Below, piece by piece: positions 1 through 64,000 of a stretch of DNA of 64,000 nt. The translations under genes were made by a program, and so were the position numbers. Source of the DNA: Candidatus Poribacteria bacterium (lineage in GTDB: Bacteria > Poribacteria > WGA-4E > WGA-3G); assembly GCA_963667805.1 (NCBI GenBank), contig OY764016.1:2077381-2141380 (forward strand). Direction: 5' to 3'. How positions within the stretch are numbered: the first letter of the stretch is position 1; each line of letters opens with the position of its first letter. The notes below the pieces were generated by a model, which saw only the letters and a program-made list of their open reading frames with translations, did not search any database and had not been told where the DNA came from.

Positions 1-724
1 TCGTGTAAACCTGTTCTGCGGTGTCGGTATAACTGAGGTATTGAAACCCAGCGTTTTCAAAACATATCAGTGCGGGTCCGTTGTCAGGTGATACTTGTAG
101 TGTGATGTGTTCAGCTCCCAACCGTTCAAATGCGTAGTGGACCACTTCAAGAAGCGCGTCTGTGCCGTATCCACGAGCGCGATAATCCGGTCGAATGATG
201 ACGAATTTGAGGGTAACAGTGTCTACGCCATAGTGAAGGAGTGTAAATCCGATGAGCAGACGAGTCGTCCGGATCTCAATAGCCAAGGCATGCATCCGTT
301 CATTTCCCACCCAACCGTGCCAATCTTCGAGAAACGTTTCAAATGAGACCTGTGTTGCGTAAAGGAGTTGCCTGATACCCGGTCGGTTTATCCATCCCCA
401 AATTCGGCGGAGCTCATTTTCAGCGACTTGTCGGAGCCGAATACCGCCCCCATGCAGCCGTTCCAACTGACGCAACTGACTTCTCAAGCCCTCCAATTGC
501 GAGGAGTGCGCGCCGACTTGCGCCCCGGCGGCTCGAATCATACGCTGATTCGGACGATCCATGAATTGTGCTTGTTTCACGCGGTTCTGGAAATATCCGA
601 GTTTCTGCTCACTCCTTTCAATAATACGCATCAAGTTCTGAATGGCATCTTCCCATTTTTGTAGATCAGCGTTTACGTCGTCGCGTTTTTCGGTCGGTTC
701 TTCTTTTATCTGAGTTTCGTTCAT
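1..724 (-). CDS. GNAT family N-acetyltransferase (RimJ/RimL-like C-terminal domain, helical N-terminus); runs off the window edge
   Basis: Not in the ORF track because it has no stop inside the window. Translated by hand: ATG at 724 behind GGGAG, MNETQIKEEPTEKRDDVNADLQKWEDAIQ...PDYRARGYGTDALLEVVHYAFERLGAEHITLQVSPDNGPALICFENAGF. This carries the acetyl-CoA motif RxxGxG and the N-x-x-A-x-x-x-F-E-x-x-G-F motif. Overlaps the rsgA 3' end by 59 nt. Confidence 0.8.
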   Translation of the reverse strand, partial: MNETQIKEEPTEKRDDVNADLQKWEDAIQNLMRIIERSEQKLGYFQNRVKQAQFMDRPNQRMIRAAGAQVGAHSSQLEGLRSQLRQLERLHGGGIRLRQVAENELRRIWGWINRPGIRQLLYATQVSFETFLEDWHGWVGNERMHALAIEIRTTRLLIGFTLLHYGVDTVTLKFVIIRPDYRARGYGTDALLEVVHYAFERLGAEHITLQVSPDNGPALICFENAGFQYLSYTDTAEQVYT

Positions 725-1679
725 ATCTCCCTTCCTTGAATCCAGAGATCCGGAGGTAACTTTCATATCGGATCGGACTAATATCCCCAGCTTCAACCGC
801 TTGCTTGACAGCACACGCGGGTTCGTGTTGGTGCGTGCATGCAGCGAATTTGCACTCCGGAATATAGGGCCGCATCTCAGGAAAATGAATATCTAATCCC
901 TGTTCTTCATCCACTTCAAGCAAGCCGAGCGTTCGGATACCGGGTGTATCGGCAACGAATCCACCGAATTTGAGCGGCAACAGCATGACCTCTGTTGTCG
1001 TATGCCGTCCTTTGTGGATGCGTGTATCCACCTCACCCGTGCGCAATTGAAGTCCGGGTTGCACGGCATTGAGCAGAGACGATTTCCCAACCCCCGATGA
1101 ACCTACAATTGCGGAAATCCTATCCTGCATCACGTTCCGCAATTCTTCAACCCCAACGCCGGTTACGATACTCGTATAAACCACTTTATAACCTAATTCT
1201 TCATATAATTTGAGTTCGCGTTGGACATTCTCGAATTTCGCCAAATCCAGTTTGTTAATACAGATAACGGGATCCACACCGGATGCCTCCGCGGTAACGA
1301 GAAATCTATCCAGCATTCGCAACTTGAGCGTCGGATGCCGTGCCGCAAAGATAATGAGGAGCATATCCAGGTTAGCAACAATAACCTGTCGCCAACCGTC
1401 CATGCGAATACGTCCAAACTGCGTGTCACGGGGCAGACATTCCTCAATGTATCCACTGTCCGCTGTGGACTCAGCCGTAGAAATGCGAACTCGGTCGCCG
1501 ACCGAGACGAGATCCACGTATGGCATCTCCTTTGTCTCAGCGAGCCGCCGTTTTTCATCTTCAATGAGGTGGTGCCGTAAGGCACAAGTGTAGCTTCGCT
1601 TGCCAACTTGTACCTCATAAGCACCACTTCGCGCTTTTATGACAATGCCTTCCACAGTCTCATTCAGAGGGAGCATCAA
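666..1679 (-). CDS. rsgA: Ribosome small subunit-dependent GTPase A
   Basis: OB-fold N-terminus, circularly permuted GTPase motifs NKLD, GSSGVGKSS, GRHTT and DTPG, and the C-terminal zinc finger CKFAACTHQHEPAC. Confidence 0.95.
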   Translation of the reverse strand: MMLPLNETVEGIVIKARSGAYEVQVGKRSYTCALRHHLIEDEKRRLAETKEMPYVDLVSVGDRVRISTAESTADSGYIEECLPRDTQFGRIRMDGWRQVIVANLDMLLIIFAARHPTLKLRMLDRFLVTAEASGVDPVICINKLDLAKFENVQRELKLYEELGYKVVYTSIVTGVGVEELRNVMQDRISAIVGSSGVGKSSLLNAVQPGLQLRTGEVDTRIHKGRHTTTEVMLLPLKFGGFVADTPGIRTLGLLEVDEEQGLDIHFPEMRPYIPECKFAACTHQHEPACAVKQAVEAGDISPIRYESYLRISGFKEGRYERNSDKRRTDRKTRRRKR

Positions 1680-1701
1680 AGAAATCCTCGTTCAACAGTG
1701 C

Positions 1702-1965
1702 CTAAGCACCAGGGTTCCGCCAGATAATGCGGCCACGCGTCAGGTCATACGGAGAAAGTTCAAGGGTAACCTGGTCGCCGGGAAGCACCCAAATCTTGTG
1801 TTGCATCAGCTTACCAGCGAGGTATGCCACAACTTTGTGGTCGTTTTCTTCTAATTTCACCTGAAATAGGTTCCCGGGTAGGGATTCCATAACAGTTCCG
1901 AAGACGCGAATCGCTGCATCTTTAGTGGCTTCACGGGTTTTGGTCGTCGCATTTTCATTTTTCAT
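1702..1965 (-). CDS. infA: Translation initiation factor IF-1
   Basis: GTVMESLPGNLFQV...GDQVTLELSPYDLTRGRII is the IF-1 signature. Confidence 0.95.
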   Translation of the reverse strand: MKNENATTKTREATKDAAIRVFGTVMESLPGNLFQVKLEENDHKVVAYLAGKLMQHKIWVLPGDQVTLELSPYDLTRGRIIWRNPGA

Positions 1966-2052
1966 TTTCTATTCTCCTCTTTTTTTTATCACTGTTTGTT
2001 ACCTTTAACACTTTATTGGATGCACTTTATTAACGAATTGTTCGGAAAAAAG

Positions 2053-2081
2053 TTGACATCCAGCCCGAAAAGTTGTAAAAT
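2053..2081 (+). promoter_or_regulatory. sigma70-type promoter of phyH-eamA
   Basis: TTGACA (2053-2058), 17-nt spacer, TAAAAT (2076-2081), about 50 nt upstream of the ATG at 2132. Confidence 0.75.
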
Positions 2082-2131
2082 ACACGCGTAGGAGATTCCA
2101 TTTTGAGTTTTTTATAAAAGGAGAAAAAACA

Positions 2132-2935
2132 ATGAGCCAAGCCTTACCGCTTGTAGCCTATCCTGACCTCGAAGGCCAAGTCAAGGCGATGGAGGAAGAC
2201 GGATACGCCTATCTACCGAAGGTTATCGAAGGCGAACAACTTGCGGAACTTCGTGCTGCCATGGATCGGTTAACCGCAATTCCCGAGAGTTTTGATCGGC
2301 ACGGCACCCCAGAGAATGGAAACGGTTTCCTTAACAAACACATCAATAACGCCTTCAACCGCGACCCTGTCTTCTTAGAATACTTGGATTTGTCCCCAGT
2401 TATCGAATTGGCAGAGGCAGTGCACGGTGAGGATTGTCACGTCATCGGTATGACAGCATGGGTAACGGGACCTGGGCGTCCCGATCAAGGGTTGCACGCA
2501 GATTGGCTTCCGATCCCATTGCCAACGGATATTCTGGAAGATCCACGCGTCAAGGTGCCAATTTTCATTTCAACCGCACACTACTACTTGGATGACCTTT
2601 ACGAAGACCTCGGTCCAACAAAATTCATTCCGGGTAGCCATCTCTCCGGACGGAGACCCGACGGCGCGACGGAATGGAAAGGGGCAACAGAAAAGAGTAT
2701 CCTCTGCAATTCCGGTGATGTCGTGCTTTTCCGAAGTGAAGTCTGGCATCGAGGCACAGCAAACCGTAGCGACCAAACCCGCTACCTCTTACAAGTGCAT
2801 TACGCGAATCGGATGATCACCCAGAAATACCCACCTTATCTGAACCGGTTTCAGTTCAATTCAGACATCTTAGAACAGGCAACGGAACGTCAACAACGAT
2901 TAATGGGCAATCACCGCCCCGGCGCCTACGATTGA
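2132..2935 (+). CDS. Phytanoyl-CoA dioxygenase (PhyH) family Fe(II)/2-oxoglutarate oxygenase
   Basis: HxD (LHADW), GPTKFIPGSH, GDVVLF...WHRG...R facial-triad pattern; AAGGAG RBS. Confidence 0.88.
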   Translation: MSQALPLVAYPDLEGQVKAMEEDGYAYLPKVIEGEQLAELRAAMDRLTAIPESFDRHGTPENGNGFLNKHINNAFNRDPVFLEYLDLSPVIELAEAVHGEDCHVIGMTAWVTGPGRPDQGLHADWLPIPLPTDILEDPRVKVPIFISTAHYYLDDLYEDLGPTKFIPGSHLSGRRPDGATEWKGATEKSILCNSGDVVLFRSEVWHRGTANRSDQTRYLLQVHYANRMITQKYPPYLNRFQFNSDILEQATERQQRLMGNHRPGAYD

Positions 2936-2985
2936 TCCCAAATTTTTCAGCGCCCAATGACCTCCACCGAGGATAACAGCTTCCC

Positions 2986-3906
2986 TTGAATAGAAAAGCA
3001 ACCATCGGGACACCGCCAACACCGAGCGTTATCAGCGAGGAGCCGCACGGGAAAATTATTGCCCTCAGTCTGCTCCTCGCGTTTCTTTGGGGCGGGAATT
3101 CGCCTTCCATCAAGATCGGCTTGGCAGATTTCCCTCCAATGGCACTGGCGTTCCTCCGTTTCGTGATTGGGCTTGTCGTTATTGGGGGGTGGGCACTCTA
3201 TCGCGGTGTCTCACTTCGTTTGCGCAAGGGTGAACTCCCTCGATTGCTGTTGCTGACAACGATTTTCATCCTCCAAATCATCTGCCTAAACACCGGCACC
3301 CTATTCACGACCGCCTCCCGATCCACCATTTTTATTAACGTCTATCCCTTTTTCACGGCGCTCTTTGCGCATTTCTGGATTCCCGGCGAACGTCTCTCCG
3401 TTCCAAAGACCTTGGGAATCGTTGTCGCTTTCAGTGGTGTCTTCGTAACCGTTGCCCCGAACCTCGGCGAAGGCGAAACGAGCGTCCTCGGTGACCTCGT
3501 CGTGCTTGTGAGTGGATGTTTTTTAGGACTCCGCGTTGTCGTGACGAAACTGCTCATCCAGTCGATCCATCCGTATCGCCTCTTGGCGTGGCTGCTCACC
3601 TTGAGTCTCCCGTGCTATGTCACCATGAGTTTAGTTTTTGAGCGTGGACTGCCGATGCAACTGACACTCAGGAGTAGTGCGGCTTTACTCTATCAAGGCG
3701 GTGTTATCGCGGGTTTCTGTTTTTTAGCGTGGACTGCGGTGCTTGAAAGGTATAGTGCGAGTAAACTCGTTGTGCTTTTTTTCGCAACGCCACTGTCGGG
3801 AGTTGTGTTTAGCTACGTGTTTTTAGGCGACGAGTTGACGCTTAGCTTATTGGTGGGTGCCGTTCTCGTAGCCGCTGGGATTTATCTGGTGAATATGCGG
3901 CGTTGA
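2986..3906 (+). CDS. DMT superfamily EamA-type transporter
   Basis: About 10 hydrophobic helices in two repeats; LWGGN, P..LAFLRF, PGERL, LGDELT motifs. Confidence 0.85.
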   Translation: MNRKATIGTPPTPSVISEEPHGKIIALSLLLAFLWGGNSPSIKIGLADFPPMALAFLRFVIGLVVIGGWALYRGVSLRLRKGELPRLLLLTTIFILQIICLNTGTLFTTASRSTIFINVYPFFTALFAHFWIPGERLSVPKTLGIVVAFSGVFVTVAPNLGEGETSVLGDLVVLVSGCFLGLRVVVTKLLIQSIHPYRLLAWLLTLSLPCYVTMSLVFERGLPMQLTLRSSAALLYQGGVIAGFCFLAWTAVLERYSASKLVVLFFATPLSGVVFSYVFLGDELTLSLLVGAVLVAAGIYLVNMRR

Positions 3907-3934
3907 TACCGACACATCGATTTCACTTTTTTAT

Positions 3935-4717
3935 TTACTGCTTTTCAAGCAAGCGTTCTATTTCCAGTCTGTATGCGGAGTCGGGGGCGTCCTTGAGATG
4001 TTGCGCAAAGACGCTCTGTGCGGCGGCTTTATCTCCGAATTCCAAATACACTTTACCAAGTCCATACAAGACTTCGGCAGTGTAAACACGACTGGACGTT
4101 CTCTGTTTGATGGTCTCGATCCGTTGCTTCAATTGTGCAAACGTCTGTCGTGCGGCGGCTTTATCCCCGAGTTGCAAATACACTTTACCAAGTCCAAACA
4201 GGGCTTCCGCGGTGTCATCAACAAAGCCGAGGGAGGTTTTCGCGGGGAAGTCCCCGTCAAGACGATTATGCCTGAGTATCTCAAGGAGTGTTTCAAATTT
4301 TGCCCGGGCTTCTTCATAGCGTTCCTGCTTGAAAAGGATGTAACCCCAGAGATAAAGCGGCTCTGTCTGATTCAAAGGGAGTATCGCCGTTTGGTAACTC
4401 TCTTTAACGGCTGCCTCGGCTTTGAGATAGGGGGAAACATCACCTTCCGTTTCTGCCAACTTCGCATAGCAAAAAGCAATACCGTAATTTAACAGTGTAA
4501 GGAATTCGACATTAATGATCTTTGTATCATCCGGGAAGTGAGGGAACTTTTTCGCAGCCGCCTCGTACTTAGCAATCGCTGCGCGATATTTACCCTCATA
4601 TCGCAGCCACTCGGCATCGTACACATCCTTATATAAATTCGGTTGTCTACATCCGGGCAGCCCCGTCATCAGAATACCCACAAGACTTATGCCAAATATC
4701 TTTATCCGAAGGGACAT
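3935..4717 (-). CDS. TPR-repeat lipoprotein (paralogue of 8095-8985)
   Basis: Start moved to MSLRIKIFG (4717, AAGGAG RBS). Lipobox-like LPG-C. TPR consensus ALFGLGKVYLQLGDKAAARQTF occurs twice; YLWGYILFKQERYEEARAKF. Confidence 0.75.
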   Translation of the reverse strand: MSLRIKIFGISLVGILMTGLPGCRQPNLYKDVYDAEWLRYEGKYRAAIAKYEAAAKKFPHFPDDTKIINVEFLTLLNYGIAFCYAKLAETEGDVSPYLKAEAAVKESYQTAILPLNQTEPLYLWGYILFKQERYEEARAKFETLLEILRHNRLDGDFPAKTSLGFVDDTAEALFGLGKVYLQLGDKAAARQTFAQLKQRIETIKQRTSSRVYTAEVLYGLGKVYLEFGDKAAAQSVFAQHLKDAPDSAYRLEIERLLEKQ

Positions 4718-4800
4718 AGGGATCTCCTTAGCAATGTGGAAAGAGACGCAAAAACGCCTCCTGGAATGTGCAAAATCTGTTAGGATCAACTTGTGTTACG

Positions 4801-5346
4801 CTAATAGAACTTCAGAGATTCGCGGTTCCAGTATTTCCGATTCGGGTAATTCGTTTGAAGAAAGTTCAGCAGGCGATATTCGAGTCGTTCGGGGGTGCCG
4901 CTGGCATCCAAACGGATGATAAAGTACACACCATCGGCGTCTGTTCCGTCATCGCCATCCATCCCGATGACGTAAAGTTGTTCGGGTTCGAGAGGGACGG
5001 CTTTCACTTCCTCTTGATAACCGGGTGGCACTTCCCCGTAGGTCAAACAAGAAACCGGGGATGTCAACAGGCCCCTAACGAAATTATCAGAAGATTTATA
5101 TTTCAACCGCCAAACCGTCCGTTCTTTCTCACCAGAGAAACGTCGTACTTTGTCAACTTCAATACTTCCAACGCTCAACGGTTCTTGAAAATATGGATCT
5201 TGATACATACAGAACGTCGGCTGCATCACTGACGACCCCCAATCAATGGTGACAAACCGAAGGGGCGGCTGGCATCCAAGAAAACCCCAGACGCAACTGA
5301 TGAGAAGACTCACGCCTGCAACGGTAATATCAATTCTATCTTTCAT
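4801..5346 (-). CDS. Putative lipoprotein, MKDRID family (paralogue of 9106-9705)
   Basis: Start MKDRIDIT behind GGAGG (upstream ATG at 5388 is an alternative). Lipobox-like FLG-C. Shares SSVMQPTFC.YQ, L.Y..VP.GY...VK..PLEPEQLYV and FIIRLDASG.P.RLEY with 9106-9705. Confidence 0.65.
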   Translation of the reverse strand: MKDRIDITVAGVSLLISCVWGFLGCQPPLRFVTIDWGSSVMQPTFCMYQDPYFQEPLSVGSIEVDKVRRFSGEKERTVWRLKYKSSDNFVRGLLTSPVSCLTYGEVPPGYQEEVKAVPLEPEQLYVIGMDGDDGTDADGVYFIIRLDASGTPERLEYRLLNFLQTNYPNRKYWNRESLKFY

Positions 5347-5507
5347 TTCATCTACCTCCGGGTATTCAAGGTGGACATCTTGATTCATTGCCGTCTGATG
5401 CTGTTTCCTATTTTATCATTTTTCTCGAAAGTGTATAGCATATATTACAGAAATTTTGGAGCCTAAACCCAACAGACCCCAAGGCACTCCGGCACTTGAC
5501 ACAATCT

Positions 5508-6032
5508 CTAAAACATACCTGCGTACAGTAGCAGCATCGCAAGGACAAAACCTACGTTGCCGGCGATAGAGCCTTTCGTTACGAGTGTTTTGCGGAGCGA
5601 GGCGATTTCTGATTTATAGATTTGGGTATAAGCCTCGATATACTCAGGGGATTTGCCGAGGAGCCGCTCGGGGGGTGGCGTTGCGTTGTGGGGATACATG
5701 TGCACACCGAGCGGCACTGCCAAGCCACCCAGAAGGATAGCAAGTCCGGCAGCACAACCCGCTTGGGAAGGAAAGGGTATAAGCAAAATATCAGACCCTC
5801 CATACGGATCCAACCGTGCGCCTAACAAACATCCTCCGGCGCAACCAAGGAGACATCCCGCAGTGCTCCCCAACCCTCCTAACAGGGACCACATAGTTCC
5901 TGACATACCTGACATATCGGCTTTCGCATCGGCTTTCGCCTGGACTTGCACGGCATCCTGTTGTGCAAGGCTAACAGGCATCGTGCTGAAAATTAGTAGG
6001 GTCGCCATGAGAAGGACAGATATACGGAACAT
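5508..6032 (-). CDS. Glycine-zipper membrane protein, PERLLGKSPEY family (copy 5)
   Basis: Signal peptide ending SLA-QQ; GLGSTAGCLLGCAGGCLLG helix; PPPERLLGKSPEY motif. Confidence 0.7.
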   Translation of the reverse strand: MFRISVLLMATLLIFSTMPVSLAQQDAVQVQAKADAKADMSGMSGTMWSLLGGLGSTAGCLLGCAGGCLLGARLDPYGGSDILLIPFPSQAGCAAGLAILLGGLAVPLGVHMYPHNATPPPERLLGKSPEYIEAYTQIYKSEIASLRKTLVTKGSIAGNVGFVLAMLLLYAGMF

Positions 6033-6085
6033 AGAGTATCTCCTTGAAGTGTTGCGAATTCGTAAAGAGTTCAGTTTCCTAATTG

Positions 6086-6616
6086 CTATCTATTAGCAGT
6101 ATTATCCAGCAGTAGCATCGCACCGATACCTAAGTTAGCGGTGATGGACCCTGCGGTTACCCATCTTTTCCGAAGCGATATTGTTTTGGATCTGTAAGCC
6201 TGAAGGTAGACTTTGACGTATTCAGGGGATTTGCCGAGGAGTCGCTCCAAGGGCGGACTTGGATTATGCGGATATATGAAAATAGCGGTTGGCACTGTCA
6301 AAATACCGCAAAGGATAGCACCTGCAATGGTGCAACTCTCCAGCGGATCGTCAGAGATAAAAGATATACAGTTTGTCTCCGAAATCCCACCGATGAGTAA
6401 TCCGAATAAAAACCCTCCAGTCCCGCCAGCAGCACACCCTATACCACTACTCATCAATCCTGACAGAAACCACAAACTTTCTCTCATATCACGGTTTACA
6501 TCCCTGTGGGCATCGGCTTCTGCTTGTGCTTGCAAGGACTGCTGCTGTGCGAGACTGACAGGTGTCGTGCCGAAAAGCAGTAAGGTTGCCATGAAAAAGG
6601 CGGGTATACGGAACAT
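6086..6616 (-). CDS. Glycine-zipper membrane protein, PERLLGKSPEY family (copy 4)
   Basis: Same architecture; closest to 10315-10818 (both have HRDVNRDMRESLWFLSGL). Confidence 0.7.
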   Translation of the reverse strand: MFRIPAFFMATLLLFGTTPVSLAQQQSLQAQAEADAHRDVNRDMRESLWFLSGLMSSGIGCAAGGTGGFLFGLLIGGISETNCISFISDDPLESCTIAGAILCGILTVPTAIFIYPHNPSPPLERLLGKSPEYVKVYLQAYRSKTISLRKRWVTAGSITANLGIGAMLLLDNTANR

Positions 6617-6679
6617 CAGGTTTCCTCACAGAATGTTGTTGTCTTCGTTCTTATGTCACTTCTCTTATTCTTTCAGTCC

Positions 6680-7141
6680 CTAACGTCCTTTACCCGCTAA
6701 ATACGGCGGTCGCCTTCGTGCCGTCTCCAGATCCTTTAGACGAATGAAGGGCCATGCTTCGAGATCGCCCGCAGCAGCGTCCAACAATTCCTTGCTACTG
6801 TATTCAGGCACACGCCCGAAGGTAACCAGATACCTCAACACCCCCAGGAACTTTTTCAGTGCACTGTGACGTGGCCATTGGTATTCCTGATCGGTTTTAA
6901 GGAACAGAACGCACTTCGCGATTTCCCGTCGTTCATCATCTGATGCTCTATATTCCTCGGTAAGGGTATGTTCATCGAAGTCATCATAAAGGGGCCATGC
7001 CGCAAGCCGCCATATTTCGTAAATAGCAAGATCTTTTGGTGACAGTGAAATCTGATCTTCAAACGCATCATTCGTTATTTGACCAGCTACAAAGTGACGA
7101 AGGAGCTCTGCGAATTCATCCCTTGCTTTTCTATCGACCAT
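6680..7141 (-). CDS. Hypothetical cytoplasmic protein inserted in the cassette
   Basis: 153-aa ORF co-oriented with its neighbours, upstream GAGG; no family recognised. Confidence 0.6.
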   Translation of the reverse strand: MVDRKARDEFAELLRHFVAGQITNDAFEDQISLSPKDLAIYEIWRLAAWPLYDDFDEHTLTEEYRASDDERREIAKCVLFLKTDQEYQWPRHSALKKFLGVLRYLVTFGRVPEYSSKELLDAAAGDLEAWPFIRLKDLETARRRPPYLAGKGR

Positions 7142-7280
7142 TTCTATTTTACCTCATCTTCCTTGCGCAATAAATCTCGGTGTCGGTGAAGGTGCCATCA
7201 TCCATATTTGCGCTGATTTTCGTTAGTTACATTTACTGCTTCCTTATGCTTTTGACACATTGTGTCGGCTTAGGTGCGGT

Positions 7281-7775
7281 TCAGCTACCAAGCCCGAACC
7301 GGGCTATCAAAGTCATAACGCCCAAGTTGCTGGCGATAGACCCTGCGGTTACGAATATTTTGCGGAGGAGTACTGTTCTGGATTTATAGGCATGGGTATA
7401 AGCCTCAATATATTCAGGCGATTTTCCGAGAAGTCGCTCCGGCGGTGGCGTTACATTGTGTGGGTATCTGAAAACAGCAATTGGCACGGCGCAAACACCG
7501 AGAAGCACAGCACCTGCGAGGGCGAAATTTGCTTGGCTGTTACTGGATTCATAACTGGGTCCTCCTAACAAAAATCCTCCGACACAGCCGAGGAAGCATC
7601 CCGCAGCGCTCCCCACTCCCCCTAATAAAAATAACCTGGCTTTTGACCTATCTGACATATCAGCACTCGCATCGGCTTCCGCCTGTGCTTGGACGGTCTG
7701 CTGCTGCGCGAGACTGACAAGCGTCGTGCCGAAAAGCAGTAAGGTTGCCATGAAAAAGGCGAGTATATGGGACAT
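7281..7775 (-). CDS. Glycine-zipper membrane protein, PERLLGKSPEY family (copy 3)
   Basis: Start moved to MSHILAFF (AGAGG RBS); closest to 9786-10286 (ADASADMS, SQ.N..LAG.VLLGVCAVPI). Confidence 0.7.
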   Translation of the reverse strand: MSHILAFFMATLLLFGTTLVSLAQQQTVQAQAEADASADMSDRSKARLFLLGGVGSAAGCFLGCVGGFLLGGPSYESSNSQANFALAGAVLLGVCAVPIAVFRYPHNVTPPPERLLGKSPEYIEAYTHAYKSRTVLLRKIFVTAGSIASNLGVMTLIARFGLGS

Positions 7776-7794
7776 CAGGTTTCCTCTTTTATCT

Positions 7795-7965
7795 CTATTT
7801 TCGAAAGCGTAGCGTCTCAATGAGGGCAGTGCGCGTTAACCCGTGCCCTTTTTTATTATTCAGGATTTCCTCAAGGTTGTCAGCCATGAGAGCTGAAACT
7901 GGAAATTGTTTATCGACGGCGGTTTCCAGTAGCCAATACTCGCCGCGGGTAAATCTGGGTTCCAT
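7795..7965 (-). pseudogene. 5' fragment of an MEPRFTRGEYW-family gene
   Basis: MEPRFTRGEYWLLETAVDKQFPVSALMADNLEEILNNKKGHGLTRTALIETL then reads into the upstream spacer of the next gene and stops; full-length paralogues are 222-246 aa. Confidence 0.8.
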
Positions 7966-7989
7966 ACCGTTGTTCCTTTCGTTTTGGGG

Positions 7990-8070
7990 TGATATTGATT
8001 TTTTCGCTTCAGTCGATTTGACTAAATCCCGCAAGGTAATGGGCGTATCACCAAACTGTCCATAGGACGC
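7990..8070 (-). pseudogene. 3' remnant of a DUF1493-like gene
   Basis: TPITLRDLVKSTEAKK matches TPLYLRDLVKSAEAKK at the end of 12631-13320; DNA 'gatttgactaaatc' is shared. Confidence 0.65.
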
Positions 8071-8094
8071 GCGGGTTTGTGTCGGCAAGGTTTA

Positions 8095-8985
8095 CTACTT
8101 TTCAAGGAAGCGTTGGACTTCCGCCTTATGCAACGAGTTGGGGTAGTGCTCCAGCAGCTGCGTAAATATGTGTCGTGCGGCGACTTCATCTCCGAGTTCC
8201 AGATACGCTTTACCAAGCCCATATAAGAAATCATGTCCAACATGATAAAACGCCTTCTGCCAGTGGGTCTTAATTAACTCCTCAAGTTGGGCTAATACGC
8301 GTCGTGCGGCGACTTCATCACCGAGTTCCAGATACACTTTACCAAGCGCAACCAAAGTTTCATAGTGATCATAAAGGAACATATAAGGCGGCCCGTCGGC
8401 AGGCGGCGGACGCTGCTCAAGCTGCGCATATACACGTTGTGCGGCGACTTCATCACCGAGTTCCAAATACACTTTACCAAGCGCGAATAAGGCATCTACC
8501 TCCAGGAAAGTCTCAAGGAGTGCCTTGAATTTTGCGCCAGCTTCTTCATAGCGGGCTTGCTTGAAAAGGATATAGCCCCAAAGATAGAGCGCATCTGCCT
8601 GATTGGAAGGGTTAATCGCCGTTTCATAGCACTCCGTGGCTGCTGCTTCGGCTTTGCTATAGAGGGAAACATCGCCTTCGACTTCTGCCAACTGGGTATA
8701 GCAAAAAGCGATACTATATTTCAAGTGCATAAGGACTCCGACATGGATGACCTCTCTATCAAAGGCGGATTGAAGGTGCTTTTTAGAAACTTGCTCATAC
8801 TTCGCGAGTGCCGCCTTGTATCTACCACTCTCTCGTAGGTCTTGGGCTTTATATAGATCCGAGTATAGTGCCGAGTGCGGATTCGAGCTATGAAAAGTAG
8901 CCGGAAAAAGACATCCACACCCTAACAGTCCTATCGCCAGAACACCTACAATGCTTATGCCAAATCCCTTTATTACAATGGACAT
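8095..8985 (-). CDS. TPR-repeat lipoprotein (paralogue of 3935-4717)
   Basis: Lipobox-like LLG-C; three copies of LGK(V/A)YLELGDEVAA; ALYLWGYILFKQARYEEA. Confidence 0.78.
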   Translation of the reverse strand: MSIVIKGFGISIVGVLAIGLLGCGCLFPATFHSSNPHSALYSDLYKAQDLRESGRYKAALAKYEQVSKKHLQSAFDREVIHVGVLMHLKYSIAFCYTQLAEVEGDVSLYSKAEAAATECYETAINPSNQADALYLWGYILFKQARYEEAGAKFKALLETFLEVDALFALGKVYLELGDEVAAQRVYAQLEQRPPPADGPPYMFLYDHYETLVALGKVYLELGDEVAARRVLAQLEELIKTHWQKAFYHVGHDFLYGLGKAYLELGDEVAARHIFTQLLEHYPNSLHKAEVQRFLEK

Positions 8986-9105
8986 AATGATCTGTCATTT
9001 GCTTTCTTCTTCGATGAAGATTAAAAAATCAACTCGGTAATTTTCGGTTATGTGTCATTGGCGAGGTTAGGAACCCTCCCCAGCAAGGGGCTACGTAAGT
9101 CTTAA

Positions 9106-9705
9106 CTAATAGAGTTTCAGGTTATATTGCGGATTAAGTGAGAGATAGACGCTTCGGCTATATTCCAACCGGTCAGGGATGCCTGACGCATCCAAACGGA
9201 TGATAAAATGCAGACGTTCTGGTAGCCAAGCATTATCATCAAGTCCCCAAATCTCAGCAACATAAAGTTGTTCGGGTTCGAGAGGTATGGGTTTCACTTT
9301 CTGTTTATAGCCCAATGGCACTTGCCTGTAAGCCAGACAAGAAACAGCTGGGGGAGGCTGCCGCCTCAAAGGTCTATTCATGAAAGTATCAGCGACTTTA
9401 TATTCTATCCACCAAACCATTTCTCCCTCGTCCCTCTGCCAGCCGAGTCCTTGTTGCCAACTGAGTGCTTGTCGCTTGTTATTTTTAGGGGAACTTAGCA
9501 CCTTCCAAACTTTGATACTCTCAATGTCTAACCGTTCTTGAAGGGATCGCCCTTGATACGCGCAGAATGTCGGCTGCATCACTGACGACTCCGAATCGAC
9601 ATGCGCAGCAACCACCACAAACTTCGGCGTGCATCCAACGCAAACCAAGACGCAGGTGATGAGAAGGCTCACGAGTACAATAGTAAGATCGATTCTATCT
9701 TTCAT
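9106..9705 (-). CDS. Putative lipoprotein, MKDRID family
   Basis: Start MKDRIDLT behind GGAG; lipobox-like CVG-C; homologous to 4801-5346. Confidence 0.65.
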   Translation of the reverse strand: MKDRIDLTIVLVSLLITCVLVCVGCTPKFVVVAAHVDSESSVMQPTFCAYQGRSLQERLDIESIKVWKVLSSPKNNKRQALSWQQGLGWQRDEGEMVWWIEYKVADTFMNRPLRRQPPPAVSCLAYRQVPLGYKQKVKPIPLEPEQLYVAEIWGLDDNAWLPERLHFIIRLDASGIPDRLEYSRSVYLSLNPQYNLKLY

Positions 9706-9785
9706 TCGTCTATCTCCGGATATCGCAGAGGGATCCACGATTTACACATTGTGCCGGCTTGGGGTGGTTCAACGGACTGCTCTAT

Positions 9786-10286
9786 TTACCCAACCCCGAT
9801 CCGAGCATACAGCGTCATCATCATAGTCATAATGCTTAAATTGCTGGTGATGGACCCTGCGGTTACGAATATTTTGCGGAGTAAACCTGCCCTTGATTTA
9901 TAGACGTGGGTATAAGCCTCAATATATTCAGGCGATTTGCCGAGGAACCGCTCTGGGGGTGGCATTACGTTGTGTGGATATATCTGCACACCGATCGGCA
10001 CGGCGCAAACACCGAGAAGCACAGACCCTGCGAGAATGCAATTCATTTGGCTGTTCCTGGATTCATTGGAGAAAACTGTTTTTCCTAACCAAGATCCTCC
10101 GACACAACCGAGGAGGCATCCCGCAGTGCTTCCCATTACACCTAACATGAACCACTTATCCTTTGACATATCAGCACTCGCATCGGCTTCTGCTTCTGCT
10201 TGCGGGGACTGCTGCTGTGCGAGGCTGACAGGCATCATGCTGAAAAGTAGTAAGGTTGTCATGAAAAAGACAAATACACGGAACAT
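9786..10286 (-). CDS. Glycine-zipper membrane protein, PERLLGKSPEY family (copy 2)
   Basis: Signal peptide; GVMGSTAGCLLGCVGG; PPPERFLGKSPEY. Confidence 0.7.
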   Translation of the reverse strand: MFRVFVFFMTTLLLFSMMPVSLAQQQSPQAEAEADASADMSKDKWFMLGVMGSTAGCLLGCVGGSWLGKTVFSNESRNSQMNCILAGSVLLGVCAVPIGVQIYPHNVMPPPERFLGKSPEYIEAYTHVYKSRAGLLRKIFVTAGSITSNLSIMTMMMTLYARIGVG

Positions 10287-10314
10287 CAAGGACCTCTTCG
10301 GTCGTGTTGCGAAT

Positions 10315-10818
10315 TTACCAATTGAGCAGTAAGGTCAAAATGCTTAAGTTGGAGGTAATGGATCCTGCGGTTACCCACCTTTTGCGAAGCGATATGGTTT
10401 TCGATCTATAGGCTTGGGTGTAGGTGGCAACATATTCAGGTGTTTTGCCAAGGAGTCGTTCCGGTGGCGGACGTGGCGTATGTGGATACAGATGAACGGA
10501 AATCGGGACCGCCAGGATACCGAAAAGGAGAATACTGCCGAGACCGCAACTCTCCACCGCCGGCACATCGTCGGGTAGAATGTTGAAATCTTCCATGAGC
10601 ATCCCTCCTAAAATCCCGCTGAGACAGCCAGTGACAGCCCCTATACTACTCCCTACCAGTCCCGACAGAAACCACAAACTTTCTCTCATATCGCGATTTA
10701 CGTCCCTGTGGGCATCGACTTCCGCTTGTGCTTGTATGGATTGCTGCTGCGCGAAACTGACAGGCATCATGCTGAAAATCAGTAGTGTTGTCATCAAAAA
10801 AGCAGAGATACGGAACAT
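10315..10818 (-). CDS. Glycine-zipper membrane protein, PERLLGKSPEY family (copy 1)
   Basis: Start moved to MFRISAF (AGAGG RBS); GLVGSSIGAVTGCLSGILGG; PPPERLLGKTPEY. Confidence 0.7.
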   Translation of the reverse strand: MFRISAFLMTTLLIFSMMPVSFAQQQSIQAQAEVDAHRDVNRDMRESLWFLSGLVGSSIGAVTGCLSGILGGMLMEDFNILPDDVPAVESCGLGSILLFGILAVPISVHLYPHTPRPPPERLLGKTPEYVATYTQAYRSKTISLRKRWVTAGSITSNLSILTLLLNW

Positions 10819-10895
10819 GAGACTTCCTCTTTTATCTCGATTCTGGAAAGCGTATAGCATATCGCACAGAAATTTTGGTGAACGCATCTATTTTT

Positions 10896-11564
10896 CTATC
10901 GCCATGCACACCAGAGGTTAAGATACCACTCTGGCTTTCGCAACGGATACCGTTTAGCGTTTTGGACCTCGGTCTGGTCTGGCGAGTGAAATCGGACTCT
11001 ATGTGCACCCTCAAGTTGTTTCCAATACGTTACGTCCCACGGTGCGATATAATCCCACGCAACCGTTGTCAAAGACACATGTCTTGCGTCATAAAAACAC
11101 TTAGATTCAAAATACCTTTCGAGCCATGCTTTATCGGCACAAATCGCTTCCCGGATGACCTGGTCGCTGTGATCTGGGTCATCTGGCAAATGACGACTCG
11201 TGTATATGTATTTTTGCCAGTCGGGTGCGGCGAACGCCTCCCATTGCATTCCTCCTTCCGGTGTCAGTCGATAATACGTTCTTTTTCTCTCACCGACGCG
11301 GGGGATGCGCCGGATGGGTTCACTCAGGGCGCGTTCGATTTGTTGGTGTGTTGAAATCACTCCATCTACCTCATTTTTCACAGAGATCAGTCCCCAGGAG
11401 ATGAGGCGATAGAGAGTCTTAAGGAGTGCGTCCCGTGTTAACCCGTGTCCTTTTTTATTCAAGGTGACCTCAATGTCGCTATCCATGAGATCAGCGACTG
11501 GAAATCGACCTTCAACGGCGGTTTCCAGTAGCCAATACTCGCCGCGGGTAAATCTGGGTTCCAT
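10896..11564 (-). CDS. Hypothetical protein, MEPRFTRGEYW family (possible winged-helix N-terminus)
   Basis: Paralogue of 18624-19364; conserved YxLTxEGGxQWEAFAAPDWQKYI and W..W. Confidence 0.7.
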   Translation of the reverse strand: MEPRFTRGEYWLLETAVEGRFPVADLMDSDIEVTLNKKGHGLTRDALLKTLYRLISWGLISVKNEVDGVISTHQQIERALSEPIRRIPRVGERKRTYYRLTPEGGMQWEAFAAPDWQKYIYTSRHLPDDPDHSDQVIREAICADKAWLERYFESKCFYDARHVSLTTVAWDYIAPWDVTYWKQLEGAHRVRFHSPDQTEVQNAKRYPLRKPEWYLNLWCAWR

Positions 11565-11702
11565 ACTGTTGTCCTTTGTGAAATGACCATCGTAGGATTT
11601 ACTGCTTTTGGAGTAAACGTCCCACCTCAGCTTTGTGTGGTGAATCGGGGAAATGCTTCAGGAGCTGCGCAAATCCCTATCGTGTGATGAGAGATGAAAA
11701 TC

Positions 11703-12524
11703 TTATCTTCGGTTCTTGATTTCGGCCCATGTGGTAGCCAGTCTTCCTTGCGGTGAAACCGGCATCACCTCTAAAAACTGAGCAACCCCGTCTTCGTAGA
11801 GACCTTTGATCTCATAAGGACTGAATCCGGTTTCAAAGACCCCAACCTCGTCAATCAGTGTCTCGTGCGTACTCTCTGGAGATGTTATGAGAAACAAAAC
11901 CATATCTCCATAATAGCCGGGAAAAACGGTCGCCTCGTGTTTTAGCACGGGTTCCCCGTCAATAAAAAGTGTATACGTGCCTGCAAACAACGTGTAAGCA
12001 ATGTGATGCCACTCATCGTTAGAAATGTTCTCATCTTGTGTTGTGAGAACCGCAGATACGTCGGGATCATAGGTAATATGCGTGCCTTTGATATTGCCAG
12101 TGGGGGTAACCCCCAGATCAATTTCACTGACAATATTCTGACGATCTGCTGCGTAGAACCCGCTCATAGCAAACACAAGACCGTTATTTTGTTCCGGTCG
12201 TTTTATCCAAGCGACGATCGAGAATCCTACTGCTGCGAAGTGTGGGAAAAGTCTGGTGCCTGCCCCGAACACATCGTCACCGACTAAGGAAAGACACTTT
12301 CCAGATTTGCCGCCTTCGGTAAGAGAGGCACCGTCAAGAAGGGCACCCGGAAGGTTTTGCGGTCCACTGTCCTCAGTATATAACAAGCCTTCATCAGACA
12401 CCTCGGTAGTTTCAAAATGATAGATGGCGATCACATGATTGAATATAGTATCAGTGTCTAAACCGGCATGCAAAAGATGGGTAAGGCTAAAGATTAATAG
12501 AATCGTCAGAACAAAAACCTTCAT
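11703..12524 (-). CDS. Secreted LamG-like (concanavalin A-like) jelly-roll protein
   Basis: Signal peptide; YHFE, FSIVAWIK, NDEWHHIAYT, LFIDG, LIDEVGVFE; C-terminal VSPQGRLATTWAEIK tail. Confidence 0.82.
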   Translation of the reverse strand: MKVFVLTILLIFSLTHLLHAGLDTDTIFNHVIAIYHFETTEVSDEGLLYTEDSGPQNLPGALLDGASLTEGGKSGKCLSLVGDDVFGAGTRLFPHFAAVGFSIVAWIKRPEQNNGLVFAMSGFYAADRQNIVSEIDLGVTPTGNIKGTHITYDPDVSAVLTTQDENISNDEWHHIAYTLFAGTYTLFIDGEPVLKHEATVFPGYYGDMVLFLITSPESTHETLIDEVGVFETGFSPYEIKGLYEDGVAQFLEVMPVSPQGRLATTWAEIKNRR

Positions 12525-12631
12525 TAAGAAACCTCCATTGGTTTTCGGTATCGTGTTTTAAACAACAAAAACTGGTTTGTGATGAGAATGCTAACGAGGG
12601 CAACAATGGTAATATCGATTCTATCTTTCAT
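12524..12631 (-). pseudogene. N-terminal remnant of an MKDRID-family lipoprotein gene
   Basis: 35-codon ORF MKDRIDITIVALVSILITNQ..., homologous for about 18 aa to 4801-5346 and 9106-9705; TAATG overlaps at both ends. Confidence 0.7.
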
Positions 12632-13320
12632 TATGTCGCCTCCGGTGGGATCCATTTTTTTGCCTCAGCCGATTTGACTAAATCTCGCAAATAAAGTGGC
12701 GTAAGAGAATAAGTATCTTTTAGTTTTTCTTTGTTAAACGCTAAGTAGTAGAGCAAAACATATATGTGAAATGGCTTCCATCCCTCTGGACCGAAATATT
12801 CGTATGGATCAATCTCACTTATATTTTGGACCTCGAATTCTTCACAAAACGCCTCAAGCAATTCATAACCAGCGTCCCCAACTATTCCTAAGTCGTCTGC
12901 TAAGTGCGTGTCTGGTGTGAGTTCTTCTGATCCCCAGATATGCTCTGCTATCAAAACTTTGACGCGAGCGTAAAGTTCGGGATTCATCTCTTGCTGAGGT
13001 TTTTCCTCCGTCAGAGAACTCCCACAATGTGGGCACCTAATAGCCTTTTTTCTTATCGCTTTTGCACAGTTGGGGCATTTCGGTCGCAAGAAAAGCTCGA
13101 AAAAAAACTTTATCACCAGACTTGGACATTTGATAATCTTTTTTGCTATCGCTTTTGCACAGTTGGGATATTTCGGTCGTGAGAAAACCTCGAAAAAAAA
13201 CTTTATCACCAGATAAAGCACACTTATCACCATACAAAGCACATTAAGAATAAAAGTAATACAGCAAAACAGAATCCCCGCAAAGCAAAGATAAAGAAGA
13301 ACAAACTCAACAGATTCCAT
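12631..13320 (-). CDS. Membrane-anchored zinc-ribbon plus DUF1493-like (acyl-carrier-like) protein
   Basis: N-terminal TM helix; CPNC...CPHC ribbon; LTPDTHLADDLGIVGDAGYELLEAFCEEFEV...EYFGPEG...LRDLV resembles DUF1493. Confidence 0.65.
   Translation of the reverse strand: MESVEFVLLYLCFAGILFCCITFILNVLCMVISVLYLVIKFFFEVFSRPKYPNCAKAIAKKIIKCPSLVIKFFFELFLRPKCPNCAKAIRKKAIRCPHCGSSLTEEKPQQEMNPELYARVKVLIAEHIWGSEELTPDTHLADDLGIVGDAGYELLEAFCEEFEVQNISEIDPYEYFGPEGWKPFHIYVLLYYLAFNKEKLKDTYSLTPLYLRDLVKSAEAKKWIPPEAT
13054..13213. repeat. 93-bp-period intragenic tandem duplication
   Basis: tatcgcttttgcacagttggg...ctcgaaaaaaaactttatcaccag at 13054-13120 and 13147-13213. Confidence 0.9.
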
Positions 13321-13541
13321 CTATGTTCCGCTCCGTTACTGGCCCCTCCGATAAAATAACGTGAGTTAGACCTAACATTAGCGAAGTCCGACCCGGTTTC
13401 AATACAGTCCGGTCATCAGCAGATGTGGGGTTGCGGCGTTATCTGTCCGGACGTTCCAAGAACTGAACATAAGCCAAAGGCTCAAAAAGCCGGTCTGGAA
13501 GTATTTTCCAGGAGAATCCTCTCTTTATGATGCTTGATTTC

Positions 13542-15623
13542 CTACTCGAAGGCATTTGCGACCGCGACTAAATCAAGGACGTTTACTGTGCCATCCCCAT
13601 TAATGTCCGGGGTCTCTTCACCAAAAGCATTTGCCACGGCAACCAAATCGAGAATATTCACAACACCATCTTCGTTCACATCCGCTGTGGGAGGGGTTTC
13701 TAACCCCGATTTCAGATAAATCTCACCATCTAAATCTGGGAGCGTATGCCAGCGTTTGTTTTTAACACCGCTTGCCCAGCCGCTGCCCGCCTCCGGCAAT
13801 TGGATATTCTGTTCCTTGCCACTCCGGTTATAGACCGCCCAACCATTGGTGAATTCACGGATAAATAACCCCGCTTGATTTTCATACAGTTGTGCCTTTT
13901 CACCGATGGGATAACCGAGATCAGCATCCCAAAAATCATACCAGATGTGAGCGTGATGCGGAAAATCTGTTCGTCCCGTTTTAAAGAGGATATAGCCATC
14001 GGAATGCGTCAGGCACATCGTCGTAAATACTCGCATCCAGCGTTTGTTCGTCTGGCTATCTGGGGGTTCGGTACCGATCGCTTCACCTTCAACACAGTTA
14101 ATCTGAGGTGACCGTAGATTGGCTTCCGACCAAGACAGTGTATCTTCTATCTCCTGAAGCCCTTTATAGGTATAACCTCCTGGATAATCCTTATTGAGTT
14201 CCATAAACGTGCCATTCACATATGCTTTGTGTCTTGGTAGTTTCGTGCGGTTAGCATTGACAAGGATCAGAAAATCTTCACGCACGCGTTCTCGCGCACC
14301 TTCTAAGACCTTGGCGTGCGCTTCAATGAGCTCTGGTGCGGATGCCGTCTCGTTGTAATCGTATCCCGCGCCTTGGTTAAAGAACCCGTCAACAAAAATG
14401 CCGTCATACAGTCCACATTCAGCGATGCCAACAATCCGATTGACGAGCAATTCCTGCACTTCGGGTAGAAGGATGTTGAAATTGTATTCAGGCCAGTCTA
14501 CAGTATTCCACTGCACGCTTCCATCAGCTTCCCGAACCCAAAAGTCGGAATCCGGTGGGAACGCATCAAAATCAGGATGGTTATGGAATTGGATTCCCCT
14601 TAAAGACACCAGATTCGGATTCAAAGCGAGTCGTTGTTGACGGATACGTTGTGAGTGCTCCAAGTCTCCAATCAACCAAGTTGAGAGTCCATGCCAGGGT
14701 TCTGGCCATCGTACCCGGAAAGTTGGACTGAAATGTAGGTCGTGCTTGGAAATTCGTTCTGTGTGAAGAGGTTCGTCGAAAATATAGCCGGATGTATTAT
14801 ATTCCTCCGTGGATCCAATGAGCGGATCAAATCCCTGAACAACGGATGGAAAAGTTCTATTTTTAATGCGTTCAATGAGAGGTGGAGGCAGTGGTAGAAT
14901 TTCACAAATTTCATCGTATTGAAAGTCTGTGAGATTCTTTAGTTTTAAAAGTGGTGTGAAATCTCTAATCTGATTGCGTCTAAGGTCCAATACCCGAAGA
15001 TTTTCAAGATGCACAAGCGGAGACACATCCGTAACTTTACACCGCGCAAGTTCCAGCGATTCTAAATTCGTGAGACTTGACAGGGGTCTTAAATCACTGA
15101 GCGGATTATCTCTCAAGTTTATATCCCTCAGGTCTGACAGCACCGCCAATGGTGATATATCGGAGATTTGGTTGTGTTGTAAATCCAATTTCCTCAGAAA
15201 TGTCAGTGCGGAGAGTGGTGATAAATCAGAGATATGGTTGCTCCCCAAATCCAGACCCACAAGGGATGTTAGAGAAGCCAATGGTGATAAATCTGGATCT
15301 GAGAGGTTGGTAGTACCTAAACCCAAGTGTGTCAATTGCATCAACCCCTCCAGTGGACCGATGTTCTTTATGGGGTTATCGGCTAAATCGAGCTCCGTCA
15401 GACGGACGGCAAATTCTAAGCCTTGGATATTTACAATGCCCTTGTCTATCGCATGCAATCTCGTCAATAGGGTCATGTGCTTCTGGGTAAACGGCGGGGG
15501 AATTCCAAGTTCTTCTTGTATTGCTCGCTGTAAGTTAGTATCAGGGATATGAACGACTTGCGCAAAGCCGATCGACACCGTCAGCAGAAATACTATAAGG
15601 CTACATAGAAATCGTCTTAACAT
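13542..15623 (-). CDS. Secreted LRR protein with putative glycoside-hydrolase-like TIM-barrel domain and C-terminal dockerin-like repeats
   Basis: Start moved to MLRRFLCSL. Signal peptide; IPDTNL cap; LxxLxLxxNxIxDxxPL repeats; GLYDGIFVDG, VNGTFME, LFIREFTNGWAVYNRSG domain; ADVNEDGVVNILDL and DINGDGTVNVLDL. Confidence 0.8.
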   Translation of the reverse strand: MLRRFLCSLIVFLLTVSIGFAQVVHIPDTNLQRAIQEELGIPPPFTQKHMTLLTRLHAIDKGIVNIQGLEFAVRLTELDLADNPIKNIGPLEGLMQLTHLGLGTTNLSDPDLSPLASLTSLVGLDLGSNHISDLSPLSALTFLRKLDLQHNQISDISPLAVLSDLRDINLRDNPLSDLRPLSSLTNLESLELARCKVTDVSPLVHLENLRVLDLRRNQIRDFTPLLKLKNLTDFQYDEICEILPLPPPLIERIKNRTFPSVVQGFDPLIGSTEEYNTSGYIFDEPLHTERISKHDLHFSPTFRVRWPEPWHGLSTWLIGDLEHSQRIRQQRLALNPNLVSLRGIQFHNHPDFDAFPPDSDFWVREADGSVQWNTVDWPEYNFNILLPEVQELLVNRIVGIAECGLYDGIFVDGFFNQGAGYDYNETASAPELIEAHAKVLEGARERVREDFLILVNANRTKLPRHKAYVNGTFMELNKDYPGGYTYKGLQEIEDTLSWSEANLRSPQINCVEGEAIGTEPPDSQTNKRWMRVFTTMCLTHSDGYILFKTGRTDFPHHAHIWYDFWDADLGYPIGEKAQLYENQAGLFIREFTNGWAVYNRSGKEQNIQLPEAGSGWASGVKNKRWHTLPDLDGEIYLKSGLETPPTADVNEDGVVNILDLVAVANAFGEETPDINGDGTVNVLDLVAVANAFE

Positions 15624-15895
15624 AACAGGACTGCTTGTCACGATTCTTTTTCTCCTATAGATTGTTAACGCTTCAATCTGTATGATGTTAGACGAAGTAG
15701 GTGTCAGTAAACTATTGCGGTAGACCCCATCCATTTGGATAGGTCACAAATAGATTCAATTATCTGACTCCGATTCCTCAAACCCTTCTGTCGTTTACAT
15801 TACCTAAAGTCCTATTCGACCTCGTTGTCAAAGGACCACAAAATCATGCCCTCTTCTCCAGAGTTCCCAGTCATGGGTATTGCGCCTTCCCACGT

Positions 15896-16372
15896 TCAAT
15901 CGAGTCCAGCCACATTTCCAAATCTATCTCTTGTGAAGACAACGCCGTCCCCTTCAACTATACTTAAGGCAGCACCGCCTTTCCCAGCCGCAGAAAAAAT
16001 GGTTACGCCTCCACCCTCTGTGCCAATTGTGAGACTCGCACCAGCATTCCCCTGCTTACCGGTAACGCCTACAATTCCACCCAACTTGCCAATCTGAAGA
16101 CCCGCACCGGCAGGAGCACGTATTCCTCCGAGACCGTAACACGATACCCTTCCACCATTTTCATCCGAAGATATAATAACTCGCGGCTCCCCATTGTCTG
16201 CGATCACGATTATGTCTTCAAGCACAGTTAACTTCCGGACCGCCAGTTCATCAATCGTTTCAGATCCAGATTGTGCTTCGGTATTCTCGTTCATGTTTCC
16301 TAATACAAATCCGGCTAAGGCTATTAACGCACCCAAAGCCATATATTTCAACTTTTCACGTAATCTAAGCAT
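15896..16372 (-). CDS. Hypothetical exported protein with Gly-rich beta-strand repeats
   Basis: AAGGAG RBS; N-terminal hydrophobic segment; repeated GGxVxI/GAxLxI units. Confidence 0.65.
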   Translation of the reverse strand: MLRLREKLKYMALGALIALAGFVLGNMNENTEAQSGSETIDELAVRKLTVLEDIIVIADNGEPRVIISSDENGGRVSCYGLGGIRAPAGAGLQIGKLGGIVGVTGKQGNAGASLTIGTEGGGVTIFSAAGKGGAALSIVEGDGVVFTRDRFGNVAGLD

Positions 16373-16417
16373 TATAGATTCTCCTTTTTATGAAATCGTG
16401 CGTAGGTTTAAAATTAG

Positions 16418-16496
16418 TTGATGTCCGAGATCCAAACGCCGGACGATGCTGCTCTGTGTATTGTAGATGGTAATCCACACATCACTGGGGTTCGCC
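16418..16496 (-). pseudogene. Out-of-frame remnant of the C-terminal sorting (PorSS/FlgD-like) domain
   Basis: DNA nearly identical to 23683-23760 and 31551-31628 (ANPSDV.ITIY...GSIVRRLDLGHQ), fused to the end of the WD40 gene. Confidence 0.85.
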
Positions 16497-18515
16497 GAGG
16501 GCTCCAGCCACCTGCACTAAATCTTGAATGTTGACGACCCCATCGCCATTGACATCCGCGGTGTTTTGTGCTGTCTTGCCGAGGTGTGCTGCGACGAACA
16601 CAAGGTCTTGGATGTTGACGACCCCATCGCCGTTGACATCCGCGGTGCGTCGCTGAGGTTTAGGTGGCGTCAGTTCCCACAGTAGCACCGTGCCATCCCC
16701 ACTGCCACTGGCGAGGATATTGCCATCAGGACTAAACGATATGCTCGCAACACCACCCCTCTGCCCTGTGAGGGTGCGTATGTGATTTCCTGTCTCTACA
16801 TCCCATAGATGCACTGTGCCGTCTTGACTGCCGCTGACGAGGGTACCGCCATCCGGACTAAACGATACACTCTCAACAGCAGCTATATGCCCTGTGAGGG
16901 TGCGTATGTGATCTCCTGTCTCTACATCCCATAAACGGGCGGTGCTGTCCTCACCCCCACTGGCGAGCGTCGTGCCATCGGGACTAAATGACACACTCTC
17001 GACAGCACTCGTGTGCCCTCCAAGTGTTCGAAGCTGCTTCCCTGTTTCTACATCCCATAGACGGGCAGTGCCGTCTCCACTCCCGCTGGCGAGCGTCGTG
17101 CCATCGGGACTAAATGATACGTCCAGGACACTATCTGCATGCCCTATGAGGGTGCGTATGTGATTTCCTGTCTCTACATTCCATAAACGGATAGTGCCGT
17201 CTCCACTCCCGCTGGCGAGGGTAATGCCATCGGGGCTAAATGATACGCTATAGACGTGCCACCTATGCCCCTCAAGTACCTGGAGCTGCCTACCTGTTGC
17301 TACATCCCAGAGATGGACAGTAGCATTCGGATCTCCACCTGCGAGCGTCGTGCCATCGGGACTAAACGACACGCTATAGATGTACCATCCATGCCCTTCA
17401 AACGTCCGGAACTGCTTCCCTGTTGCTACATCCCATAGACGGATGGCATCCCCCAACTCTACGCTGGCGAGGGTGCTACCATCGGGACTAAACGACACGC
17501 TATTGATAGATGATGTATATCCTTCAAGCGCCTGGAATTGCCTTCCCGTCGCTACATCCCAGAGATGGATAGTGCCGTCATCACCGCCGCTGGCGAGGGT
17601 ACCGCCATCAGGACTAAATAACACACTATAAACCTCCGTCGTATGTCCTTCGAGTATCTGGAGCTGCTTCCCCGTTGCCACATCCCAGAGACGGACAGTA
17701 TTATCCTCACCTCCACTGGCGAGGGTGCTACCATCAGGACTCAACGACACGCTATAGACTTCACTCGTATGTCCTTCGAGTATCTGGAGCTGCTTCCCCG
17801 TTGCTATATCCCAGAGACGGACGGTGCCATCTCCGCTCCCACTGGCGAGCGTCGTGCCATCGGGACTAAACGATGCACTCGTAATCCAACCCGTATGTCC
17901 TTCAAATATTTGGATCTCCTGTCCTGTCTCTACATTCCATAGATGGATGGCATCCTCAAAATCTGCGCTGACGACCCTGCTACCATCAGGACTAAACGAC
18001 ACGCTCTGGGTATACCATATATGCTCTTCAAGTATCTGGAGCTGCTTCCCCGTCGCTACATCCCATAGACGGATATCCCAACTTCCACTGACGAGGGTCC
18101 TGCCATCGGAACTAAACGACATACTCCGAACCCAACTCGTATGTCCTTCAAGTGTTCGGAGCTGCTTCCCCGTCGCTACATCCCACAGGTAGACGGTCCC
18201 ATCCGCATCCCCGCTGGCGAAGGTCGTGCCATCGGGACTAAATGAGAGACTCACGGCCCAACTCGTATGCCCCGTGATCAAATCAAGTGCTTCATTGGTC
18301 GCGGTATCGTAGATCCAAATACCGATAGAACTCGCAACCGCCAAACGCGTTCCGTCCGGAGAATACGCAATCTCCGTTATAAATCCTTTACCGAGGCGAG
18401 CCTTGGCCGCTTCGGGTAAACTCCATTGTGTGTGGTCTTGTGCGAACGTGATTGCTGAAAAAATGAAGGAAGCACAAAATAGTGGACCAGCAATCAAAAA
18501 TAGTCTGTTTTTCAT
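16482..18515 (-). CDS. Secreted WD40-repeat protein (about 14 blades) with dockerin-like repeats; C-terminus truncated
   Basis: Start moved to MKNRLFL. Repeated GH..V.SVSFSPDG.TLASG..DGT..LWDV; two ADVNGDGVVNIQDL repeats. Confidence 0.9.
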   Translation of the reverse strand: MKNRLFLIAGPLFCASFIFSAITFAQDHTQWSLPEAAKARLGKGFITEIAYSPDGTRLAVASSIGIWIYDTATNEALDLITGHTSWAVSLSFSPDGTTFASGDADGTVYLWDVATGKQLRTLEGHTSWVRSMSFSSDGRTLVSGSWDIRLWDVATGKQLQILEEHIWYTQSVSFSPDGSRVVSADFEDAIHLWNVETGQEIQIFEGHTGWITSASFSPDGTTLASGSGDGTVRLWDIATGKQLQILEGHTSEVYSVSLSPDGSTLASGGEDNTVRLWDVATGKQLQILEGHTTEVYSVLFSPDGGTLASGGDDGTIHLWDVATGRQFQALEGYTSSINSVSFSPDGSTLASVELGDAIRLWDVATGKQFRTFEGHGWYIYSVSFSPDGTTLAGGDPNATVHLWDVATGRQLQVLEGHRWHVYSVSFSPDGITLASGSGDGTIRLWNVETGNHIRTLIGHADSVLDVSFSPDGTTLASGSGDGTARLWDVETGKQLRTLGGHTSAVESVSFSPDGTTLASGGEDSTARLWDVETGDHIRTLTGHIAAVESVSFSPDGGTLVSGSQDGTVHLWDVETGNHIRTLTGQRGGVASISFSPDGNILASGSGDGTVLLWELTPPKPQRRTADVNGDGVVNIQDLVFVAAHLGKTAQNTADVNGDGVVNIQDLVQVAGALGEPQ

Positions 18516-18623
18516 GAAAATTTTCCTTTTCTGTTGTCTCAAGCCAACAGATATAAAAATGCATCTGGACTTCAGTCAACGGAAACCAAGAAGCAGCCCG
18601 ATTTATTTTGGGAGTCTATTTTT

Positions 18624-19364
18624 TTATCGCCAAGCATACCAAGCCTTATCAAAGTAGCCCACATCTGGAAACGCATACGGAGATGGTTCAAAATTCTCCT
18701 GTTCGCTCTTGTCTCGGCACCGACAGCGAACTCTATGTCCTCCATCGAGTTGTTTCCAATACGTCGCCTGCCACGGCGTAACATAATCCCATTCAACTGA
18801 CTCTAAAATCACCTCCATTTGTTCATAGAAACACATAGATTCCATGTAGGCTTCAAGCCAATTTTTATCTCCACAAGCCAGTTCCCACCTTTCATATTCA
18901 CCTTCCTCATCTTCTCGCTGAACACTTCTGGCTATGTATTTTTGCCAGTCAGGTGCGGCGAAGGCTTCCCATTGCGCGCCGCCTTCCTGCGTCAGTCCAT
19001 AGGACGTAATTTTTCTTACATCTACAGGTTCCGTGCGCGGGGGTTTGGATTCATCCGGGACAGTTTCGATGTCTCCGTCAGGTGAAATAAAGACGTGGTG
19101 GGTGTCCCAAGGTACCCGTTGCTCCAAAGCGAGTTCGATTTGTTCCTTCATTGAGATAGACCCTCCCATCTCGCTGTTGGCATAAATTAGCCCCGAAGAG
19201 AGCAATTGATAGAAGGTTTCAACCAGTGATGTGCGTGTTAACCCATGCCCTTTTTTATTTAGGTGTAACTCAAGATCATCATCAGTGAGACCACAGATCT
19301 CCCATTCGTGCTCGACGACCGTCTCAAGTAGCCAATACTCACCGCGTGTAAATCGTGGCTCCAT
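18624..19364 (-). CDS. Hypothetical protein, MEPRFTRGEYW family
   Basis: 246 aa; paralogue of 10896-11564; AAGGA RBS directly after the stop of 19385-23455. Confidence 0.7.
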   Translation of the reverse strand: MEPRFTRGEYWLLETVVEHEWEICGLTDDDLELHLNKKGHGLTRTSLVETFYQLLSSGLIYANSEMGGSISMKEQIELALEQRVPWDTHHVFISPDGDIETVPDESKPPRTEPVDVRKITSYGLTQEGGAQWEAFAAPDWQKYIARSVQREDEEGEYERWELACGDKNWLEAYMESMCFYEQMEVILESVEWDYVTPWQATYWKQLDGGHRVRCRCRDKSEQENFEPSPYAFPDVGYFDKAWYAWR

Positions 19365-19384
19365 GTTGTAGTTCCTTTCTTAAT

Positions 19385-22300
19385 CTACTTCCGAATTAGC
19401 ATTTTTCGTGTTGCTGTGAAATCACCCGCTGTGAGCGTGTAGAAATAGATGCCACTCGCTACGGACTCACCCACGTCATTTCTGCCATCCCAATACGCCG
19501 CGCGACTTCGGCTCTGATAGATACCAGCAGGCGTTTGTCCCAACGCCAAGGTCCGAACCAATACCCCGTTTACAGAATAGATACGCAACGTGACCTCCGC
19601 AGGCTCCGATACCTGATACGGTATCCATGTCTCTGGATTGAACGGGTTCGGATAATTGGCAAGCAACATTGTCTTTTCTGGAATCAGCGATGCTAAGAGG
19701 CGTTGAAGGTTGGCAATGCCGTGTTGGAAGGCGATGGAACCATCATCTTCAACTTGTGCCTGCGCTATCCATGCCTGAACCATTGCAGGATCCAAACCCT
19801 CTACGTCAGCCATCGCAAGGATGGAAGGCGCAGCTGAGGCAGTTGATTCACCCATGTGTTGTGCCACAAGAATGAGGTCTAAAATGCTGACAACCCCATC
19901 ATTGTTCACATCAACGTTGGAGTTAGCGGATGCTTTTTCGCCAAAATGTCGTGCCACCAGAATCAGATCCAGAACGCTTACCTGTCCGTCTGCATTCACA
20001 TCCCATTTCGGTCCGGACGCTACAGTGATAGTAAAATCACGCACGCCAGCAGGAATGATTTCACCAGCACTGGAACCCAATTGAAAGTTTCGCAGTGTCA
20101 TCTGACTGTTTCCATCTGCTTTCGCGGAGAAGACCACTGACAATAGTGTTCCCGTGCCAGCGATGCCACTTTCCGAAATCAGTGCCGCACTTAAACCTGT
20201 GATTTTACCCGTAGCATTATCGATCGTGCCTCGCTGAAAGAAGGTCGTTCCCCCATCCTTCTTCAGAAAATCACCCTCGCTCACTTTAATCGCTTCAAGT
20301 ACATTAGGGTCGAACGTGAGATCAAACTGCCACCCAGATAAATCTGTGACCTTTTCAGCGTTGACGCGGACGGTAAAAGTATCCCCGACGCGGACACTTG
20401 TGGTATCCGTCGAAAACGCGAAGCCGGTACCAGGGGATATCACCGCATATTGCGTACCGGGTTCAAATCCAAAATAGCCACTAAATTCCCCACCAGAGTT
20501 ATAGATAGCAACCAATAATACATTTGTTCCTTGTTTCAACGTGACGGGCGCATAACTTTGATAATCACGAGCCCACACCCAGCTAAGGTTCTCGTGAACT
20601 AACTCCCCATTGAGCCAGACCTTATGGACAATATCGCTTCCAGCAAATATCTGTGTTTGTTGGTCACGCGGCGAATATAAGGTAAGAGAACCATAAACGA
20701 CATTGCTTAAATCCCTATCTCCCTCCATACCAATAGCATTTAGCATTACGCGGATATTATCTCCTTCCGCGGGTGCAATTTCGTGTGATGTCCACACATT
20801 TTCTCCGACAGGACTTCCTTCTGTCGCCCCGCTTGTTGCAATGTCCAGTTCTGTCACAGCACCGTCACTCGCTTGTGAGAGCAAATCCACGTCATCCCAA
20901 AAACCGTCTCCCAGCACCAACATCCATAACCAGGGTCCCTCTATTTTCGGACCGCCCTGTGGAAAACCTGGATTGCTGAACCAATGAATTTCTGTATTCT
21001 CGCGTAACCCATCCAAGGGCGAGAGATCTGAGATGTTGTTCTGCTGAAGTTGCAACTGTTCTAAGTTGTGTAAATTTGCGAGGGGCGATACGTCCGATAT
21101 TTTGTTCCGCGCCAGATTTAACTCTTTAAGATTTTTCAAAGATGCCAAAGATGAGATCTCCGATATCATATGGTTGCTCTGTATTGCGAGCCATTCTAAA
21201 TTAATCAATCCTCCCAGTGGTGAAACATCCGACACACCACTGGAATTAACACCTAATCTCACCAAACTTTTTAATCCTTTTAAAGGCGAGAGATCAAGAT
21301 CTTTGGAGGCGTAAGTTTCCAGTCTTTTCAAATTCATTAGTCCTGCCAAGGGCGATAAATCAGATACCGGGCTGTTCTTAAATTCTAACCATTTGAGTTT
21401 CGTTAATCCTGATAGTGGGGAGAGGTCTGAGATGGATGTCTTCCAAAACCCTACACCCTCTAAGTTAACCAAATCTGCCAAGGGAGATAGATCCGACAGA
21501 GATTCACCAGAAAGCCTTATTTCTTTTAGTGTTGTTAACCCGGATAGAGCGGATAAATCAGAGAGCGGATTCCCGCGAAGATTAAGTTCTATCAGATTTA
21601 CTGCAAACTGAAGCCCCTCCAAATCCTGAATATCCATTCCATCTATATCAAGGTGCATCAACGTTGCCATTTCCTCTGCCGTAATTGCAGTGCCAGATGC
21701 TTTGCCAAGAGTCTCTGCGATTGCAGCGCGAAGGTTTGCGTCAGGGATGTGAACTAACTCCCCAGGGATGCGTTCCCTCTGAGGCGTAACAGGCTTAGGG
21801 ATACTACTATCAGGAGAACTCAGCGTGGCAACTATATCATCGAAATTCGATGTCCATGTATCCCTTTTCACACTCCCACTCACACCTGTCAGCACTCCCA
21901 AACCTAAGTTTTTCAGACTCGCATTCTCGCGAACCTTTTGGAGGAGATCCGTCATTTCTAACCCTACTGCGGCAGCTGCGTGTGCCGCAGCAAGCGGTCT
22001 TTGAAACGCCTCGTGGAACCGTTGAACGGGTTCAATCCCACCGAAGACATCTCCTGTTTTTTCAAGTGCTTGCCGGTAACGAGCGGTATCCTCTTCTAAG
22101 AACGCGTCCATCTCCACCTTCTCTGCATAGAGTCGCAACGCGCGATCCTTGTTAAAGGGGGGATTCGCATTCTGTTCGACAACCCCACGCACCTCATCTT
22201 CAAACACCTTCATCCCTTCTGTATGACATCCGATGCAGGAGAGACCATTACGGACGGTTGGATCGCTCGCCGCTGGGTTTCGGACAATCTTTATCGGTGC

Positions 22301-23455
22301 CGCGTCAAGCCGGTTGCCGCCAGCATCCACCAAATAGTATGCCTGCAAACCGTTCGGTAAATTAAAGATAATCTCGCCACCATCATGTTCAAATGAAAGT
22401 GGATGGGTAAGAACATTCTGAGTCCCTACATTCCCCGCAAAGTCGTAACTCTTCCAATACGCTCCATACCGTGAGATGTGGCGTTCGACAACACGGTTAT
22501 TACTTGATACGCCCGAATCGTTGAAACCTGCTCGCCAAACTCGTTTTCCCGGAGCGTTGCGAATATTTTCGACAACATTCACCTCAAGTCTTACTTCTAA
22601 TTCCCGGTCGGTTTCTGGAAGGGCCAGAATGTCGTGATACAAAGGTGGCAAGGCGGCTGTTGCGATGAACCAATCTATATGAACGAACGGCACTTCACAG
22701 TCCATTGCCTCACGCAGGTTTGTGAATCTCTCACGCAGTGCCGTTTGCGTTGGTGCGCTGAATTCCACTTTATACGGATATTCCGCCTCAATCAGCGTCC
22801 ATCGGTTAGTTCCGATCTCCCATTCGTAGTCTCGGAGGTCAATATAGAAGATTGTTTCTTCTGGGTCAATGGGTTGCGGTCTGATAACCTCGCGTCCCCA
22901 AGAGAGACTATTTACGAGTTTTGAGAGTGCCCGCTGATAGGCATGGAGTGCTTCCGCACTCTCACCAGCGTTATACAGGTGCGTCATCGTAAAATAGCGT
23001 GCGAAGGCGCGATCAAACGATGAGATCGAGTTGACATGTTTTTCAATCGTCTCAAGCATTTTCGTCGGAGTGATGAAGGGACCCTCCGCTTCAGAAGTGT
23101 CCGTCCAATCCGGCGCACCTGCTTGGATCCAGTTGCCGATCGTCAGAATCGCAGCGGCGGTTAGTTGGGGTTGACCCAGCGGCATCCGTTTGGCGCGATC
23201 TTCTGTGAGGAGTCGCTTATAGAGTTCGGATTCAATCGGTTTTCCTGGAACAACAGCACCCGTTTCAATGAGTGCTGTGTGCTCAATAATGATATTTTCA
23301 GTATACGCCCCATGTTCGCCATGGCAGTTGAGACAATTCTGTTGGAAAATAGCATACGCTTGCTGTGCGAGATTTCCTTGGGCATCAACGTTTTGATAAC
23401 CCAAGAGAAGCATCCATAAGCAAATAAAGGCAATGAAAATCTTCTGATCCTTCAC
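19385..23455 (-). CDS. Diheme c-type cytochrome / LRR / PA14-like / cohesin / dockerin / C-terminal sorting domain protein (paralogue A)
   Basis: Signal peptide; CLNCH (23335-23321) with RMP in a Planctomycete-type cytochrome c domain; CIGCH (22237-22223); LRRs; VGDTFTV..NAE...LSGWQFDLTFDP cohesin; DVNADGQVSVLDL dockerin; NYPNPFNPETWIPY...YWDGRN...TRKMLIRK tail. Confidence 0.85.
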   Translation of the reverse strand: MKDQKIFIAFICLWMLLLGYQNVDAQGNLAQQAYAIFQQNCLNCHGEHGAYTENIIIEHTALIETGAVVPGKPIESELYKRLLTEDRAKRMPLGQPQLTAAAILTIGNWIQAGAPDWTDTSEAEGPFITPTKMLETIEKHVNSISSFDRAFARYFTMTHLYNAGESAEALHAYQRALSKLVNSLSWGREVIRPQPIDPEETIFYIDLRDYEWEIGTNRWTLIEAEYPYKVEFSAPTQTALRERFTNLREAMDCEVPFVHIDWFIATAALPPLYHDILALPETDRELEVRLEVNVVENIRNAPGKRVWRAGFNDSGVSSNNRVVERHISRYGAYWKSYDFAGNVGTQNVLTHPLSFEHDGGEIIFNLPNGLQAYYLVDAGGNRLDAAPIKIVRNPAASDPTVRNGLSCIGCHTEGMKVFEDEVRGVVEQNANPPFNKDRALRLYAEKVEMDAFLEEDTARYRQALEKTGDVFGGIEPVQRFHEAFQRPLAAAHAAAAVGLEMTDLLQKVRENASLKNLGLGVLTGVSGSVKRDTWTSNFDDIVATLSSPDSSIPKPVTPQRERIPGELVHIPDANLRAAIAETLGKASGTAITAEEMATLMHLDIDGMDIQDLEGLQFAVNLIELNLRGNPLSDLSALSGLTTLKEIRLSGESLSDLSPLADLVNLEGVGFWKTSISDLSPLSGLTKLKWLEFKNSPVSDLSPLAGLMNLKRLETYASKDLDLSPLKGLKSLVRLGVNSSGVSDVSPLGGLINLEWLAIQSNHMISEISSLASLKNLKELNLARNKISDVSPLANLHNLEQLQLQQNNISDLSPLDGLRENTEIHWFSNPGFPQGGPKIEGPWLWMLVLGDGFWDDVDLLSQASDGAVTELDIATSGATEGSPVGENVWTSHEIAPAEGDNIRVMLNAIGMEGDRDLSNVVYGSLTLYSPRDQQTQIFAGSDIVHKVWLNGELVHENLSWVWARDYQSYAPVTLKQGTNVLLVAIYNSGGEFSGYFGFEPGTQYAVISPGTGFAFSTDTTSVRVGDTFTVRVNAEKVTDLSGWQFDLTFDPNVLEAIKVSEGDFLKKDGGTTFFQRGTIDNATGKITGLSAALISESGIAGTGTLLSVVFSAKADGNSQMTLRNFQLGSSAGEIIPAGVRDFTITVASGPKWDVNADGQVSVLDLILVARHFGEKASANSNVDVNNDGVVSILDLILVAQHMGESTASAAPSILAMADVEGLDPAMVQAWIAQAQVEDDGSIAFQHGIANLQRLLASLIPEKTMLLANYPNPFNPETWIPYQVSEPAEVTLRIYSVNGVLVRTLALGQTPAGIYQSRSRAAYWDGRNDVGESVASGIYFYTLTAGDFTATRKMLIRK

Positions 23456-23534
23456 GTGTCCTCTCCTTTACATCATGTTGCCCAATACGAAATCCACCCT
23501 TGCACTTTGGTGAGCGTGTAAACGCCTCTGAACT

Positions 23535-26500
23535 TTACTTCCGTATTAGCATTTTTCGTGTTGCTGTGAAATCACCCGTTGTGAGCGTGTAGAAATAGAT
23601 GCCACTGGCAACGCGTTCACCGACAGCGTTTCTGCCATCCCAATATGCCACACGACTCCGACCCGTATAGTAACCTTCACGTTGATGCCCAAGATCCAAA
23701 CGCCGGACGATGCTGCCGCGTGCGTCATAGATGGTAATCCGCACATCACTGGGGTTCGCCAAGTGATACGGTATCCACGTCTCTGGGTTGAATGGGTTCG
23801 GATAATTCGGAAGCAGTGTTGTTTTCTCTGGAATTAGCAACGCTAAGAGGCGTTGAAGGTTGGCAACCCCCTGTTGGAAGGCGATGGAACCATCATCTTC
23901 AACTTGTGCCTGCGCTATCCATGCGCGTATCATCTCAGGATTCAGTTCCCCTACATCCTGCATAGCCAGGAGAATAGGCGAAGCTGCAGTCGTTGACTCA
24001 CCCATGTATTGTGCCACAACGATGAGGTCTAAAATGCTGACAACCCCATCATTGTTCACATCAACGTTGGAGTTAGCGGATGCTTTTTCGCCAAAATGTC
24101 GTGCCACCAGAATCAGGTCCAGAACGCTTACCTGTCCGTCTGCATTCACATCCCATTTCGGTCCGGACGCTACAGTGATGATAAAATCACGCACGCCAGC
24201 AGGAATGATTTCACCAGCACTGGAACCCAATTGAAAGCTTCGTAGTGCCATCTGACTGTTTCCATCTGCTTTCGCGGAGAAGACCACCGACAAGAGTGTT
24301 CCCGTGCCAGCGATGCCACTTTCCGAAATCAGTGCCGCACTTAAGCCTGTGATTTTACCCGTAGCATTATCGATCGTGCCTCGCTGAAAGAAGGTCGTTC
24401 CCCCATCCTTCTTCAGAAAATCACCCTCGTTCACTTTAACCACTTCAAGTACATCGGGATCAAACGTGAGATCAAATTGCCATCCTGATAAATCCGCAAC
24501 CTTTTCAACGTTGACGTGGACGGTAAAAGTATCCCCGACGCGAACACTTGAGGTATCTGTCGAAAACGCGAAGCCGGTTCCAGGGGATATCACCATATAC
24601 TCCGCATCAGCGGCAAACCCAAATAAGCCAGTCCAGTGACCCCAGTGATTATCAACAGCAACTAACAATACATTTACCCCTGCTTTTAAAGTTACAGGGA
24701 CCAACCACTTGTAATCAACAGCTGCTGGCCGCCACTGCCGTCCGATGACTTGGTGAACTGACTGTCCGTTGAGCCACACTTTGACAGAATCGTCGGTTCC
24801 GATAAACATTTTTACCTGCTGCTCTCGCTGAGAATACAAGCGAATCGAACCATAAACGTTATACGTCTCAATAAACCCATCCACACGCTCAACGTCTCCC
24901 CAGCCAAGCGAGTCCACCAATTCGTGAATATTGTCCTCACGAGCAGAAAGTCTGTGGGAAGTCCACACGCTGCTTCCGACAGGGGTTCCTTCGGTAGCAC
25001 CATTAGTAGCAACTTCCAGTTCCGTCACAGTGCCACCACTCGCGTGTGCAAGCAGATCTCTATTGTCGTCTTGAAAGTTTTCTCCTGGAAGCATGACCCA
25101 TAGCCAGGGTCCCTCTATTTTCGGTCCACCCTGTGAAAATCCTGGATTCTCATACCAAAGGACTTTCGCCTTTGTCCGTATCACATCCAAAGGTGATATA
25201 TCCGATATATTGTTTCGCTGAATTTCCAGTCTCTCTAAGTTAGTCAAAGCTGCAAGGGCCGATACGTCTGATATGTTGTTGCCCGATAGGTTTAGCCCTT
25301 TTAAATTGCGCAAAGCGGCAAGTGGTGAAATATCTTGTATATTGCGGTTGTCAAACAGTGCTAAACTTTCTAAGTTAATCAACCCAGCGAGCGGAGATAT
25401 ATCTGACACGCCACTACGCGCAATGGATAGTTCTCTCAAACCTGTTAGTCCTTTCAAAGGGGTAAGATTCGGGCTCTCTGCATAGAGTACCTTCAGAGTT
25501 TCCAGATTCGCTAATCCCGCGAGTGGCGACAGGTCGGATATTGGGTTATGCACGAGTTCCAAATACCTCAGTTTTGTTAATCCCGCGAGTGGCGAGAGAT
25601 CTGATATAGAAGTGTTTGAGACCTCTATTCTCTCCAAGTTGATTAATTCCGTAAGTGGCAATAGGTCAGGGGTCAATTCACCCCCAATTTCCACTTCTTT
25701 TAACGCTGTAAATTTGATAGGACAGATAAATCCGATATAACATTGTCGCTAAGCCGGATTCTGTGCAGGTTAATTAAGCCTGCTATCGGTGAAAGGTCGG
25801 AGATATTATTATTATTGATAATCAAATAAGTTAAGTTGGTCGCTAACTCAAGTCCTGCCAGATTCTCGATATCCCTGTGATGTGCATCCAGTCCCTCTAA
25901 TCCTTCCATCTCCTCAACAGTAATTGAGGCATCTGGTGCTTTTCCAAGTGTTTCTGTAATTATGATACGGAGGTTGGCATCCGGAATGTAAACAGAAGTT
26001 CCAGGGATGCGTTCCGTCCTCGGAACGATCGGCTTACTTACCGTGCTATCAGGAGAACTCAGCATCGCAACTATATCATTGAAATTCGATGTCCAGGTAT
26101 CCCTTTTCACACTCCCACTCGCACCTGTTAGCACTCCCAAACCTAAGTTTTTCAGACTCGCATTCTCGCGAACCTTTTGGAGAAGAGCCGCCATTTCTAA
26201 CCCTACCGAGGCAGCCGCATGCGCCGCATCAAGCGGTCTTTGAAACGCCTCATGGAACCGTTGAACAGGCTCAACGCCACCGAAGACATCTCCTGTTTTT
26301 TCGAGTGCCTGCCGGTAACGAGCGGTATCCTCTGCTAAGAACGCGTCCATCTCCGCCTTCCCTACATAGAGTCGTAACGCCCGATCTTTGCTAAAGGGTG
26401 GATTCGGATTCTGTTCAACGACACCCCGCACTTCATCTTCAAATACCTTCATACCCTCTGTATGACATCCGATGCAGGAGAGACCATTCCGGACGGTTGG

Positions 26501-27688
26501 ATCGCTCGCAGCGGGGTTTCGGACAATTTTTATCGGTGCCGCGTCCAGCCGGTTGCCGCCAGCATCCACCAAATAGTATGCCTGTAACCCGTTCGGCAGG
26601 TTAAAAATGATCTCGCCGCCGTCGTGTTCAAAAGAGAGCGGATGCGTAAAAACATTCTGCGTCCCCACGCTCCCAGCGAAGTCGTAACTCTTCCAATACG
26701 CCCCATACCGTGAAGTATGGCGTTCCACAACGCGGTTATGGTTTGAAACACCGGAATCGTTGAAACCTGCACGCCAGACGCGCTTTCCCGGAGCGTTACG
26801 GATATTTTCGACGACATTTACCTCAAGTCTTGCTTCTAACTCCCAGTCGGTTTCTGGAAGGGCCAGAATGTCGTGATACAAAGGTGGCAAGGCGGCTGTT
26901 GCGATGAACCAATCTATATGAACGAATGGCACTTCACAGTCCATTGCCTCACGCAGGTTTGTGAATCTCTCACGCAGTGCCGTTTGCGTTGGTGCGCTGA
27001 ATTCCACTTTATACGGATATTCCGCCTCAATCAGCGTCCACCGATTCGTTCCGATTTCCCATTCATAATCGCGGAGGTCAATGTAGAAGATTGTTTCTTC
27101 CAAATCAATAGGCTGGGGTTTGATGACCTCGCGTCCCCAAGAGAGACTATTTACGAGTTTCGAGAGTGCTCGTTGATAGGCATGGAGGGCTTCGGAACTC
27201 TCACCGGCGTTATAGAGATGTGTGAGTGTAAAATAACGCGCAAAGGGACGATCAAACGGGGAAAGTGAGTTGACGTGCTTTTCAATGCTCGCAAGCATTT
27301 CCGTAGGTGTAATAAAGTCGGTGTCTCGTTCTGGTGTCTGCCAATCTGGTGCGCCTGCTTGGATCCAATTACCAATCGTCAGAATCGCGGCGGGAGGCAG
27401 GCGCGGTTGACCTAACGGCATCCGTTTTGCTTCATCCTCTGTAAAGAGCCGCTTATAGAGTTCGGATTCAATCGGTTTCCCCGGAACAACTGCCCCAGTT
27501 TCTATGAGTGCGGTGTGCTGAATAATTAGATTTTCGGTGTACGCACCATGTTCACCATGACAGTTGAGACAATTCTGTTGGAAAATAGCATACGCTTGCC
27601 GGGCGAGATTCCCCTGTGCATCAGCACTTCTGGAACCTAAAACGACAAGCCCTAAGCCAATTAGAAGGATGTATTTTTTTATTTTCAT
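23535..27688 (-). pseudogene. Diheme cytochrome/LRR/cohesin/dockerin/CTD protein (paralogue B), split by a 1-nt frameshift near 25707
   Basis: ORFs 25700-27688 and 23535-25694 join into one paralogue-A-like protein. Span 4154 nt is one base short of a codon multiple. Restoring an A in TTA[A]CAGCG gives LSNLTALKEVEIGGE, matching LSGLTTLKEIRLSGE in paralogue A. Confidence 0.85.
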
Positions 27689-27801
27689 AATTAATTCCTT
27701 TAATAATTAAGAATTTCCAGCGAATTGCAATTCAACGGCAGACCTTGGCCTGAATGCGATCAAAGTGGGCAATTCCAAGGGCACCTCTCGTGGAGTCCAC
27801 C

Positions 27802-30717
27802 CTATTCCAAGTGTGTAAGTTTCAATCCAGAGAGTGGTGTGAAATCTTTTATCGGGTTTCCTCTAATCCGCAATTGCCGAAGTTCCTTCAAACCCGCTAA
27901 TGGACGCAGGTCAGAAATGTCGTTATGTGACAGATGCAAGATTTCAAGTTTTTTCAACCGCGCCAATGGGCTTATATCCGAAACCTTGCTATTCTCCAGC
28001 GTGAGGTCCTCTAAATTGATGAGATTCGCTAACGGACGCAGATCAAGGGTGGGTGTGTTTGGAAAGATATCTGAGAGATATAAAGCTTTAAGCGTCGTTA
28101 AGTTGGTAAGTGGGCGGAGGTCTGTTATCGGATTGTCCCTAAGGTCGAGTTCCCTAAGATTCGTCGCAAACTCCAAACCCGTGAGGTCAAAAATCCCCTT
28201 ACCCGCAACATCGATGTCACCGACCGCTTGCATTCGCTCTTTTGTCAGCGGAACATCAGGCAACAGCCCGATTTCACCGCGAACAGCGGTCCGTAATGCT
28301 GGGTCGGGCATCCATGCCTCAGCCAGATCTGTTTGTCCTGTTGTCTGTCCGATAACATCGTATTTCAGGTTTGTCAGGTTCAATCCAGAGAGTGGTGTGA
28401 AATCCTTTACCGGATTCCCTTTGAGCAACAATGTCCGTAGTTCCGTCAGCCCTGATAGGGGTCGGATGTCGGAAATGCCACTATTTAAAAGATCCAAGGT
28501 TTGAAGTTCTTTCAACGCCGCTAACGGACTTATATCCGAAACCTTTATCGGATTGTTAGAAATGTTGAGGTCTGTAAGATTCAATCCAGAGAGTGGCGTC
28601 AAATCTCTTATTGGATTTCTCTCAAGCCACAATTGCCGCAGTTCCGTCAGCCCCGCAAGTGGATGCACATCCTCAATTTGATTATTCGAGAGATGCAAGC
28701 GGCGAAGTTTCTTTAACCCCATCAGCGGACGGATATCCGAAATCCAGTTTCCCTCCAAGGACAGCATCTCTAAGTTAATGAGAGTCGCCAACGGACGCAG
28801 ATCCAGATCTGTCGGACGGACAGGGACGTGCCAGAGATGTAGCCCCACGAGTTGTGTCAAATTCGACAGTGGACGTAAGTCTGTTATCGGATTCTGGCCC
28901 AAGTATAATTCCCTAAGATTCGTTGCGAACTCCAATCCTGTGATGTCCAAGATGCCTTTGTCACGCGCATAGAGGTAGTCCAAACCCAGCATCTTTTCTT
29001 TTCTCAAGGGGATGTCGGGTAGCAGTCCGATTTCACCGCGAATCACCGCACGCAACGCGGGGTCGGGCATCCACGCCTCGGAAGGCCGTGTTTGCGCTGC
29101 TGGGTCCGATACAGCATCGTATTTCAACTCTGTGAGATTCAATGCCGACAGCGGTCTGAAATCTTTTGCTGGGTTCCCTTTGAGCAACAATATCCGCAGT
29201 TCTGTCAGTCCTGTCAGCGGACTTAAGTCTCCAACGCTATTGTCTGTAAGGATGAGTTCCGTTAGGTTTTCCAAACCTGTAAGCGGAACAATATTTTCAA
29301 CTCTGTTGTCAAAAAGGTCTAATACCTCTAAACTTTTCAGATTCGCAAGCGGACTTAGATCGCTGACACGATTGTCAGCCAAATTTAGGTAGGTCAGGGA
29401 AGTCAACGACCGCAGTGGCGATACATCGGTCACTTGATTATTCCAGAGACTTAACCCGATTAGGTTCGTTAGGGTGGTGAGAGGTCTCAGATCTGTTACT
29501 TGGTTAGCGCCCATATTGAGATGCCTCAAAGTGGTGAGCGTCGTGAGAGGACTTAAGTCGATAACATAATTACCCGCGTCTCCTAAATGTAAATGCACTA
29601 AATTTTGAGCGAATTCTAAACCCGTTATATCGGCAATACCTCTTCCCTCGGCGATTAGACGCTCCAATCCTTGTATATCCTCCTTCGTCAACGGCACCGT
29701 TTCAGGCAGTCCGAGTTCCTCTCGAATCGCCGTACGCAATGCGGGGTCGGGCATCCAGTGGGTCTGCGTATCTTCTGGATGCACAGGCGCAATGGACGTT
29801 GAAACGCTTTTGGAAACCTGTAATCCGTTACCGATGGTATTCTCAACGGGCACGACGGCACGTCCACTTTGATTGCGGAGTGCCGGTTTCGCGTCGGTCT
29901 CTAAGACAATAGACACGTCCACGATTTCAATGGTCGGTTCAGATTTTGCCTCGAAACTATAGGGTCTCTGAAAACGGGTGAGATGTTGGTTGCTGAGTCC
30001 GATCAAAAATAGAATCAGGACCGCAGCGGCACCAAACGCCGCCCATGGGAGCAACGGTTTCGTAGCCGAGGGAGGGGTCAGTTTCAAGTCAGCGACTTGC
30101 TGCATGACGTTCTGGGTTAAATTCGCTGATATCTGCACACCGCCGAGCACTTCTTGAACCAAGGCATCTTCTTTCTCCCGTAACCGTTTTCGTGCCCGAC
30201 TGAGTCGACTACTGATCGTCTTTACGGAAACGCCCAAGAACTTACTAATCTCCTTCATTGTCATTTCGCCGAGATAGAAAAGCGTCATGACGGTGCGTTC
30301 ACTCTCCGGCAGTTTTTCCAGAAGTTTTTTGACGACTTCACGCCGGCGTTCCTCGGCTTCTGCTTCGCGGTGCTCCGATAGATAGTGAGTATAGGAGAGC
30401 TTTTCTACTTCATCCACGCGTGTGTCCTCCAGCGATTGCGTCGCAAATTTTTGTTTTCGCAGCCAATTCAGGCAACGTCGATTCGCGATGACATAGAGCC
30501 ATCCGGCAAATTGATGGAAATCTTTGAGCGTCGGGAGTTTTTTATAGACTTGGAGGAAGGTGTCTTGCGTAATCTCTTCAGCATAATGAAAATCGCCGAT
30601 CTTGCGCCATACAAGCGCATGAACGCTTTTTTGGTACTTTTCGACCAAGATGCTGAACGCTACATCATCCCCTGATAAAATTCTCTGTATCAATTGAACA
30701 TCGTCTTCTCTTGCCAT
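27802..30717 (-). CDS. ECF-type sigma factor fused to a TM helix and three extracytoplasmic LRR modules
   Basis: Region 2 (AEEITQDTFLQVYKKL, FAGWLYVIANR) and region 4 (LPESERTVMTLFYLGEMTMKEISKFLGVSVKTISSRLSRARKRL); TM PWAAFGAAAVLILFLIGL; three WMPDPALR-capped LRR blocks. Confidence 0.88.
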   Translation of the reverse strand: MAREDDVQLIQRILSGDDVAFSILVEKYQKSVHALVWRKIGDFHYAEEITQDTFLQVYKKLPTLKDFHQFAGWLYVIANRRCLNWLRKQKFATQSLEDTRVDEVEKLSYTHYLSEHREAEAEERRREVVKKLLEKLPESERTVMTLFYLGEMTMKEISKFLGVSVKTISSRLSRARKRLREKEDALVQEVLGGVQISANLTQNVMQQVADLKLTPPSATKPLLPWAAFGAAAVLILFLIGLSNQHLTRFQRPYSFEAKSEPTIEIVDVSIVLETDAKPALRNQSGRAVVPVENTIGNGLQVSKSVSTSIAPVHPEDTQTHWMPDPALRTAIREELGLPETVPLTKEDIQGLERLIAEGRGIADITGLEFAQNLVHLHLGDAGNYVIDLSPLTTLTTLRHLNMGANQVTDLRPLTTLTNLIGLSLWNNQVTDVSPLRSLTSLTYLNLADNRVSDLSPLANLKSLEVLDLFDNRVENIVPLTGLENLTELILTDNSVGDLSPLTGLTELRILLLKGNPAKDFRPLSALNLTELKYDAVSDPAAQTRPSEAWMPDPALRAVIRGEIGLLPDIPLRKEKMLGLDYLYARDKGILDITGLEFATNLRELYLGQNPITDLRPLSNLTQLVGLHLWHVPVRPTDLDLRPLATLINLEMLSLEGNWISDIRPLMGLKKLRRLHLSNNQIEDVHPLAGLTELRQLWLERNPIRDLTPLSGLNLTDLNISNNPIKVSDISPLAALKELQTLDLLNSGISDIRPLSGLTELRTLLLKGNPVKDFTPLSGLNLTNLKYDVIGQTTGQTDLAEAWMPDPALRTAVRGEIGLLPDVPLTKERMQAVGDIDVAGKGIFDLTGLEFATNLRELDLRDNPITDLRPLTNLTTLKALYLSDIFPNTPTLDLRPLANLINLEDLTLENSKVSDISPLARLKKLEILHLSHNDISDLRPLAGLKELRQLRIRGNPIKDFTPLSGLKLTHLE

Positions 30718-30905
30718 CAGGATTCTCCATGATTCATGAACAGGTTTCGCAGCCTTGAACGTCCCTTCGCGCTGTTTTCATTTGGAAGGATCGCGTTGCC
30801 AGGATCTGTAAGCAGGTGTCGTCTATGTGCTGAATTTGCATACAATTGTAGCACGTAGAATTCAAAGACTGCACCATTTAATGTGGGCCCTCATCTTCCC
30901 TGTTG

Positions 30906-30939
30906 TTAAAGACACAATTTTTTGTCAAAAGTCTGCACC
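30906..30939 (-). promoter_or_regulatory. Conserved motif upstream of ECF gene 27802-30717 (putative ECF promoter or operator)
   Basis: Minus strand TGCAGAC-TTTTG-ACA-AAAAATTGTGTCTTTAA; the last 17 nt are identical to 38921-38937. Confidence 0.6.
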
Positions 30940-31106
30940 AATTTAACACAAGTCGCTATTTTTAAAGAATACGGAATAGCATTCATACCTCTCAAACGCG
31001 CCATTAAAGATAGAAAGGGCAGAAACCCTCTAATTTCCACCCTCCTTTTTTATAACCGCGTCAACGCGCTTCTACTTACAGTTTGTATCAAATGACCCCA
31101 TGATCG

Positions 31107-31129
31107 CTATAGACATATTGCTCCGCTGG
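31107..31129 (-). repeat. CAGCGG...TCTATAG small dispersed repeat
   Basis: ccagcggagcaatatgtctatag; related copies at 57502-57525 (+) and 52513-52536 (-). Confidence 0.55.
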
Positions 31130-31171
31130 AGCAAAGAGATTTCTTGATGCCTAAGGGCGTGGTGTGTTTTT

Positions 31172-31242
31172 CTAGGAGCGAGCTGGGCTCGCGAGTGTTT
31201 TCGGGCATAAGTCAGGGGTCGCGAGTAAAACTCGCTCCTACA
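31172..31242. repeat. Inverted doublet of GTAG-family REP sequences (REPIN-like)
   Basis: TAGGAGCGAGCTGGGCTCGCGA faces the reverse complement GTAGGAGCGAGTTTTACTCGCGA; each is a short palindrome preceded by (G)TAG. Confidence 0.7.
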
Positions 31243-31402
31243 AGGAGGTTTGGTTTTGACCAAATGTTTACACACCCTGTCGACTGAGGGACAGCTGACG
31301 CTCAATGAGGTTCAAAAAGCTGCCTCAATTTAACCCGCTCATCAGCGATGATTGGGAAGCTAATGAACATCAGCGTCCCAACTCTCCTATGGTCATCTGA
31401 TA

Positions 31403-34400
31403 TTATTTCAAAATCAGCATCTTCCGCGTAGCAGAGAAATCTCCGGCTGTGAGTGTATAGAAATAAACACCACTGGCAACGCGTTCACCGACAGTGTTTC
31501 TGCCGTCCCAATAGGCGGCGTGACTCTGACTCGTGTAGTAACCTTCACGTTGATGTCCGAGATCCAAATGCCGGATGACGGTACCGCGTGCGTCATAGAT
31601 GGTAATCCGCACATCACTGGGGTTCGCCAAATGATACGGTATCCATGTCTCTGGATTGAACGGATTCGGATAGTTAGGCAGTAGTGCCGTCTCTTTTGGC
31701 ACCAACGAGGCTAAGAGGCGTTGAAGGTTCGCAATGCCCGCTTGGAAGACAAGAGAGCCGTCATCCTCAACTTGTGCCTGCTCTATCCATGCCTGTATTA
31801 TCGCAGGATCCAATCCTTCTATACTGTCCACAGATAGCATCGAAGGGGCAGCTAAGCCGTTTGATCCACCCATATTCTGGGAAACAAGAATGAGATCCAA
31901 GATGTTCACAATTCCGTCGCCATTTAGGTCAACATCCGAGTTGGCGGGGACGGTTTTTCCAAGGTGGCGAGCCACAAGCACCATATCCAGAATGCTTACC
32001 TGACCATCTCGATTCACATCCCCGGTCGTCTGTTCTCCCTTTACAGTAATGACGACCTCATGCGGTCCTGCATCTATGGGCTTACCGGTGATAGCAGCGA
32101 GTTGAAAGTTATCGAGTCTCAATTGTGTTCGTCCAGCTGTTTTTGCTGTAAATGTCACCGACAACAGCGTGCCTGTGCCGCTAACCCCATCTTCACCGAG
32201 TCGCGCTGAACTCAGACCTTTAATCTTACCCGCTCTATTATCAATCGTCCCTCTCTGGAAGAAGGTCGCTCCACCCCCTGTTTTCAGGAAATCGCCTTCG
32301 TTGACTTCAACGGCTTCAAGTATTTTTGGATCATAAGCGATATCAAATTGCCATCCCGCTAAATTGTAGATATCCTCTGCCCTAATTTCAAGCGTGAAGG
32401 TATCGCCAGCATCGATGATAGGTTGCGAAAAGGCGTATTCGACACGCGGGTTTAACACGGTATATTCTGCCTCAGGGTTAAACCCCCAAAAACCGTTCCC
32501 GCCCGTTCTTGTGGCAACTAATAAGACATTCACGCCCTCTTTGAGCGTAACAGGAACGAAATGTTGGTAATCTTCACCGCGTGCGCCTTTAAGTTTCTCA
32601 TGGACCAAAACACCGTTAAGCCACGCTTTACCACCACCGTCATTCCCAGCAAACAGCGTTACCTCTTGTTGTCGCGGTGAATACAGGACGACACATCCAT
32701 AGATAACGCCGGGCACAAAAGGTCCTGCTAACGCCTCCGCCGTTAACACCGTCTCAATGTTATTCCGCCCTGTAGGTGATATTGTGCCGGAATACCAGAC
32801 GCTATTTCCAACAGGGTTGCCTTCAGTCGCGCCATGGGTTGAAACCTTTACTTCTGTCACCGCGCCACCACTCGCTTCTGCGAGAACATCTAAATTTGCG
32901 AGAAGATCATCATTAGGATTCTCCAGCTTCCCCAGAACAGCACTTCTAATATCTGGCTCTGGCACCAGCACCCATAACCAAGGACCCTCTATTTTGGGAC
33001 CGCCTTCCGGGAAACCTGGATTGGTGTGATTAATGATCGTTACATCCTCGCTGAATCCATCTAAAGGCGAAAAGTCGGATATCTCATTTCCGCCAATATG
33101 CAACCATGTCAGGTTCTTTAACTTTGTAAGGGGCGATATATCCGATATGTTATTTTCTGAAAGTTCCAGCCACTTCAAGCCGGTTAACGTCGCTAAGGGC
33201 GATATATCCGATACGGGGTTGCCTGCAACACCTAAGCGCGTTAACCCTGTCAATTTCGCCAAGGGAGAGACATCCGATACCCCGCCTCCGAGAAGATAGA
33301 GTTCTTTCAAATTTTTTGCGCCTTCCAGGGTGGATACATCAGGCTCTCCACCACAAATATCTATGACCTCGAGTTCTACGAGTGGCGACAGGTCGGACAC
33401 AGGATTGCCCCAAGAATCAAACCGCTTCAAGTTCGGCAATCCCGCCAGAGGTGAGAGATCCGATATATTGTTATGACTCACCTTTACGTGCCTAAGATTT
33501 GTTAATCCCGCCAGAGGCGATAAGTCACTTATTTCATTGGCACTGATATCCAAAAGATCCAGTTTTGTTAATCCCGCCAGCGGAGATAGGTCAGATATTT
33601 GGTTGCTCTCAATTTTTAACCATTCCAAATTTGTTGCAAACTCAAGTCCCGTCAAATCGCGGATGCCCATTTCTTCAGGAGAAATCCGATGTAACCACGT
33701 CATATCTTCCACTGTGATTGGGGCATTTGGTGTTTTTCCAAGATTTTCTTCAATGAACGCACGCAAATTCGGGTCGGGGATGTGGACAGATGCCCCAGGG
33801 ATACGTTCCGTCTGCGGGTCGACCGAAATCGCTACATCCGGGAAATCCAAGGCAAACACGATTTCACTAAACTTCGATGTCCATGTATCTCTTTTCATTG
33901 TGCCATTTTCTAAGACTAATACCCCTAAACTTTTCAAATTCGCGGAGGCACGAATCTTTTGGAGGAACACCTCGGTTTGCAACCCAACGGCGGCAGCGGC
34001 ATACGCCGCATCCACCGGTCTCTGAAACGCCTCGTGGAATCGATGAACGGGTTCAATTCCTCCAAAGACATCGCCGGTCGCTTTCAGGGCTTGTTTGTAG
34101 CGTTCGGTATCCTCCGCCAAGAGTCCCGCCATCGTGGTTTTGTCCGTATAGAGTTGCAACGCCCGGTCTTTGTTAAAGGGTGGATTCGGGTTCTTCTGAA
34201 CAACGTCCCGGACCTGATCTTCAAAATCCTTCATCCCCTCGGTATGGCAACCGATACAGGAGAGTCCGTTGCGGACGGTCGGATCACTCGCAGCCGGGTT
34301 TGAGACGATGTCTATAGGTGCTGCGTCAAGCCGTCTACCGCCGGCATCAGCGAGATAGTATGCCTGTAAGCCGTTAGGAAGATTGAAAATGTTTTCGCCC

Positions 34401-35467
34401 CCGTCGTGTGTGAAAGACAAGGGATGTGTAAAGATGTTCTGGGCCCCTACACTCCCCGCAAAGTCGTAGCTTTTCCAATACGCACCATACCGAGAGATAT
34501 GGCGTTCCACGACGCGATTGTGATTCGATACACCCGAATCGCTGAATCCCGCACGCCAGACGCGTTTTCCCGCGGCGTTCCGAAGATTTTCAACAACATT
34601 CACCTCAAGCCGTTCCTCTAATTCCCGATCAGTTTCCGGAAGATTCAAAATGTCGTGGTAGAGGGGCGGTAAGGAAGCATTCGCAAGGAACCAATCCACA
34701 TGAATAAACGGCACTTCACAGTCCATTGCTTCCCGCAAACTCGTTAGTTTTTCACGTAGATTTGTCTGTGTCGGGGCATTGAACTCAACGCTATACGGAT
34801 ACACCTGTTCAATCTGTGTCCATCTATTGGTTCCGATCTCCCATTCGTAGTCCCGGAGGTCAATATAGAAAATCGTTTCTTCTGGGTCAATAGGCTGTGG
34901 TCTGATCACCTCGCGTCCCCAAGAGAGGCTATTCACGAGTTTCGAGAGTGCGCGTTGATAGGCATGCAATGCCTCAGCTGTCTCACCGGCGTTATAGAGA
35001 TGGGTGAGTGTGAAATAGCGTGCGAAGGTGCGGTCGAACGGAGAAAGCGAGTTGACGTGCTTTTCAATGGTATCCAGCATCCGCTTGGGCGTGATGAAGG
35101 TGCCATCTGTCGCAGAGGTGCCTTCCCAATTCGGCGCGCCGGCTTGGATCCAGTTGCCGATTGTCAGAATCGCCGCGGGTGGCAGTTGCGGTTGACCGAG
35201 TGGCATCCGTTTCGCTGGATCATTTGTGAGGAGTCGTTTATAGAGTTCAGATTCTATCGGTTTCCCTGGAACGACTGCTCCTGTTTGGAGGAGTGCTGTG
35301 TGATCAATGATGATTTCTTCAGTAAATGCGCCGTGTTCTCCATGGCAGTCGAGGCAACTTTGCTCAAAAATCGCATACGCCTGCTGCGCGAGGTTCTGTT
35401 GTGCATTAGCACTCTGATATCCCAAGATAAATGTGAATACAAGACTAATTTTGATGAAATTCTTCAT
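31403..35467 (-). CDS. Diheme cytochrome/LRR/PA14-like/cohesin/dockerin/CTD protein (paralogue C)
   Basis: Start moved to MKNFIKISL (AAGGGAG RBS); CLDCH and CIGCH; same domain order as paralogue A. Confidence 0.85.
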   Translation of the reverse strand: MKNFIKISLVFTFILGYQSANAQQNLAQQAYAIFEQSCLDCHGEHGAFTEEIIIDHTALLQTGAVVPGKPIESELYKRLLTNDPAKRMPLGQPQLPPAAILTIGNWIQAGAPNWEGTSATDGTFITPKRMLDTIEKHVNSLSPFDRTFARYFTLTHLYNAGETAEALHAYQRALSKLVNSLSWGREVIRPQPIDPEETIFYIDLRDYEWEIGTNRWTQIEQVYPYSVEFNAPTQTNLREKLTSLREAMDCEVPFIHVDWFLANASLPPLYHDILNLPETDRELEERLEVNVVENLRNAAGKRVWRAGFSDSGVSNHNRVVERHISRYGAYWKSYDFAGSVGAQNIFTHPLSFTHDGGENIFNLPNGLQAYYLADAGGRRLDAAPIDIVSNPAASDPTVRNGLSCIGCHTEGMKDFEDQVRDVVQKNPNPPFNKDRALQLYTDKTTMAGLLAEDTERYKQALKATGDVFGGIEPVHRFHEAFQRPVDAAYAAAAVGLQTEVFLQKIRASANLKSLGVLVLENGTMKRDTWTSKFSEIVFALDFPDVAISVDPQTERIPGASVHIPDPNLRAFIEENLGKTPNAPITVEDMTWLHRISPEEMGIRDLTGLEFATNLEWLKIESNQISDLSPLAGLTKLDLLDISANEISDLSPLAGLTNLRHVKVSHNNISDLSPLAGLPNLKRFDSWGNPVSDLSPLVELEVIDICGGEPDVSTLEGAKNLKELYLLGGGVSDVSPLAKLTGLTRLGVAGNPVSDISPLATLTGLKWLELSENNISDISPLTKLKNLTWLHIGGNEISDFSPLDGFSEDVTIINHTNPGFPEGGPKIEGPWLWVLVPEPDIRSAVLGKLENPNDDLLANLDVLAEASGGAVTEVKVSTHGATEGNPVGNSVWYSGTISPTGRNNIETVLTAEALAGPFVPGVIYGCVVLYSPRQQEVTLFAGNDGGGKAWLNGVLVHEKLKGARGEDYQHFVPVTLKEGVNVLLVATRTGGNGFWGFNPEAEYTVLNPRVEYAFSQPIIDAGDTFTLEIRAEDIYNLAGWQFDIAYDPKILEAVEVNEGDFLKTGGGATFFQRGTIDNRAGKIKGLSSARLGEDGVSGTGTLLSVTFTAKTAGRTQLRLDNFQLAAITGKPIDAGPHEVVITVKGEQTTGDVNRDGQVSILDMVLVARHLGKTVPANSDVDLNGDGIVNILDLILVSQNMGGSNGLAAPSMLSVDSIEGLDPAIIQAWIEQAQVEDDGSLVFQAGIANLQRLLASLVPKETALLPNYPNPFNPETWIPYHLANPSDVRITIYDARGTVIRHLDLGHQREGYYTSQSHAAYWDGRNTVGERVASGVYFYTLTAGDFSATRKMLILK

Positions 35468-35583
35468 GTATCTCTTTCTCCCTTCTTGAAAGAGTGAGCT
35501 GGACTCGAGATGCCCTTTGGCTGTCGTTGGACTGTCCAGTTTAAAATTCGGGTTGTTCGTAGCGGTGCAATTCACGCGCCCTG

Positions 35584-35607
35584 GTGGAAGCGATACATCG
35601 CTTCTAC
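35584..35607. repeat. REP-like palindrome
   Basis: GTGGAAGCGAT-AC-ATCGCTTCTAC. Confidence 0.55.
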
Positions 35608-35623
35608 GAACCCTACGGATGCC

Positions 35624-36025
35624 TTAATCCGTCAAGACCTTCCAGAGCCAGAGCACTGCTCCCAGCGATACGCCCCAGCCTATTGCTGACCTCTCTATCC
35701 GTTGGTTCTTGATGGAGCGTTTGTATTCATCAGTATAGGTGTGAACGTATGTAGAAGACTTGCCTAACAGTCGATGACTTGGAACTGTCGGGTTATTTAC
35801 GCTTGCATAGACGATAGCAAACATCCAGCACCCTGCCCCATAAGCGAACCAACGCAAGCCTGCGTCGTGCCATGCATCGCGTCTGGCATCTTCTTGCGCG
35901 TGTTGGATGAGTTGGGCGATCGGATCGTGTGGCTCTGTCATCGCTTCTACTGGGAGTATGTGCATAGGGACGCTGATCAGTATAAGGATTATCATTATTG
36001 TGATGCATCTGAAAATGAGGTTCAT
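35624..36025 (-). CDS. Short member of the PERLLGKS membrane-protein family (copy 6)
   Basis: Signal-like N-terminus; AQEDARRDA..WFAYG; PSHRLLGKSSTYVHTYT. Confidence 0.65.
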   Translation of the reverse strand: MNLIFRCITIMIILILISVPMHILPVEAMTEPHDPIAQLIQHAQEDARRDAWHDAGLRWFAYGAGCWMFAIVYASVNNPTVPSHRLLGKSSTYVHTYTDEYKRSIKNQRIERSAIGWGVSLGAVLWLWKVLTD

Positions 36026-36118
36026 AGGTTCTCCTTCATACCTAAGGCATTTGCGATATTGACGAGATCAAACAACATTGATAACATCAGCGCCGTTGAG
36101 ACCGGCAGATGTGGCTAT

Positions 36119-44891: not shown

Positions 44892-45380
44892 ATGGTAGTT
44901 TCAATGATTGCCGCAATGGATAAAAATAGACTCATCGGTAACGGACCGGATATCCCATGGCAGATGCCCGTGGATCGACGGCATTTCCGCGATATGACGA
45001 TTGGGAAGCCCGTCGTTATGGGACGTAAGACCTTCGAAACGCTGAAACGCCCTCTCGGCAAGCGGCGGAATATTATTCTCACGCGAAACACCACCTACAC
45101 GGCACCGAAAGGGTGCATCGTGGCACATTCGGTAGAAGAGATCCTGAAACTTTGCGCAGGAACAGAGGAACTCATGATATGCGGCGGGGCACCTATCTAC
45201 GAAGCCTTCTTACCGCATGCAAACCGACTCTACCTCACACAGATCCATGCTACGTTCAAAGGCGATGTCTATTTTCCGGCGTTCGATACCGAAGCGTGGC
45301 AAGAAGTAAAACGCATCGATGGTGAACCTGATGAGAAAAATCCTTATCCTTACAGTTTTTTGTTTTTAGAAAGAAAATAG
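44892..45380 (+). CDS. folA: Dihydrofolate reductase
   Basis: IAAMDKNRLIG..IPW..P.D, VVMGRKTFE, RRNIILTR, ICGGAPIYE, GDVYFP. Confidence 0.96.
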   Translation: MVVSMIAAMDKNRLIGNGPDIPWQMPVDRRHFRDMTIGKPVVMGRKTFETLKRPLGKRRNIILTRNTTYTAPKGCIVAHSVEEILKLCAGTEELMICGGAPIYEAFLPHANRLYLTQIHATFKGDVYFPAFDTEAWQEVKRIDGEPDEKNPYPYSFLFLERK

Positions 45381-45390
45381 GAGGCGTTCC

Positions 45391-46023
45391 GTGCTTAATG
45401 TGTGTATGCTTTCCGGTTCCTTTGAGTACGACTCCGAGGCATCCTTGACGATTTTCAAAACCTTTGTTGAAAAACACTATCCGATCCACGCGAATTTAGT
45501 CGTCTACAATTCAGAAGATCACGATCCCGCTTTAGGAGCGTTAGCGGATGCAGATGCGCTATTGGTTTTCACACGCCGTCTGAACACAGAGGGTGCCTCA
45601 CTGAAACAATTTCAAGCCTACTGCGACCAAGGCAGACCGCTCGTTGGGGTCAGGACAGCCAGCCACGCCTATCAAAACTGGTTGGAATTCGATAAAACCG
45701 TGCTCGGGGGCGACTATCAAGGGCATTACGGTGAAGGGCCTCCCACGCAGGTGGAATTGATTGATACGGAACATCCCATCCTGAACGGCATTCCAGCGTT
45801 TGACTGTTATGGCAGTCTCTACAAAAACCCATCACTTCGCGACGATACCTCTCTACTCTTGATGGGACACACGGACGAACATTCAGAGCCTGTCGCATGG
45901 ACGCGTTTGCATAATGGTGGACGTATCTGTTATACTTCATTAGGGCACCAGAAAGATTTTGAAGTAGAACCCTTTTTAAGAGTCCTCGCGCAAAGTATCT
46001 TGTGGGTAGCCGAACAGATATAG
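45391..46023 (+). CDS. ThuA-like (class I glutamine amidotransferase-like) domain protein
   Basis: LVGVRTASHA, HPILNGI, PVAWT...GGRICYTSLGH. Confidence 0.8.
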   Translation: MLNVCMLSGSFEYDSEASLTIFKTFVEKHYPIHANLVVYNSEDHDPALGALADADALLVFTRRLNTEGASLKQFQAYCDQGRPLVGVRTASHAYQNWLEFDKTVLGGDYQGHYGEGPPTQVELIDTEHPILNGIPAFDCYGSLYKNPSLRDDTSLLLMGHTDEHSEPVAWTRLHNGGRICYTSLGHQKDFEVEPFLRVLAQSILWVAEQI

Positions 46024-46049
46024 GCAAAGATTCAAGGCATTTTGGAGAC

Positions 46050-47309
46050 ATGGAAACCCTTACAATTCTGAATGGCGACATCTACACCCCCACGCATCAT
46101 GGACAGGGGAGCATCGTCATTCAAGACGACAAAATTTCAACGATAACCTCAGAAGCACTGCAGCCATCGGGAGAGACCATTGATGCCGCTGGATGCCTCG
46201 TCATTCCTGGATTGATTGATGGATTGGTGCACGGTGGCGGTGGCTATGATAGCATGACCGGGCACGTTGAAGACGTTGCGACAATCACACGCGCCCATGC
46301 GCGTAGCGGTGTTACCTCGTTGGTGCTGGGAATCTCCTCGGGCAGCATGACACAAATCAACAATGCCTTAACCGCTATTGCACACGTCGTTGACGAACCT
46401 GTAGCGGACGGTTCGCGGATTTTAGGGTCCTACGTGGAAGGAAAATTCGGGAGTCTCGCCAAAAACGGGGCACAGAACGCAAAATACATTACACCTCCGA
46501 ACTTCGAAGAATTCCATGCAATGTGGGCGGCTTCCGATGCGACTTTAAAGGTAATCTCCGTCGCACCAGAAAACGATGACAATCTGCAGTTTATCAAGCA
46601 TCTCGCGGCCTTTAAAGCAGATGCCTATAATAACATCGTTATCGCGATGGGACACACAAACGCCACATATCAACAGGCAATCGATGCGATTGACGCAGGC
46701 GTGACCCGCGCCACCCATACTTATAACGGTATGAGTGGGCTGCACCACCGCACCCTCGGCGCCATTGAAGCAGTCCTTTCCCATCCAGACATCCACGCAG
46801 AACTCATTGTCGATGAGCACCATGTCCATCCTTTTTGGGGAAATACCCTCATTCAACAAAAAGGCGTTCACGCCGTTGGGTTAATTACAGACTGCACAGA
46901 ACTCGCCGGTGTCCCCACAGAAGAATGGCAAACTTCGGCAACATACCTCCCCGAGCTGGATGCCTATCGCCTCAATGAAGATGCGATCTCCCAACACGAC
47001 ACAACCTTTGAGCGGCATAGGACCGAGAAATACATCCGCAACGGAGCGATGTGGTTAGATGTAGGAAAACCCACAGAACGCCTCGCAGGTGCGACAATTA
47101 CATTGATGGAGGGTGTCCGTAACGTCATCAACTGGGGACATTCCATAGAAGCCGCTTTAACGATGGCGACTTTGACGCCCGCGCAAAATTTAGGCGTTGC
47201 AGATTCGGTGGGTTCAATTGCAACCGGTAAAACGGCAGATATCGTTATTGTTGACGAAAATTTGAGCGTTCAAACCGTTATTTTAGGCGGAAAAGTGATA
47301 AAAAAGTAG
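46050..47309 (+). CDS. nagA: N-acetylglucosamine-6-phosphate deacetylase family amidohydrolase
   Basis: PGLIDG.VHG, VEG, SVAPE, GHTNA, THTYNGM, HVHP, LITD, LAG, TPA..LG, G..ADIV. Confidence 0.82.
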   Translation: METLTILNGDIYTPTHHGQGSIVIQDDKISTITSEALQPSGETIDAAGCLVIPGLIDGLVHGGGGYDSMTGHVEDVATITRAHARSGVTSLVLGISSGSMTQINNALTAIAHVVDEPVADGSRILGSYVEGKFGSLAKNGAQNAKYITPPNFEEFHAMWAASDATLKVISVAPENDDNLQFIKHLAAFKADAYNNIVIAMGHTNATYQQAIDAIDAGVTRATHTYNGMSGLHHRTLGAIEAVLSHPDIHAELIVDEHHVHPFWGNTLIQQKGVHAVGLITDCTELAGVPTEEWQTSATYLPELDAYRLNEDAISQHDTTFERHRTEKYIRNGAMWLDVGKPTERLAGATITLMEGVRNVINWGHSIEAALTMATLTPAQNLGVADSVGSIATGKTADIVIVDENLSVQTVILGGKVIKK

Positions 47310-47356
47310 AAAATTCGCAGAATTCCAATCTTTTTCGCTTTTTTTTCAAAATAAAT

Positions 47357-47385
47357 TTGACACAGCCCAATTTATTGTGTATAAT
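47357..47385 (+). promoter_or_regulatory. Consensus sigma70 promoter of the str operon
   Basis: TTGACA (47357-47362), 17-nt spacer containing TG, TATAAT (47380-47385). Confidence 0.88.
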
Positions 47386-47491
47386 ATTAGTTTTGGAAAC
47401 CCTAATCAATCTTTTTAGAAACGAGGGGGCAACTACGGAAACATTCTAACGTCGTACCTAAAATTCAGCGTTAATGTGTTGAAGTTACAAT

Positions 47492-47517
47492 GCCCCGCGC
47501 GGGGCTTTTTTCTTTTT
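47492..47517 (+). terminator. Intrinsic-terminator-like hairpin within the rpsL leader
   Basis: GCCCC-GCGC-GGGGC followed by TTTTTTCTTTTT, about 40 nt before the rpsL ATG. Confidence 0.6.
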
Positions 47518-47555
47518 ATCAGAAACCCATAGATATATCATCGCGGAGGTCCGAA

Positions 47556-47927
47556 ATGCCAACAATTAATCAATTAATCAAGAAACCGCGCAAAAAGTCC
47601 CGGAAAAAGACCAAATCTCCGGTACTCGAGCAGTGTCCTCAGCGGCGCGGTATCTGTTTACAAGTGAAAACAGTAACACCGAACAAACCGAATTCGGCAT
47701 TGCGTAAAGTTGCTCGAGTGCGGTTCACCTCTGGCTACGAAGCTACCTGTTACATTCCGGGGATTGATCACAATCTGCAAGAACACTCAGTCGTTTTAGT
47801 CCGAGGTGGGAGAGTCAAAGACCTCTCTAATGTCCGCTACCACATCGTCCGCGGCAAATTAGATACTGCAGGTGTTGATAACCGTCGTCAAGGTCGTTCA
47901 AAATACGGTGCACGGAAACCGGCTTAA
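47556..47927 (+). CDS. rpsL: 30S ribosomal protein S12
   Basis: MPTINQL start behind GGAGG; [22 protein letters not shown]. Confidence 0.98.
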
Positions 47928-47945
47928 AAAACGGAGGAAGAGTAG

Positions 47946-48416
47946 ATGCCGAGACGTGGAAACATCAGCAAACGGGATGTCAGTCCTGACGCGAAATATA
48001 ACAGCAAGCTGGTGTCAAAATTCATCAATAGCCTCATGTTAGATGGCAAGAAAAGCACTGCGCAATCAATCTTATATGAGAGTTTTGAGATTATTGAATC
48101 CCGGGCGAAGGAAGATGGTTTCGCCGTGTTCCGTCAAGCAATCAACAATGTCAAACCCGTGTTAGAAATTAGACCCCGGCGTGTAGGCAGCCAGACCTAT
48201 CAAGTGCCTGTTGATGTAAAAGCAGAACGAAAACAGCGATTGGCTTTTAGTTGGATTATTCAATCCGCTCGTTCGCGCGGCGAAAGGCGGATGGCAGAAC
48301 GTCTCGCAGGTGAAATACTTGAAGCATCTCAGAACGAAGGTGGAGCGATTCGCAGAAAAATGGATCAGCATCGAATGGCGGAAGCGAACCGAGCTTTCGC
48401 ACATTATCGATGGTAA
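47946..48416 (+). CDS. rpsG: 30S ribosomal protein S7
   Basis: MPRRG...DGKKS...[10 protein letters not shown]. Confidence 0.98.
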
Positions 48417-48472
48417 AAAATGCGTTACGGCTGAGAGCCGAAGCGTTAACACAAAAAAGGAGTCGTCCAATC

Positions 48473-50590
48473 GTGGCGGAGAAAAAAAATAGCAACCCCC
48501 AACGCTTAGAATTGCCCCACATGCGAAATATCGGTGTCATGGCACATATTGATGCCGGGAAGACCACTGTCACTGAACGCATTCTCTATTATACCGGTAA
48601 ACTTTATCGGATCGGAGATGTGGACGATGGCACCACTGCCATGGATTGGATGGTGCAAGAACAGGAACGCGGCATTACGATTACTGCCGCCGCAACAACC
48701 TGTCAGTGGAAAAAACACCAAATCAATATCATTGATACACCGGGGCATATCGACTTTACCGTCGAAGTCGAACGCTCACTTCGCGTCCTCGACGGCGCAG
48801 TCGCAGTTTTTTGCGCAGTTGGTGGCGTTGAACCCCAATCTGAAACTGTTTGGAGACAAGCAGATAAATACGATATACCCCGAATCGCGTTCGTCAACAA
48901 AATGGATCGAACCGGTGCCGATTTCTTCCGAACGGTTGAAATGATGGAAGAACGCCTCGGTGCTCCAGCGATCCCCGTGCAACTTCCTATCGGGTCAGCA
49001 GAACAATTCACAGGAATCGTCGACCTCATCTCCATGAAGGGGCAGATCTGGAATGTCGGAACAGATGCCGGCAGCGATGGCACTGTCATCCAAGAAACAG
49101 ACATCCCCAGAGAAATGGAAGACATGGCGACTGAATATCGCGAGCAGCTGTTAGAGGCTATCGCCGATCACGACGAAGTGCTTATGCTTAAATACTTGGA
49201 TGGTGTCGAAATTTCACCGGAAGAGATTAAAGCAGGCATACGAAACGCTGTTCTTAATGGAAAGGTTGTCCCTGTTCTCTGCGGCACCGCTCTGAAAAAT
49301 AAAGGCGTCCAACCGCTCTTAGACGCGATTGTCTCCTACCTACCGGCACCCACCGACGTGCCGCCTGTGGTAGGCTTTAATCCGAAGACTGAAGAAGAGG
49401 AAACACGTGCTGCAAAGGATAGTGAACCCTTCTGTGCATTGGCGTTCAAAATCATGACGGATCCTCACGTTGGCAAACTTACCTACTTACGGGTGTATTC
49501 CGGTATCCTCCAGAAAGGCGATACCCTCTACAACAGTACAACTGGAAAACACGAGCGGATTGGTCGATTAATGCAGATGCACGCCAACAAACGGGAAGAA
49601 CATCAAGCTGTTCACTCAGGCGACATCGCTGCAGTCATCGGGTTAAAAGACCTCTCAACGGGGGATACGCTCTGCGATCCGAAGGCACATATCACCTTAG
49701 AAACGATGGTGTTCCCGTTGCCGGTGATGTCTATCGCTATTGAACCTCGAACGCAATCCGATATCGATAAACTGAACCTCGCCCTCTCGAAACTCGCTGA
49801 AGAAGACCCGACCTTTAAAGTGCATCAAGACAGTGAAACAGGACAAACATTGTTGTCCGGTATGGGTGAGCTTCATCTCGAAATCATCGTTGATAGACTC
49901 GTGCGTGAGTTTAACGTCTCAGCGAATGTTGGCAATCCGCAAGTCGCCTATCGGGAAACGATCCGTAAAGCCGTTAAATCCAGGAAACGTTTCGTGCGTC
50001 AATCCGGGGGTAGAGGTCAATTTGGAGACGTTACGATCGAGGTCGAACCCCTTGAAAAAGGATCAGGCTTTGAATTCATTGACGAAACCAAAGGTGGCGT
50101 TATTCCGCAAGAATACATCCCCGCAGTGCAGAAAGGCATTGAGAACGCGATGAACATAGGAGTCTTAGCAGGCTACCCGGTCGTTGATGTATTAGTCAGA
50201 CTCGTAGACGGTTCACATCACGCCGTAGATTCATCAGAAATGGCGTTCTCCATAGCAGGTTCTATGGCGTTTAAAGACGCACTAAAGAGTGCTACACCGA
50301 CGCTTCTCGAACCGATTATGGACGTTGAAGTTATTGTTCCTGACGAATACCTCGGTAAGGTCATAGGCGACCTGAATTCACGGCGTTCTCAGATACGTGA
50401 AACCGAAACGCAAGCAAAATCTCGTATTCAAGTTATTCGTGTTGATGTCCCGCTTTCAGAAATGTTTGGGTATGTCAAAACACTTAGGTCACTCACACAG
50501 GGTAGAGCCAATTACTCTATGGAGTTTGCACATTATAACGAAGTCCCAACAAGCGTGATGGAAGATTTAATTTCATCAGCGAATCGTTAA
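48473..50590 (+). CDS. fusA: Elongation factor G
   Basis: GTG at 48473 behind AGGAG; [30 protein letters not shown]. Confidence 0.98.
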
Positions 50591-50666
50591 GTAGTTTTCA
50601 AGGTGTCCGAACTGTTGGAATGTTCACATTTCCCACAAGCGGACACAAGATTTTAATAGTTTTCAG

Positions 50667-50782
50667 AGTTAATAGTTGTCGGTTGTCAGTTAAGAGGGTT
50701 TCTTGTAACAATCTTCGCCACTTTGGAATATTCCCACAGGGGTGAATTGTTGCCCAACGCCTCTTGTAACTGATAACTGAAA
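50667..50782. repeat. Heptamer-armed inverted-repeat element (copy 1)
   Basis: Left arm AGTTGTC GGTTGTC AGTTAAGAGG; right arm CCTCTTGTAACTGATAACTGA. Confidence 0.7.
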
Positions 50783-50864
50783 GGGTTGCGTAGCAACCCG
50801 AGCCGAGAACCATTCCCTCTGATAACCAATATAACAATAAACTTTTAGTGGAGCTCGGACAAAA

Positions 50865-52064
50865 ATGGCTAAGGAAACGTTTGAAAGGACTAAACCCCAC
50901 GTCAATGTTGGAACAATTGGCCACGTTGACCACGGTAAGACAACGCTGACAGCAGCAATTACGATGGTGCTCTCGAAACTCGCTGACGCAGACTACGTCA
51001 TGGAGTATGATGAAATTGATAAGGCACCCGAAGAAAAAGAACGTGGTATTACCATTAATACAGCACACGTTGAGTATGAAACGGACAACCGGCATTACGC
51101 ACACGTTGATTGCCCCGGACACGCCGACTATATCAAGAATATGATTACCGGTGCGGCACAGATGGACGGTGCGATTCTGGTGGTATCCGCCGCTGACGGA
51201 CCCATGCCTCAGACACGTGAGCACGTGCTACTGGCGCGACAGGTGAACGTGCCTTCGCTCGTCGTCTTCCTGAACAAGGCTGACATGGTGGATGACGAAG
51301 AGCTGCTGGAACTCGTCGAATTGGAAGTTCGCGAATTGCTCAGCGATTATGACTTCCCCGGCGACGATATTCCTATCGTCATAGGTTCCGCGCTTGACGC
51401 AATGGAATCCGGTGGTGATCCCGGGCATGAAGCATGCCAACCCATTCTTGAACTCATGGCAGCTGTTGATGAATACATCCCAGAACCGGTTCGCGATACC
51501 GATCGTCCCTTCCTGATGCCGATTGAAGATATCTTCACCATCAGCGGACGGGGAACCGTTGTCACCGGTAGGGTTGAACGCGGAACTGTTGAAATCGGGA
51601 ACACCGTTGAAATCGTAGGGTTACGTGAAACACAAAACACTGTCGTTACAGGGGTTGAGATGTTTAACAAGAGCCTCAACGAAGGTCAAGCCGGTGATAA
51701 TCTCGGTGCCCTCTTACGTGGTGTTGAACGCGATGACGTCGAACGCGGACAAGTTTTGGCAATCCCTGGGACGGTGACACCCCATACCCAATTTGAAGCG
51801 GAAGCCTACATTCTCACAAAAGATGAAGGTGGACGCTGGAATCCGTTCTTTAGCGGATACCGACCGCAGTTCTATTTCCGCACAACCGACGTAACCGGAG
51901 AGATGAACCTCCCGGAAGGCATCGAAATGATTATGCCTGGCGACAACGCACAGATCACTGTAAAACTTTCTAAACCGATTGCGATGGAAGAACAACTCCG
52001 ATTCGCAATCCGTGAAGGTGGACAGACAGTCGGTGCCGGTGTTGTCTCCAAAATTATTGAATAA
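50865..52064 (+). CDS. tuf: Elongation factor Tu
   Basis: [30 protein letters not shown]. Confidence 0.99.
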
Positions 52065-52071
52065 AACGATT

Positions 52072-52098
52072 GGGCGGTGCTGACGCGCCGCCCTTTTT
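52072..52098 (+). terminator. Rho-independent terminator after tuf
   Basis: GGGCGGTGC-TGAC-GCGCCGCCC followed by TTTTT. Confidence 0.8.
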
Positions 52099-52184
52099 AA
52101 GTAATCAACACGGAGCAGTCCTTACATCGGCATCAAGATGTAAGTTAACAAGACTTCCCTGTTTGATGAAGGCGATACGAAAAG

Positions 52185-52496
52185 ATGGACAATCAAAAAA
52201 TTCGCATCCGGCTCAAGGCATTTGACTATCGGTTGTTGGACCTGTCGTCAAAGCAGATAGCAGAAACTGCGAAGCGCACAGGGGCAGCTGTCTCCGGTCC
52301 AATTCCATTGCCGACGAAAAAGCATATCTATACCGTTCAACGTTCAACGTTTAAAGACAAGAAGTCGCGTGAACAATTTGAGATGCGGATTCATAAACGT
52401 CTGCTGGATATCTTAGAGACGACACCTAAAACTGTTCATGCCTTGATGGGTTTAGACCTGCCCGCAGGGGTTGATGTTAAAATTACGCTTCTCTAA
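52185..52496 (+). CDS. rpsJ: 30S ribosomal protein S10
   Basis: [27 protein letters not shown]. Confidence 0.98.
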
Positions 52497-52629
52497 CTCT
52501 GGGAATCTGGACCTATAGATATTACAGCCACTGAGGTGTTAAGAGGCATTTCTTCTTGAAACCCTCTAAGGTAGTATGTTTATAGGGGAACGATACACAG
52601 ATTCAATCATTCACAAAAGGCGAAAGAAA

Positions 52630-53268
52630 ATGGTTAATGGAATTATCGGCCGCAAAATCGGCATGACACAAGTCTTTGAGGACTCAGGTAAAGCGGTCCC
52701 TGTTACCGTCATCCAAGCAGGTCCCTGCCCCATTGTCCAGCTCAAAACGCAGGAAAAAGATGGATATCAGGCAGTTCAATTGGGTTTCGGAGAGCAAAAA
52801 GAAAGCCGCATGAATCGTCCTAAGCGAGGACACTTCGCCAAAGCCGACGTTGAACCCGCATTTGTGCTTCGGGAATTTCGAGTCCAGAGCCTTGATGACG
52901 TGTCTGTAGGAAGCATTATCGATGCAAGCGTTTTTTCAGAGGGTGAACTTGTTGACGTGACAGGCACCTCAAAGGGACGTGGTTTCTCTGGGGTGGTGAG
53001 ACGTTGGAATTTCGCGGGTGGTAGGAAAAGCCACGGTGGCGAGCAAGATTTGCGCAGACCTGGCTCCATTGGCGCAAGTGCGACCCCCTCCCGAGTCTTT
53101 AAAGGAAAACGGATGGCGGGACGCCACGGTGCCAAACGGCATACCGTTCAAAACTTGCCCGTGATCCAAGCCGATCCTGAGCGCAATTTATTGGTGGTCA
53201 AAGGGGCTGTTCCGGGACCCCCCAATGGGTTGCTGCTGGTAAGAAAAGCATCTAAATCACTGATTTAA
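52630..53268 (+). CDS. rplC: 50S ribosomal protein L3
   Basis: Start [13 protein letters not shown]; [21 protein letters not shown]. Confidence 0.98.
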
Positions 53269-53269
53269 T

Positions 53270-53394
53270 AGTTATCAGTTATCAATTTTCTGTTAAAGAG
53301 GTCTTTGTAACAATCTTCACAAACCTGGAATACGCTAACAGCAGCAAAGATTGCCACAGAAAACCTCCTAACTGACGACCGACAACCGATAACC
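53270..53394. repeat. Heptamer-armed inverted-repeat element (copy 2)
   Basis: AGTTATC AGTTATC...GTTAAAGAGG; core TTGTAACAATCTTC..TGGAATA shared with copy 1; right arm CCTCCTAACTGACGACCGACAACCGATAAC. Confidence 0.7.
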
Positions 53395-53410
53395 ATTAAA
53401 AGAGGAAAAT

Positions 53411-54040
53411 ATGTCAACCTTAGACGTACACAACATATCTGGGGGAGTCCTCCGAGAAAAGGAATTAGCCGATGCGTTCACCGAGGCTGAAGTGAATGGT
53501 CCTGTCATTCACCAATGTGTCGTTGCTTACCTCGCGAATCAGAGGCAAGGCACCGCATCAACTAAAACCCGGAGTGAAGTGAAAGGCAGTGGGAGAAAAC
53601 TCTACCGCCAAAAAGGAACAGGTAGAGCACGGGTCGGACACGCCAAGGCACCCAATCGAGTACATGGCGGTGTCGCGTTCGGTCCGAAACCGCGCAGTTA
53701 CCGACAGGCTACGCCGAAACGGGTTCGCCACCTTGGACTTCACAGTGCACTCGCAGACAGGTTTCAGAACCAACAGTGCATTCTCGTTGAAGATTTTACA
53801 CTTGAAAAACCCCGGACCAAAGACATCGTTAACATGCTAAAGGCGGTAAACGCGGAAGGGAAAGTGCTGCTTGTCCTGAATGAACACTGTTCGAATATTA
53901 ACCTCTCTGTCCGGAATATTCCACAGGTTAACAGCTGCATATGGAACCACATCAACGTTTATCAGGTTATGTGGCATGACACCCTCATCATTACTGAGAG
54001 CGCCGCCGAGAAACTGGAATCCAAATTTTTAGCCACCTAA
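53411..54040 (+). CDS. rplD: 50S ribosomal protein L4
   Basis: [31 protein letters not shown]. Confidence 0.98.
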
Positions 54041-54085
54041 AGGCTATGGTTAAGACATCAGTTCAGCAGCAGAAGGATAAAACTG

Positions 54086-54385
54086 ATGAAAGATGTATAT
54101 CAGATCATATTACAACCGCTGATAACGGAAAAGAGCACGATCCTCCGTGAATCTAACAAGTACGCCTTCGTTGTGGATCGCAACGCAACGAAACCACAGA
54201 TTCGTCGAGCCGCGGAAGAATTGTTTGACATTGAAGGCGATATTCTTAAAATTCGCACAATGCGCGTTCGTGGTAAACCCAAAGGTAAAATGTTGCGTTA
54301 TCAACGGGGCAGAAAACCACATTGGAAGAAAGCGATTATTACCCTGAGAGAAGGCGCGACCATCCAAGCGTTTGACACCATATAG
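54086..54385 (+). CDS. rplW: 50S ribosomal protein L23
   Basis: P.ITEKS, Y.F.V, WKKAIITL. Confidence 0.97.
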   Translation: MKDVYQIILQPLITEKSTILRESNKYAFVVDRNATKPQIRRAAEELFDIEGDILKIRTMRVRGKPKGKMLRYQRGRKPHWKKAIITLREGATIQAFDTI

Positions 54386-54448
54386 GAATAGTTGTCGGTT
54401 ATCCTTCTTTGGTTCCCGACAATTGACGACTAAAAAAAGGAAATCAGA

Positions 54449-55264
54449 ATGCCTAAAACTTATTCACCCATAACTCCAAGTCGCCGGTTCATGACTGGTT
54501 ACACCTTTGAAGAGATTACGCGGAGCAAACCGGAAAAATCTCTCGTCAAAGGGGCGAAACAGAAAGCCGGCCGGAACGCCAATGGGCGTTTGACTGTGAG
54601 ACGCCGCGGTGGGGGACATAAGCGCAGATACCGGGTCATCGACTTCAAACGAGACAAGTTTGGCATTCCCGCTAAAGTTGCCGCAATTGAATATGATCCA
54701 AACCGGTCGGCGCATATCGCCTTATTACACTATGTCGACGGTGAAAAGCGTTACATTCTCGCACCCGTCGGTGTTCAGGTTGGTGATATGCTGCAGTCAG
54801 GTGAAGACGCAGAAATTCGCCCTGGCAACGCCTTACCGCTTGAGAGAATTCCACTCGGATCGTCAATCCATAACATAGAGATGCGTCCCGGGAAAGGTGG
54901 ACAACTCGTCCGGAGTGCTGGCGTTGCAGCGCAGTTAGTCGACAGAGAAGGCAAGTACGCGCGTATCCGACTCCCCTCCGGTGAAATTCGCCTCGTCCCC
55001 GTCCAAGGCATGGCGACGCTCGGACAGATCGGCAACGTCAGCCAGATTGTTATCGGTAAAGCCGGACGTTCGAGGTGGCTCGGAAAACGCCCGAAAGTTA
55101 GAGGCGTCGCTATGAATCCGATCGACCATCCGCATGGGGGTGGCGAAGGTAAAAGTTCCGGGGGTAGACATCCCGTTACGCCTTGGGGGGTCCCGACCAA
55201 AGGGTATAAGACCCGAAACCCGAAGAAGAAATCCAACCGTTACATCGTCGGGAAACGGAAATAG
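54449..55264 (+). CDS. rplB: 50S ribosomal protein L2
   Basis: [25 protein letters not shown]. Confidence 0.98.
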
Positions 55265-55296
55265 TCTGCAAGGACAGAATAAAAAGGAGAAATACA

Positions 55297-55569
55297 ATGG
55301 CGCGTTCTCTGAAAAAGGGACCTTACATAGACCCGAAACTCGCTAAGAAGATAGCCGCCATGGAACGTTCTGGCAGTAAACGGGTGGTGCGGACCTGGTC
55401 CCGCCGTTCAATGATTACCCCTGAGTTGGTAGGACACACTTTGGCAATATACAACGGGAAAAAATTTTTTCCGGTGTATATAACCGAGAATATGGTAGGA
55501 CACAAACTCGGAGAATTTTCACCGACTCGTACCTTCCGTGCCCACTCAGGTGGTGGAGGTAGAAGATAA
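55297..55569 (+). CDS. rpsS: 30S ribosomal protein S19
   Basis: [22 protein letters not shown]. Confidence 0.98.
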
Positions 55570-55695
55570 CTTTGTGATAGCTTTCATCGTCCATCGAGGT
55601 TCTCCGGAACTTCACCTTTTTATCAGATGATGCACGTGGATGCTTGGTCGCGAATCACAACGAAACCCGAAAATCGCTTTTGTTAGGAGATACTG

Positions 55696-56049
55696 ATGGA
55701 AGCCAGATCTAAGATTAGGAACGCGTCGGTTGCCCCACGGAAAGCACGTTTAGTAGCCGATCTCGTCCGTAATCAGTACGTTGAGGATGCGTTAAGTCAG
55801 CTGCGCTTTACGCATAAAGCCGCGTCCCCTATAATTTACAAACTCATTCAGTCAGCAGCTGCGAACGCACAATATCAAGATCCGAACATCGATCTCACAA
55901 ACCTATATGTTAAAGAGATTCGGGTTGATGAAGGGATTACGCGGAAATGGATACGTCCCCGGGCACGAGGTATGGCAAACAGGATCCTAAAACGGAGCAG
56001 CCATATCACTGTCGTCGTTGATGAGGAGAGTGGCGAGAATGGTGAGTAA
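55696..56049 (+). CDS. rplV: 50S ribosomal protein L22
   Basis: PRKARLVAD, SAAANA, RPRARG, SHITV. Confidence 0.98.
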   Translation: MEARSKIRNASVAPRKARLVADLVRNQYVEDALSQLRFTHKAASPIIYKLIQSAAANAQYQDPNIDLTNLYVKEIRVDEGITRKWIRPRARGMANRILKRSSHITVVVDEESGENGE

Positions 56050-56128
56050 CGCCGTGCACTTACAAAACACCAAAAGCCCCGCTTATCTTCTACGTCGCGA
56101 ACGGGGAAGAACTCAATAGGAGGTTTGC

Positions 56129-56980
56129 GTGGGACAAAAAACTCATCCGCGTGGATTACGCTTAGGAATCATTGAGACATGGGATTCAAAGTGGTACAGC
56201 GAGCAGAATTACGCCAAATGGCTCCATGAAGATTTTAAAATTCAGAAGTTTGTCAAAGAGCAACTCGCGCGTGCCGGTATTTCGCGTGTTGAAGTCGAAC
56301 GCGTAGCAGACCGGTGCAGCATCAACATCCATACAGCCCGCCCCGGTATTGTGATTGGGCGTCGCGGCGCAGAAGCTGAAAAACTACAAGCGATGCTCGA
56401 AAAAGAGGTCGGATGTCCTGTACGGATTAATGTTTCGGAGATCAGAGAACCAGAGCTCGATGCCCAACTCGTATCAGAAGATGTCGCGACACAGATAGAG
56501 CGGCGCGCGGGCTTTAAACAAGCGATGCGCCGGAAAATCTCTGGTTCAATACAAGCCGGAGCATTGGGCGTCAAGATCATGGTCAGTGGGAGACTCGACG
56601 GTAAGGAAATCGCCCGTGCCGAATCCAGTATTGAGGGACGTGTCCCTCTTCACACCCTCAGAGCGAACGTCGACTACGGATTTACAGAAGCAAACACGAC
56701 TTATGGTAAAATCGGGGTCAAGACGTGGATATTCAAAGGCGAAATTATCAACTTGAAGGCTGATCCTGCTGATCGTCGTCAATCTGGACGCCGGGAAGAC
56801 ACAGGTTCACAACGTCCTGCACGTCGTCGTGGCGACAGACGTTCTGGCTCCCGTCAAGCGGGTTCTCGTCAATCCGGTTCTCGTCAATCCGGTTCTCGTC
56901 AATCTGGCTCCCGTCAATCTGGCGAACAGGGCAGAGGAAGAGGACGGCGCCGACAGCGTCGCAGCGGAGGCAATTCATAA
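56129..56980 (+). CDS. rpsC: 30S ribosomal protein S3 with repetitive C-terminal tail
   Basis: GQKTHP.GLRLG, RPGIVIG, SGRLDG, PLHTLRA, GKIGVK.W. Confidence 0.98.
56843..56923 (+). repeat. 15-bp tandem repeat, five units plus a partial, encoding (S/A)GSRQ
   Basis: tctggctcccgtcaa / gcgggttctcgtcaa / tccggttctcgtcaa x2 / tctggctcccgtcaa / tctggc. Confidence 0.95.
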
Positions 56981-57024
56981 TCGCCCAAGAGAACACCGGG
57001 CAGATGCTTAAGGAGGCATTTAAG

Positions 57025-57438
57025 ATGTTAATGCCGAAACGCGTGATGCGCCGCTACGTGCATCGTGGAAAACGCCGTGGAAAGCCACTTCGAGGTTCAC
57101 AGATTAACTTCGGCGAATACGGCTTGCAAGCAATGGAAGCAGGCTGGATTACCAGCAATCAGATTGAATCGGCACGTATCGCTATCACCCGATATGTCCG
57201 CCGGGGTGGAAAACTTTGGATCAAAATTTTTCCACATAAACCACTCAGTAAACAACCTGCAGAAACGCGCATGGGTAAGGGGAAGAAGGGCCCCCCTGAA
57301 CATTGGGTCGCTGTCGTTAAACCCGGCAGAATTCTCTATGAACTCAGCGGCGTTTCGCTTGAAGACGCTAAAGGGGCGATGGAACGAGCCGCCCACAAAT
57401 TGCCAATCAAAACTAAGTTCGTTGCACGGAATATGTAA
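57025..57438 (+). CDS. rplP: 50S ribosomal protein L16
   Basis: MLMPKR, FGEYGL, IESARIA, RMGKGK. Confidence 0.98.
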
Positions 57439-57562
57439 TTTCGTCTGCTTCTACGGATATGGTACCTCGCTGGGGTGCTTCAAAGGAATTCTTTTGAAAC
57501 TCTCAGCGGAGCGTCATGTCTATAGTATCCGGTTTTGACAACATACAGGGAGGTTCGGAAAA

Positions 57563-57751
57563 ATGAAAGCGGATGAACTACGCGGAAAAACCACTGAAGA
57601 ATTAGAAGGTGAACTGCAAACTCTGAAAGAGAATCTGTTCAACCAGAAATTCCGAAGTATTTTAGGACAACAAGAGGATACAACCACTATCGGTAAGATT
57701 CGGAAGGACATCGCACGCGTGAAAACCGTCCTACGGCTCCGAGCGGAGTAG
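57563..57751 (+). CDS. rpmC: 50S ribosomal protein L29
   Basis: MKADELR, ELFN.K-like segment, RKDIARVKT. Confidence 0.96.
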   Translation: MKADELRGKTTEELEGELQTLKENLFNQKFRSILGQQEDTTTIGKIRKDIARVKTVLRLRAE

Positions 57752-57862
57752 ACGGGATCTATAGGAATCGGTGAGAGGCGACAGCCGGCTGCCGACGGAT
57801 CACATTTGAGGGTGTGCTGAAAAAACGTACTTAATAAGTTTTGACTGGTTTGGAGGATAAAG

Positions 57863-58138
57863 TTGAGCGAGGAAAGACGAAGACATCGCAAATTTCGGAC
57901 AGGTCTTGTCACGAGTAACGATATGGATAAAACTGTCACAGTGTCGCTGGTTCGACGCTTTCAACATCCGCTTTACAAAAAGGTCGTCCGGAAAACGAAA
58001 AAGATTCTGGCTCACGATGAACAGAACAGTTGTAACGTCGGTGACGTGGTGCAGGTTGTCGAAACCCGCCCGCTGAGTCGTCACAAACGGTGGCGTGTCC
58101 AAGCGATAGTAAGCGCAGGGCAGACCGCAAACGATTAA
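57863..58138 (+). CDS. rpsQ: 30S ribosomal protein S17
   Basis: MDKTVTV, HPLYKK, AHDE, ETRPLS..KRW. Confidence 0.97.
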   Translation: MSEERRRHRKFRTGLVTSNDMDKTVTVSLVRRFQHPLYKKVVRKTKKILAHDEQNSCNVGDVVQVVETRPLSRHKRWRVQAIVSAGQTAND

Positions 58139-58296
58139 GAAGTGCCACCAACAGCGCGTGGTTCGTGCCGCCCGTATGAGAGGGTGAGAAACAGAGCAAT
58201 GTGGTTCGCACGGCACTTGAGAAGGAAGGGCTTCATCTCCACTCTGACGTTTCCAAACAGGTTCCCGTTTTGAAAACGGTAGAGGAGAATACAAAA

Positions 58297-58665
58297 ATGG
58301 TTCAATCATATACTCGATTAACCTGTGCTGATAATACTGGCGCAAGGAAATTAATGTGCATTAGTGTGCTTGGCGGAACCCGTCGACGCTACGCACGCGT
58401 AGGCGACGTGATTGTAGCAAGCATCAAGGAAGCGGTGCCCAATACGCAGGTAAAAGCCGGTGAAGTCGTTAGGGCAGTTGTTGTCCGCACGACGAAAGAA
58501 TATCGACGCGCAGATGGTTCCTATATTAAATTCGATCAGAACGCCGCTGTCCTCATCGATCCGCAGAACCAACCGCGTGGCACTCGCATCTTTGGACCCG
58601 TCGCACGTGAACTCAGAGAAAAGGCGTTCACCCGAATTGTCTCGCTCGCGCCTGAAGTTATTTAG
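58297..58665 (+). CDS. rplN: 50S ribosomal protein L14
   Basis: [32 protein letters not shown]. Confidence 0.98.
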
Positions 58666-58675
58666 GAGGACAATT

Positions 58676-58906
58676 GTGGCACAGCAAAAACTACATATCA
58701 AAAAGAACGACACTGTCGTCGTCCTCAGTGGGCAAGATCGCGGTAAAGAAGGTGTCGTTTTAGAGATATTCCCAAAGAAACAGCGAGCAATCGTTGAAGG
58801 TGTTCATATAGTTGTTCGGCACCTCCGTCCAAACCAGGCAGGACAAGGCGGGGTCGTTGAGCGCGAAGGCACCATCCACATTTCTAATCTCAGAAAGATT
58901 GAATAG
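58676..58906 (+). CDS. rplX: 50S ribosomal protein L24, short 76-aa form
   Basis: GTG behind AGGAGG; IKKNDTV.V.SG.DRGK.G, VEG, E..IH.SN. Confidence 0.93.
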   Translation: MAQQKLHIKKNDTVVVLSGQDRGKEGVVLEIFPKKQRAIVEGVHIVVRHLRPNQAGQGGVVEREGTIHISNLRKIE

Positions 58907-58917
58907 GATAAAGGCTT

Positions 58918-59481
58918 ATGAGCCCATTTAAAGAATTTTACCAAACGGAAGTCATGTCCGCCTTGCAACAGCATTTTAACTATCAAAATGTGATGCAGAT
59001 TCCGAAAGTGGACAAAGTTACACTGAATATCGGAGTGGGGATAGCAGTTCAGAATCCAAGCGCATTGGAAGATGCCGTAGAAGAACTGACCCTTATTGCG
59101 GGGCAACGCGCGATGATTACCCGTGCGAAAAAATCTATCTCTGCTTTCAAAATCAGAGGTCCATCAAAGTTAAACCGCACGCCCGGCATGGCGATCGGAT
59201 GTAAGGTTACACTGCGGCGGGAAAGGATGTATGAGTTTCTCAACCGCTTAATCAACATTGTGTTACCCCAAATTCGGGATTTCCGCGGTATATCACCGGA
59301 TGCTTTCGACGGGCGGGGCAACTACTCCCTGGGGCTCACGGAACAGTTAATCTTTCCCGAGATTAACTACGACCAAGTTAACGATATTCGTGGACTGAAT
59401 GTAACCATCGTTACGACCGCCCCAACTGACGAAGAGGGCCGCGAGTTGCTAAAGCTTTTAGGCATGCCCTTCCGACAATAG
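58918..59481 (+). CDS. rplE: 50S ribosomal protein L5
   Basis: [33 protein letters not shown]. Confidence 0.98.
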
Positions 59482-59605
59482 ATGGGGTCTTTCGCTAAAC
59501 TTTAGTGAAAAGATTCCGCAGGCATCCTTTACGAGCAACTCCTGTTTAACAGCCGGAGGCAATACCCGTAAGCGCTACGGGTAAACAAGAAAAGGAGTAT
59601 TCAGG

Positions 59606-59791
59606 TTGGCAAGTAAATCATGGATTGCCAAACAGAAAAGAACCCCGCGGTTCCGAACCCGAGAATACAGTCGTTGTAAAAGTTGCGGCAGATCGCGTGG
59701 GTATCTTCGCAAGTTTGAGTTGTGTCGTATCTGTTTCCGACTCTCTGCCCGCGCCGGTAAAATACCCGGTGTCCGAAAGGCGAGTTGGTAA
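59606..59791 (+). CDS. rpsN: 30S ribosomal protein S14, zinc-binding (type Z) form
   Basis: 61 aa; CKSC...CRIC; GV.KASW. Confidence 0.97.
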
Positions 59792-59814
59792 AAACAAAAT
59801 AAGGAGAATCTTTC

Positions 59815-60216
59815 ATGTCGATGACCGATCCGATTGCTGATATGCTCACGCGTATCCGCAATGCCAATATGGCAGGACATGAACGCGTCGAAATCCCCGC
59901 TTCAAAAGTTAAATCTGAGATCGCACGCATCCTCGCAGAAGAAGGTTTCGTTAGAAATTATCGTCTCATCGAAGATGGGAAACAGGGGATTTTAAGAATT
60001 TACTTGAAATACGGAAATACGAAAAAAGAGAAGGTCATCACAAACCTAAGACGTATCAGCAAACCCGGCAGAAGGGTTTACGCCAAATCCGACAATTTGC
60101 CACAGGTTTACGGAGGACTCGGAGTCGCTATTTTGTCAACATCCAGTGGACTCAAAACGACCCCACAATGCCGACAGGAGAAAATCGGCGGTGAAGTTCT
60201 CTGTTACGTCTGGTAA
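59815..60216 (+). CDS. rpsH: 30S ribosomal protein S8
   Basis: [35 protein letters not shown]. Confidence 0.98.
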
Positions 60217-60255
60217 CATCTTGATGATGATCCGTAACGAGTTGGGAGATACAGA

Positions 60256-60825
60256 ATGTCACGTATTGGACTAAAACCGATTCCAGTGCCAGACAAGGTG
60301 CAAATCGCTTTAAACAACAGTGACGTGCAGGTAGATGGACCAAAAGGAAGCCTCAATTGGAGAGTGCCAGAAGGCATCAACGTAACGCTTGAGGAAAATG
60401 TCTTAATCGTCCAAAGAAAAAGTGAACTAAAACACCACAAAGCCCTGCACGGATTGGCGCGTAGCCTTATCGCCAACATGGTTACTGGTGTTTCAGAGGG
60501 CTTTGAAAAAAAACTACGAGTCGTCGGTACGGGTTATCGTGCTGAGGTCAATCGTGAGAGCAATTTGGTGCTTGATGTTGGCTATTCGCATTCCGTCACC
60601 TACTCCCCACCTGACGGAATAACGTTGAGCGTTGAAGCCACTGAATCCATAGATGGCCAGACACATACACCTGTCATTATCAGCGGCATCGACAAACAGC
60701 TGGTCGGACAAGTGGCAGCGTCTATTCGTCAAATTAAGAAACCGGAGATTTATAAGCCCTGTAAAGGCATCCGGTACGATGGCGAGCGCGTTCGCGATAA
60801 AGAAGGAAAAGCGGCTGCTGGCTAA
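60256..60825 (+). CDS. rplF: 50S ribosomal protein L6
   Basis: MSRIG..PI, GPKG, NMV.GV..GF, KGIRY. Confidence 0.98.
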
Positions 60826-60842
60826 CGAGGAGGACAGACCCT

Positions 60843-61211
60843 TTGGTACTTACAAAAAAGAAACGGATGAGTCATTTACGACGCCGCAAGCGAGTCCGCC
60901 AAAAAATCAGCGGCACCGAGGGCAGACCGAGACTCTCCGTTTTTCGAAGTTCAAAACATATTTATGCGCAGCTCATTAATGATGAACGTGGTGTGACGGT
61001 TGCCGAAGCTTCGACTTTATCGCCTGAACTGAGAGAGAACCTCTCAAACGGTGGAAACGTTAAGGCAGCGGAGAGCGTCGGCACACTTATCGCACAAAAA
61101 GCCAAGCAGCAGGAGATTGAGGCAGTTGTTTTTGATCGGGGCGGACACCTCTACCACGGGCGGATCAAAGCCCTGGCTGAAGCTGCAAAGGCGGAAGGAT
61201 TAAAGTTCTAA
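60843..61211 (+). CDS. rplR: 50S ribosomal protein L18
   Basis: [30 protein letters not shown]. Confidence 0.98.
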
Positions 61212-61217
61212 TCTCTT

Positions 61218-61244
61218 GTAAGGGCTGGGGAACCCAGTCCCTAC
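61218..61244. repeat. GTAG-type REP-like palindrome (copy 1)
   Basis: GTAAGGGCTGGG-GAA-CCCAGTCCCTAC; near-identical to 62515-62541. Confidence 0.75.
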
Positions 61245-61406
61245 CAAGTTTCTGCTCAGGGCAATCCCCAAGCAAAAACCCGTCCATTAAATTTCGGGCA
61301 GGTTTTCTGTATTTCCGGTATCGCTTTTTAAAGATGAATCGGAACTTCACGAGAACCCAGAGCGAAATGAAGTGGAGCGAGGCCCCAGGAGGCCATAGCT
61401 TAAAAC

Positions 61407-61919
61407 ATGCTGAAAGATAAAATCAACCTTGATGACCATGAATTTGAGGAACGCATGATTACCATCAACCGTGTAATGCGAGTTGGTAAAGGGCGGCGAA
61501 CGCCCAGTTTTAACTCACTCACCGTTGTCGGAAATCGCGATGGGATTGTTGGTATCGGATTTGGTAGCGCAAGTGAAGTCGCCGGCGCGCTTCGAAAAAG
61601 TTTCGCAGACGCTCGAAAAAATCTGATTCGGGTTCCAATCATCAACGGGACGCTTCCGCATGAAATCATCAGCGAATTCAAATCCGCCAAAGTCTTGCTA
61701 AAACCAGCAAGCCCCGGGACAGGCATTATCGCAGGACATGCAACGCGCGCTATTCTTGAATTCGCAGGCGTTCGAGATGCACTCACAAAATGCCTTTCCT
61801 CTCGGAATGTGAAAAATATCGCTGAAGCGACCATGCTTGGATTAAAAAACCTCAAAGATGTCAATGAAGTCGCTCGGTTGCGAGATATACCTGTCGAAGA
61901 ACTGCTCAAGAAACGCTAA
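61407..61919 (+). CDS. rpsE: 30S ribosomal protein S5 (divergent)
   Basis: INRV, VVGN, GTLPHE, PASPGTGIIAG; expected position after rplR. Confidence 0.95.
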   Translation: MLKDKINLDDHEFEERMITINRVMRVGKGRRTPSFNSLTVVGNRDGIVGIGFGSASEVAGALRKSFADARKNLIRVPIINGTLPHEIISEFKSAKVLLKPASPGTGIIAGHATRAILEFAGVRDALTKCLSSRNVKNIAEATMLGLKNLKDVNEVARLRDIPVEELLKKR

Positions 61920-61922
61920 ATG

Positions 61923-62004
61923 AGTCATCAGTTGTCAGTTAAGAGGAGCGTTGGTTAAATCAGAACCCTCTTTAACGCATAACCGATAACTGAAAGCTGA
62001 AAAC
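61923..62004. repeat. Heptamer-armed inverted-repeat element (copy 3), at the usual rpmD position
   Basis: AGTCATC AGTTGTC AGTTAAGAGG ... CCTCTTTAAC..AACCGAT AACTGAA AGCTGAA. Confidence 0.7.
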
Positions 62005-62032
62005 GATTCCGTAAAAAATGGAGTAAATCCTG

Positions 62033-62509
62033 ATGAAATTGAACGAACTTAAACCGGCACCGGGTGCGACTCGCTCAAGAAAGCGGGTCGGCAGAGGTAA
62101 CGCTTCAGGCTGGGGCGGCACTTGTGGACGCGGACACAAGGGTCAAAAATCCCGATCTGGTGCTTCAATCCCTGCATGGTTCGAAGGCGGACAAATGCCA
62201 CTCGTGCGACGGCTCCCGAAGCGAGGTCCGCGACGCACCGGACATAAACGATTGGTGTATGATATCATCAACGTCGAAACCCTCAACGCTTTTGAAGATG
62301 CCACAGTCATCAATCCTGAAGTCCTTCGAGACGCGGGAATCATCAAGCGGAAAAATGCCTTGATAAAGATACTCGGCGACGGCGACCTCGAAAAACAGTT
62401 GACAGTTCAAGCACATCGTTTCTCAAAATCTGCAATCCAGAAAATTGAATCCAAAGGCGGCACAACCGAGGTCCTCGGGATGCATGCGAACACTAACGAC
62501 CCTGCTTAA
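62033..62509 (+). CDS. rplO: 50S ribosomal protein L15
   Basis: RVGRG..SG.G.TCGRGHKGQKSRSG, FEGGQMPL.RRLPK, KILG.G. Confidence 0.98.
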   Translation: MKLNELKPAPGATRSRKRVGRGNASGWGGTCGRGHKGQKSRSGASIPAWFEGGQMPLVRRLPKRGPRRTGHKRLVYDIINVETLNAFEDATVINPEVLRDAGIIKRKNALIKILGDGDLEKQLTVQAHRFSKSAIQKIESKGGTTEVLGMHANTNDPA

Positions 62510-62514
62510 GCATC

Positions 62515-62541
62515 GTAGGGGCTGGGGAACCCAGTCCGTAC
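62515..62541. repeat. GTAG-type REP-like palindrome (copy 2)
   Basis: GTAGGGGCTGGG-GAA-CCCAGTCCGTAC. Confidence 0.75.
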
Positions 62542-62558
62542 AGGAGGAAAAAAAATAA

Positions 62559-63890
62559 GTGATTAAGGCAGTTCAAAACGCTTTTAAAATACCGGAATTG
62601 CGGAAACGCATCATTTTTACAGCGTTGCTCTTGATTGTTTACCGCCTTGGCGCACACATCACGCTTCCGGGTATCGACGATCAAGCCCTTGAGGCTTTTT
62701 TCCAGCAACTCATGGAGCGGGGTGGGAATGTCATTGGATTCATCGACTTGTTCTCTGGTGGCGCGTTTAGCCAGATGACTATTTTCGCGCTCGGCATACA
62801 ACCGTATATCAGTGCCTCAATCATTATGCAGCTCCTCGCCGTCATCGTGCCTTCTTTGGAGAAACTGTCCAAAGAACCTGACGGTCGGAAGAAAATTACG
62901 CAGTATACCCGATACGGAACCGTTTTACTGAGTATCATTCAGGGGATCACAATTAGCATCGTGCTGCGGAACCCGGAAAACATAACCGGACAAGCAGGCG
63001 AAATCGTGAGGAACCCGGACCTCTGGTGGCATTTCCTTGTCGTGATAACGCTCACTGCCGGAACCTCCTTCGTTATGTGGTTGGGTGAACAGATCACGGA
63101 GCGCGGTATTGGACAAGGTATTTCATTAATTATTACAGTCGGTATCGTGGCTGGATTGCCAGGGGGTGTCACAACCGTTTTCAACAACCTCGTGACAAGA
63201 CCGGAATTCGGGATTTTACAACTGGCGCTTTTAGTAGCCCTTGTCGTTGTAGCCGTTATGGGAACTGTGTTTATCACGCTTTCTGTGCGGAAGATTCCCG
63301 TGCAATACGGCAGACAGATTCGCGGACGAAGAGTCATTGGTGGGCAATCAACACATCTCCCCCTCCGTGTTAATGCCGCTGGTATGATTCCAATCATCTT
63401 CGCTGTGACATTGATCCAGTTCCCGCCGACTGTGCTCGGTTTTCTACCGCGCGACTGGGGATGGGTAACCGGTGTAGAAACACTCATCGCTCCGGGAACA
63501 CCGTTGTACCTCACTGTTTATGGGTTATTAATTGTGGGTTTTACCTACTTCTACACGGCTGTGCAAATTAATCCAATACAGATGGCAGAGGATTTACAGA
63601 AATACGGGGGTTTTATTCCGGGGATACGAGCAGGTAAACAGACCGCAGATTACATCAACACCACGCTTACACGCATCACACTGCCAGGCGCAGTATTTCT
63701 CGCTGCTATTGCTGTGATTCCGATTATTATCACGAGCCAGCTTCAGGTTGGAAACATGGTCGAAGGTGCTTCTATCCTGATTGTTGTCGGGGTCGTGTTA
63801 GATACAATGTCACAAATCGAATCCTATCTAACGGTCCGCCATTACGAAGGATTCTTAAAAGATCGAAAACTCAAAGGCAGACGGCGTTAA
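62559..63890 (+). CDS. secY: Preprotein translocase subunit SecY
   Basis: [52 protein letters not shown]. Confidence 0.98.
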
Positions 63891-63915
63891 GCATTTTTAC
63901 CTGAAAGAGGACACT

Positions 63916-64000
63916 ATGAAAGTCAGACCTTCTGTTAAAAAGATGTGTAACCAGTGTAAAATTATCAAACGCAAAGGGATAGTCCGCGTCATTTGTCCTT
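63916..64000 (+). CDS. rpmJ: 50S ribosomal protein L36 (partial at window edge), Zn-ribbon form
   Basis: Not in the ORF track; ATG at 63916 behind [32 protein letters not shown]. Confidence 0.95.

Follow-up and report, generated by a model that had tools for sequence, protein, structure and literature searches.

Candidate orphan immunity lipoproteins in a strain-variable accessory island of a sponge-symbiont poribacterium

The C-terminal domain of VgrG2b (the Tpe family) is an antibacterial metallopeptidase that acts in the periplasm, and its immunity protein, PA0261/Tpi, is always encoded by the next small open reading frame (ORF) after the toxin (PMC6899460). Tpi needs export and binds the toxin; it is a lipoprotein in Enterobacteriaceae, its cysteines are partly conserved, and it is DsbA dependent (PMC6899460). 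A homologous HExxH domain forms the tip of poribacterial Rhs proteins, and its profile matched the VgrG2b effector domain of Pseudomonas aeruginosa (PDB 6h56) with an E value of 1.3e-15. Members of a poribacterial lipoprotein family, here termed L, resemble Tpi as far as the genes alone reveal, being small exported proteins encoded directly after an HExxH domain, with a lipobox and mostly retained cysteines. Unlike VgrG2b/Tpe loci, the sponge-symbiont genome described here has L genes and neither the toxin nor Rhs. The kind of system is known; the candidate immunity family and the layout are new.

The window is the whole stretch of 64,000 nucleotides that was analyzed. Its ORF list places all 14 genes and three remnants at positions 3935-13320 on the minus strand, each where the sequence-only reading had put it and in the order that it had described. 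In the direction of transcription, gene A (12631-13320; DUF1493, Pfam PF07377, with Zn_Ribbon_1) is followed by a 35-aa remnant of an L gene (12524-12631) and by gene B (11703-12524), which encodes a secreted LamG protein (Laminin_G_3, PF13385; E=1.4e-11). Next come the gene for the 222-aa MEPRF protein (10896-11564), the glycine-zipper (GlyZip) genes G1 (a type; 10315-10818) and G2 (its b-type partner; 9786-10289), the intact lipoprotein gene L1 (lipobox VGC; 9106-9705; alignments A5 and A9), and the TPR lipoprotein gene T1 (lipobox LLGC; 8095-8985; Pfam TPR families, repeat family D4, alignment A10). The second part consists of a remnant joining a DUF1493 tail to a MEPRF head (7795-8088), the lone b-type gene G3, which has no a-type partner (7281-7775), the orphan gene O (153 aa; 6680-7141), the a-type gene G4 (6086-6616) with its b-type partner G5 (5508-6032), the intact gene L2 (lipobox LGC; 4801-5346), and the Pfam TPR gene T2 (3935-4717). 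T2 ends the island 29 nt from a convergent EamA transporter gene (2986-3906, plus strand; PF00892), which is a conserved flank. A third full-length MEPRF gene lies outside this block (18624-19364, minus strand; tblastn, 48% over 249 aa; alignments A3 and A6), between a WD40-dockerin gene and a haem-LRR gene.

A duplicated MEPRF-GlyZip-lipoprotein-TPR unit with divergent proteins had also been proposed. BLASTP among the window proteins bore this out, with paralogue identities of 45-67% overall (G, 47-67%; L1/L2, 45%; T1/T2, 46%) and E values of 1e-40 to 1e-68, far beyond chance. Tandem duplication is confirmed by direct repeats in the DNA, which are 60-83% identical and spaced 4.2-4.4 kb apart. 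The L remnant at 12524-12631 comprises 35 codons (MKDRIDITIV...) and stops short of the lipobox. It shares 84-93% identity with the 5' ends of L1 and L2 (repeats D15 and D18), and TAATG overlaps link it to both neighbors, gene A upstream and the LamG gene downstream. At 7795-8088, a C-terminal tail fragment of a DUF1493 protein (62% identity with gene A across 24 aa by BLASTP) runs in frame into the initial 52 residues of MEPRF (71% over 52 aa; start at 7965), with a stop at 7795 (repeats D8, D16, and D19). A counterpart of this fusion was found in congener G126.

This part of the genome is an accessory island that varies between strains. In the closest relative (G132, flank 98% identical), the EamA gene abuts haem-LRR genes, and a second empty site with the same arrangement was found in G151 (flank 95%). 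The island has no counterpart in 36 of the 65 congeners, and its content is different in every congener. The EamA flank beside it is 91-98% identical in congeners and, within the genus's close clade, marks a fixed insertion site; despite this conserved flank, divergence reaches 62% among L alleles and 54% among T alleles. Compared with their orthologues, the intact island genes show dN/dS values of 0.14-0.51 (flanks, 0.05-0.09), including 0.40 for L2 against its G140 orthologue and 0.14 for T2, whose G140 orthologue is 94% identical. The value for L2 indicates that the L genes are under purifying selection and not decaying. The earlier description of the array as decaying does not hold, the dead parts being only the three short remnants.

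Throughout the phylum, L forms a single family, recognizable in the alignment by the motifs PTFC, W..EY, SC[IL]TYGxVPPGY, PLxPExLY, and FIIRLDxxGxPxxLEY, and is present in 42 of 176 genomes, including 29 of the 65 congeners. It carries a lipobox, and the cysteines of the PTFC and SC[IL]TY motifs are retained in most members. An AlphaFold2 (AF2) model (nine strands, pLDDT 74) was made for L2, which heads alignment A5 and is aligned there with L1; from it, L is predicted to be a small beta-sandwich lipoprotein. No specific fold match to it was found in the PDB, and none of the catalogued immunity families resembled it detectably in sequence or fold.

The genomic contexts of L homologues suggested a role. 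Three other families of Poribacteria, and a single contig from the same genus, have L in the immunity position after Rhs-borne or orphan HExxH domains. Among 19 L-bearing loci fetched from other poribacterial families, 11 have a same-strand HExxH ORF ≤300 nt upstream, and no toxin was found nearby at the remaining 8; 29 of the 46 non-congener L genes are within 3 kb downstream of an HExxH ORF. Five Rhs proteins (1566-1643 aa) and the partial Rhs gene of contig G125:C49 carry the HExxH domain as their tip, behind the DPxGL motif, and in G033, G036, and G052 the tip of Rhs/YD proteins starts directly after the ...NNPLxFIDPxGLR core end. Two L genes follow three of the four fetched Rhs tips (G033 and G036), and the fourth, a c-type tip (G052), is followed by an LRR lipoprotein gene, not L. 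Because the short HExxH ORFs retain pieces of the Rhs core end, they are orphan cassettes. The same-genus contig G125:C49 (locus L038) encodes an Rhs core, DPTGLR, and a HELTHVWQ tip (2-1582), followed after 15 nt by an L gene (1598-2179) whose product is 74% identical to window L2; this sole same-genus toxin-L pair comes from a 2.6-kb contig of a fragmented, possibly misbinned metagenome-assembled genome. Alone, the G125 tip matched 6h56 with an E value of 2.2e-6, IHELTHVWQ being aligned with IHEMTHVWQ, and 8 of 11 HExxH tip members gave faint DUF4157/eCIS_core matches. Between the window L proteins and those adjacent to toxins in other families, identity is just 27-37%. The sequence-only reading had singled out RHS neighborhoods as informative, and it was directly after Rhs-HExxH tips that these homologues were found.

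Of the 176 genomes, 17 encode the HExxH tip and 20 the Rhs core; among the 65 congeners, each was detected in G125 only. In the genome under study, tblastn searches with four HExxH domains and an Rhs protein matched LamG paralogues only, revealing no HExxH toxin and no Rhs. That no toxin gene is visible, as had been remarked, is thus correct for this genome, but the toxin is visible in relatives. Since the genome lacks both toxin and Rhs, as do 64 of the 65 congeners, the window L genes are most likely orphan immunity genes, a role suggested by gene neighborhood and analogy.

The other families differ in their associations. T directly follows L without exception in this genus, and the two co-diverge (Mantel r=0.76, p=2e-4; 21 adjacent pairs); T1 has a conserved N-terminal domain of ~150 aa and three copies of an LGKVYLELGD-type TPR repeat, and T2 has two copies of the same repeat family. 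The gene A product (34.6 bits for PF07377 against a cutoff of 21) is membrane anchored, with a duplicated internal segment that includes the Zn ribbon (93-nt tandem repeat D11, 13030-13213) and a C-terminal, ACP-like DUF1493; the gene A stop overlaps the next start (TAATG), and about half of the congener L genes are preceded by a DUF1493 gene, often with an overlap. LamG gene B, which has >30 paralogues in this genome (tblastn) and a 95.6% identical orthologue in G140 followed by L-T, is a variable passenger. MEPRF heads the MEPRF-Ga-Gb module, which is free-standing as MEPRF-G-G in G152, and L and MEPRF co-occur within the genus (odds ratio, 17.8; p=1.7e-6). The MEPRF model (AF2, pLDDT 73) aligned in Foldseek with the PadR protein Rv3488 (5zi8; TM 0.60-0.62, rmsd 2.8-3.4 over ~106 residues, E ~0.03), and MEPRF looks like a cytoplasmic protein with a predicted N-terminal PadR/MarR-like winged helix and a C-terminal alpha/beta domain. 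No Pfam domain was found in the MEPRF family (250 proteins; all matches with a source name are from Poribacteria) or in the GlyZip family (435 proteins). GlyZip genes form heterotypic pairs, a type (G1 and G4) then b type (G2 and G5), with 62% identity between G1 and G4 and, for G2, 67% to G3 and 54% to G5 (BLASTP). G1 has a signal peptide, glycine-zipper hydrophobic segments, and a conserved YPHxxxPPPERLLGKSPEY...Y..Y loop (alignment A1). Pairs resembling G1 and G2/G3 also occur in G140, G148, G154, G169, and G152, and G4 orthologues (83-88%) in G154 and G126 are each followed by a G5 orthologue (91-92%). The orphan O protein is cytoplasmic and had no match in Pfam, NCBIfam, or PADLOC; its 87% identical orthologue adjoins EamA in G160 (locus L030).

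The reading that we favor, with a probability of roughly 55%, is an accessory island in which L proteins are orphan immunity proteins against foreign metallopeptidase toxins, T is their partner, and a second module has no toxin link. At the fixed site by EamA, two recurring modules would have been duplicated and reshuffled through recombination between paralogues. The first is L-T, with or without a preceding DUF1493 membrane protein. In relatives, the L family is encoded right after the toxin tip of Sec-exported Rhs proteins; this tip is a zinc metallopeptidase, like its VgrG2b/Tpe homologue, which kills from the periplasm and is blocked by a small periplasm-facing immunity protein. Envelope-anchored L proteins may similarly bind and block metallopeptidase toxins from neighboring sponge bacteria, and T may work with them as a partner, scaffold, or second shield. 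The second module, MEPRF-Ga-Gb, combines a PadR-like winged-helix protein with a heterotypic glycine-zipper membrane pair; it is probably a regulator with membrane partners, and it travels with the first module. Because this symbiont keeps antidotes and the toxin is missing, the block most likely shields the genome from its neighbors' weapons.

The same genes could instead be an envelope module peculiar to this lineage that currently plays no part in toxin defense, with L co-opted from an ancestral immunity protein or with a common lipoprotein fold borrowed by the toxin loci; L-T (with DUF1493) and MEPRF-Ga-Gb would then be structural or stress-response parts of the envelope in this genus. We consider this unlikely, although several observations fit it. 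Every L gene of the genus has a T partner, and many are coupled to DUF1493; because neither T nor DUF1493 occurs in the toxin loci of relatives, L could have been recruited to another envelope function. The N-terminal domain of T duplicates the start of a conserved TPR protein of 1570 aa whose gene follows an ECF sigma/anti-sigma pair, solo GlyZip copies in this genome and solo DUF1493 paralogues occur amid unrelated genes, the genes are under purifying selection, and a PadR-like regulator beside membrane proteins is a common regulatory layout. However, the island is dispensable, since 36 of the 65 congeners, the closest relative among them, lack it; extreme divergence among alleles, combined at one site with copy-number change, remnants, and pseudogenes, typifies conflict loci rather than envelope machinery; and toxin adjacency is family wide, extending to the 74% identical L.

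The sequence-only reading likened the array to a five-family immunity array, which is only partly supported: L qualifies by its position in relatives, but T, GlyZip, MEPRF, and DUF1493 have no toxin link. A full version of that idea, in which L, T, the GlyZip pair, MEPRF, DUF1493, and orphan O each neutralize a different polymorphic toxin (periplasmic, membrane acting, or cytoplasmic), is improbable. The families are clustered, multicopy, divergent, and gained or lost together, and tandem MEPRF triplets adjoin L in G162, G167, G137, and G117. A TPR immunity protein is plausible because repeat proteins (LRR lipoproteins and a HEAT protein) hold the immunity positions by c- and d-type HExxH tips in relatives, and immunity to pore-forming toxins is typically conferred by small multipass membrane proteins. 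However, no toxin domain adjoins any T, G, MEPRF, or DUF1493 gene at the ~60 loci examined, MEPRF is absent from all 21 Rhs-bearing non-congeners, GlyZip copies in Rhs-bearing genomes lie far from Rhs and HExxH matches as judged by coordinates alone, and the MEPRF N-terminal domain resembles a DNA-binding winged helix. Least probable is an anti-phage or receptor-masking locus, whose variable lipoproteins and membrane proteins, likened to Llp, Cor, or TraT, would block phage adsorption or injection and owe their variability to this. A phage arms race would be compatible with the presence of outer-membrane lipoproteins and with hypervariability at one fixed site, but 5027 PADLOC defense models gave no match save one weak TPR match, the listed ORFs of the island and its variants include no prophage or phage genes, and the sole positive functional link found is to an antibacterial toxin; no evidence was found for the phage-receptor role that had been considered.

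Beyond Poribacteria, a distant proteobacterial relative of L has no toxin nearby, one distant L-like lipoprotein sits in an array with an RHS/YD shell and Imm42, and another is read through with an HExxH domain. The sole hint of a catalogued immunity family was a 16-bit, subthreshold match of a distant L relative to NF045617. Paralogues of the DUF1493 gene exist in unrelated contexts, one of which, judged by eye, resembles rnpA/yidC.

The gene run from position 13320 down to position 3935, all on the minus strand, is unbroken in the ORF list. It opens with gene A (12631 to 13320), whose product has a Zn ribbon and a DUF1493 domain (PF07377 at residues 129 to 224; 34.6 bits against a cutoff of 21; E = 3.2e-8). 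A 35-codon lipoprotein-gene stump (12524 to 12631) is joined by TAATG stop/start overlaps to gene A upstream and to a LamG gene downstream (11703 to 12524). These are followed by the gene for the PadR-like protein MEPRF (10896 to 11564), the GlyZip genes G1 and G2, the MKDRID lipoprotein gene L1 (9106 to 9705), and the TPR lipoprotein gene T1 (8095 to 8985). Next comes a 97-codon ORF in which a DUF1493 tail is joined to a MEPRF head (7795 to 8088), and then G3, the orphan gene O, G4, G5, L2 (4801 to 5346), and T2 (3935 to 4717). A third MEPRF gene lies outside this range, at 18624 to 19364. The G genes form heterotypic pairs, with an a-type gene ahead of a b-type one (G1 before G2 and G4 before G5); G3 is of the b type and has no partner. 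In BLASTP comparisons among the island proteins, the five G proteins were 47 to 67% identical, L1 and L2 were 45% identical, and T1 and T2 were 46% identical. DNA repeats spaced 4.2 to 4.4 kb apart confirmed the tandem duplication, and the ORF list, BLASTP, and DNA repeats together bore out every item of gene order and family description given in the sequence-only reading. No integrase, recombinase, or transposase ORF was listed within 3935 to 13320. Scans of all island proteins against Pfam, NCBIfam, and PADLOC matched only DUF1493, Zn ribbon, LamG, and TPR.

The lipobox of the two L proteins (...LVCVGC/T in L1 and ...GFLGC/Q in L2) is kept across alignments of the family, and on this basis L is predicted to be exported and to face the periplasm. 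An AlphaFold2 model of L2 is a nine-strand beta-sandwich (pLDDT, 74) of a generic Ig/FN3-like kind. Foldseek gave it no specific PDB match, and because none reached an E value of <0.001, no fold-based assignment of L was made. The family also lacked matches in Pfam, NCBIfam, and PADLOC and among PDB sequences; profile searches of the latter with L, MEPRF, and G returned nothing meaningful. Of 176 poribacterial genomes, 42 matched an L profile; the window's genus accounts for 65 genomes (here called congeners), of which 29 matched. A deep profile search recovered 355 relatives, among them lipoproteins of ~140 to 150 residues sharing YGxVPxGY...PLxP..Y; one of the second-tier relatives is annotated (in a Pseudomonadota MAG), and the rest are presumed to be nonporibacterial. 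One distant L-like lipoprotein gene lies inside an array with an RHS/YD shell and Imm42, a second is a solo gene amid housekeeping genes, and in another case a single ORF runs through an HExxH domain into the lipoprotein. Toxins were absent from two further distant contexts (a contig-end gene and an unannotated neighborhood). One distant relative had a subthreshold match (16 bits against a cutoff of 43) to NF045617, "putative T6SS immunity periplasmic lipoprotein." Scans for L found only 5 loci in a genome-contig collection and none in a metagenome-contig collection.

The search of RHS neighborhoods that had been proposed as a check proved decisive, as L genes were found after Rhs HExxH tips in relatives of the window's genus. 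L homologs lie directly downstream of ORFs with the motif HELxHVWQ in another family of the same order (genomes G033, G036, G039, G044, G045, G047, G049, G051, G052, G055, and G057) and in genome G007. These toxin-adjacent homologs are 22 to 37% identical to the window L proteins, share their motifs, and clearly belong to one family with them. An HExxH ORF was located ≤300 nt upstream of L in 11 of 19 noncongener loci, and 29 of the 46 L genes at those 19 loci were ≤3 kb downstream of one. Rhs proteins of 1,566 to 1,643 residues carry the HExxH domain as their C-terminal tip in G033, G036, and G052; these proteins have a Sec signal peptide, YD repeats, an internal LamG domain, and a core end (...NNPLxFIDPxGLR) right before the tip. 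Three of the four fetched Rhs tips (G033 and G036) are followed by two L genes, and the c-type tip of G052 is followed by a leucine-rich-repeat (LRR) lipoprotein gene. Shorter HExxH ORFs keep pieces of the core end, like orphan cassettes. Within the window's genus, contig C49 of genome G125 (locus L038), a short contig of a fragmented MAG, carries an Rhs core, DPTGLR, an HELTHVWQ tip, and, after a 15-nt gap, an L gene whose product is 74% identical to window L2.

Several features of these loci were recorded in passing. Rhs proteins of ~1,570 to 1,640 residues with a Sec-type signal peptide and a LamG domain just before the core end are encoded at four loci (L034, 2727 to 7649; L049, 9957 to 14888; L050, 9359 to 14278; L054, 12300 to 17000). 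The c-type tip, HEAVHIWQ, precedes an LRR lipoprotein gene rather than L at L032 (10872 to 12380), L033 (7523 to 9021), L043 (8683 to 10425), and L054 (3278 to 5559 and 9672 to 11460), which suggests that the LRR lipoproteins are immunity proteins for the c-type tip. In G007, a gene for a HEAT-repeat protein lies upstream of a d-type tip.

The tips resemble a known antibacterial enzyme. Their profile matched PDB entry 6h56, the effector domain of Pseudomonas aeruginosa VgrG2b, with an E value of 1.3e-15; the single G125 tip did so at 2.2e-6, with the catalytic motif aligned, and faint DUF4157/eCIS_core matches were also seen. The poribacterial tips share the motifs IHExTHVWQ and Y.[IF]EQQ..I..D with this domain, which belongs to Tpe, a family of antibacterial metallopeptidases that act in the periplasm (Wood et al. 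2019, PMC6899460). The cognate immunity gene, Tpi/PA0261, is invariably the next small ORF, and its product must be exported and binds the toxin; Tpi has partly conserved cysteines, is DsbA dependent, and in Enterobacteriaceae is an outer-membrane lipoprotein (PMC6899460). Examples include VgrG2b/PA0261 of P. aeruginosa, Tpe1/Tpi1 of Acinetobacter baylyi, and the SARI_02726 lipoprotein of Salmonella arizonae (PMC6899460). L in the relatives is likewise the next small ORF, and L, like Tpi in some lineages, is predicted to be a lipoprotein facing the periplasm; it fits the Tpi description in having a lipobox and in the cysteines of PTFC and SC[IL]TY, which are kept in most members. There are also differences. 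The poribacterial tip sits on an Rhs protein with a Sec signal in genomes without a T6SS sheath gene, whereas that of VgrG2b sits on a VgrG spike. L could not be matched by sequence to any catalogued immunity model, and the window holds the immunity side alone, with L obligately followed in the window's genus by the TPR lipoprotein.

The genome to which the window belongs has two intact L genes and neither an HExxH tip nor an Rhs protein. Four HExxH domains and a 1,640-residue poribacterial Rhs protein, used as tblastn queries against this 5.5-Mb single-contig genome, found nothing but LamG paralogs, and the tip profile matched neither the genome nor the window. Tips were detected in 17 and Rhs cores in 20 of 176 poribacterial genomes, and the G125 contig was the sole congener sequence with either. 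The T6SS sheath gene TssC/VipB (PF05943) was absent from all 14 Poribacteria tested, 9 of which bear Rhs, and the Escherichia coli control was positive; the poribacterial Rhs toxins are therefore presumably Sec exported and independent of T6SS.

The gene run makes up an accessory island that is hypervariable. Its neighbors throughout the close clade are EamA-PhyH-RsgA, 91 to 98% identical to the window copies; the content of the island differs in every species in the number and order of genes. The varying parts are DUF1493, L, T, MEPRF, G pairs, LamG, X158 pairs, O, remnants, and IS elements. Two genomes show an empty site, as EamA directly abuts haem-LRR genes in G132 (EamA, 98% identical) and G151 (95%). 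Two units recur. T comes next after L in 21 cases, with DUF1493 before L in about half of them and often overlapping it; the other unit, MEPRF-Ga-Gb, stands alone in G152. The distances of L and T covary (Mantel r = 0.76, p = 2e-4). Alleles within the genus diverge by up to 62% in L and 54% in T, compared with only a few percent in the flanking genes. Both L and MEPRF were present in 20 congeners, MEPRF only in 4, L only in 9, and neither in 32 (odds ratio, 17.8; p = 1.7e-6). The genes of the island are maintained. Comparison with the G140 orthologs gave dN/dS values of 0.40 for L2, 0.14 for T2, 0.15 for G1, 0.40 for G2, 0.28 for DUF1493, and 0.51 for MEPRF; the values for flanking genes of similar dS were 0.05 to 0.09.

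The sequence-only reading had likened all five families to an immunity array. This reading was supported for L, through its toxin adjacency in relatives, and its extension to the others was not supported. No toxins were found beside MEPRF, G, T, or DUF1493 in Rhs-bearing genomes and MEPRF-only congeners, and ~60 island variants contained no toxin-like ORF. MEPRF is absent from all 21 Rhs-bearing noncongener genomes, and the G copies in such genomes lie, by their coordinates, far from Rhs and HExxH matches. The DUF1493 homologs in G029 are small solo genes, one in a neighborhood that resembles rnpA/yidC by eye. A possible link between DUF1493 and immunity was dropped; the literature mentions of DUF1493 that were consulted list it by name only. 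T, a lipoprotein with a conserved N domain of ~150 residues and LGKVYLELGD-type TPR repeats that vary in number, was rejected as a toxin-locus protein, as its N domain is a copy of the N terminus of a conserved TPR protein of ~1,570 residues. The latter was matched in every poribacterial genome searched, usually as one frame of ~1,570 to 1,590 residues per genome; in the window's own genome (C1:4928787-4935298, outside the window), it has 1,570 residues and an N-terminal membrane anchor and is encoded after an ECF sigma factor gene and an anti-sigma-like gene. T may be a partner of L or a second shield.

The N-terminal ~105 residues of MEPRF are predicted to form a PadR/MarR-like winged helix (TM score, 0.60 to 0.62, and rmsd, 2.8 to 3.4, to Rv3488 [5zi8]; Foldseek E, ~0.03), a match made with a predicted model of moderate confidence (pLDDT, 73). 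Like PadR regulators that lie beside membrane proteins (Rv3488), MEPRF heads a pair of membrane-protein genes, but it differs from them in that its sequence does not match the Pfam model of PadR, in its extra C-terminal domain of ~115 residues, a fold without assignment, and in being restricted to Poribacteria among hits with a source name. None of its 250 relatives is annotated; the gene is multicopy and occurs in 24 of the 65 congeners. GlyZip proteins have a signal peptide, glycine-zipper hydrophobic segments, and, in the alignment, a conserved PPPERLLGKSPEY...Y..Y loop. None of the 435 family members has a Pfam domain, and three diverged solo copies lie among unrelated genes of the window's own genome. 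MEPRF-Ga-Gb has the look of a regulator accompanied by two membrane proteins.

In the best reading of these data, L1 and L2 serve as orphan immunity lipoproteins that counter the Tpe-like Rhs metallopeptidases of other sponge bacteria. They would shield their own cell from the toxins of sponge neighbors, and recombination among paralogs would shape the polymorphic hot spot that holds them. The main rival explanation is that, in the window's genus, L and T have taken on an envelope role that has nothing to do with toxins. In this sister genus, diverse, selected L copies are kept at one hot spot without the weapon, which is a signature of defense against neighbors. An extension of the orphan-immunity reading, which we consider improbable, is that the genus is "disarmed but armored," having lost or never had Rhs weapons. 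L and T would then form a two-part outer-membrane shield, in which the TPR lipoprotein presents the beta-sandwich inhibitor at the outer membrane, and the PadR-like/GlyZip module would sense attack and switch the shield on. The targets would be Sec-exported, T6SS-independent Rhs metallopeptidases of coresident Poribacteria. If true, orphan immunity would here take a new form, one that is regulated and has two components.

Rhs-CT/RhsI loci with orphan toxin-immunity cassettes are known from Enterobacteria, Dickeya, and Salmonella. The relatives (G033, G036, G047, G049, G052, and others) resemble them in having a full Rhs gene or core-end fragments followed by tandem cassettes of tip and immunity genes; the window differs in having no rhs, core-end fragment, or tip and in that its immunity-type genes are interleaved with unrelated modules. 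Orphan immunity islands of Bacteroidales, reportedly described by Ross and coworkers in Nature in 2019 as acquired interbacterial defense (AID) gene clusters, are said to be strain-variable arrays of immunity genes without cognate toxins, thought to protect against the contact-dependent toxins of neighbors in a dense host-associated community. The window island is similarly strain variable, with immunity-type genes and no cognate toxin in the genome. Unlike AID clusters, it has no recombinase, integrase, or conjugative element and occupies a fixed chromosomal site, with IS elements in some congeners only; just a single gene family of the island is tied to a toxin, and the toxins are Rhs proteins, not T6SS effectors. 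Toxin carriers are known here from further families of Poribacteria and from the G125 contig. The kind of system is known. What is new is an uncatalogued immunity lipoprotein family, the TPR lipoprotein that obligately accompanies it, and an unexplained companion module of PadR-like and GlyZip proteins, and the gain accordingly lies in ecology, the L-TPR pairing, and this module.

Poribacteria are uncultured, abundant sponge symbionts. Some of their lineages have Rhs toxins that are probably Sec exported and end in a VgrG2b-like metallopeptidase tip, and an uncatalogued lipoprotein family occupies the immunity position. The analysis yields toxin-antidote pairs that can be tested, and it gives one of the five "hypothetical" families that fill these genomes its first link to a function.

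Other observations concern the island and its surroundings. A 153-residue lipoprotein family (MKFLAIIGVFM...ACVPKQ), absent from the window, is encoded between the island and EamA at L016 (14038 to 14499), L019 (9443 to 9904), and L024 (17479 to 18024). X158 (15896 to 16372, minus strand) encodes 158 residues with an N-terminal transmembrane helix and a Gly-rich, beta-type C-terminal region; it had no family match and occurs in congeners as tandem pairs or triplets in or beside the island (e.g., L016, L018, L025, L027, and L029). IS transposase genes lie inside the G154 island (L018, 3180 to 4667 and 6290 to 7147) and directly after L on the G125 Rhs contig (L038, 2381 to 2575); they are a possible vehicle of rearrangement and would explain the contig breaks. 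In eight congeners (G162, G167, G137, G117, G114, G158, G175, and G147), in-frame TAA codons, from one to three per gene, interrupt L genes, and in the first four they directly follow a tandem MEPRF triplet; they are either pseudogenes or a recurrent feature. Units of ~130 nt encode the TPRs of T, with three in T1 (8135 to 8492), two in T2 (3978 to 4203), and up to five or so in orthologs, so that the repeat number is itself variable.

Promoter and terminator scans gave counts not above those of shuffled sequence. A conserved 55-nt element (62 to 82% identical) lies upstream of L2 (5405 to 5459), G3 (7781 to 7835), and G1 (10824 to 10878); at L2 it includes a promoter-like TATACA-16-TAAAAT with TG (5437 to 5410), and it is possibly a shared promoter or operator of the modules. 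In gene A, a 93-nt tandem duplication (13030 to 13213, minus strand; 86% identical) repeats the segment VIKFFFE(V/L)F.RPK.PNCAKAI.KK, which comprises the first CxxC half of the Zn ribbon and the stretch preceding it.

Follow-up and report, generated by a model that had tools for sequence, protein, structure and literature searches.

The window analyzed here, a 64-kb stretch of a Poribacteria genome, contains a cluster of about 25 kb with three paralogous genes for proteins combining a two-haem module, leucine-rich repeats, a cohesin and a dockerin (haem-LRR proteins), two genes for dockerin-only proteins and two genes for tethered ECF sigma factors, all on the minus strand. Domains were called with Pfam and NCBIfam profiles against curated cut-offs. 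The features are as follows:

38917..38959, minus strand: ECF-type promoter motif, subtype A, upstream of sigma gene 2 (PWM 41.6 bits)
36119..38800, minus strand: ECF sigma factor 2, with sigma2/sigma4, tether, TM helix, stalk, LRR and GHL15-like ectodomain (Pfam)
35624..36025, minus strand: small membrane protein of 133 aa between sigma 2 and paralogue C (ORF only)
31403..35575, minus strand: haem-LRR-cohesin-dockerin paralogue C (Pfam PSCyt1, LRR, Cohesin, Dockerin_1, FlgD_ig)
30902..30944, minus strand: ECF-type promoter motif upstream of sigma gene 1 (PWM 35.3 bits)
27802..30717, minus strand: ECF sigma factor 1, with sigma2/sigma4, tether, TM helix, stalk and 3 LRR blocks (Pfam)
23535..27688, minus strand: haem-LRR-cohesin-dockerin paralogue B, frameshift-split into ORFs 25700-27688 and 23535-25694 (Pfam)
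19385..23455, minus strand: haem-LRR-cohesin-dockerin paralogue A, 1356 aa (Pfam/NCBIfam, AF2, Foldseek)
18624..19364, minus strand: protein of 246 aa, 20 nt downstream of paralogue A (ORF only)
16482..18515, minus strand: secreted WD40 protein with C-terminal dockerin and without T9SS tail (Pfam WD40, dockerin HMM)
15896..16372, minus strand: Gly-rich exported protein of 158 aa (ORF only)
13542..15623, minus strand: secreted LRR-GHL15-dockerin protein, a candidate active enzyme, without T9SS tail (Pfam)

The 133-, 158- and 246-aa ORFs have no family match in Pfam or NCBIfam, and the syntenic locus L006 has no counterpart of the first of them at this place. In the intergenic DNA, scans for sigma-70 promoters and terminators stayed at chance level, and the sole match in an Rfam scan was a tRNA at 42004-42077. 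The gene arrangement is more than chance, as the architecture of the proteins and their neighborhood are repeated both elsewhere in this genome and in others.

Examination of the haem-LRR paralogues reveals a shared layout of signal peptide, 520-aa two-haem module, LRRs, β-sandwich, cohesin, dockerin and T9SS-type tail; from haem module to tail, this order is the same in over 30 genes from 9 genera. Paralogues A and C (the latter of 1390 aa, with its likely true start at M37, position 35467, rather than at 35575) both match PSCyt1, LRR_4/LRR_8, Cohesin (PF00963), Dockerin_1 (PF00404), FlgD_ig and TIGR04183. The parts of paralogue A map as follows:

23381-23455, minus strand: signal peptide
21776-23380, minus strand: two-haem module, with CxxCH at 23321-23335 and 22223-22237
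20981-21763, minus strand: LRR
20441-20980, minus strand: β-sandwich
20018-20440, minus strand: cohesin
19820-20008, minus strand: dockerin
19388-19660, minus strand: T9SS-type tail

The β-sandwich of paralogue A gives weak GH2_N, rhamnosidase_N and PA14 signals and can be described as sugar-binding-like or galactose-binding-like. A preliminary description of this DNA had listed three proteins of ~1,360 aa, each with two CxxCH sites, LRRs, a cohesin, a dockerin and a PorSS/FlgD-like tail; the domains are upheld by Pfam and NCBIfam, but the third protein is in fact two frameshifted ORFs. These ORFs of paralogue B, of 662 aa (25700-27688) and 719 aa (23535-25694), adjoin at a one-base frameshift within the LRRs, near 25695-25703, where TTACA stands in place of the expected TTAACA (~25703), and on account of this frameshift the gene is either a pseudogene or an assembly error. 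The equivalent copy in another genome, G068, is also split, at a different A-run.

The cohesin and dockerin calls of the preliminary description are confirmed, as are those of the two dockerin proteins and the two membrane-spanning sigma factors treated below. All three paralogues match the cohesin profile with 43-56 bits (cut-off 24.1; E 2e-13 in A and 6e-11 in C), and for the AF2 model of the domain, with a pLDDT of about 90 or above, Foldseek retrieves the solved cohesins 2jh2, 1qzn, 2xdh and 5nrm (E 5e-10 to 2e-8, TMt 0.66-0.77), in keeping with the nine-stranded β-sandwich of the family. The dockerin, with 36-45 bits against a cut-off of 22.9, displays two repeats of ~22 residues, in which a DxNxDGxxxxxD calcium loop is followed by a helix (DVNADGQVSVLD...DVNNDGVVSILD in the sequence), and phmmer connects it to 2y3n_B (2e-7). 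Profiles and fold thus agree that both domains are genuine. The genome as a whole encodes cohesins and dockerins at ~20:56, a census typical of a docking network, and includes cohesin-only and double-cohesin proteins; dockerins are often found on enzymes, for example the GHL15 proteins and a pectate-lyase-like protein in L007.

The reading that we favor is that of a haem-LRR surface assembly with clients under the control of tethered sigmas, and we place its probability at about one half. A somewhat unlikely alternative is that the haem-LRR proteins are independent adhesins or host-interaction factors, each acting alone as a 'eukaryote-like' LRR protein of the surface, whose cohesin and dockerin clasp each other in cis or form chains of identical copies without any clients, the clustering reflecting paralogue expansion and a shared regulon. 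It would account for the fact that the two domains are always adjacent in the haem-LRR proteins, with a conserved linker of ~6 residues. When cohesin and dockerin were modeled as a single chain, AF2 gave a pTM of 0.70 and five discordant models with pLDDT from 50 to 86, and given this result and the short linker, packing in cis or even a non-binding dockerin is possible. Likewise, the cohesin and dockerin distance matrices co-vary (Spearman 0.735) far above the flanking domains, and at helix positions the dockerins of the two clients are unlike those of the scaffold. The covariation is strong and real but confounded by clade structure: it largely comes down to two deep classes, which are tracked by the haem module too, and the top pairs lie at the domain junction, such that we rejected it as proof of a binding code (the cohesin-dockerin cassette of paralogue C belongs to the 'Y..G' class). 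The solitary or tandem genes of most genera, without dockerin-only neighbors, also fit independent adhesins, as does a hallmark of Poribacteria that has been described before, LRR and WD40 proteins that bear T9SS tails (PMC3909097). What such adhesins would leave hard to explain without binding in trans is the excess of dockerins over cohesins, almost 3:1 and with many on enzymes; the cohesin-only and double-cohesin proteins also speak against them.

Under the favored surface assembly with clients, the dockerin-only proteins are the candidate partners. As the preliminary description had it, these are two secreted proteins without a cohesin, and Pfam and a dockerin HMM now identify them as LRR-GHL15 and WD40 proteins. 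The first (13542-15623) combines LRR_4, GHL15 (PF14885; 46.8 bits, cut-off 27) and Dockerin_1, and is retained in the syntenic loci L006 and L040. The second (16482-18515) has 12 WD40 repeats (488 bits in Pfam) and a dockerin that was read directly in the sequence as two DVNGDGVVNIQD repeats and also matched by the custom HMM. Since both have a Sec signal and no T9SS tail, they would remain periplasmic unless co-exported or otherwise secreted. GHL15 recurs in the ectodomain of sigma 2 (43.8 bits, cut-off 27), and a comparison of the two settings is instructive: all nine secreted GHL15 copies keep the Asp of a DG-x-F-x-D motif, where each of the four sigma-fused ones has Gly or Asn instead (Gly in sigma 2, 36119-38800), and a Glu that is likewise found in 9/9 secreted copies is lost in two of these four. 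These two acidic residues, both kept by the 13542-15623 protein, are candidate catalytic residues, and the sigma-fused GHL15 is predicted to be a catalytically degraded, disabled sensor.

The head of the haem-LRR proteins has two CxxCH sites in each paralogue, 366 residues apart (C41-H45 and C407-H411 in the 1356-aa protein). Both sites and a Met-Pro ligand motif are invariant among 40 family members of 37-64% identity. PSCyt1 matches above its cut-off of 22 (27-30 bits in paralogues A and C) and covers the first ~55 residues including the first CxxCH; the remaining ~460 residues, with the second invariant CxxCH, have neither a Pfam or NCBIfam model nor a PDB neighbor. The AF2 model of the module is confident (pLDDT 93.4), and searches for a solved or annotated relative came up empty, with nothing from phmmer against PDB or from NCBIfam and all Foldseek matches to PDB at E >=0.8. 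The family amounts to ~4,900 clusters at 50% identity, and no curated model spans 80% of the module's length. Of the phylum's 81 genomes, 70 have the module, in 1-14 copies, and the best 80 matches in a scan of genome contigs were all from Poribacteria; elsewhere it occurs alone, in the ectodomain position after Ser/Thr kinases, or with TPR or FGE-sulfatase domains. Its predicted parts are a His/Met-ligated subdomain of the class-I cytochrome c type and a large second-haem subdomain that is highly conserved, with invariant polar R, D, H, E and Y columns in the 40-member alignment. The CxxCH and M-P motifs, the PSCyt1 match and the maturation genes are all as in c-type cytochromes, haem attachment itself being a prediction; as three Ccm genes of the Cytochrom_C_asm family (PF01578) lie above cut-off in the genome, it is probable that the protein acquires its two c-type haems in the periplasm.

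It had been suggested that proteins with both a cohesin and a dockerin could polymerize into a redox-active surface lattice, which may be read as one that conducts electrons out of the cell. The two invariant CxxCH per subunit, the cytochrome maturation system in the genome, and the single cohesin and dockerin on each chain, which could in principle form chains, are compatible with such a lattice. Known conduits contain 6-10 or more haems packed edge to edge, and the MtrC/OmcS type has at least four, usually 6-10 or more, close CxxCH motifs; here two motifs lie 366 residues apart in a chain of ~1,360 aa and are followed by ~800 aa of non-redox domains. Moreover, the haem module is widespread on its own or as the sensor-position ectodomain of Ser/Thr kinases, and Pfam and NCBIfam detect no periplasmic or outer-membrane electron-delivery chain encoded in the locus. 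Given the two distant haems and the stand-alone and sensor-position occurrences, the module does not have the make-up of an electron conduit; we rejected the lattice on the haem count and these other contexts, and consider it highly improbable. The huge family, the confident fold without a PDB neighbor and the use as a kinase ectodomain make a head that catalyzes, or that senses ligand or redox state, more likely than one that acts as a wire.

A catalytic role could be taken further, with the protein being a targeted two-haem oxidoreductase or peroxidase that the LRR and β-sandwich aim at the host matrix, an electron-transfer haem that would feed a catalytic one, and docking that co-localizes GHL15 in an oxidative-plus-hydrolytic complex. 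The combination of a His/Met class-I subdomain and a large, conserved second-haem subdomain resembles the layout of di-haem enzymes, and a weak CCP_MauG signal (E 8e-4), the confidently predicted fold and the co-localization with GHL15 and pectate-lyase-like dockerin proteins point the same way. Against this stand the lack of a structural neighbor in PDB (Foldseek E >=0.8) or a sequence relative of known function, the absence of an evident electron donor at the cell surface, and the kinase-fused relatives, which suggest sensing over catalysis; we regard such an enzyme as quite unlikely.

For the surface assembly that we favor, the tail provides a candidate route of export. It matches the T9SS type A sorting domain TIGR04183 with 33.8 bits (cut-off 23), as in type A cargo, and 78 tails of this type occur in the genome. 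Counterparts of the machinery score below their cut-offs: three PorU-like ORFs (254-292 bits, cut-off 420), three PorV-like ORFs (up to 100 bits, cut-off 250) and one SprA-like ORF of 2276 aa with collinear matches (best 57 bits, cut-off 200), while a search for GldM/PorM, run without a positive control, returned zero matches. The haem-LRR proteins probably fold before they leave by a T9SS-like route, after which the type-A C-terminal domain would keep them at the surface.

Both sigma factors carry extracytoplasmic LRR domains of their own, as had been noticed at the outset, and Pfam resolves each into sigma2/sigma4, one hydrophobic helix and LRR or LRR plus GHL15. They belong to the ECF type (group 4), with 94-99 bits for TIGR02937 (cut-off 42.9) and Sigma70_r2/r4 matches. 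The single hydrophobic helix lies ~40 aa past sigma4 and is succeeded by an ectodomain of 650-770 aa, which in sigma 1 has three LRR blocks (LRR_4 245 bits, 11 stretches) and in sigma 2 LRR plus GHL15, terminating at GEIYLK. Between sigma4 and the helix there is no anti-sigma domain of the ZAS (HxxxCxxC) or FecR-like kind and no anti-sigma Pfam match; the ~40-residue tether, LGGVQIPA-LT-NIM-QVADMKPTPP, is without Cys or His motifs. Of 26 long tethered sigmas, 23 share a conserved cassette of tether, TM helix and stalk irrespective of ectodomain, and in this genome it bears ectodomains of 500-850 aa that comprise BNR/sortilin propellers, WD40, LRR and LRR-GHL15. All four sigmas with LRR ectodomains lie beside haem or cohesin genes, as against none of ~33 other extended sigmas.

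A second tie between the gene classes is a common ECF-type promoter motif, which lends weight to the earlier proposal that haem-LRR genes are linked to tethered sigmas. It has the form TGTAAC or ATGCAC, N16, GTGTCTTTAA, with the subtype A site of sigma gene 2 reading TGTAAC-N16-GTGTCTTTAA. Its PWM has 49 matches in the genome, always oriented toward a gene, versus 0 in a 2-Mb shuffle. A 17-mer, AAAAATTGTGTCTTTAA, is common to the sites upstream of sigma gene 1 and at 38921-38937, and occurs 26 times in the genome at no more than 2 mismatches versus ~1 expected. Matches lie ahead of each of the four sigma-LRR genes, and also ahead of two haem-LRR operons without a sigma gene and of at least 10 further operons with a tethered sigma; the 37-nt form of the motif is present with no more than one mismatch upstream of the haem-LRR operons at genome positions 293147 and 3089573. 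The tethered sigmas themselves may well be the proteins that read it.

Linkage of the three gene classes proved to be a property of the genus. They are found together in three loci of this genome, counting one at 3083760-3100214 and another at 1409664-1426273 (a sigma-GHL15, a GHL15-dockerin and a cohesin gene, without a haem-LRR gene), and three further genomes of the genus show them together as well (at L006, L038 and L039). Outside it the expected synteny fails, with no sigma gene within 9 kb of a haem-LRR-cohesin-dockerin gene at 17 loci in 8 genera, where the haem-LRR gene is alone or in tandem arrays and mostly without dockerin-only neighbors; an obligate three-part system is not supported.

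In light of the above-described connections, we propose that the locus is one copy, among several, of a surface-protein module that is specific to Poribacteria. After entry by its Sec signal, the haem-LRR protein would gain two c-type haems in the periplasm and then leave in folded form via the T9SS-like route, as a chain of two-haem head, internalin-like LRR array, galactose-binding-like β-sandwich, cohesin, 6-residue linker and dockerin. Cohesin and dockerin could join haem-LRR proteins to each other or to LRR-GHL15 and WD40 partners, in a non-cellulosomal surface assembly that might bind a host or matrix ligand, which the GHL15 enzyme would cut. Transcription would start at the family-specific ECF-type promoter before each sigma gene, with the haem-LRR genes co-transcribed behind. 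The sigma factors would be single-chain receptors, made up of sigma domain, ~40-aa tether, one TM helix and conserved stalk, whose ectodomains appear to be diverged copies of the LRR and LRR-GHL15 modules of the locus, the latter catalytically disabled. Once a ligand binds, proteolysis could set the sigma domain free, as in IutY-type hybrids, which would bring about positive autoregulation and induction of the surface proteins. More tentatively, and with doubt prevailing, one may picture a phylum-specific 'display and sense' system: an LRR coat joined by cohesin and dockerin and tipped by new-fold two-haem heads of catalytic or redox/ligand-sensing function, with plugged-in dockerin enzymes and a large family of tethered ECF sigmas without anti-sigma, which would share one promoter type and one cleavable cassette and have ectodomains copied from the proteins they induce, disabled if enzymes.

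Poribacteria are abundant, uncultured symbionts of sponges, whose interaction with the host matrix is poorly understood. If true, the proposed model would take cohesin-dockerin assembly beyond biomass degradation, into a symbiont that is diderm and anchors its proteins by T9SS-type tails. The two-haem head belongs to a large family without annotation, members of which are kinase ectodomains in other bacteria, and the tethered sigma family, with its fixed cassette, swappable or dead-enzyme sensors and shared promoter, offers a testable single-chain design for transmembrane control of transcription.

Among known systems, the cellulosomal adaptor and anchoring scaffoldins (ScaA/ScaB of A. cellulolyticus, CipA of C. 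thermocellum) come close, in that adaptor scaffoldins likewise have a cohesin and a dockerin in one polypeptide, and the Poribacteria cohesin has, according to Foldseek (E 5e-10 to 1e-8, TMt 0.66-0.78), the same fold as the non-cellulosomal cohesins of C. perfringens (2jh2) and A. fulgidus (2xdh). Non-cellulosomal cohesin-dockerin proteins are also on record from ANME archaea (PMC9012536). Cellulosomes are characterized by a multi-cohesin scaffoldin, CBM3 and plant-cell-wall enzymes, whereas the present system has none of these: no ORF of the genome contains more than 2 cohesins, a CBM is absent, and the clients are LRR-GHL15 and WD40 proteins. The cargo, whose docking is predicted from sequence, thus consists of LRR, WD40 and GHL15 modules plus the two-haem head, and in place of SLH or sortase anchors this diderm uses T9SS-type tails.

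Poribacterial repeat proteins of the eukaryote-like kind, among them LRR and WD40 proteins that bear signal peptides and TIGR04183 tails, were described by Kamke et al. 2014 (PMC3909097). Neither cohesin and dockerin nor cytochrome and sigma factors are mentioned in that paper, to which the present locus adds a two-haem head, docking modules and a regulatory circuit. The literature searched has no relevant combination of Poribacteria with dockerin or cohesin, and a haem-LRR cohesin-dockerin locus with tethered sigmas is not described in it. The likeness to the PSCyt1 'Planctomycete cytochrome C' proteins (PF07635) is limited to the first ~55 residues of the head, and their usual PSCyt2/PSD1 partners are missing.

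On the regulatory side, in the SigI/RsgI pairs of Clostridium thermocellum an extracytoplasmic sensor derived from a module of the regulated proteins acts on a sigma factor, which in turn drives the genes of those proteins and its own. The analogy to these pairs drawn in the preliminary description stands at the level of logic, since here too the ectodomain that senses copies a module found in the presumably regulated proteins, in one case a degraded GHL15. The parts are different: SigI and its sensor are separate, whereas sigma and sensor of the Poribacteria locus form one polypeptide; the sigma is of the ECF type (group 4) instead of SigI-type and has no RsgI-like anti-sigma domain; and the sensor is LRR or a dead GHL15 instead of a CBM or GH10. 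Closer in build are IutY of Pseudomonas putida (ECF243) and the actinobacterial ECF48/52/53, which likewise unite ECF sigma, TM helix(es) and extracytoplasmic domain in one chain, and of which IutY and the ECF52 member SCO4117 are proteolytically activated sigma/anti-sigma hybrids (PMC8999054). Regulated proteolysis, as in these hybrids, is the expected mode of activation for the Poribacteria sigmas as well. The hybrids, however, have a zinc-finger or FecR-like anti-sigma domain where the Poribacteria sigmas have only the ~40-aa tether. SCO4117 has a carbohydrate-binding ectodomain (PMC8999054); the tethered sigmas here present swappable ectodomains on a fixed cassette in ~23 paralogues.

In the ORF listing of the window, the locus region comprises eleven minus-strand ORFs, all of them co-directional, and scans with Pfam and NCBIfam bore out the domain assignments of the preliminary description. 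The genes central to the analysis are:

13542-15623, minus strand, LRR-GHL15-dockerin protein
16482-18515, minus strand, WD40-dockerin protein (WD40 x12)
19385-23455, minus strand, paralogue A (1356 aa), with a signal peptide, PSCyt1, LRRs, a cohesin, a type I dockerin and a T9SS type-A/FlgD-Ig tail
27802-30717, minus strand, sigma 1, an ECF sigma factor with one TM helix and three LRR blocks
31403-35575, minus strand, paralogue C (1390 aa, probable start 35467), with the domain set of paralogue A
36119-38800, minus strand, sigma 2, an ECF sigma factor with one TM helix, LRR and GHL15

The cohesin matches have E-values of 2e-13 (paralogue A) and 6e-11 (paralogue C) in these scans. Three proteins of ~1,360 aa had been described here; two are intact, but the third, paralogue B, occupies two ORFs (25700-27688 and 23535-25694), with one A missing from TTAACA between them (25695-25703). 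Its positional counterpart in the related genome G068 (locus context L038, 3384-3420) is likewise split, with a different A-run affected, and the two splits could be independent decay events or long-read homopolymer errors. The genome is a single 5.51-Mb contig, and homologues carry the annotation Candidatus Poribacteria. Just upstream of the locus, an ORF with a PIN domain (E 1e-8) and the 158-aa ORF next to it (39060-39518 and 39528-40004) look like a toxin-antitoxin pair at the locus boundary.

The N-terminal 520 aa of the large proteins form a discrete module, and in an alignment of 40 members sharing 37-64% identity neither the two CxxCH sites nor an M-P motif varies. The Pfam model covers only its first roughly 55 residues, and searches for the module returned no NCBIfam match and no PDB match by sequence. 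An AlphaFold2 model (pLDDT 93.4, pTM 0.91) likewise yielded a best Foldseek E-value of 0.8 against the PDB, the sole faint likeness being that of the cytochrome subdomain to PsbV2. An exhaustive HMMER search recovered 4,928 clusters at 50% identity (E < 1e-3), 1,563 of them at E < 1e-30; the module is a large uncharacterised family. Apart from these proteins, it is found by itself (about 530 aa), C-terminal to a Ser/Thr kinase and N-terminal to an FGE-sulfatase domain, and together with TPRs, prenyltransferase-like repeats or propellers. The window's genome contains genes for cytochrome c maturation. The redox-active surface lattice proposed in the preliminary description is not borne out: each chain of roughly 1,360 residues has just two haems, and in other proteins the module serves as a sensor ectodomain.

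The LRRs and the cohesin are separated by a 180-aa domain whose resemblance to GH2_N, rhamnosidase_N and PA14-type jelly rolls is weak but consistent. Four tandem genes elsewhere on the contig (873970-878786) encode stand-alone versions of this galactose-binding-like domain, of about 285-310 aa. The cohesin-dockerin segment resembles cellulosomal cohesins and dockerins in sequence searches, and its AlphaFold2-predicted fold matches 2jh2, 1qzn and 2xdh in Foldseek (E about 1e-9); folded as a single chain, cohesin plus dockerin gave a pTM of 0.70. Cohesins and dockerins of the same chain covary strongly (Spearman 0.735; 40 column pairs with z above 4 versus 0-4 in flanking controls), which largely mirrors two deep classes that are tracked by the haem module too; paralogues A and B fall together in one of these classes, paralogue C in the second.

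A six-frame scan of the window's genome, using profiles built from the window, detected about 20 cohesins in 18 ORFs and about 56 dockerins in 53 ORFs, along with 13 haem modules, 78 T9SS-type tails, 9 GHL15 ORFs and 54 ECF sigma ORFs. Judged from this census, binding of cohesin to dockerin in trans appears plausible. The two dockerin-only proteins of the locus lack a T9SS tail, which makes their recruitment to the surface topologically problematic. The full haem-LRR-cohesin-dockerin-tail design is present in seven genes at three loci (295602-305971, the window and 3089690-3098113). All three gene classes of the preliminary description recur at 3083760-3100214, and 1409664-1426273 combines sigma-LRR-GHL15, LRR-GHL15-dockerin-tail and cohesin genes. 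As for export, PorU-like, PorV-like and SprA-like ORFs score under curated cut-offs, and GldM was not found in this genome by a search having no positive control. At 100 bits, the genome's best PorV-like outer-membrane barrel (1415373-1416350) is the immediate upstream neighbour of the sigma-LRR-GHL15 gene (1412265-1414994) of a cohesin-dockerin locus and is oriented divergently from it.

Copies of the haem module with at least 60% identity, 1-14 per genome, are present in 70 of 81 sampled genomes of the phylum, all 70 from one order. The six-part architecture is invariant across 22 contexts, which span 20-24 kb each and represent 9 genera. A tethered sigma adjoins a haem-LRR gene only in the window's genus (contexts L006, L038 and L039), L006 (GCA_003635205) being fully syntenic with the window locus; in other genera the haem-LRR gene stands by itself or forms tandem arrays with as many as five members. 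Hence, the proposed linkage of the three classes holds within the genus but loses its sigma neighbour outside it, and is a genus-level arrangement rather than a fixed system. A small-protein cassette (DUF1493, LamG, TPR) downstream of the locus (3935-13320) is also present downstream of the syntenic locus in L006 (18723-23909), so that the conserved neighbourhood extends past the haem-LRR locus. In another Poribacteria genome (L007, 14155-17346), the gene after the haem-LRR gene encodes a pectate-lyase-fold/DUF4955 protein that carries both a dockerin and a T9SS tail, an example of a predicted enzyme client bringing its own export tail.

Upstream of both sigma genes in the window is a shared 17-mer, with 26 copies genome-wide at up to 2 mismatches versus about 1 expected. 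The extended motif (TGTAAC or ATGCAC, 16 nt, GTGTCTTTAA) reads like an ECF promoter, and its PWM has 49 matches in the genome versus 0 in a 2-Mb shuffle. The window contains only two:

30902-30944, upstream of sigma 1
38917-38959, upstream of sigma 2

Downstream of the motif lie all four sigma-LRR(-GHL15) genes, ten or more further tethered-sigma operons, two haem-LRR operons that have no sigma gene (293140 and 3089566), and the genes of numerous exported proteins of the PD40, Kelch, WD40 and LamG types. The gaps behind each sigma gene are short (20-113 nt), which suggests that the haem-LRR genes are co-transcribed with them. The 686 nt that separate paralogue C from sigma 1 (30718-31402), where the longest ORF is at most 77 aa, contain the motif and a long imperfect hairpin (31014-31045), and had no match in an Rfam search. 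Many of the exported PD40/TolB-like, Kelch and LamG proteins behind the motif end in a common C-terminal PQ(P/x)xLLTTxWGxxK (e.g. contig positions 2681261-2682235, 2747358-2748494, 3436587-3437606, 4280941-4282005 and 5227552-5228436, outside the window), which could represent an undescribed tag for sorting or anchoring, different from the T9SS tail.

Long C-terminal extensions characterize about 37 of the genome's 54 sigma ORFs, and among the 26 whose extension beyond sigma4 exceeds 400 aa, 23 have a conserved tether-TM-stalk cassette in common. The ectodomains attached to this cassette are mainly BNR/sortilin propellers, with WD40 seen once; only four sigmas bear LRRs, and all four adjoin haem or cohesin-dockerin genes. 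In a GHL15 alignment, an Asp is kept in 9/9 secreted copies and is Gly or Asn in 4/4 sigma-fused copies, two of which also miss the second acidic residue. In light of these losses, the sensor looks, from the alignment, like a disabled copy of the enzyme. The sigma factors here lack an anti-sigma domain; proteolytic release of sigma has precedents in IutY and ECF52 (PMC8999054).

The best reading of the locus is a regulated surface-protein module. Exported LRR proteins would combine docking modules with a two-haem head, partners tagged with dockerins would belong to the same set, and single-chain membrane-tethered ECF sigmas would sense through copies of the module's own domains and drive the shared promoter, their sigma domain perhaps being freed by proteolysis, by analogy with IutY and ECF52. 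The features of the locus are real and conserved; the mechanism is only half established. Kamke et al. 2014 (PMC3909097) had already described poribacterial proteins in which LRR or WD40 repeats come with TIGR04183 tails; cohesins, dockerins, cytochromes and sigma factors are not mentioned in that paper. Our literature searches found no relevant link between Poribacteria and dockerins, nor did they turn up any described cohesin-dockerin protein that carries haem. Non-cellulosomal cohesin-dockerin sets are exemplified by those of ANME archaea (PMC9012536), and among known kinds of system the present locus is a variant of such non-cellulosomal systems combined with hybrid ECF sigma factors.

Follow-up and report, generated by a model that had tools for sequence, protein, structure and literature searches.

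We describe here a family of ECF sigma factors in which the sigma factor, a single transmembrane (TM) helix, and an extracytoplasmic sensor-like domain are encoded as one polypeptide. The family is found in the closed, 5.5-Mb genome of an uncultured sponge-associated Candidatus Poribacteria bacterium, and two of its members, P1 and P2, lie in the window analyzed here, a stretch of 64,000 nucleotides (Table 1). Fused sigma/anti-sigma proteins are a known type, and this family is a new, greatly expanded variant of it. With somewhat better than even confidence, we favor a model in which the sigma factor is tethered at the membrane and released by ligand-triggered proteolysis, after which it would drive a promoter shared by the family.

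The N-terminal part of each protein is an ECF (group 4) sigma-70 factor, with regions 2 and 4 matched in Pfam, region 3 absent, and TIGR02937 (sigma70-ECF) scores of 99.3 bits for P1 and 94.2 bits for P2, against a cut-off of 42.9. The sigma core, as modeled by AF2, is closest to SigW, AlgU, and sigmaE, all of them controlled by RIP. P1 and P2 are 56% identical over residues 1 to 475. In both, a cytoplasmic linker of about 40 residues leads from sigma region 4 to one hydrophobic segment (residues 222 to 240 in P1, Kyte-Doolittle 2.29; residues 224 to 242 in P2, 1.98). Beyond the membrane, a conserved stub of about 45 residues and a low-complexity spacer precede the ectodomain. As a single ORF encodes the sigma, the TM helix, and the extracytoplasmic domain, and no anti-sigma gene is adjacent, both are one-component transmembrane ECFs.

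This layout had been proposed in a first-pass annotation, which placed the sigma factor inside and the sensor outside and described sigma regions 2 and 4, a single TM segment, a conserved linker following it, and C-terminal parts consisting of three LRR modules in P1 and of LRR plus a glycosidase-like barrel in P2, with no separate anti-sigma gene nearby. Pfam and TIGR02937 bear out the sigma regions and Pfam the ectodomains, hydropathy gives one TM segment per protein, and the linker recurs to the letter as it had been quoted, FQRPYSFEAKSEPTIEIVDVSIVLETDAKPALRNQSG in P1 and FQKPYSFEAESEPTVEIIDAPIVLETDAKPSVRNQSG in P2. The orientation agrees with the charge bias across the TM helix; net charge among the 26 TM paralogs averages +0.85 ahead of the helix and falls to -2.35 beyond it.

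Table 1. Features of the P1/P2 region, with positions in the 64,000-nucleotide window
Feature	Position	Strand	Basis or remark
P1	27802..30717	-	971 aa; ECF sigma, TM helix, juxtamembrane motif, three LRR modules; ORF + Pfam/NCBIfam
P1 sigma region 2 (residues 24-90)	30448..30648	-	PF04542, E 2.1e-13; AF2 pLDDT ~90
P1 sigma region 4 (residues 128-181)	30175..30336	-	PF08281, E 1e-15
P1 short cytoplasmic helix (residues 199-209, NLTQNVMQQVA)	30091..30123	-	AF2; family-conserved
P1 TM helix (~residues 222-244)	29986..30054	-	Hydropathy; AF2 helix 225-249; invariant columns; charge bias
P1 juxtamembrane motif RFQRPYSFEAKSEPTIEIVDVSIVLETDAKPALRNQSG (residues 248-285)	29863..29976	-	Conservation; AF2 unstructured
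P1 ectodomain, three LRR modules (residues 321-545, 549-795, 802-971)	27805..29757	-	LRR_4, LRR_EndoS, internal repeats
P1 promoter GGTGCAGAC...N...TTGTGTCTTTAAC	30902..30945	-	PWM 39.7 bits; 185 nt before ATG
Terminator-like hairpin between P3 end and P1 promoter	31014..31045	-	Also in orthologous loci L045, L050, L051, L052
Heme-LRR-cohesin-dockerin-T9SS paralog directly downstream of P1	23535..27688	-	Split into two ORFs
P2	36119..38800	-	893 aa; ECF sigma, TM helix, juxtamembrane motif, LRR module, GHL15-like barrel; ORF + Pfam/NCBIfam
P2 sigma regions 2 + 4 (residues 24-183)	38252..38731	-	PF04542 (Sigma70_r2, residues 24-90), E 1.8e-14; PF08281 (Sigma70_r4_2, residues 130-181), E 3.1e-16
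P2 TM helix (~residues 224-246)	38063..38131	-	Hydropathy; alignment
P2 juxtamembrane motif HFQKPYSFEAESEPTVEIIDAPIVLETDAKPSVRNQSG (residues 251-288)	37937..38050	-	Alignment; pLDDT 25-30 in ectodomain model
P2 LRR module (residues 324-475)	37376..37831	-	LRR_4 E 9.8e-21; pLDDT ~90
P2 GHL15-like barrel (residues 480-893)	36122..37363	-	PF14885; Gly636 in place of conserved Asp
P2 promoter GATGTAACG...N...TTGTGTCTTTAAT	38917..38960	-	PWM 38.7 bits; 117 nt before GTG
133-aa ORF directly downstream of P2	35624..36025	-	No Pfam match
P3, secreted, PSCyt1 heme + LRR + cohesin + dockerin + T9SS tail	31403..35575	-	1390 aa

P221, P224, and W225 (P1 numbering) are invariant at the cytoplasmic end of the helix, which also has conserved Gly residues, and positions F249, Q250, P252, Y253, K277, Q283, and G285 of the juxtamembrane motif are invariant in the 26 paralogs. 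The motif is conserved across 149 representative clusters, and the paralog alignment and cluster searches mark it as specific to the family as well. Neither of two AF2 models (P1 residues 1 to 320, from a 26-sequence alignment, and the P2 ectodomain, from a 39-sequence alignment) gives the motif a fold, with pLDDT below 50 in both, and a PDB sequence search with it returned chance-level matches only, with no solved relative. The lack of a modeled fold suggests a linear motif more than an autoproteolytic domain. On the cytoplasmic side, mean pLDDT is 86 over residues 201 to 210 of P1, compared to 61 to 68 in the adjoining blocks, and the helix modeled there (residues 199 to 209) is a candidate anti-sigma element of minimal size, or a candidate tether. 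We considered whether translation might start internally, at the conserved NIM-motif Met, and rejected this, since only 1 of the 26 paralogs has an SD-like site at that point. Separately, some paralogs have an in-frame start with a perfect AAGGAGG at the boundary of sigma region 4 and the linker; it is doubtful in P1 and absent in P2.

In P1, the LRR_4 family matches in 11 stretches (E 9.5e-75), and each of the three modules opens with a WMPDPALR cap, at residues 321, 549, and 802. The P2 barrel matches GHL15 (PF14885) over residues 584 to 851 (E 4e-11; 43.8 bits against a Pfam cut-off of 27); its AF2 model is of low confidence, and PDB sequence matches to GH114 are marginal (E ~0.1). All six secreted GHL15 paralogs of the genome keep the Asp of the G-I-F-L-D motif in the alignment. 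At the same position, P2 has Gly636 and the two other sensors have Gly or Asn, and Gly stands there in 32 of the 38 aligned rows other than the secreted paralog. In P2, Glu702 is retained, and the GHL15 Asp, whose catalytic role we assume, is not. Judging from this alignment, the P2 barrel is probably an inactivated, non-catalytic copy of the secreted GHL15 proteins, and for this reason a glycan is the type of ligand that we favor for P2, as a conjecture; a host or glycan ligand for the family in general is likewise conjecture.

The first-pass annotation had suggested counting paralogs, and the scale of the family turned out to be larger than it stated. The genome encodes 36 paralogs, P1 and P2 included, all scoring at least 177 bits, with ordinary ECFs of the same genome at 92 bits or below; 26 of them have the TM helix and motif. 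Among these paralogs, the sigma chassis is conserved and the C-terminal modules attached to it are exchanged: 16 ectodomains are of the BNR/sortilin type, and paralog L003 carries WD40 propellers. A single Cys is nearly invariant. Of 1.84 billion representative clusters, only 245 contain the module formed by linker, TM helix, and motif, which in most of them sits at residues ~184 to 290 of long proteins, that is, right behind sigma. Within the phylum, 103 of 121 genomes contain it, with up to 37 or more copies per genome in the bacterium's own family and 1 to 4 in sister families; none was found in the sampled genomes of the phylum's other orders and classes. A search for a stand-alone anti-sigma ancestor of this module found most matches directly behind sigma. 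Two exceptions were checked, one being a split gene in a low-coverage long-read contig and the other a deletion derivative keeping the first 11 sigma codons; further matches start nearer the N terminus, many of them in short proteins.

A partner anti-sigma gene is absent throughout. No Pfam anti-sigma domain was found in the ORFs neighboring P1 and P2, and an anti-sigma gene adjoins none of the 36 family members, in contrast to six ordinary ECFs of the same genome, each of which adjoins a zf-HC2 gene; zf-HC2 matches occur only beside ordinary ECFs. Within P1 and P2, Pfam searches (E up to 0.01) found neither FecR nor any other anti-sigma family, and residues 183 to 222 of both contain no Cys or His, hence no ZAS zinc motif (HxxxCxxC). 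No recognizable anti-sigma domain lies between sigma region 4 and the TM helix, and tethering alone might not keep the sigma factor inactive at rest, a point against the model favored below.

The family shares a common ECF-type promoter (-35 TGCAC/TGTAAC, -10 GTCTTTAA), with the AAC-like -35 and CGT/GTC-like -10 elements expected of ECF factors. Its PWM gives 51 genome sites of at least 20 bits, while the reversed genome yields 1 and a locally shuffled genome none; 15 of the 51 precede family members, P1 and P2 included, and the rest mostly precede genes for secreted repeat proteins. The presence of this promoter before their own genes suggests, at the level of sequence, that P1 and P2 may be autoregulated. 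Orthologous loci preserve the P1 promoter block within flanks that diverge or carry indels, and the P2 variant recurs four more times in the genome, ahead of the genes for three secreted LRR proteins and a WD40 protein. Between P2 and P3, the minus strand shows no terminator-like site. The LRR region of P3 is 45% identical to that of P2, and P3 is likely an operon partner or target of P2; the 133-aa ORF is probably in the P2 operon. Downstream of P1, the two ORFs of the split paralog (25700-27688 and 23535-25694) are separated by a stop codon and a frame shift. More generally, for 8 of 10 non-propeller TM members, an adjoining gene encodes a paralog of the ectodomain, where at most 0.1 would be expected. 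Given how closely alike the sigma cores are, and that one promoter type serves them all, individual sensors may lack regulons of their own.

In the model that we favor, the resting sigma factor would be cytoplasmic, held at the membrane by the linker and the TM helix. We imagine that the ectodomain would engage a ligand, which in the case of P2 would most likely be the polysaccharide on which the secreted GHL15 paralogs act, and would then be removed or trimmed to the conserved stub; an RseP-type site-2 protease (S2P) would next cut within the TM helix. The freed sigma factor would direct RNA polymerase to the family promoter, so that its own gene would be expressed more strongly, as would genes for secreted LRR, heme, cohesin, dockerin, and T9SS proteins that are co-transcribed or lie nearby. 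In this model, release by proteolysis, the nature of the ligand, and what the motif does are inferred. Release by regulated proteolysis, which the first-pass annotation had also proposed together with a candidate site-1 cleavage or protease-recognition role for the linker, is plausible, with a circumstantial case made up of an S2P gene, the SigW/AlgU/sigmaE-like core, and the precedent of IutY. The genome does have an RseP-type S2P gene (Peptidase_M50), although such genes are nearly universal, a control search having found S2P in 14 of 14 genomes, and its presence here is thus uninformative.

IutY of Pseudomonas putida is a sigma/anti-sigma hybrid in one polypeptide (PMC5411451, PMC8999054), freed by Prc and RseP once its periplasmic part has been trimmed to about 50 residues (PMC8999054). 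P1 and P2 resemble it in layout, with the ECF sigma in the cytoplasm, a single TM helix, and a sensing part in the periplasm, and their stub is similar in length to the trimmed periplasmic part of IutY. However, IutY combines a FecI-type sigma with a FecR-type anti-sigma domain and is signaled to by a TonB-dependent receptor in the outer membrane, whereas P1 and P2 have a SigW/RpoE-like core, ligand-binding ectodomains of their own, and dozens of paralogs per genome, and lack the FecR anti-sigma and periplasmic domain of the FecI/FecR type, or any other anti-sigma domain. Actinobacterial ECF52, ECF53, and ECF48 also have a C-terminal extension with TM helices and an extracytoplasmic part, and SCO4117 of Streptomyces coelicolor has a carbohydrate-binding domain, with a proteolytic activation model proposed (PMC8999054). 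Those extensions hold a ZAS-like zinc-finger anti-sigma domain between sigma and TM helix, which P1 and P2 do not have (no Cys or His in the linker, no zf-HC2), and the groups belong to another phylum, with no comparable expansion or module swapping.

Of the alternatives, the one that survives best, though we think it rather unlikely, is that the sigma factor works without intramembrane proteolysis. It could be active while tethered, as in ToxR/CadC-type regulators, or helix 199-209 could be a CnrY-like anti-sigma peptide whose grip is loosened through the TM helix. The linker, of roughly 40 residues, is about as long as the short class II anti-sigma peptides, CnrY among them, and it holds one confidently modeled, conserved helix; a canonical anti-sigma domain is absent, and CnrH/CnrY (4cxf) is also among the structural matches of the sigma part. 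In addition, there are sigma-less derivatives that start exactly at the linker and have their own ribosome-binding site, so that linker, TM helix, and ectodomain behave as an autonomous anti-sigma-like unit. On the other hand, no sigma factor is known to act while anchored in the membrane, IutY, the studied one-polypeptide case, employs proteolysis, and simple tethering would need neither the conserved Pro/Pro/Trp and Gly residues of the TM helix nor a strongly conserved extracytoplasmic stub.

Alternatively, the ectodomain might sense no external ligand and instead monitor its own secreted paralogs, for example by homotypic contacts or by competition for a partner in export, folding, or anchoring, with the sigma factor feeding back surface-protein load. 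The pairing of ectodomains with paralogous neighbor-encoded proteins under the same promoter would fit such a loop, as would the dockerin, cohesin, and T9SS modules of these neighbors, which imply surface assembly. We consider it distinctly unlikely, however; the 16 BNR/sortilin-type ectodomains have next to no secreted counterparts, with only 2 to 4 non-family matches each, and the loss of the Asp in sensor barrels better fits binding of a substrate without turnover.

The SigI/RsgI systems of Clostridium thermocellum and Bacillus subtilis use paralogous sensors followed by RseP/RasP cleavage (PMC10328401; bioRxiv 10.1101/2023.06.27.546760). Many paralogous sensors, with extracellular modules resembling the regulated secreted (cohesin/dockerin) proteins, are common to both cases. 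Still, RsgI is a separate anti-sigma factor for a SigI-type sigma, with a folded autoproteolytic SEAL domain cleaved at Asn-Pro, while P1 and P2 each unite a sensor with an ECF sigma in a single protein, and their juxtamembrane motif is short and not predicted to fold. It seems quite improbable to us that the motif is autoproteolytic or mechanosensitive in the SEAL manner, with a constitutive site-1 cut, fragments that stay together, and a pull on the ligand-bound ectodomain that exposes the stub to S2P. Such a device would account for the shared layout of TM helix, juxtamembrane element, low-complexity spacer, and glycan- or protein-binding module, and the regulated genes carry cohesin and dockerin, as with cellulosome-regulating RsgIs. 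Nevertheless, the SEAL domain is modeled with very high confidence, whereas the motif, at ~40 to 45 residues, is predicted to be unstructured and matches no solved structure; it contains no Asn-Pro, hence no beta-hairpin of the SEAL kind, and SEAL domains are reported to be largely confined to Firmicutes.

That the fusions are assembly or annotation artifacts, or functionless decaying genes, is effectively refuted: one related long-read locus, at 4.57x coverage, is split into overlapping sigma and ectodomain ORFs, but the P1 and P2 ORFs (starts ATG and GTG, respectively) are intact in a closed genome and have good ribosome-binding sites, the promoter is conserved, database relatives number >7000, and the P2 orthologs in all of the 120 clusters listed are 69 to 93% identical to P2 over the barrel (residues 480 to 893), most being full-length fusions with the same domains.

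The WD40 propellers of L003 recall ECF57 (formerly ECF01-Gob) of the Planctomycetes, which has long C-terminal extensions rich in WD40-like repeats and two conserved cysteines that link sigma regions 2 and 4, with protein interaction or conformational change proposed (PMC8999054). As described, ECF57 would differ from the present family, which has one nearly invariant Cys, a defined TM helix and motif, and many types of ectodomain. The main text of the Casas-Pastor 2021 ECF classification contains neither "Poribacteria" nor "LRR," and our literature search found no paper linking Poribacteria with ECF sigma factors.

One can envision a broader picture, possible in our judgment though somewhat short of an even chance, in which one Poribacteria family has built plug-and-play receptors. 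The chassis would consist of the ECF sigma, the 40-residue linker with its one helix, the TM helix, and the stub FQxPYxF...SEPTxE...KPxxRNQ, with no classical anti-sigma domain. Ectodomains would be recruited from the cell's own secreted "eukaryote-like" proteins, probably in inactivated form in the GHL15 case, and all members would feed one shared promoter type driving those same secreted proteins. If this is true, these sponge symbionts would rely mainly on the network to sense molecules of the host or matrix and to control their LRR, Kelch, WD40, and cohesin-dockerin surface proteins, and a dedicated site-1 step would have the stub as its new recognition element.

For the regulation of the large sets of "eukaryote-like" repeat proteins in sponge symbionts, the family supplies a concrete candidate link, running from sensor ectodomain to tethered sigma factor, to a defined promoter, and to secreted LRR, Kelch, PD40, and cohesin-dockerin proteins. 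It also amounts to a natural library of one-polypeptide transmembrane sensors on one chassis, of use for studying how a sigma factor is controlled when a classical anti-sigma domain is lacking and, possibly, in the engineering of orthogonal sensors.

By Pfam and NCBIfam, both one-component proteins, P1 and P2, have Sigma70_r2 and Sigma70_r4_2 inside their first 183 residues, as the first-pass annotation had read them. TIGR02937 scores 99 bits in P1 and 94 bits in P2 (cut-off 42.9); the best equivalog-type matches, SigW and RpoE, reach 104-107 bits, under their equivalog cut-offs. Each protein has one strongly hydrophobic segment at ~residues 222-244, in agreement with the single transmembrane (TM) helix proposed, and its conserved linker sequence is identical to that quoted at the time. 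The contrast drawn between the two sensor modules also holds: beyond the helix, Pfam finds three LRR modules in P1, each with WMPDPALR at its start, and in P2 one LRR module and a glycosidase-like barrel, here assigned to GHL15 (E 4e-11, score above the gathering threshold). The proteins share 56% identity across 475 residues.

P1 and P2 belong to a large family, whose members are both numerous and varied in their C-terminal modules. When the P1 sigma core was compared by phmmer with all ORFs of the closed genome (5.51 Mb, 48.4% G+C), 36 paralogues scored 177-412 bits, whereas ordinary ECFs scored at most 92 bits. A single TM helix at ~residues 220-250, followed by the motif QYLxRFQKPYSFEAxSEPTIEIxDxPIVLxxxxKPxVRNQxG, is present in 26 of them. 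By Pfam, 14 of these TM members carry BNR/sortilin-type propellers (16 by sequence similarity), four carry LRR or LRR plus GHL15 (P1, P2, and loci L009 and L017), WD40, Kelch, and thioredoxin-like AhpC/TSA ectodomains occur once apiece, and three have an unrecognised fold. The 10 members with no TM helix have cytoplasmic modules instead, AhpC/TSA, methyltransferase, Peptidase_M61_N, and DnaN among them. The DnaN case, L025, is an unusual fusion, with the sigma core joined directly to a complete sliding clamp (DNA_pol3_beta N-terminal, central, and C-terminal domains at residues 210-573).

Because the maximum likelihood tree of the sigma cores interleaves the ectodomain classes, modules must have been swapped on a conserved chassis of sigma, linker, TM helix, and motif; the tree has 14 label changes against a minimum of 3, and its well-supported branches require at least 5 for the propeller class. 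Of 1.84 billion representative clusters, only 245 match the linker-TM-motif segment (P1 residues 185-300), for the most part at residues ~184-290 of proteins of 500-1280 residues. In the phylum, 103 of 121 genomes contain the segment; copies per genome run up to 37 or more in the genus of P1 and P2 and its sister genus and drop to 1-4 in the order's other families, and the sampled genomes of the phylum's other orders and classes have 0 copies. P2 orthologues keep the same architecture at 69-93% identity, and the database relatives of the proteins of the window bear the name Candidatus Poribacteria.

The charge across the helix fits a sigma domain inside the cell and an ectodomain outside it, the orientation that the first-pass annotation had assumed. 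In the 26 TM members, mean net charge is +0.85 in the 20 residues before the helix and -2.35 in the 20 after it. The same ectodomain types are found elsewhere in the genome, in proteins with signal peptides, dockerins, or T9SS tails. The annotation had seen no adjacent anti-sigma gene; likewise, a Pfam search of P1, P2, and the neighbour ORFs detects no anti-sigma family, and the 40-residue stretch that joins sigma region 4 to the TM helix is free of Cys and His. As an internal control, six ordinary ECFs have a directly adjoining zf-HC2 gene, compared with none of the 36 family members. AlphaFold2 predicts confident sigma domains, a short helix at 199-209 (mean pLDDT 86, residues 201-210), and a TM helix at 225-249, with residues 253-320 unstructured; the best structure matches of the sigma part are SigW/RsiW, AlgU/MucA, and sigmaE/RseA.

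Within the window, P2, the 133-aa ORF, and P3, a secreted heme-LRR-cohesin-dockerin-T9SS protein, likely form one operon, and P1 with heme-LRR paralogues another, because a terminator-like hairpin parts P3 from the P1 promoter, whereas neither the gaps on the two sides of the 133-aa ORF nor the one that follows P1 contain such a site. The P3 paralogue 3' of P1 is split by a TAA stop and a frame shift beside an A-rich run; it is a pseudogene, unless the split is a sequencing error. The PIN-domain ORF just upstream of the P2 promoter is followed by a 158-aa ORF with no Pfam match, and the two may be a toxin-antitoxin pair.

Positions of the features discussed, in window coordinates unless a genome (C1) or locus is named; the window spans C1:2077381-2141380
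Feature	Position	Strand	Remark
LRR-GHL15 module with dockerin	13542-15734		like that of P2
Heme-LRR-cohesin-dockerin-T9SS paralogue of P3	23535-27688	minus	two ORFs, 662 aa + 719 aa
Split in P3 paralogue	25694-25702		
P1	27802-30717	minus	971 aa
P1 leader block	30850-30900	minus	
P1 promoter	30902-30945		185 nt before ATG
Terminator-like hairpin	31014-31045		
P3	31403-35575	minus	1390 aa
133-aa ORF	35624-36025	minus	
P2	36119-38800	minus	893 aa
P2 promoter	38917-38960		117 nt before GTG
PIN-domain ORF	39060-39518	minus	PF01850, E 1.2e-8
Paralogue L002	genome C1:252270-254075		
Paralogue L003	genome C1:257356-260256		
Paralogue L005	genome C1:834854-837991		
Sigma-clamp fusion L025	genome C1:3690727-3692460 (L025:1-1734)	minus	577-aa ORF
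Cluster L031-L034	genome C1:5220186-5247619		27 kb
Protease L043	genome C1:5235173-5237026 (L043:1-1854)		617 aa
Sigma-less derivative	L054:1446-4170		ENA metagenome contig

Counting k-mers in the regions upstream of family members brought out ATGCAAC and CGTCTTTAA, and a promoter weight matrix was built from 11 family sites. At a threshold of at least 20 bits, it finds 51 sites in the genome versus 1 in the reversed genome and 0 in the locally shuffled genome. Fifteen of the 51 are directly upstream of family members, P1 and P2 included, and transcription from the family promoter would begin just downstream of GTCTTTAA. Most remaining sites are upstream of secreted repeat proteins (Kelch, PD40, LamG, LRR-dockerin-T9SS), with others upstream of a WD40 repeat protein, ABC-2 permeases, and a trypsin-like TPR protease. 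TGTAAC, the -35 variant of P2, recurs at four further sites, three of them ahead of large secreted LRR proteins and one ahead of a WD40 protein. In orthologous loci of other genomes, the P1 promoter block is nearly invariant, the upstream sequence is unrelated in some, and the leader has indels. Just downstream of the P1 promoter, a leader block with hairpin potential, GGGGAAGGTAAGGTCCCACATTAAATGG, is conserved across the orthologous loci L045-L052; large indels mark the remainder of the leader.

Four family members (L031-L034: one of unrecognised fold, one Kelch, two BNR) are clustered; in between lie nine or more family-type promoters and the genes of ABC-2 permeases, of a secreted Kelch protein, and of a protease, L043. 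The last has a Trypsin_2 domain and TPR repeats, is preceded by a family-type promoter, and has the ECF paralogue L033 directly downstream; we regard it as a candidate for the site-1 protease of the family.

How might the sigma be set free? We imagine that the ectodomain would be removed once a ligand engages, that a site-2 protease (S2P) would cut next, and that the freed sigma would activate both its own promoter and those nearby. Precedents in which a sigma is joined to a sensor that spans the membrane have been studied in IutY, which Prc and RseP set free once its periplasmic part has been cut back to ~50 residues, and in the actinobacterial ECF48, ECF52, and ECF53, for which a mode like that of IutY has been proposed (PMC8999054). 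We favor proteolytic release because of these precedents, the RsgI-like layout, the presence of an RseP-type S2P gene in the genome, the invariant Pro, Pro, and Trp at the cytoplasmic end of the TM helix, and a juxtamembrane stub about as long as that of IutY. The family differs from IutY in having no FecR domain and from ECF52 in having no zinc finger. We hold this course of events to be probable by a small measure only, because we infer every proteolytic step.

The main rival is control without intramembrane cleavage, in which the short cytoplasmic helix would serve as a minimal anti-sigma peptide. This seems unlikely to us, but it gains from sigma-less derivatives in other metagenomes. These start exactly at the linker, behind a ribosome-binding site of their own, and show that the linker-TM-ectodomain part behaves as an autonomous anti-sigma-like unit. 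On the metagenome contig L054, a 34-aa ORF retains the sigma factor's first 11 codons (MKNEDAELIQR); a GGAGGG ribosome-binding site follows, then an 889-aa protein running from the linker (MIREAIGNF...) through the TM helix and motif to WD40. About ten among the 150 representative clusters listed have a similar sigma-less start. In the paralogues L002, L003, and L005, an in-frame ATG where sigma region 4 meets the linker (KKEEPM) is preceded at 5-6 nt by a perfect AAGGAGG, and a sigma-less membrane protein may thus be a second product of some paralogues. At this boundary P2 lacks a start codon, and P1 has only TTG with a weak purine run.

Sensors are paired with neighbouring paralogues: in 8 of the 10 non-propeller TM members, a paralogue of the ectodomain is encoded within 8 kb, where at most 0.1 would be expected (BLAST, all genome ORFs). 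L009 adjoins an LRR-GHL15-dockerin-T9SS protein (60% identity across 608 residues), and L017 and L010 have neighbouring paralogues at 42% identity across 599 residues and 55% across 210. The Kelch member L032 neighbours a secreted Kelch protein, L001 has three neighbouring paralogues, and heme-LRR proteins neighbour P1 and P2.

GHL families are assigned to the alpha-galactosidase superfamily, in whose barrels an Asp ending a hydrophobic strand is a typical nucleophile position. In an alignment of the genome's nine GHL15 domains, all six secreted proteins keep the Asp that ends the motif G-I-F-L-D, which is replaced in the sensors, by Gly in P2 and L009 and by Asn in L017; this suggests, if the Asp is assumed to be catalytic, that the sensor barrels bind substrate without turnover. 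The conserved Glu is kept in P2 and lost in L009 and L017. Gly stands at the Asp position in 32 of 38 aligned sequences besides the secreted paralogue in the window.

P1 and P2 share the layout of RsgI, in which a conserved juxtamembrane element follows the TM helix and a disordered spacer leads on to a binding module, and also its cohesin/dockerin targets, but in RsgI the juxtamembrane element is a folded autoproteolytic SEAL domain (PMC10328401), whereas P1 and P2 have no SEAL fold. With no fold predicted for the motif, a SEAL-like autoproteolytic role for it is highly doubtful. It is rather improbable, in our estimate, that the ectodomain keeps watch on paralogues which the cell itself secretes.

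ECFs fused to a regulatory extension that spans the membrane are known already; our literature search found no paper linking Poribacteria with ECF sigma factors. What is new is a chassis without a classical anti-sigma domain, a juxtamembrane motif specific to the family, the sheer number of copies, dozens per genome within one Poribacteria family, and ectodomains recruited from secreted proteins that the shared promoter drives.

Follow-up and report, generated by a model that had tools for sequence, protein, structure and literature searches.

The gene for ribosomal protein S12 (rpsL) in the window, by which we mean the whole 64,000-nt stretch of DNA that was analysed, encodes Asn, Ser and Asn at positions 42, 90 and 91, where E. 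coli has Lys, Pro and Gly. Our main reading, to which we assign a probability of roughly 0.65, is that this is a native, vertically inherited rpsL of sponge- or coral-associated Poribacteria; as Lys42 contacts streptomycin and K42N suffices in every species tested, the ribosome is most likely insensitive to the drug by nature. The changes form two layers: an ancient remodelling of the interface between S12 and 16S rRNA (Asn91, Ser, Pro or Ala at position 90, and three 16S covariations), followed by recurrent turnover at positions 42, 85, 87 and 90. Two numberings are in use for S12: that of the mature E. coli protein (42, 85, 87, 90, 91), and that with Met = 1, in which the same positions are 43, 86, 88, 91 and 92. 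The following features of the locus are used below.

47545..47549, forward strand: Shine-Dalgarno sequence GGAGG for rpsL, read from the sequence, 6 nt before ATG 47556
47556..47927, forward strand: rpsL, bacterial uS12, 123 aa (TIGR00981 match, 209.1 bits, cut-off 112.95)
47682..47684, forward strand: codon 43, AAC, Asn (E. coli K42N), read from the sequence; gives TPNKPNSA at the lysine site that contacts streptomycin
47811..47819, forward strand: codons 86-88, AGA GTC AAA, Arg-Val-Lys (E. coli R85, V86, K87), read from the sequence; canonical here, with 85 and 87 being hot spots in relatives
47820..47822, forward strand: codon 89, GAC, Asp (E. coli D88), invariant with 0 parsimony changes; the RimO target in other bacteria
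47826..47831, forward strand: codons 91-92, TCT AAT, Ser-Asn (E. coli P90S, G91N), read from the sequence; gives [10 protein letters not shown]
47946..48416, forward strand: rpsG (uS7), the next gene of the str operon (TIGR01029, 208 bits)
48410..50590, forward strand: fusA (EF-G), an open reading frame with the AHIDAGKTT motif

The alignment to TIGR00981 (rpsL_bact) is full-length, covering residues 1-122 of 124 profile positions. The listed open reading frame (47490-47927) is longer than the gene, whose real start is ATG 47556 after GGAGG. Both the str operon order rpsL-rpsG-fusA and the copy number identify the gene as uS12: the closed 5.51-Mb genome holds one rpsL, and no second copy was found in it. 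The genome also has a single 16S gene and hence a single rrn operon. Upstream of rpsL lies a 246-nt leader (47310-47555), preceded by a nagA-like deacetylase gene at 46002-47309 (TIGR00221, 234 bits); rpoB and rpoC do not stand ahead of rpsL and the str operon starts on its own. The first ATG in the fusA frame gives a 7-nt overlap with rpsG and approximately 37 extra residues ahead of the conserved [15 protein letters not shown] (window 48410-48530), and the true fusA start is probably downstream of it.

We aligned the window S12 without gaps to the E. coli S12 sequence and found 77 of 123 residues identical, which places the three changes at K42N, P90S and G91N in mature E. coli numbering. 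The substitutions that an earlier note had listed as K43N, P91S and G92N are thus real and can be read directly from the DNA. K42N is the textbook case of a costly, hyperaccurate streptomycin-resistance mutation. With Lys42 replaced by N, the window S12 has the residue that defines the K42 class of streptomycin-resistance rpsL alleles. In Klebsiella the sole non-dependent alleles of high-level resistance that were recovered are K42R, K42N, K42T and K87R, with an MIC above 1024 ug/ml (PMC4182516), and K42N lowers misreading (PMC6547416); the description of K42N as a high-level, error-restrictive resistance allele is therefore well documented. The same description cannot be extended to the second loop. 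The substitutions documented to cause dependence (P90L/Q/R/W and G91D; PMC4182516, PMC3884664), among them the P90L/Q/R and G91D alleles that make Klebsiella streptomycin-dependent (PMC4182516), are absent from the window S12, which carries Ser90 and Asn91, so that the assignment of these two changes to the resistance or dependence type is not supported. The term aminoglycoside-insensitive was also too broad, as the drug concerned is streptomycin and K42R leaves susceptibility to 2-deoxystreptamines unaltered (PMC2916820).

To place the three residues in the phylum we used the 176 GTDB species genomes of Poribacteria, in 170 of which S12 could be read. Position 91 is Asn in 168 species and Gly is left only in two deep genera. 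At position 90 we counted Ser in 115 species, Pro in 42 and Ala in 13. At position 42, 77 species have Asn and 75 have Lys; the remaining ones carry Arg (12), Thr (4) or Ser (2). Asn91 is therefore a signature of the phylum and Ser90 a signature of several families. Among the 170 species Asn42 is confined to the window's family (f1), where it occurs in five genera: in all species read of four of them (g9, g10, g12, g13) and in 33 of the 63 species read of the window's own genus. On a FastTree of rpsG and fusA, the two genes adjacent to rpsL that served as a proxy for the species tree, the change from K to N falls at the base of f1 and the window lies within a clade of 20 species that all have N. 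The 16S identity between the window and the other N42 genera is only about 92-94%, which indicates that the N42 state is old. The codon for Asn42 is AAC in most species and AAT in several; the use of both codons shows that the amino acid, not one particular mutation, has long been maintained, and Asn42 is thus retained by purifying selection. An identical S12 protein is encoded in at least six other species-level assemblies.

Judged by these sequence comparisons, N42, S90 and N91 are inherited states, neither errors nor recent mutations. The argument that three clean in-frame changes speak against sequencing error was borne out by the recurrence of the same protein in other assemblies and by the two Asn codons. 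The expectation that the changes might be fixed held for N91, which is nearly so, and failed for S90 and N42, which are not fixed across the phylum. Nor are they a private adaptation of this genome, given that N91 is phylum-wide, S90 is present in about two thirds of the species and N42 dates from the base of the family. As 43N is the wild-type state in the 77 species that make up the bulk of f1, and 43N belongs to the eight-mutation panel of a recent survey (10.64898/2026.06.09.731231), we class it as a lineage-fixed intrinsic rpsL variant of the resistance type. A number of metagenome S12 proteins (P0038, P0055, P0093 and similar; 124-126 aa) have V(P/S/A)PKKPNSA together with KDLSNVRY, are 75-81% identical to the query and match no genus among the 170 genomes; Asn91 may extend to lineages beyond the GTDB Poribacteria. 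Family f8 has a second loop of its own, GG(N/R)VRDLPNVGY, with Asn or Arg at 85, Arg87 and Gly at E. coli R93.

Outside the phylum these residues are rare. In a sample of Pseudomonadota codon 42 specified Lys in 148 of the 150 matches listed and Arg (CGN) in the other two. Across 148 matches of the second loop R85, P90 and G91 were present in all, and K87 in 145 (three Arg). The patterns used require conserved neighbouring codons and therefore miss divergent genes (no match in 13 of 161 and 60 of 401 genomes); within that scope, residues other than K at 42 amount to 95/170 in Poribacteria compared to 2/150 in Pseudomonadota (Fisher p=5e-31), and residues other than G at 91 to 168/170 compared to 0/148 (Fisher p=1e-90). 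We also scanned one genome per species across 185,579 species for DNA encoding P-N-K-P-N-S/T-A-L-R-K. The scan returned 90 stretches; among the 80 matches listed, Poribacteria account for 65, genuine rpsL genes from other phyla for 10 and sequences outside rpsL that match by chance for 5. Those 10, again among the matches listed, are each a single species: three Anaerolineae, a Chloroflexia, a Saccharibacteria with N42 and KDLTGVRY (Thr90, G91 kept), Streptomyces aureus NRRL B-1941, Nocardia inohanensis, two proteobacterial MAGs and an Acutalibacteraceae. In the cultured strains S. aureus NRRL B-1941 and N. inohanensis NBRC 100128 the N42 stands in an otherwise canonical S12 and could be natural or a spontaneous resistance mutation of the sequenced stock.

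A published screen of 15,721 species detected intrinsic rpsL residues of the resistance type in 7.6%, nearly all of them 88R or 43R, and concluded that alleles other than the cheap 43R and 88R do not persist in nature (Ngo, Letten & Engelstadter 2026, bioRxiv 10.64898/2026.06.09.731231). Only 7 species had other variants (43N, 43T or combinations) and Poribacteria go unmentioned. A family-level clade in which 43N is fixed is an outlier to that low-cost rule. Our literature search for Poribacteria and streptomycin returned nothing relevant.

The other wall of the pocket is 16S rRNA. The gene of the window's genome is located as follows.

G000:C1:4148791-4150340 (L173 1501-3050): 16S rRNA gene of the window's genome; relatives are L174-L233

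This 16S and 30 more of the genus differ from the upper-case consensus of RF00177 (Rfam) by U13A/U20C/A915G, C18A/G917U and G505A/C526U. All of these changes are compensated: the 13.20.915 triple goes from U.U.A to A.C.G, the 18-917 pair of the central pseudoknot from C-G to A-U and the 505-526 pair of the 530-loop pseudoknot from G-C to A-U. A13, A18 and U917 occur throughout the phylum and C20/G915 almost throughout; at 505/526 most genomes have A-U, several families G.U and three genomes G-C. Inspection of the 16S thus revealed compensated departures in just those elements that wall the streptomycin and S12 pocket. Streptomycin contacts C526 and G527 and binds less well when the 912-915 region is mutated. 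Powers and Noller reportedly found in 1991 that E. coli becomes resistant when G.U wobbles are present in the 505-526 pseudoknot.

The 16S pocket states are identical in the N-, K- and R-type species of the genus and do not track position 42. They belong with the old N91 layer and not with the turnover at position 42. As to U526 and N91, the sole G91 genome with a 16S (G049) has C526, and so do the N91 genomes G026 and G043. The compensated 16S changes agree with the proposal of a re-tuned decoding centre; hyperaccuracy is an analogy only.

Several further features of the 16S genes were observed. The Poribacteria changes explain why the sites of primers 27F, 515F and 907R/926R are mismatched. 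In family f8 (L215, L222-L225) an A1409-U1491 pair replaces C1409-G1491 at the base of the h44 decoding site. Genome G088 has a second 16S gene with a fully canonical pocket (G088:C232:2644-4201, L204) beside one of Poribacteria type (L232); the canonical gene is most likely bin contamination. Weak SSU matches of about 1.8 kb (533-546 bits) occur in G092:C2 (993-47110) and G004:C2 (37199-39009, 63222-65032). In G092 they form six repeats with a spacing of 8,859 bp, and this array looks like eukaryotic (host?) rDNA binned with the bacterial genome.

We also examined enzymes that modify the decoding region. The gene for the m7G527 methyltransferase, rsmG, proved intact on inspection in the window's genome (TIGR00138, 151 bits, cut-off 99.5; G000:C1:113653-114249) and is present in 40 of 41 relatives; loss of rsmG as a co-factor, which would give low-level streptomycin resistance, was rejected on the intact frame and its 151 bits. 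No RimO match above the cut-off was found in 41 genomes, the window's and 40 related ones, and the MiaB/RimO family is represented in the window's genome only by MiaB (480 bits) and MtaB (426 bits) (G000:C1:976234-977547, G000:C1:2419080-2420327; L331, L330). With RimO absent, S12 probably lacks the methylthio group on its invariant Asp88.

In order to locate the variable positions we counted Fitch parsimony changes for every S12 column (Met = 1) on the rpsG and fusA tree. Recombination may inflate or deflate such counts, which were at least 14 at position 43, 17 at 86, 9 at 88, 11 at 91 and 2 at 92. Zero changes were counted at P42, K44, P45, N46, S47, A48, G84, G85, V87, D89, L90 and V93. 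The variation of S12 is centred on the classical positions of streptomycin resistance and dependence within otherwise frozen loops. K42 is replaced by N, T, R or S, and by I in unbinned metagenome proteins; K87R occurs too.

Arg42 always goes together with K85, R87 and A90, a combination found in genus g1 (10 species) and family f3 (two genera). Within g1 the R-type and K-type species are mixed as close sisters on the rpsG and fusA tree, and K42 has apparently been regained there. For the five R-type alleles of one g1 subclade we compared the number of differences to their own K-type sister and to the R-type of the other subclade, segment by segment and with the variable codons 86, 88, 91 and 92 removed.

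rpsL codons 71-100: 47 differences to own K-type sister, 24 to other subclade's R-type
rpsL flanks: 87 differences to own K-type sister, 147 to other subclade's R-type
rpsG: 117 differences to own K-type sister, 352 to other subclade's R-type
fusA: 203 differences to own K-type sister, 757 to other subclade's R-type

Core segment and rpsL flanks differ in this respect with a Fisher p=2e-5, computed over five non-independent allele pairs and with a tree from linked genes. Such a mosaic would be expected from an exchange of the R42/K85/R87/A90 core among species through homologous recombination of short tracts. The rpsL gene tree with five codons removed is too short to settle whether the R-type is monophyletic.

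There are several ways in which these observations could fit together. As K42N alone is sufficient for an MIC above 1024 ug/ml in enterobacteria, the lost contact of Lys42 with streptomycin most likely leaves no productive binding of the drug. Decoding accuracy and speed have probably been re-balanced by the co-evolved changes in S12 and 16S, so that the ribosome would not be hyper-restrictive like that of fresh laboratory mutants. Hyperaccuracy from N42 is only an analogy (PMC6547416), and S90, N91 and the 16S changes may cancel it; because the state has been fixed for so long, any such effect is probably buffered. A pocket in which Lys is replaced only by residues of resistance alleles viable in the laboratory (N, T, R, S, I; K87R), in which K seems to return and through which the R-type core has spread suggests recurrent selection, and the selecting agent could be a natural product that binds the pocket or shifting optima of fidelity. 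The 16S changes shared by K- and N-types may already make all members insensitive, in which case N42 would add nothing to resistance and need another explanation.

One such explanation, which we regard as possible though doubtful, is compensatory co-evolution independent of any drug. Early G91N, P90S or P90A and the 16S changes would have altered the interface between S12 and rRNA; K42 would then have been freed, or forced, to change for speed or accuracy, and streptomycin insensitivity would be a by-product. Epistatic compensation is a serious alternative driver because in laboratory genetics a change at K42 can suppress dependence mutations at P90 within the same gene (PMC3884664). The phylum-wide 16S pocket changes and N91 precede all changes at position 42, the constant company of R42 with R85K, K87R and P/S90A indicates strong epistasis, and a single rrn operon is expected of a slow grower that is able to afford restrictive ribosomes. 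However, many lineages (f2, f6, f9, f10) with the same N91, S90 and 16S background retain K42; f2 in particular keeps it with S90/N91, and hence N42 is not required by that background. The apparent regain of K42 within g1 speaks against this explanation as well, the substituting residues are exactly the drug-resistance set, and neutral compensation does not predict that the R-type core spreads between species.

A somewhat weaker candidate, which we put forward tentatively, is an ongoing arms race in sponge holobionts. A metabolite that binds the pocket, streptomycin-like or of an unknown class, would select N42, T42, S42 or R42/K85/R87/A90 on the background of Asn91 and the remodelled 16S (13/20/915, 18/917, 505/526); the alleles would be lost when selection relaxes and passed between species by short-tract homologous recombination. 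A recent acquired mutation, of the spontaneous K42N kind known from clinical and laboratory isolates, is highly improbable, and so is an assembly error or miscalling of bases: K42N is one nucleotide away from AAA or AAG and the sporadic N42 of Streptomyces aureus, Nocardia inohanensis and single MAGs looks like such events, but here the changes lie in three separate codons, the identical protein is found in at least six other assemblies, and the species distribution, with N42 written in both Asn codons in 77 species and five genera at 16S identities to the window down to about 92%, rules it out.

Returning to a native rpsL and a ribosome insensitive by nature, we note that intrinsic S12 residues of the resistance type are an already known phenomenon (10.64898/2026.06.09.731231). 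New are the fixation of the costly 43N in a large clade, the replacement of the invariant P90 and G91, the matching compensated 16S and the alternation of alleles with recombination. Poribacteria thus offer a natural experiment on how a decoding centre is rebuilt, on how the price of restrictive alleles is offset and on whether resistance alleles of a ribosomal target circulate by recombination in uncultured symbionts. The allele sets (N-, K-, T- and R-type S12 with the three 16S covariations) can be transplanted into laboratory ribosomes. For the enrichment or cultivation of Poribacteria, streptomycin would be either useless or usefully selective.

Among known systems the closest are the K42N (K43N) alleles of E. 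coli, Salmonella, Klebsiella and mycobacteria, which have the same substitution of the same residue in the TPKKPNSA loop. In those species it confers an MIC above 1024 ug/ml and less misreading (PMC4182516, PMC6547416). There K42N is a fresh single mutation on a canonical background and carries a cost (fitness about 0.82); in Poribacteria it is fixed in at least 77 species together with S90/N91 and an altered 16S. The clades with intrinsic 43R or 88R (Sphingomonadales, Rickettsiales, Devosiaceae, Coriobacteriia, Planctomycetia; 10.64898/2026.06.09.731231) resemble Poribacteria in that their variants are lineage-fixed, vertical and phylogenetically clustered. They have settled on low-cost residues, whereas Poribacteria fix the costly 43N, alternate N, S, T and R with R87, and replace P90 and G91.

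The P90 and G91 dependence alleles (P90L/Q/R/W and G91D of E. coli, Klebsiella and Thermus) affect the same positions of KDLPGVRY, in the loop that packs against h44 and the decoding site (PMC3884664, PMC4182516). Unlike those, Poribacteria have Ser and Asn (Ala in the R-type) as natural states of free-living organisms, and streptomycin dependence of Poribacteria is implausible. The rpsL of Saccharibacteria (N42, KDLTGVRY) shares with the window Asn42 and a residue other than Pro at 90, but retains G91 and belongs to a different phylum. On the rRNA side, resistance mutations at 505-507/524-526, 912-915 and position 13 lower binding in E. coli and M. tuberculosis, and Poribacteria differ at 526, 505, 915, 13 and 20. 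In contrast to those single disruptive mutations, the Poribacteria changes are compensated (A505-U526, C20-G915, A18-U917) and lineage-wide, with a G505.U526 wobble in some families.
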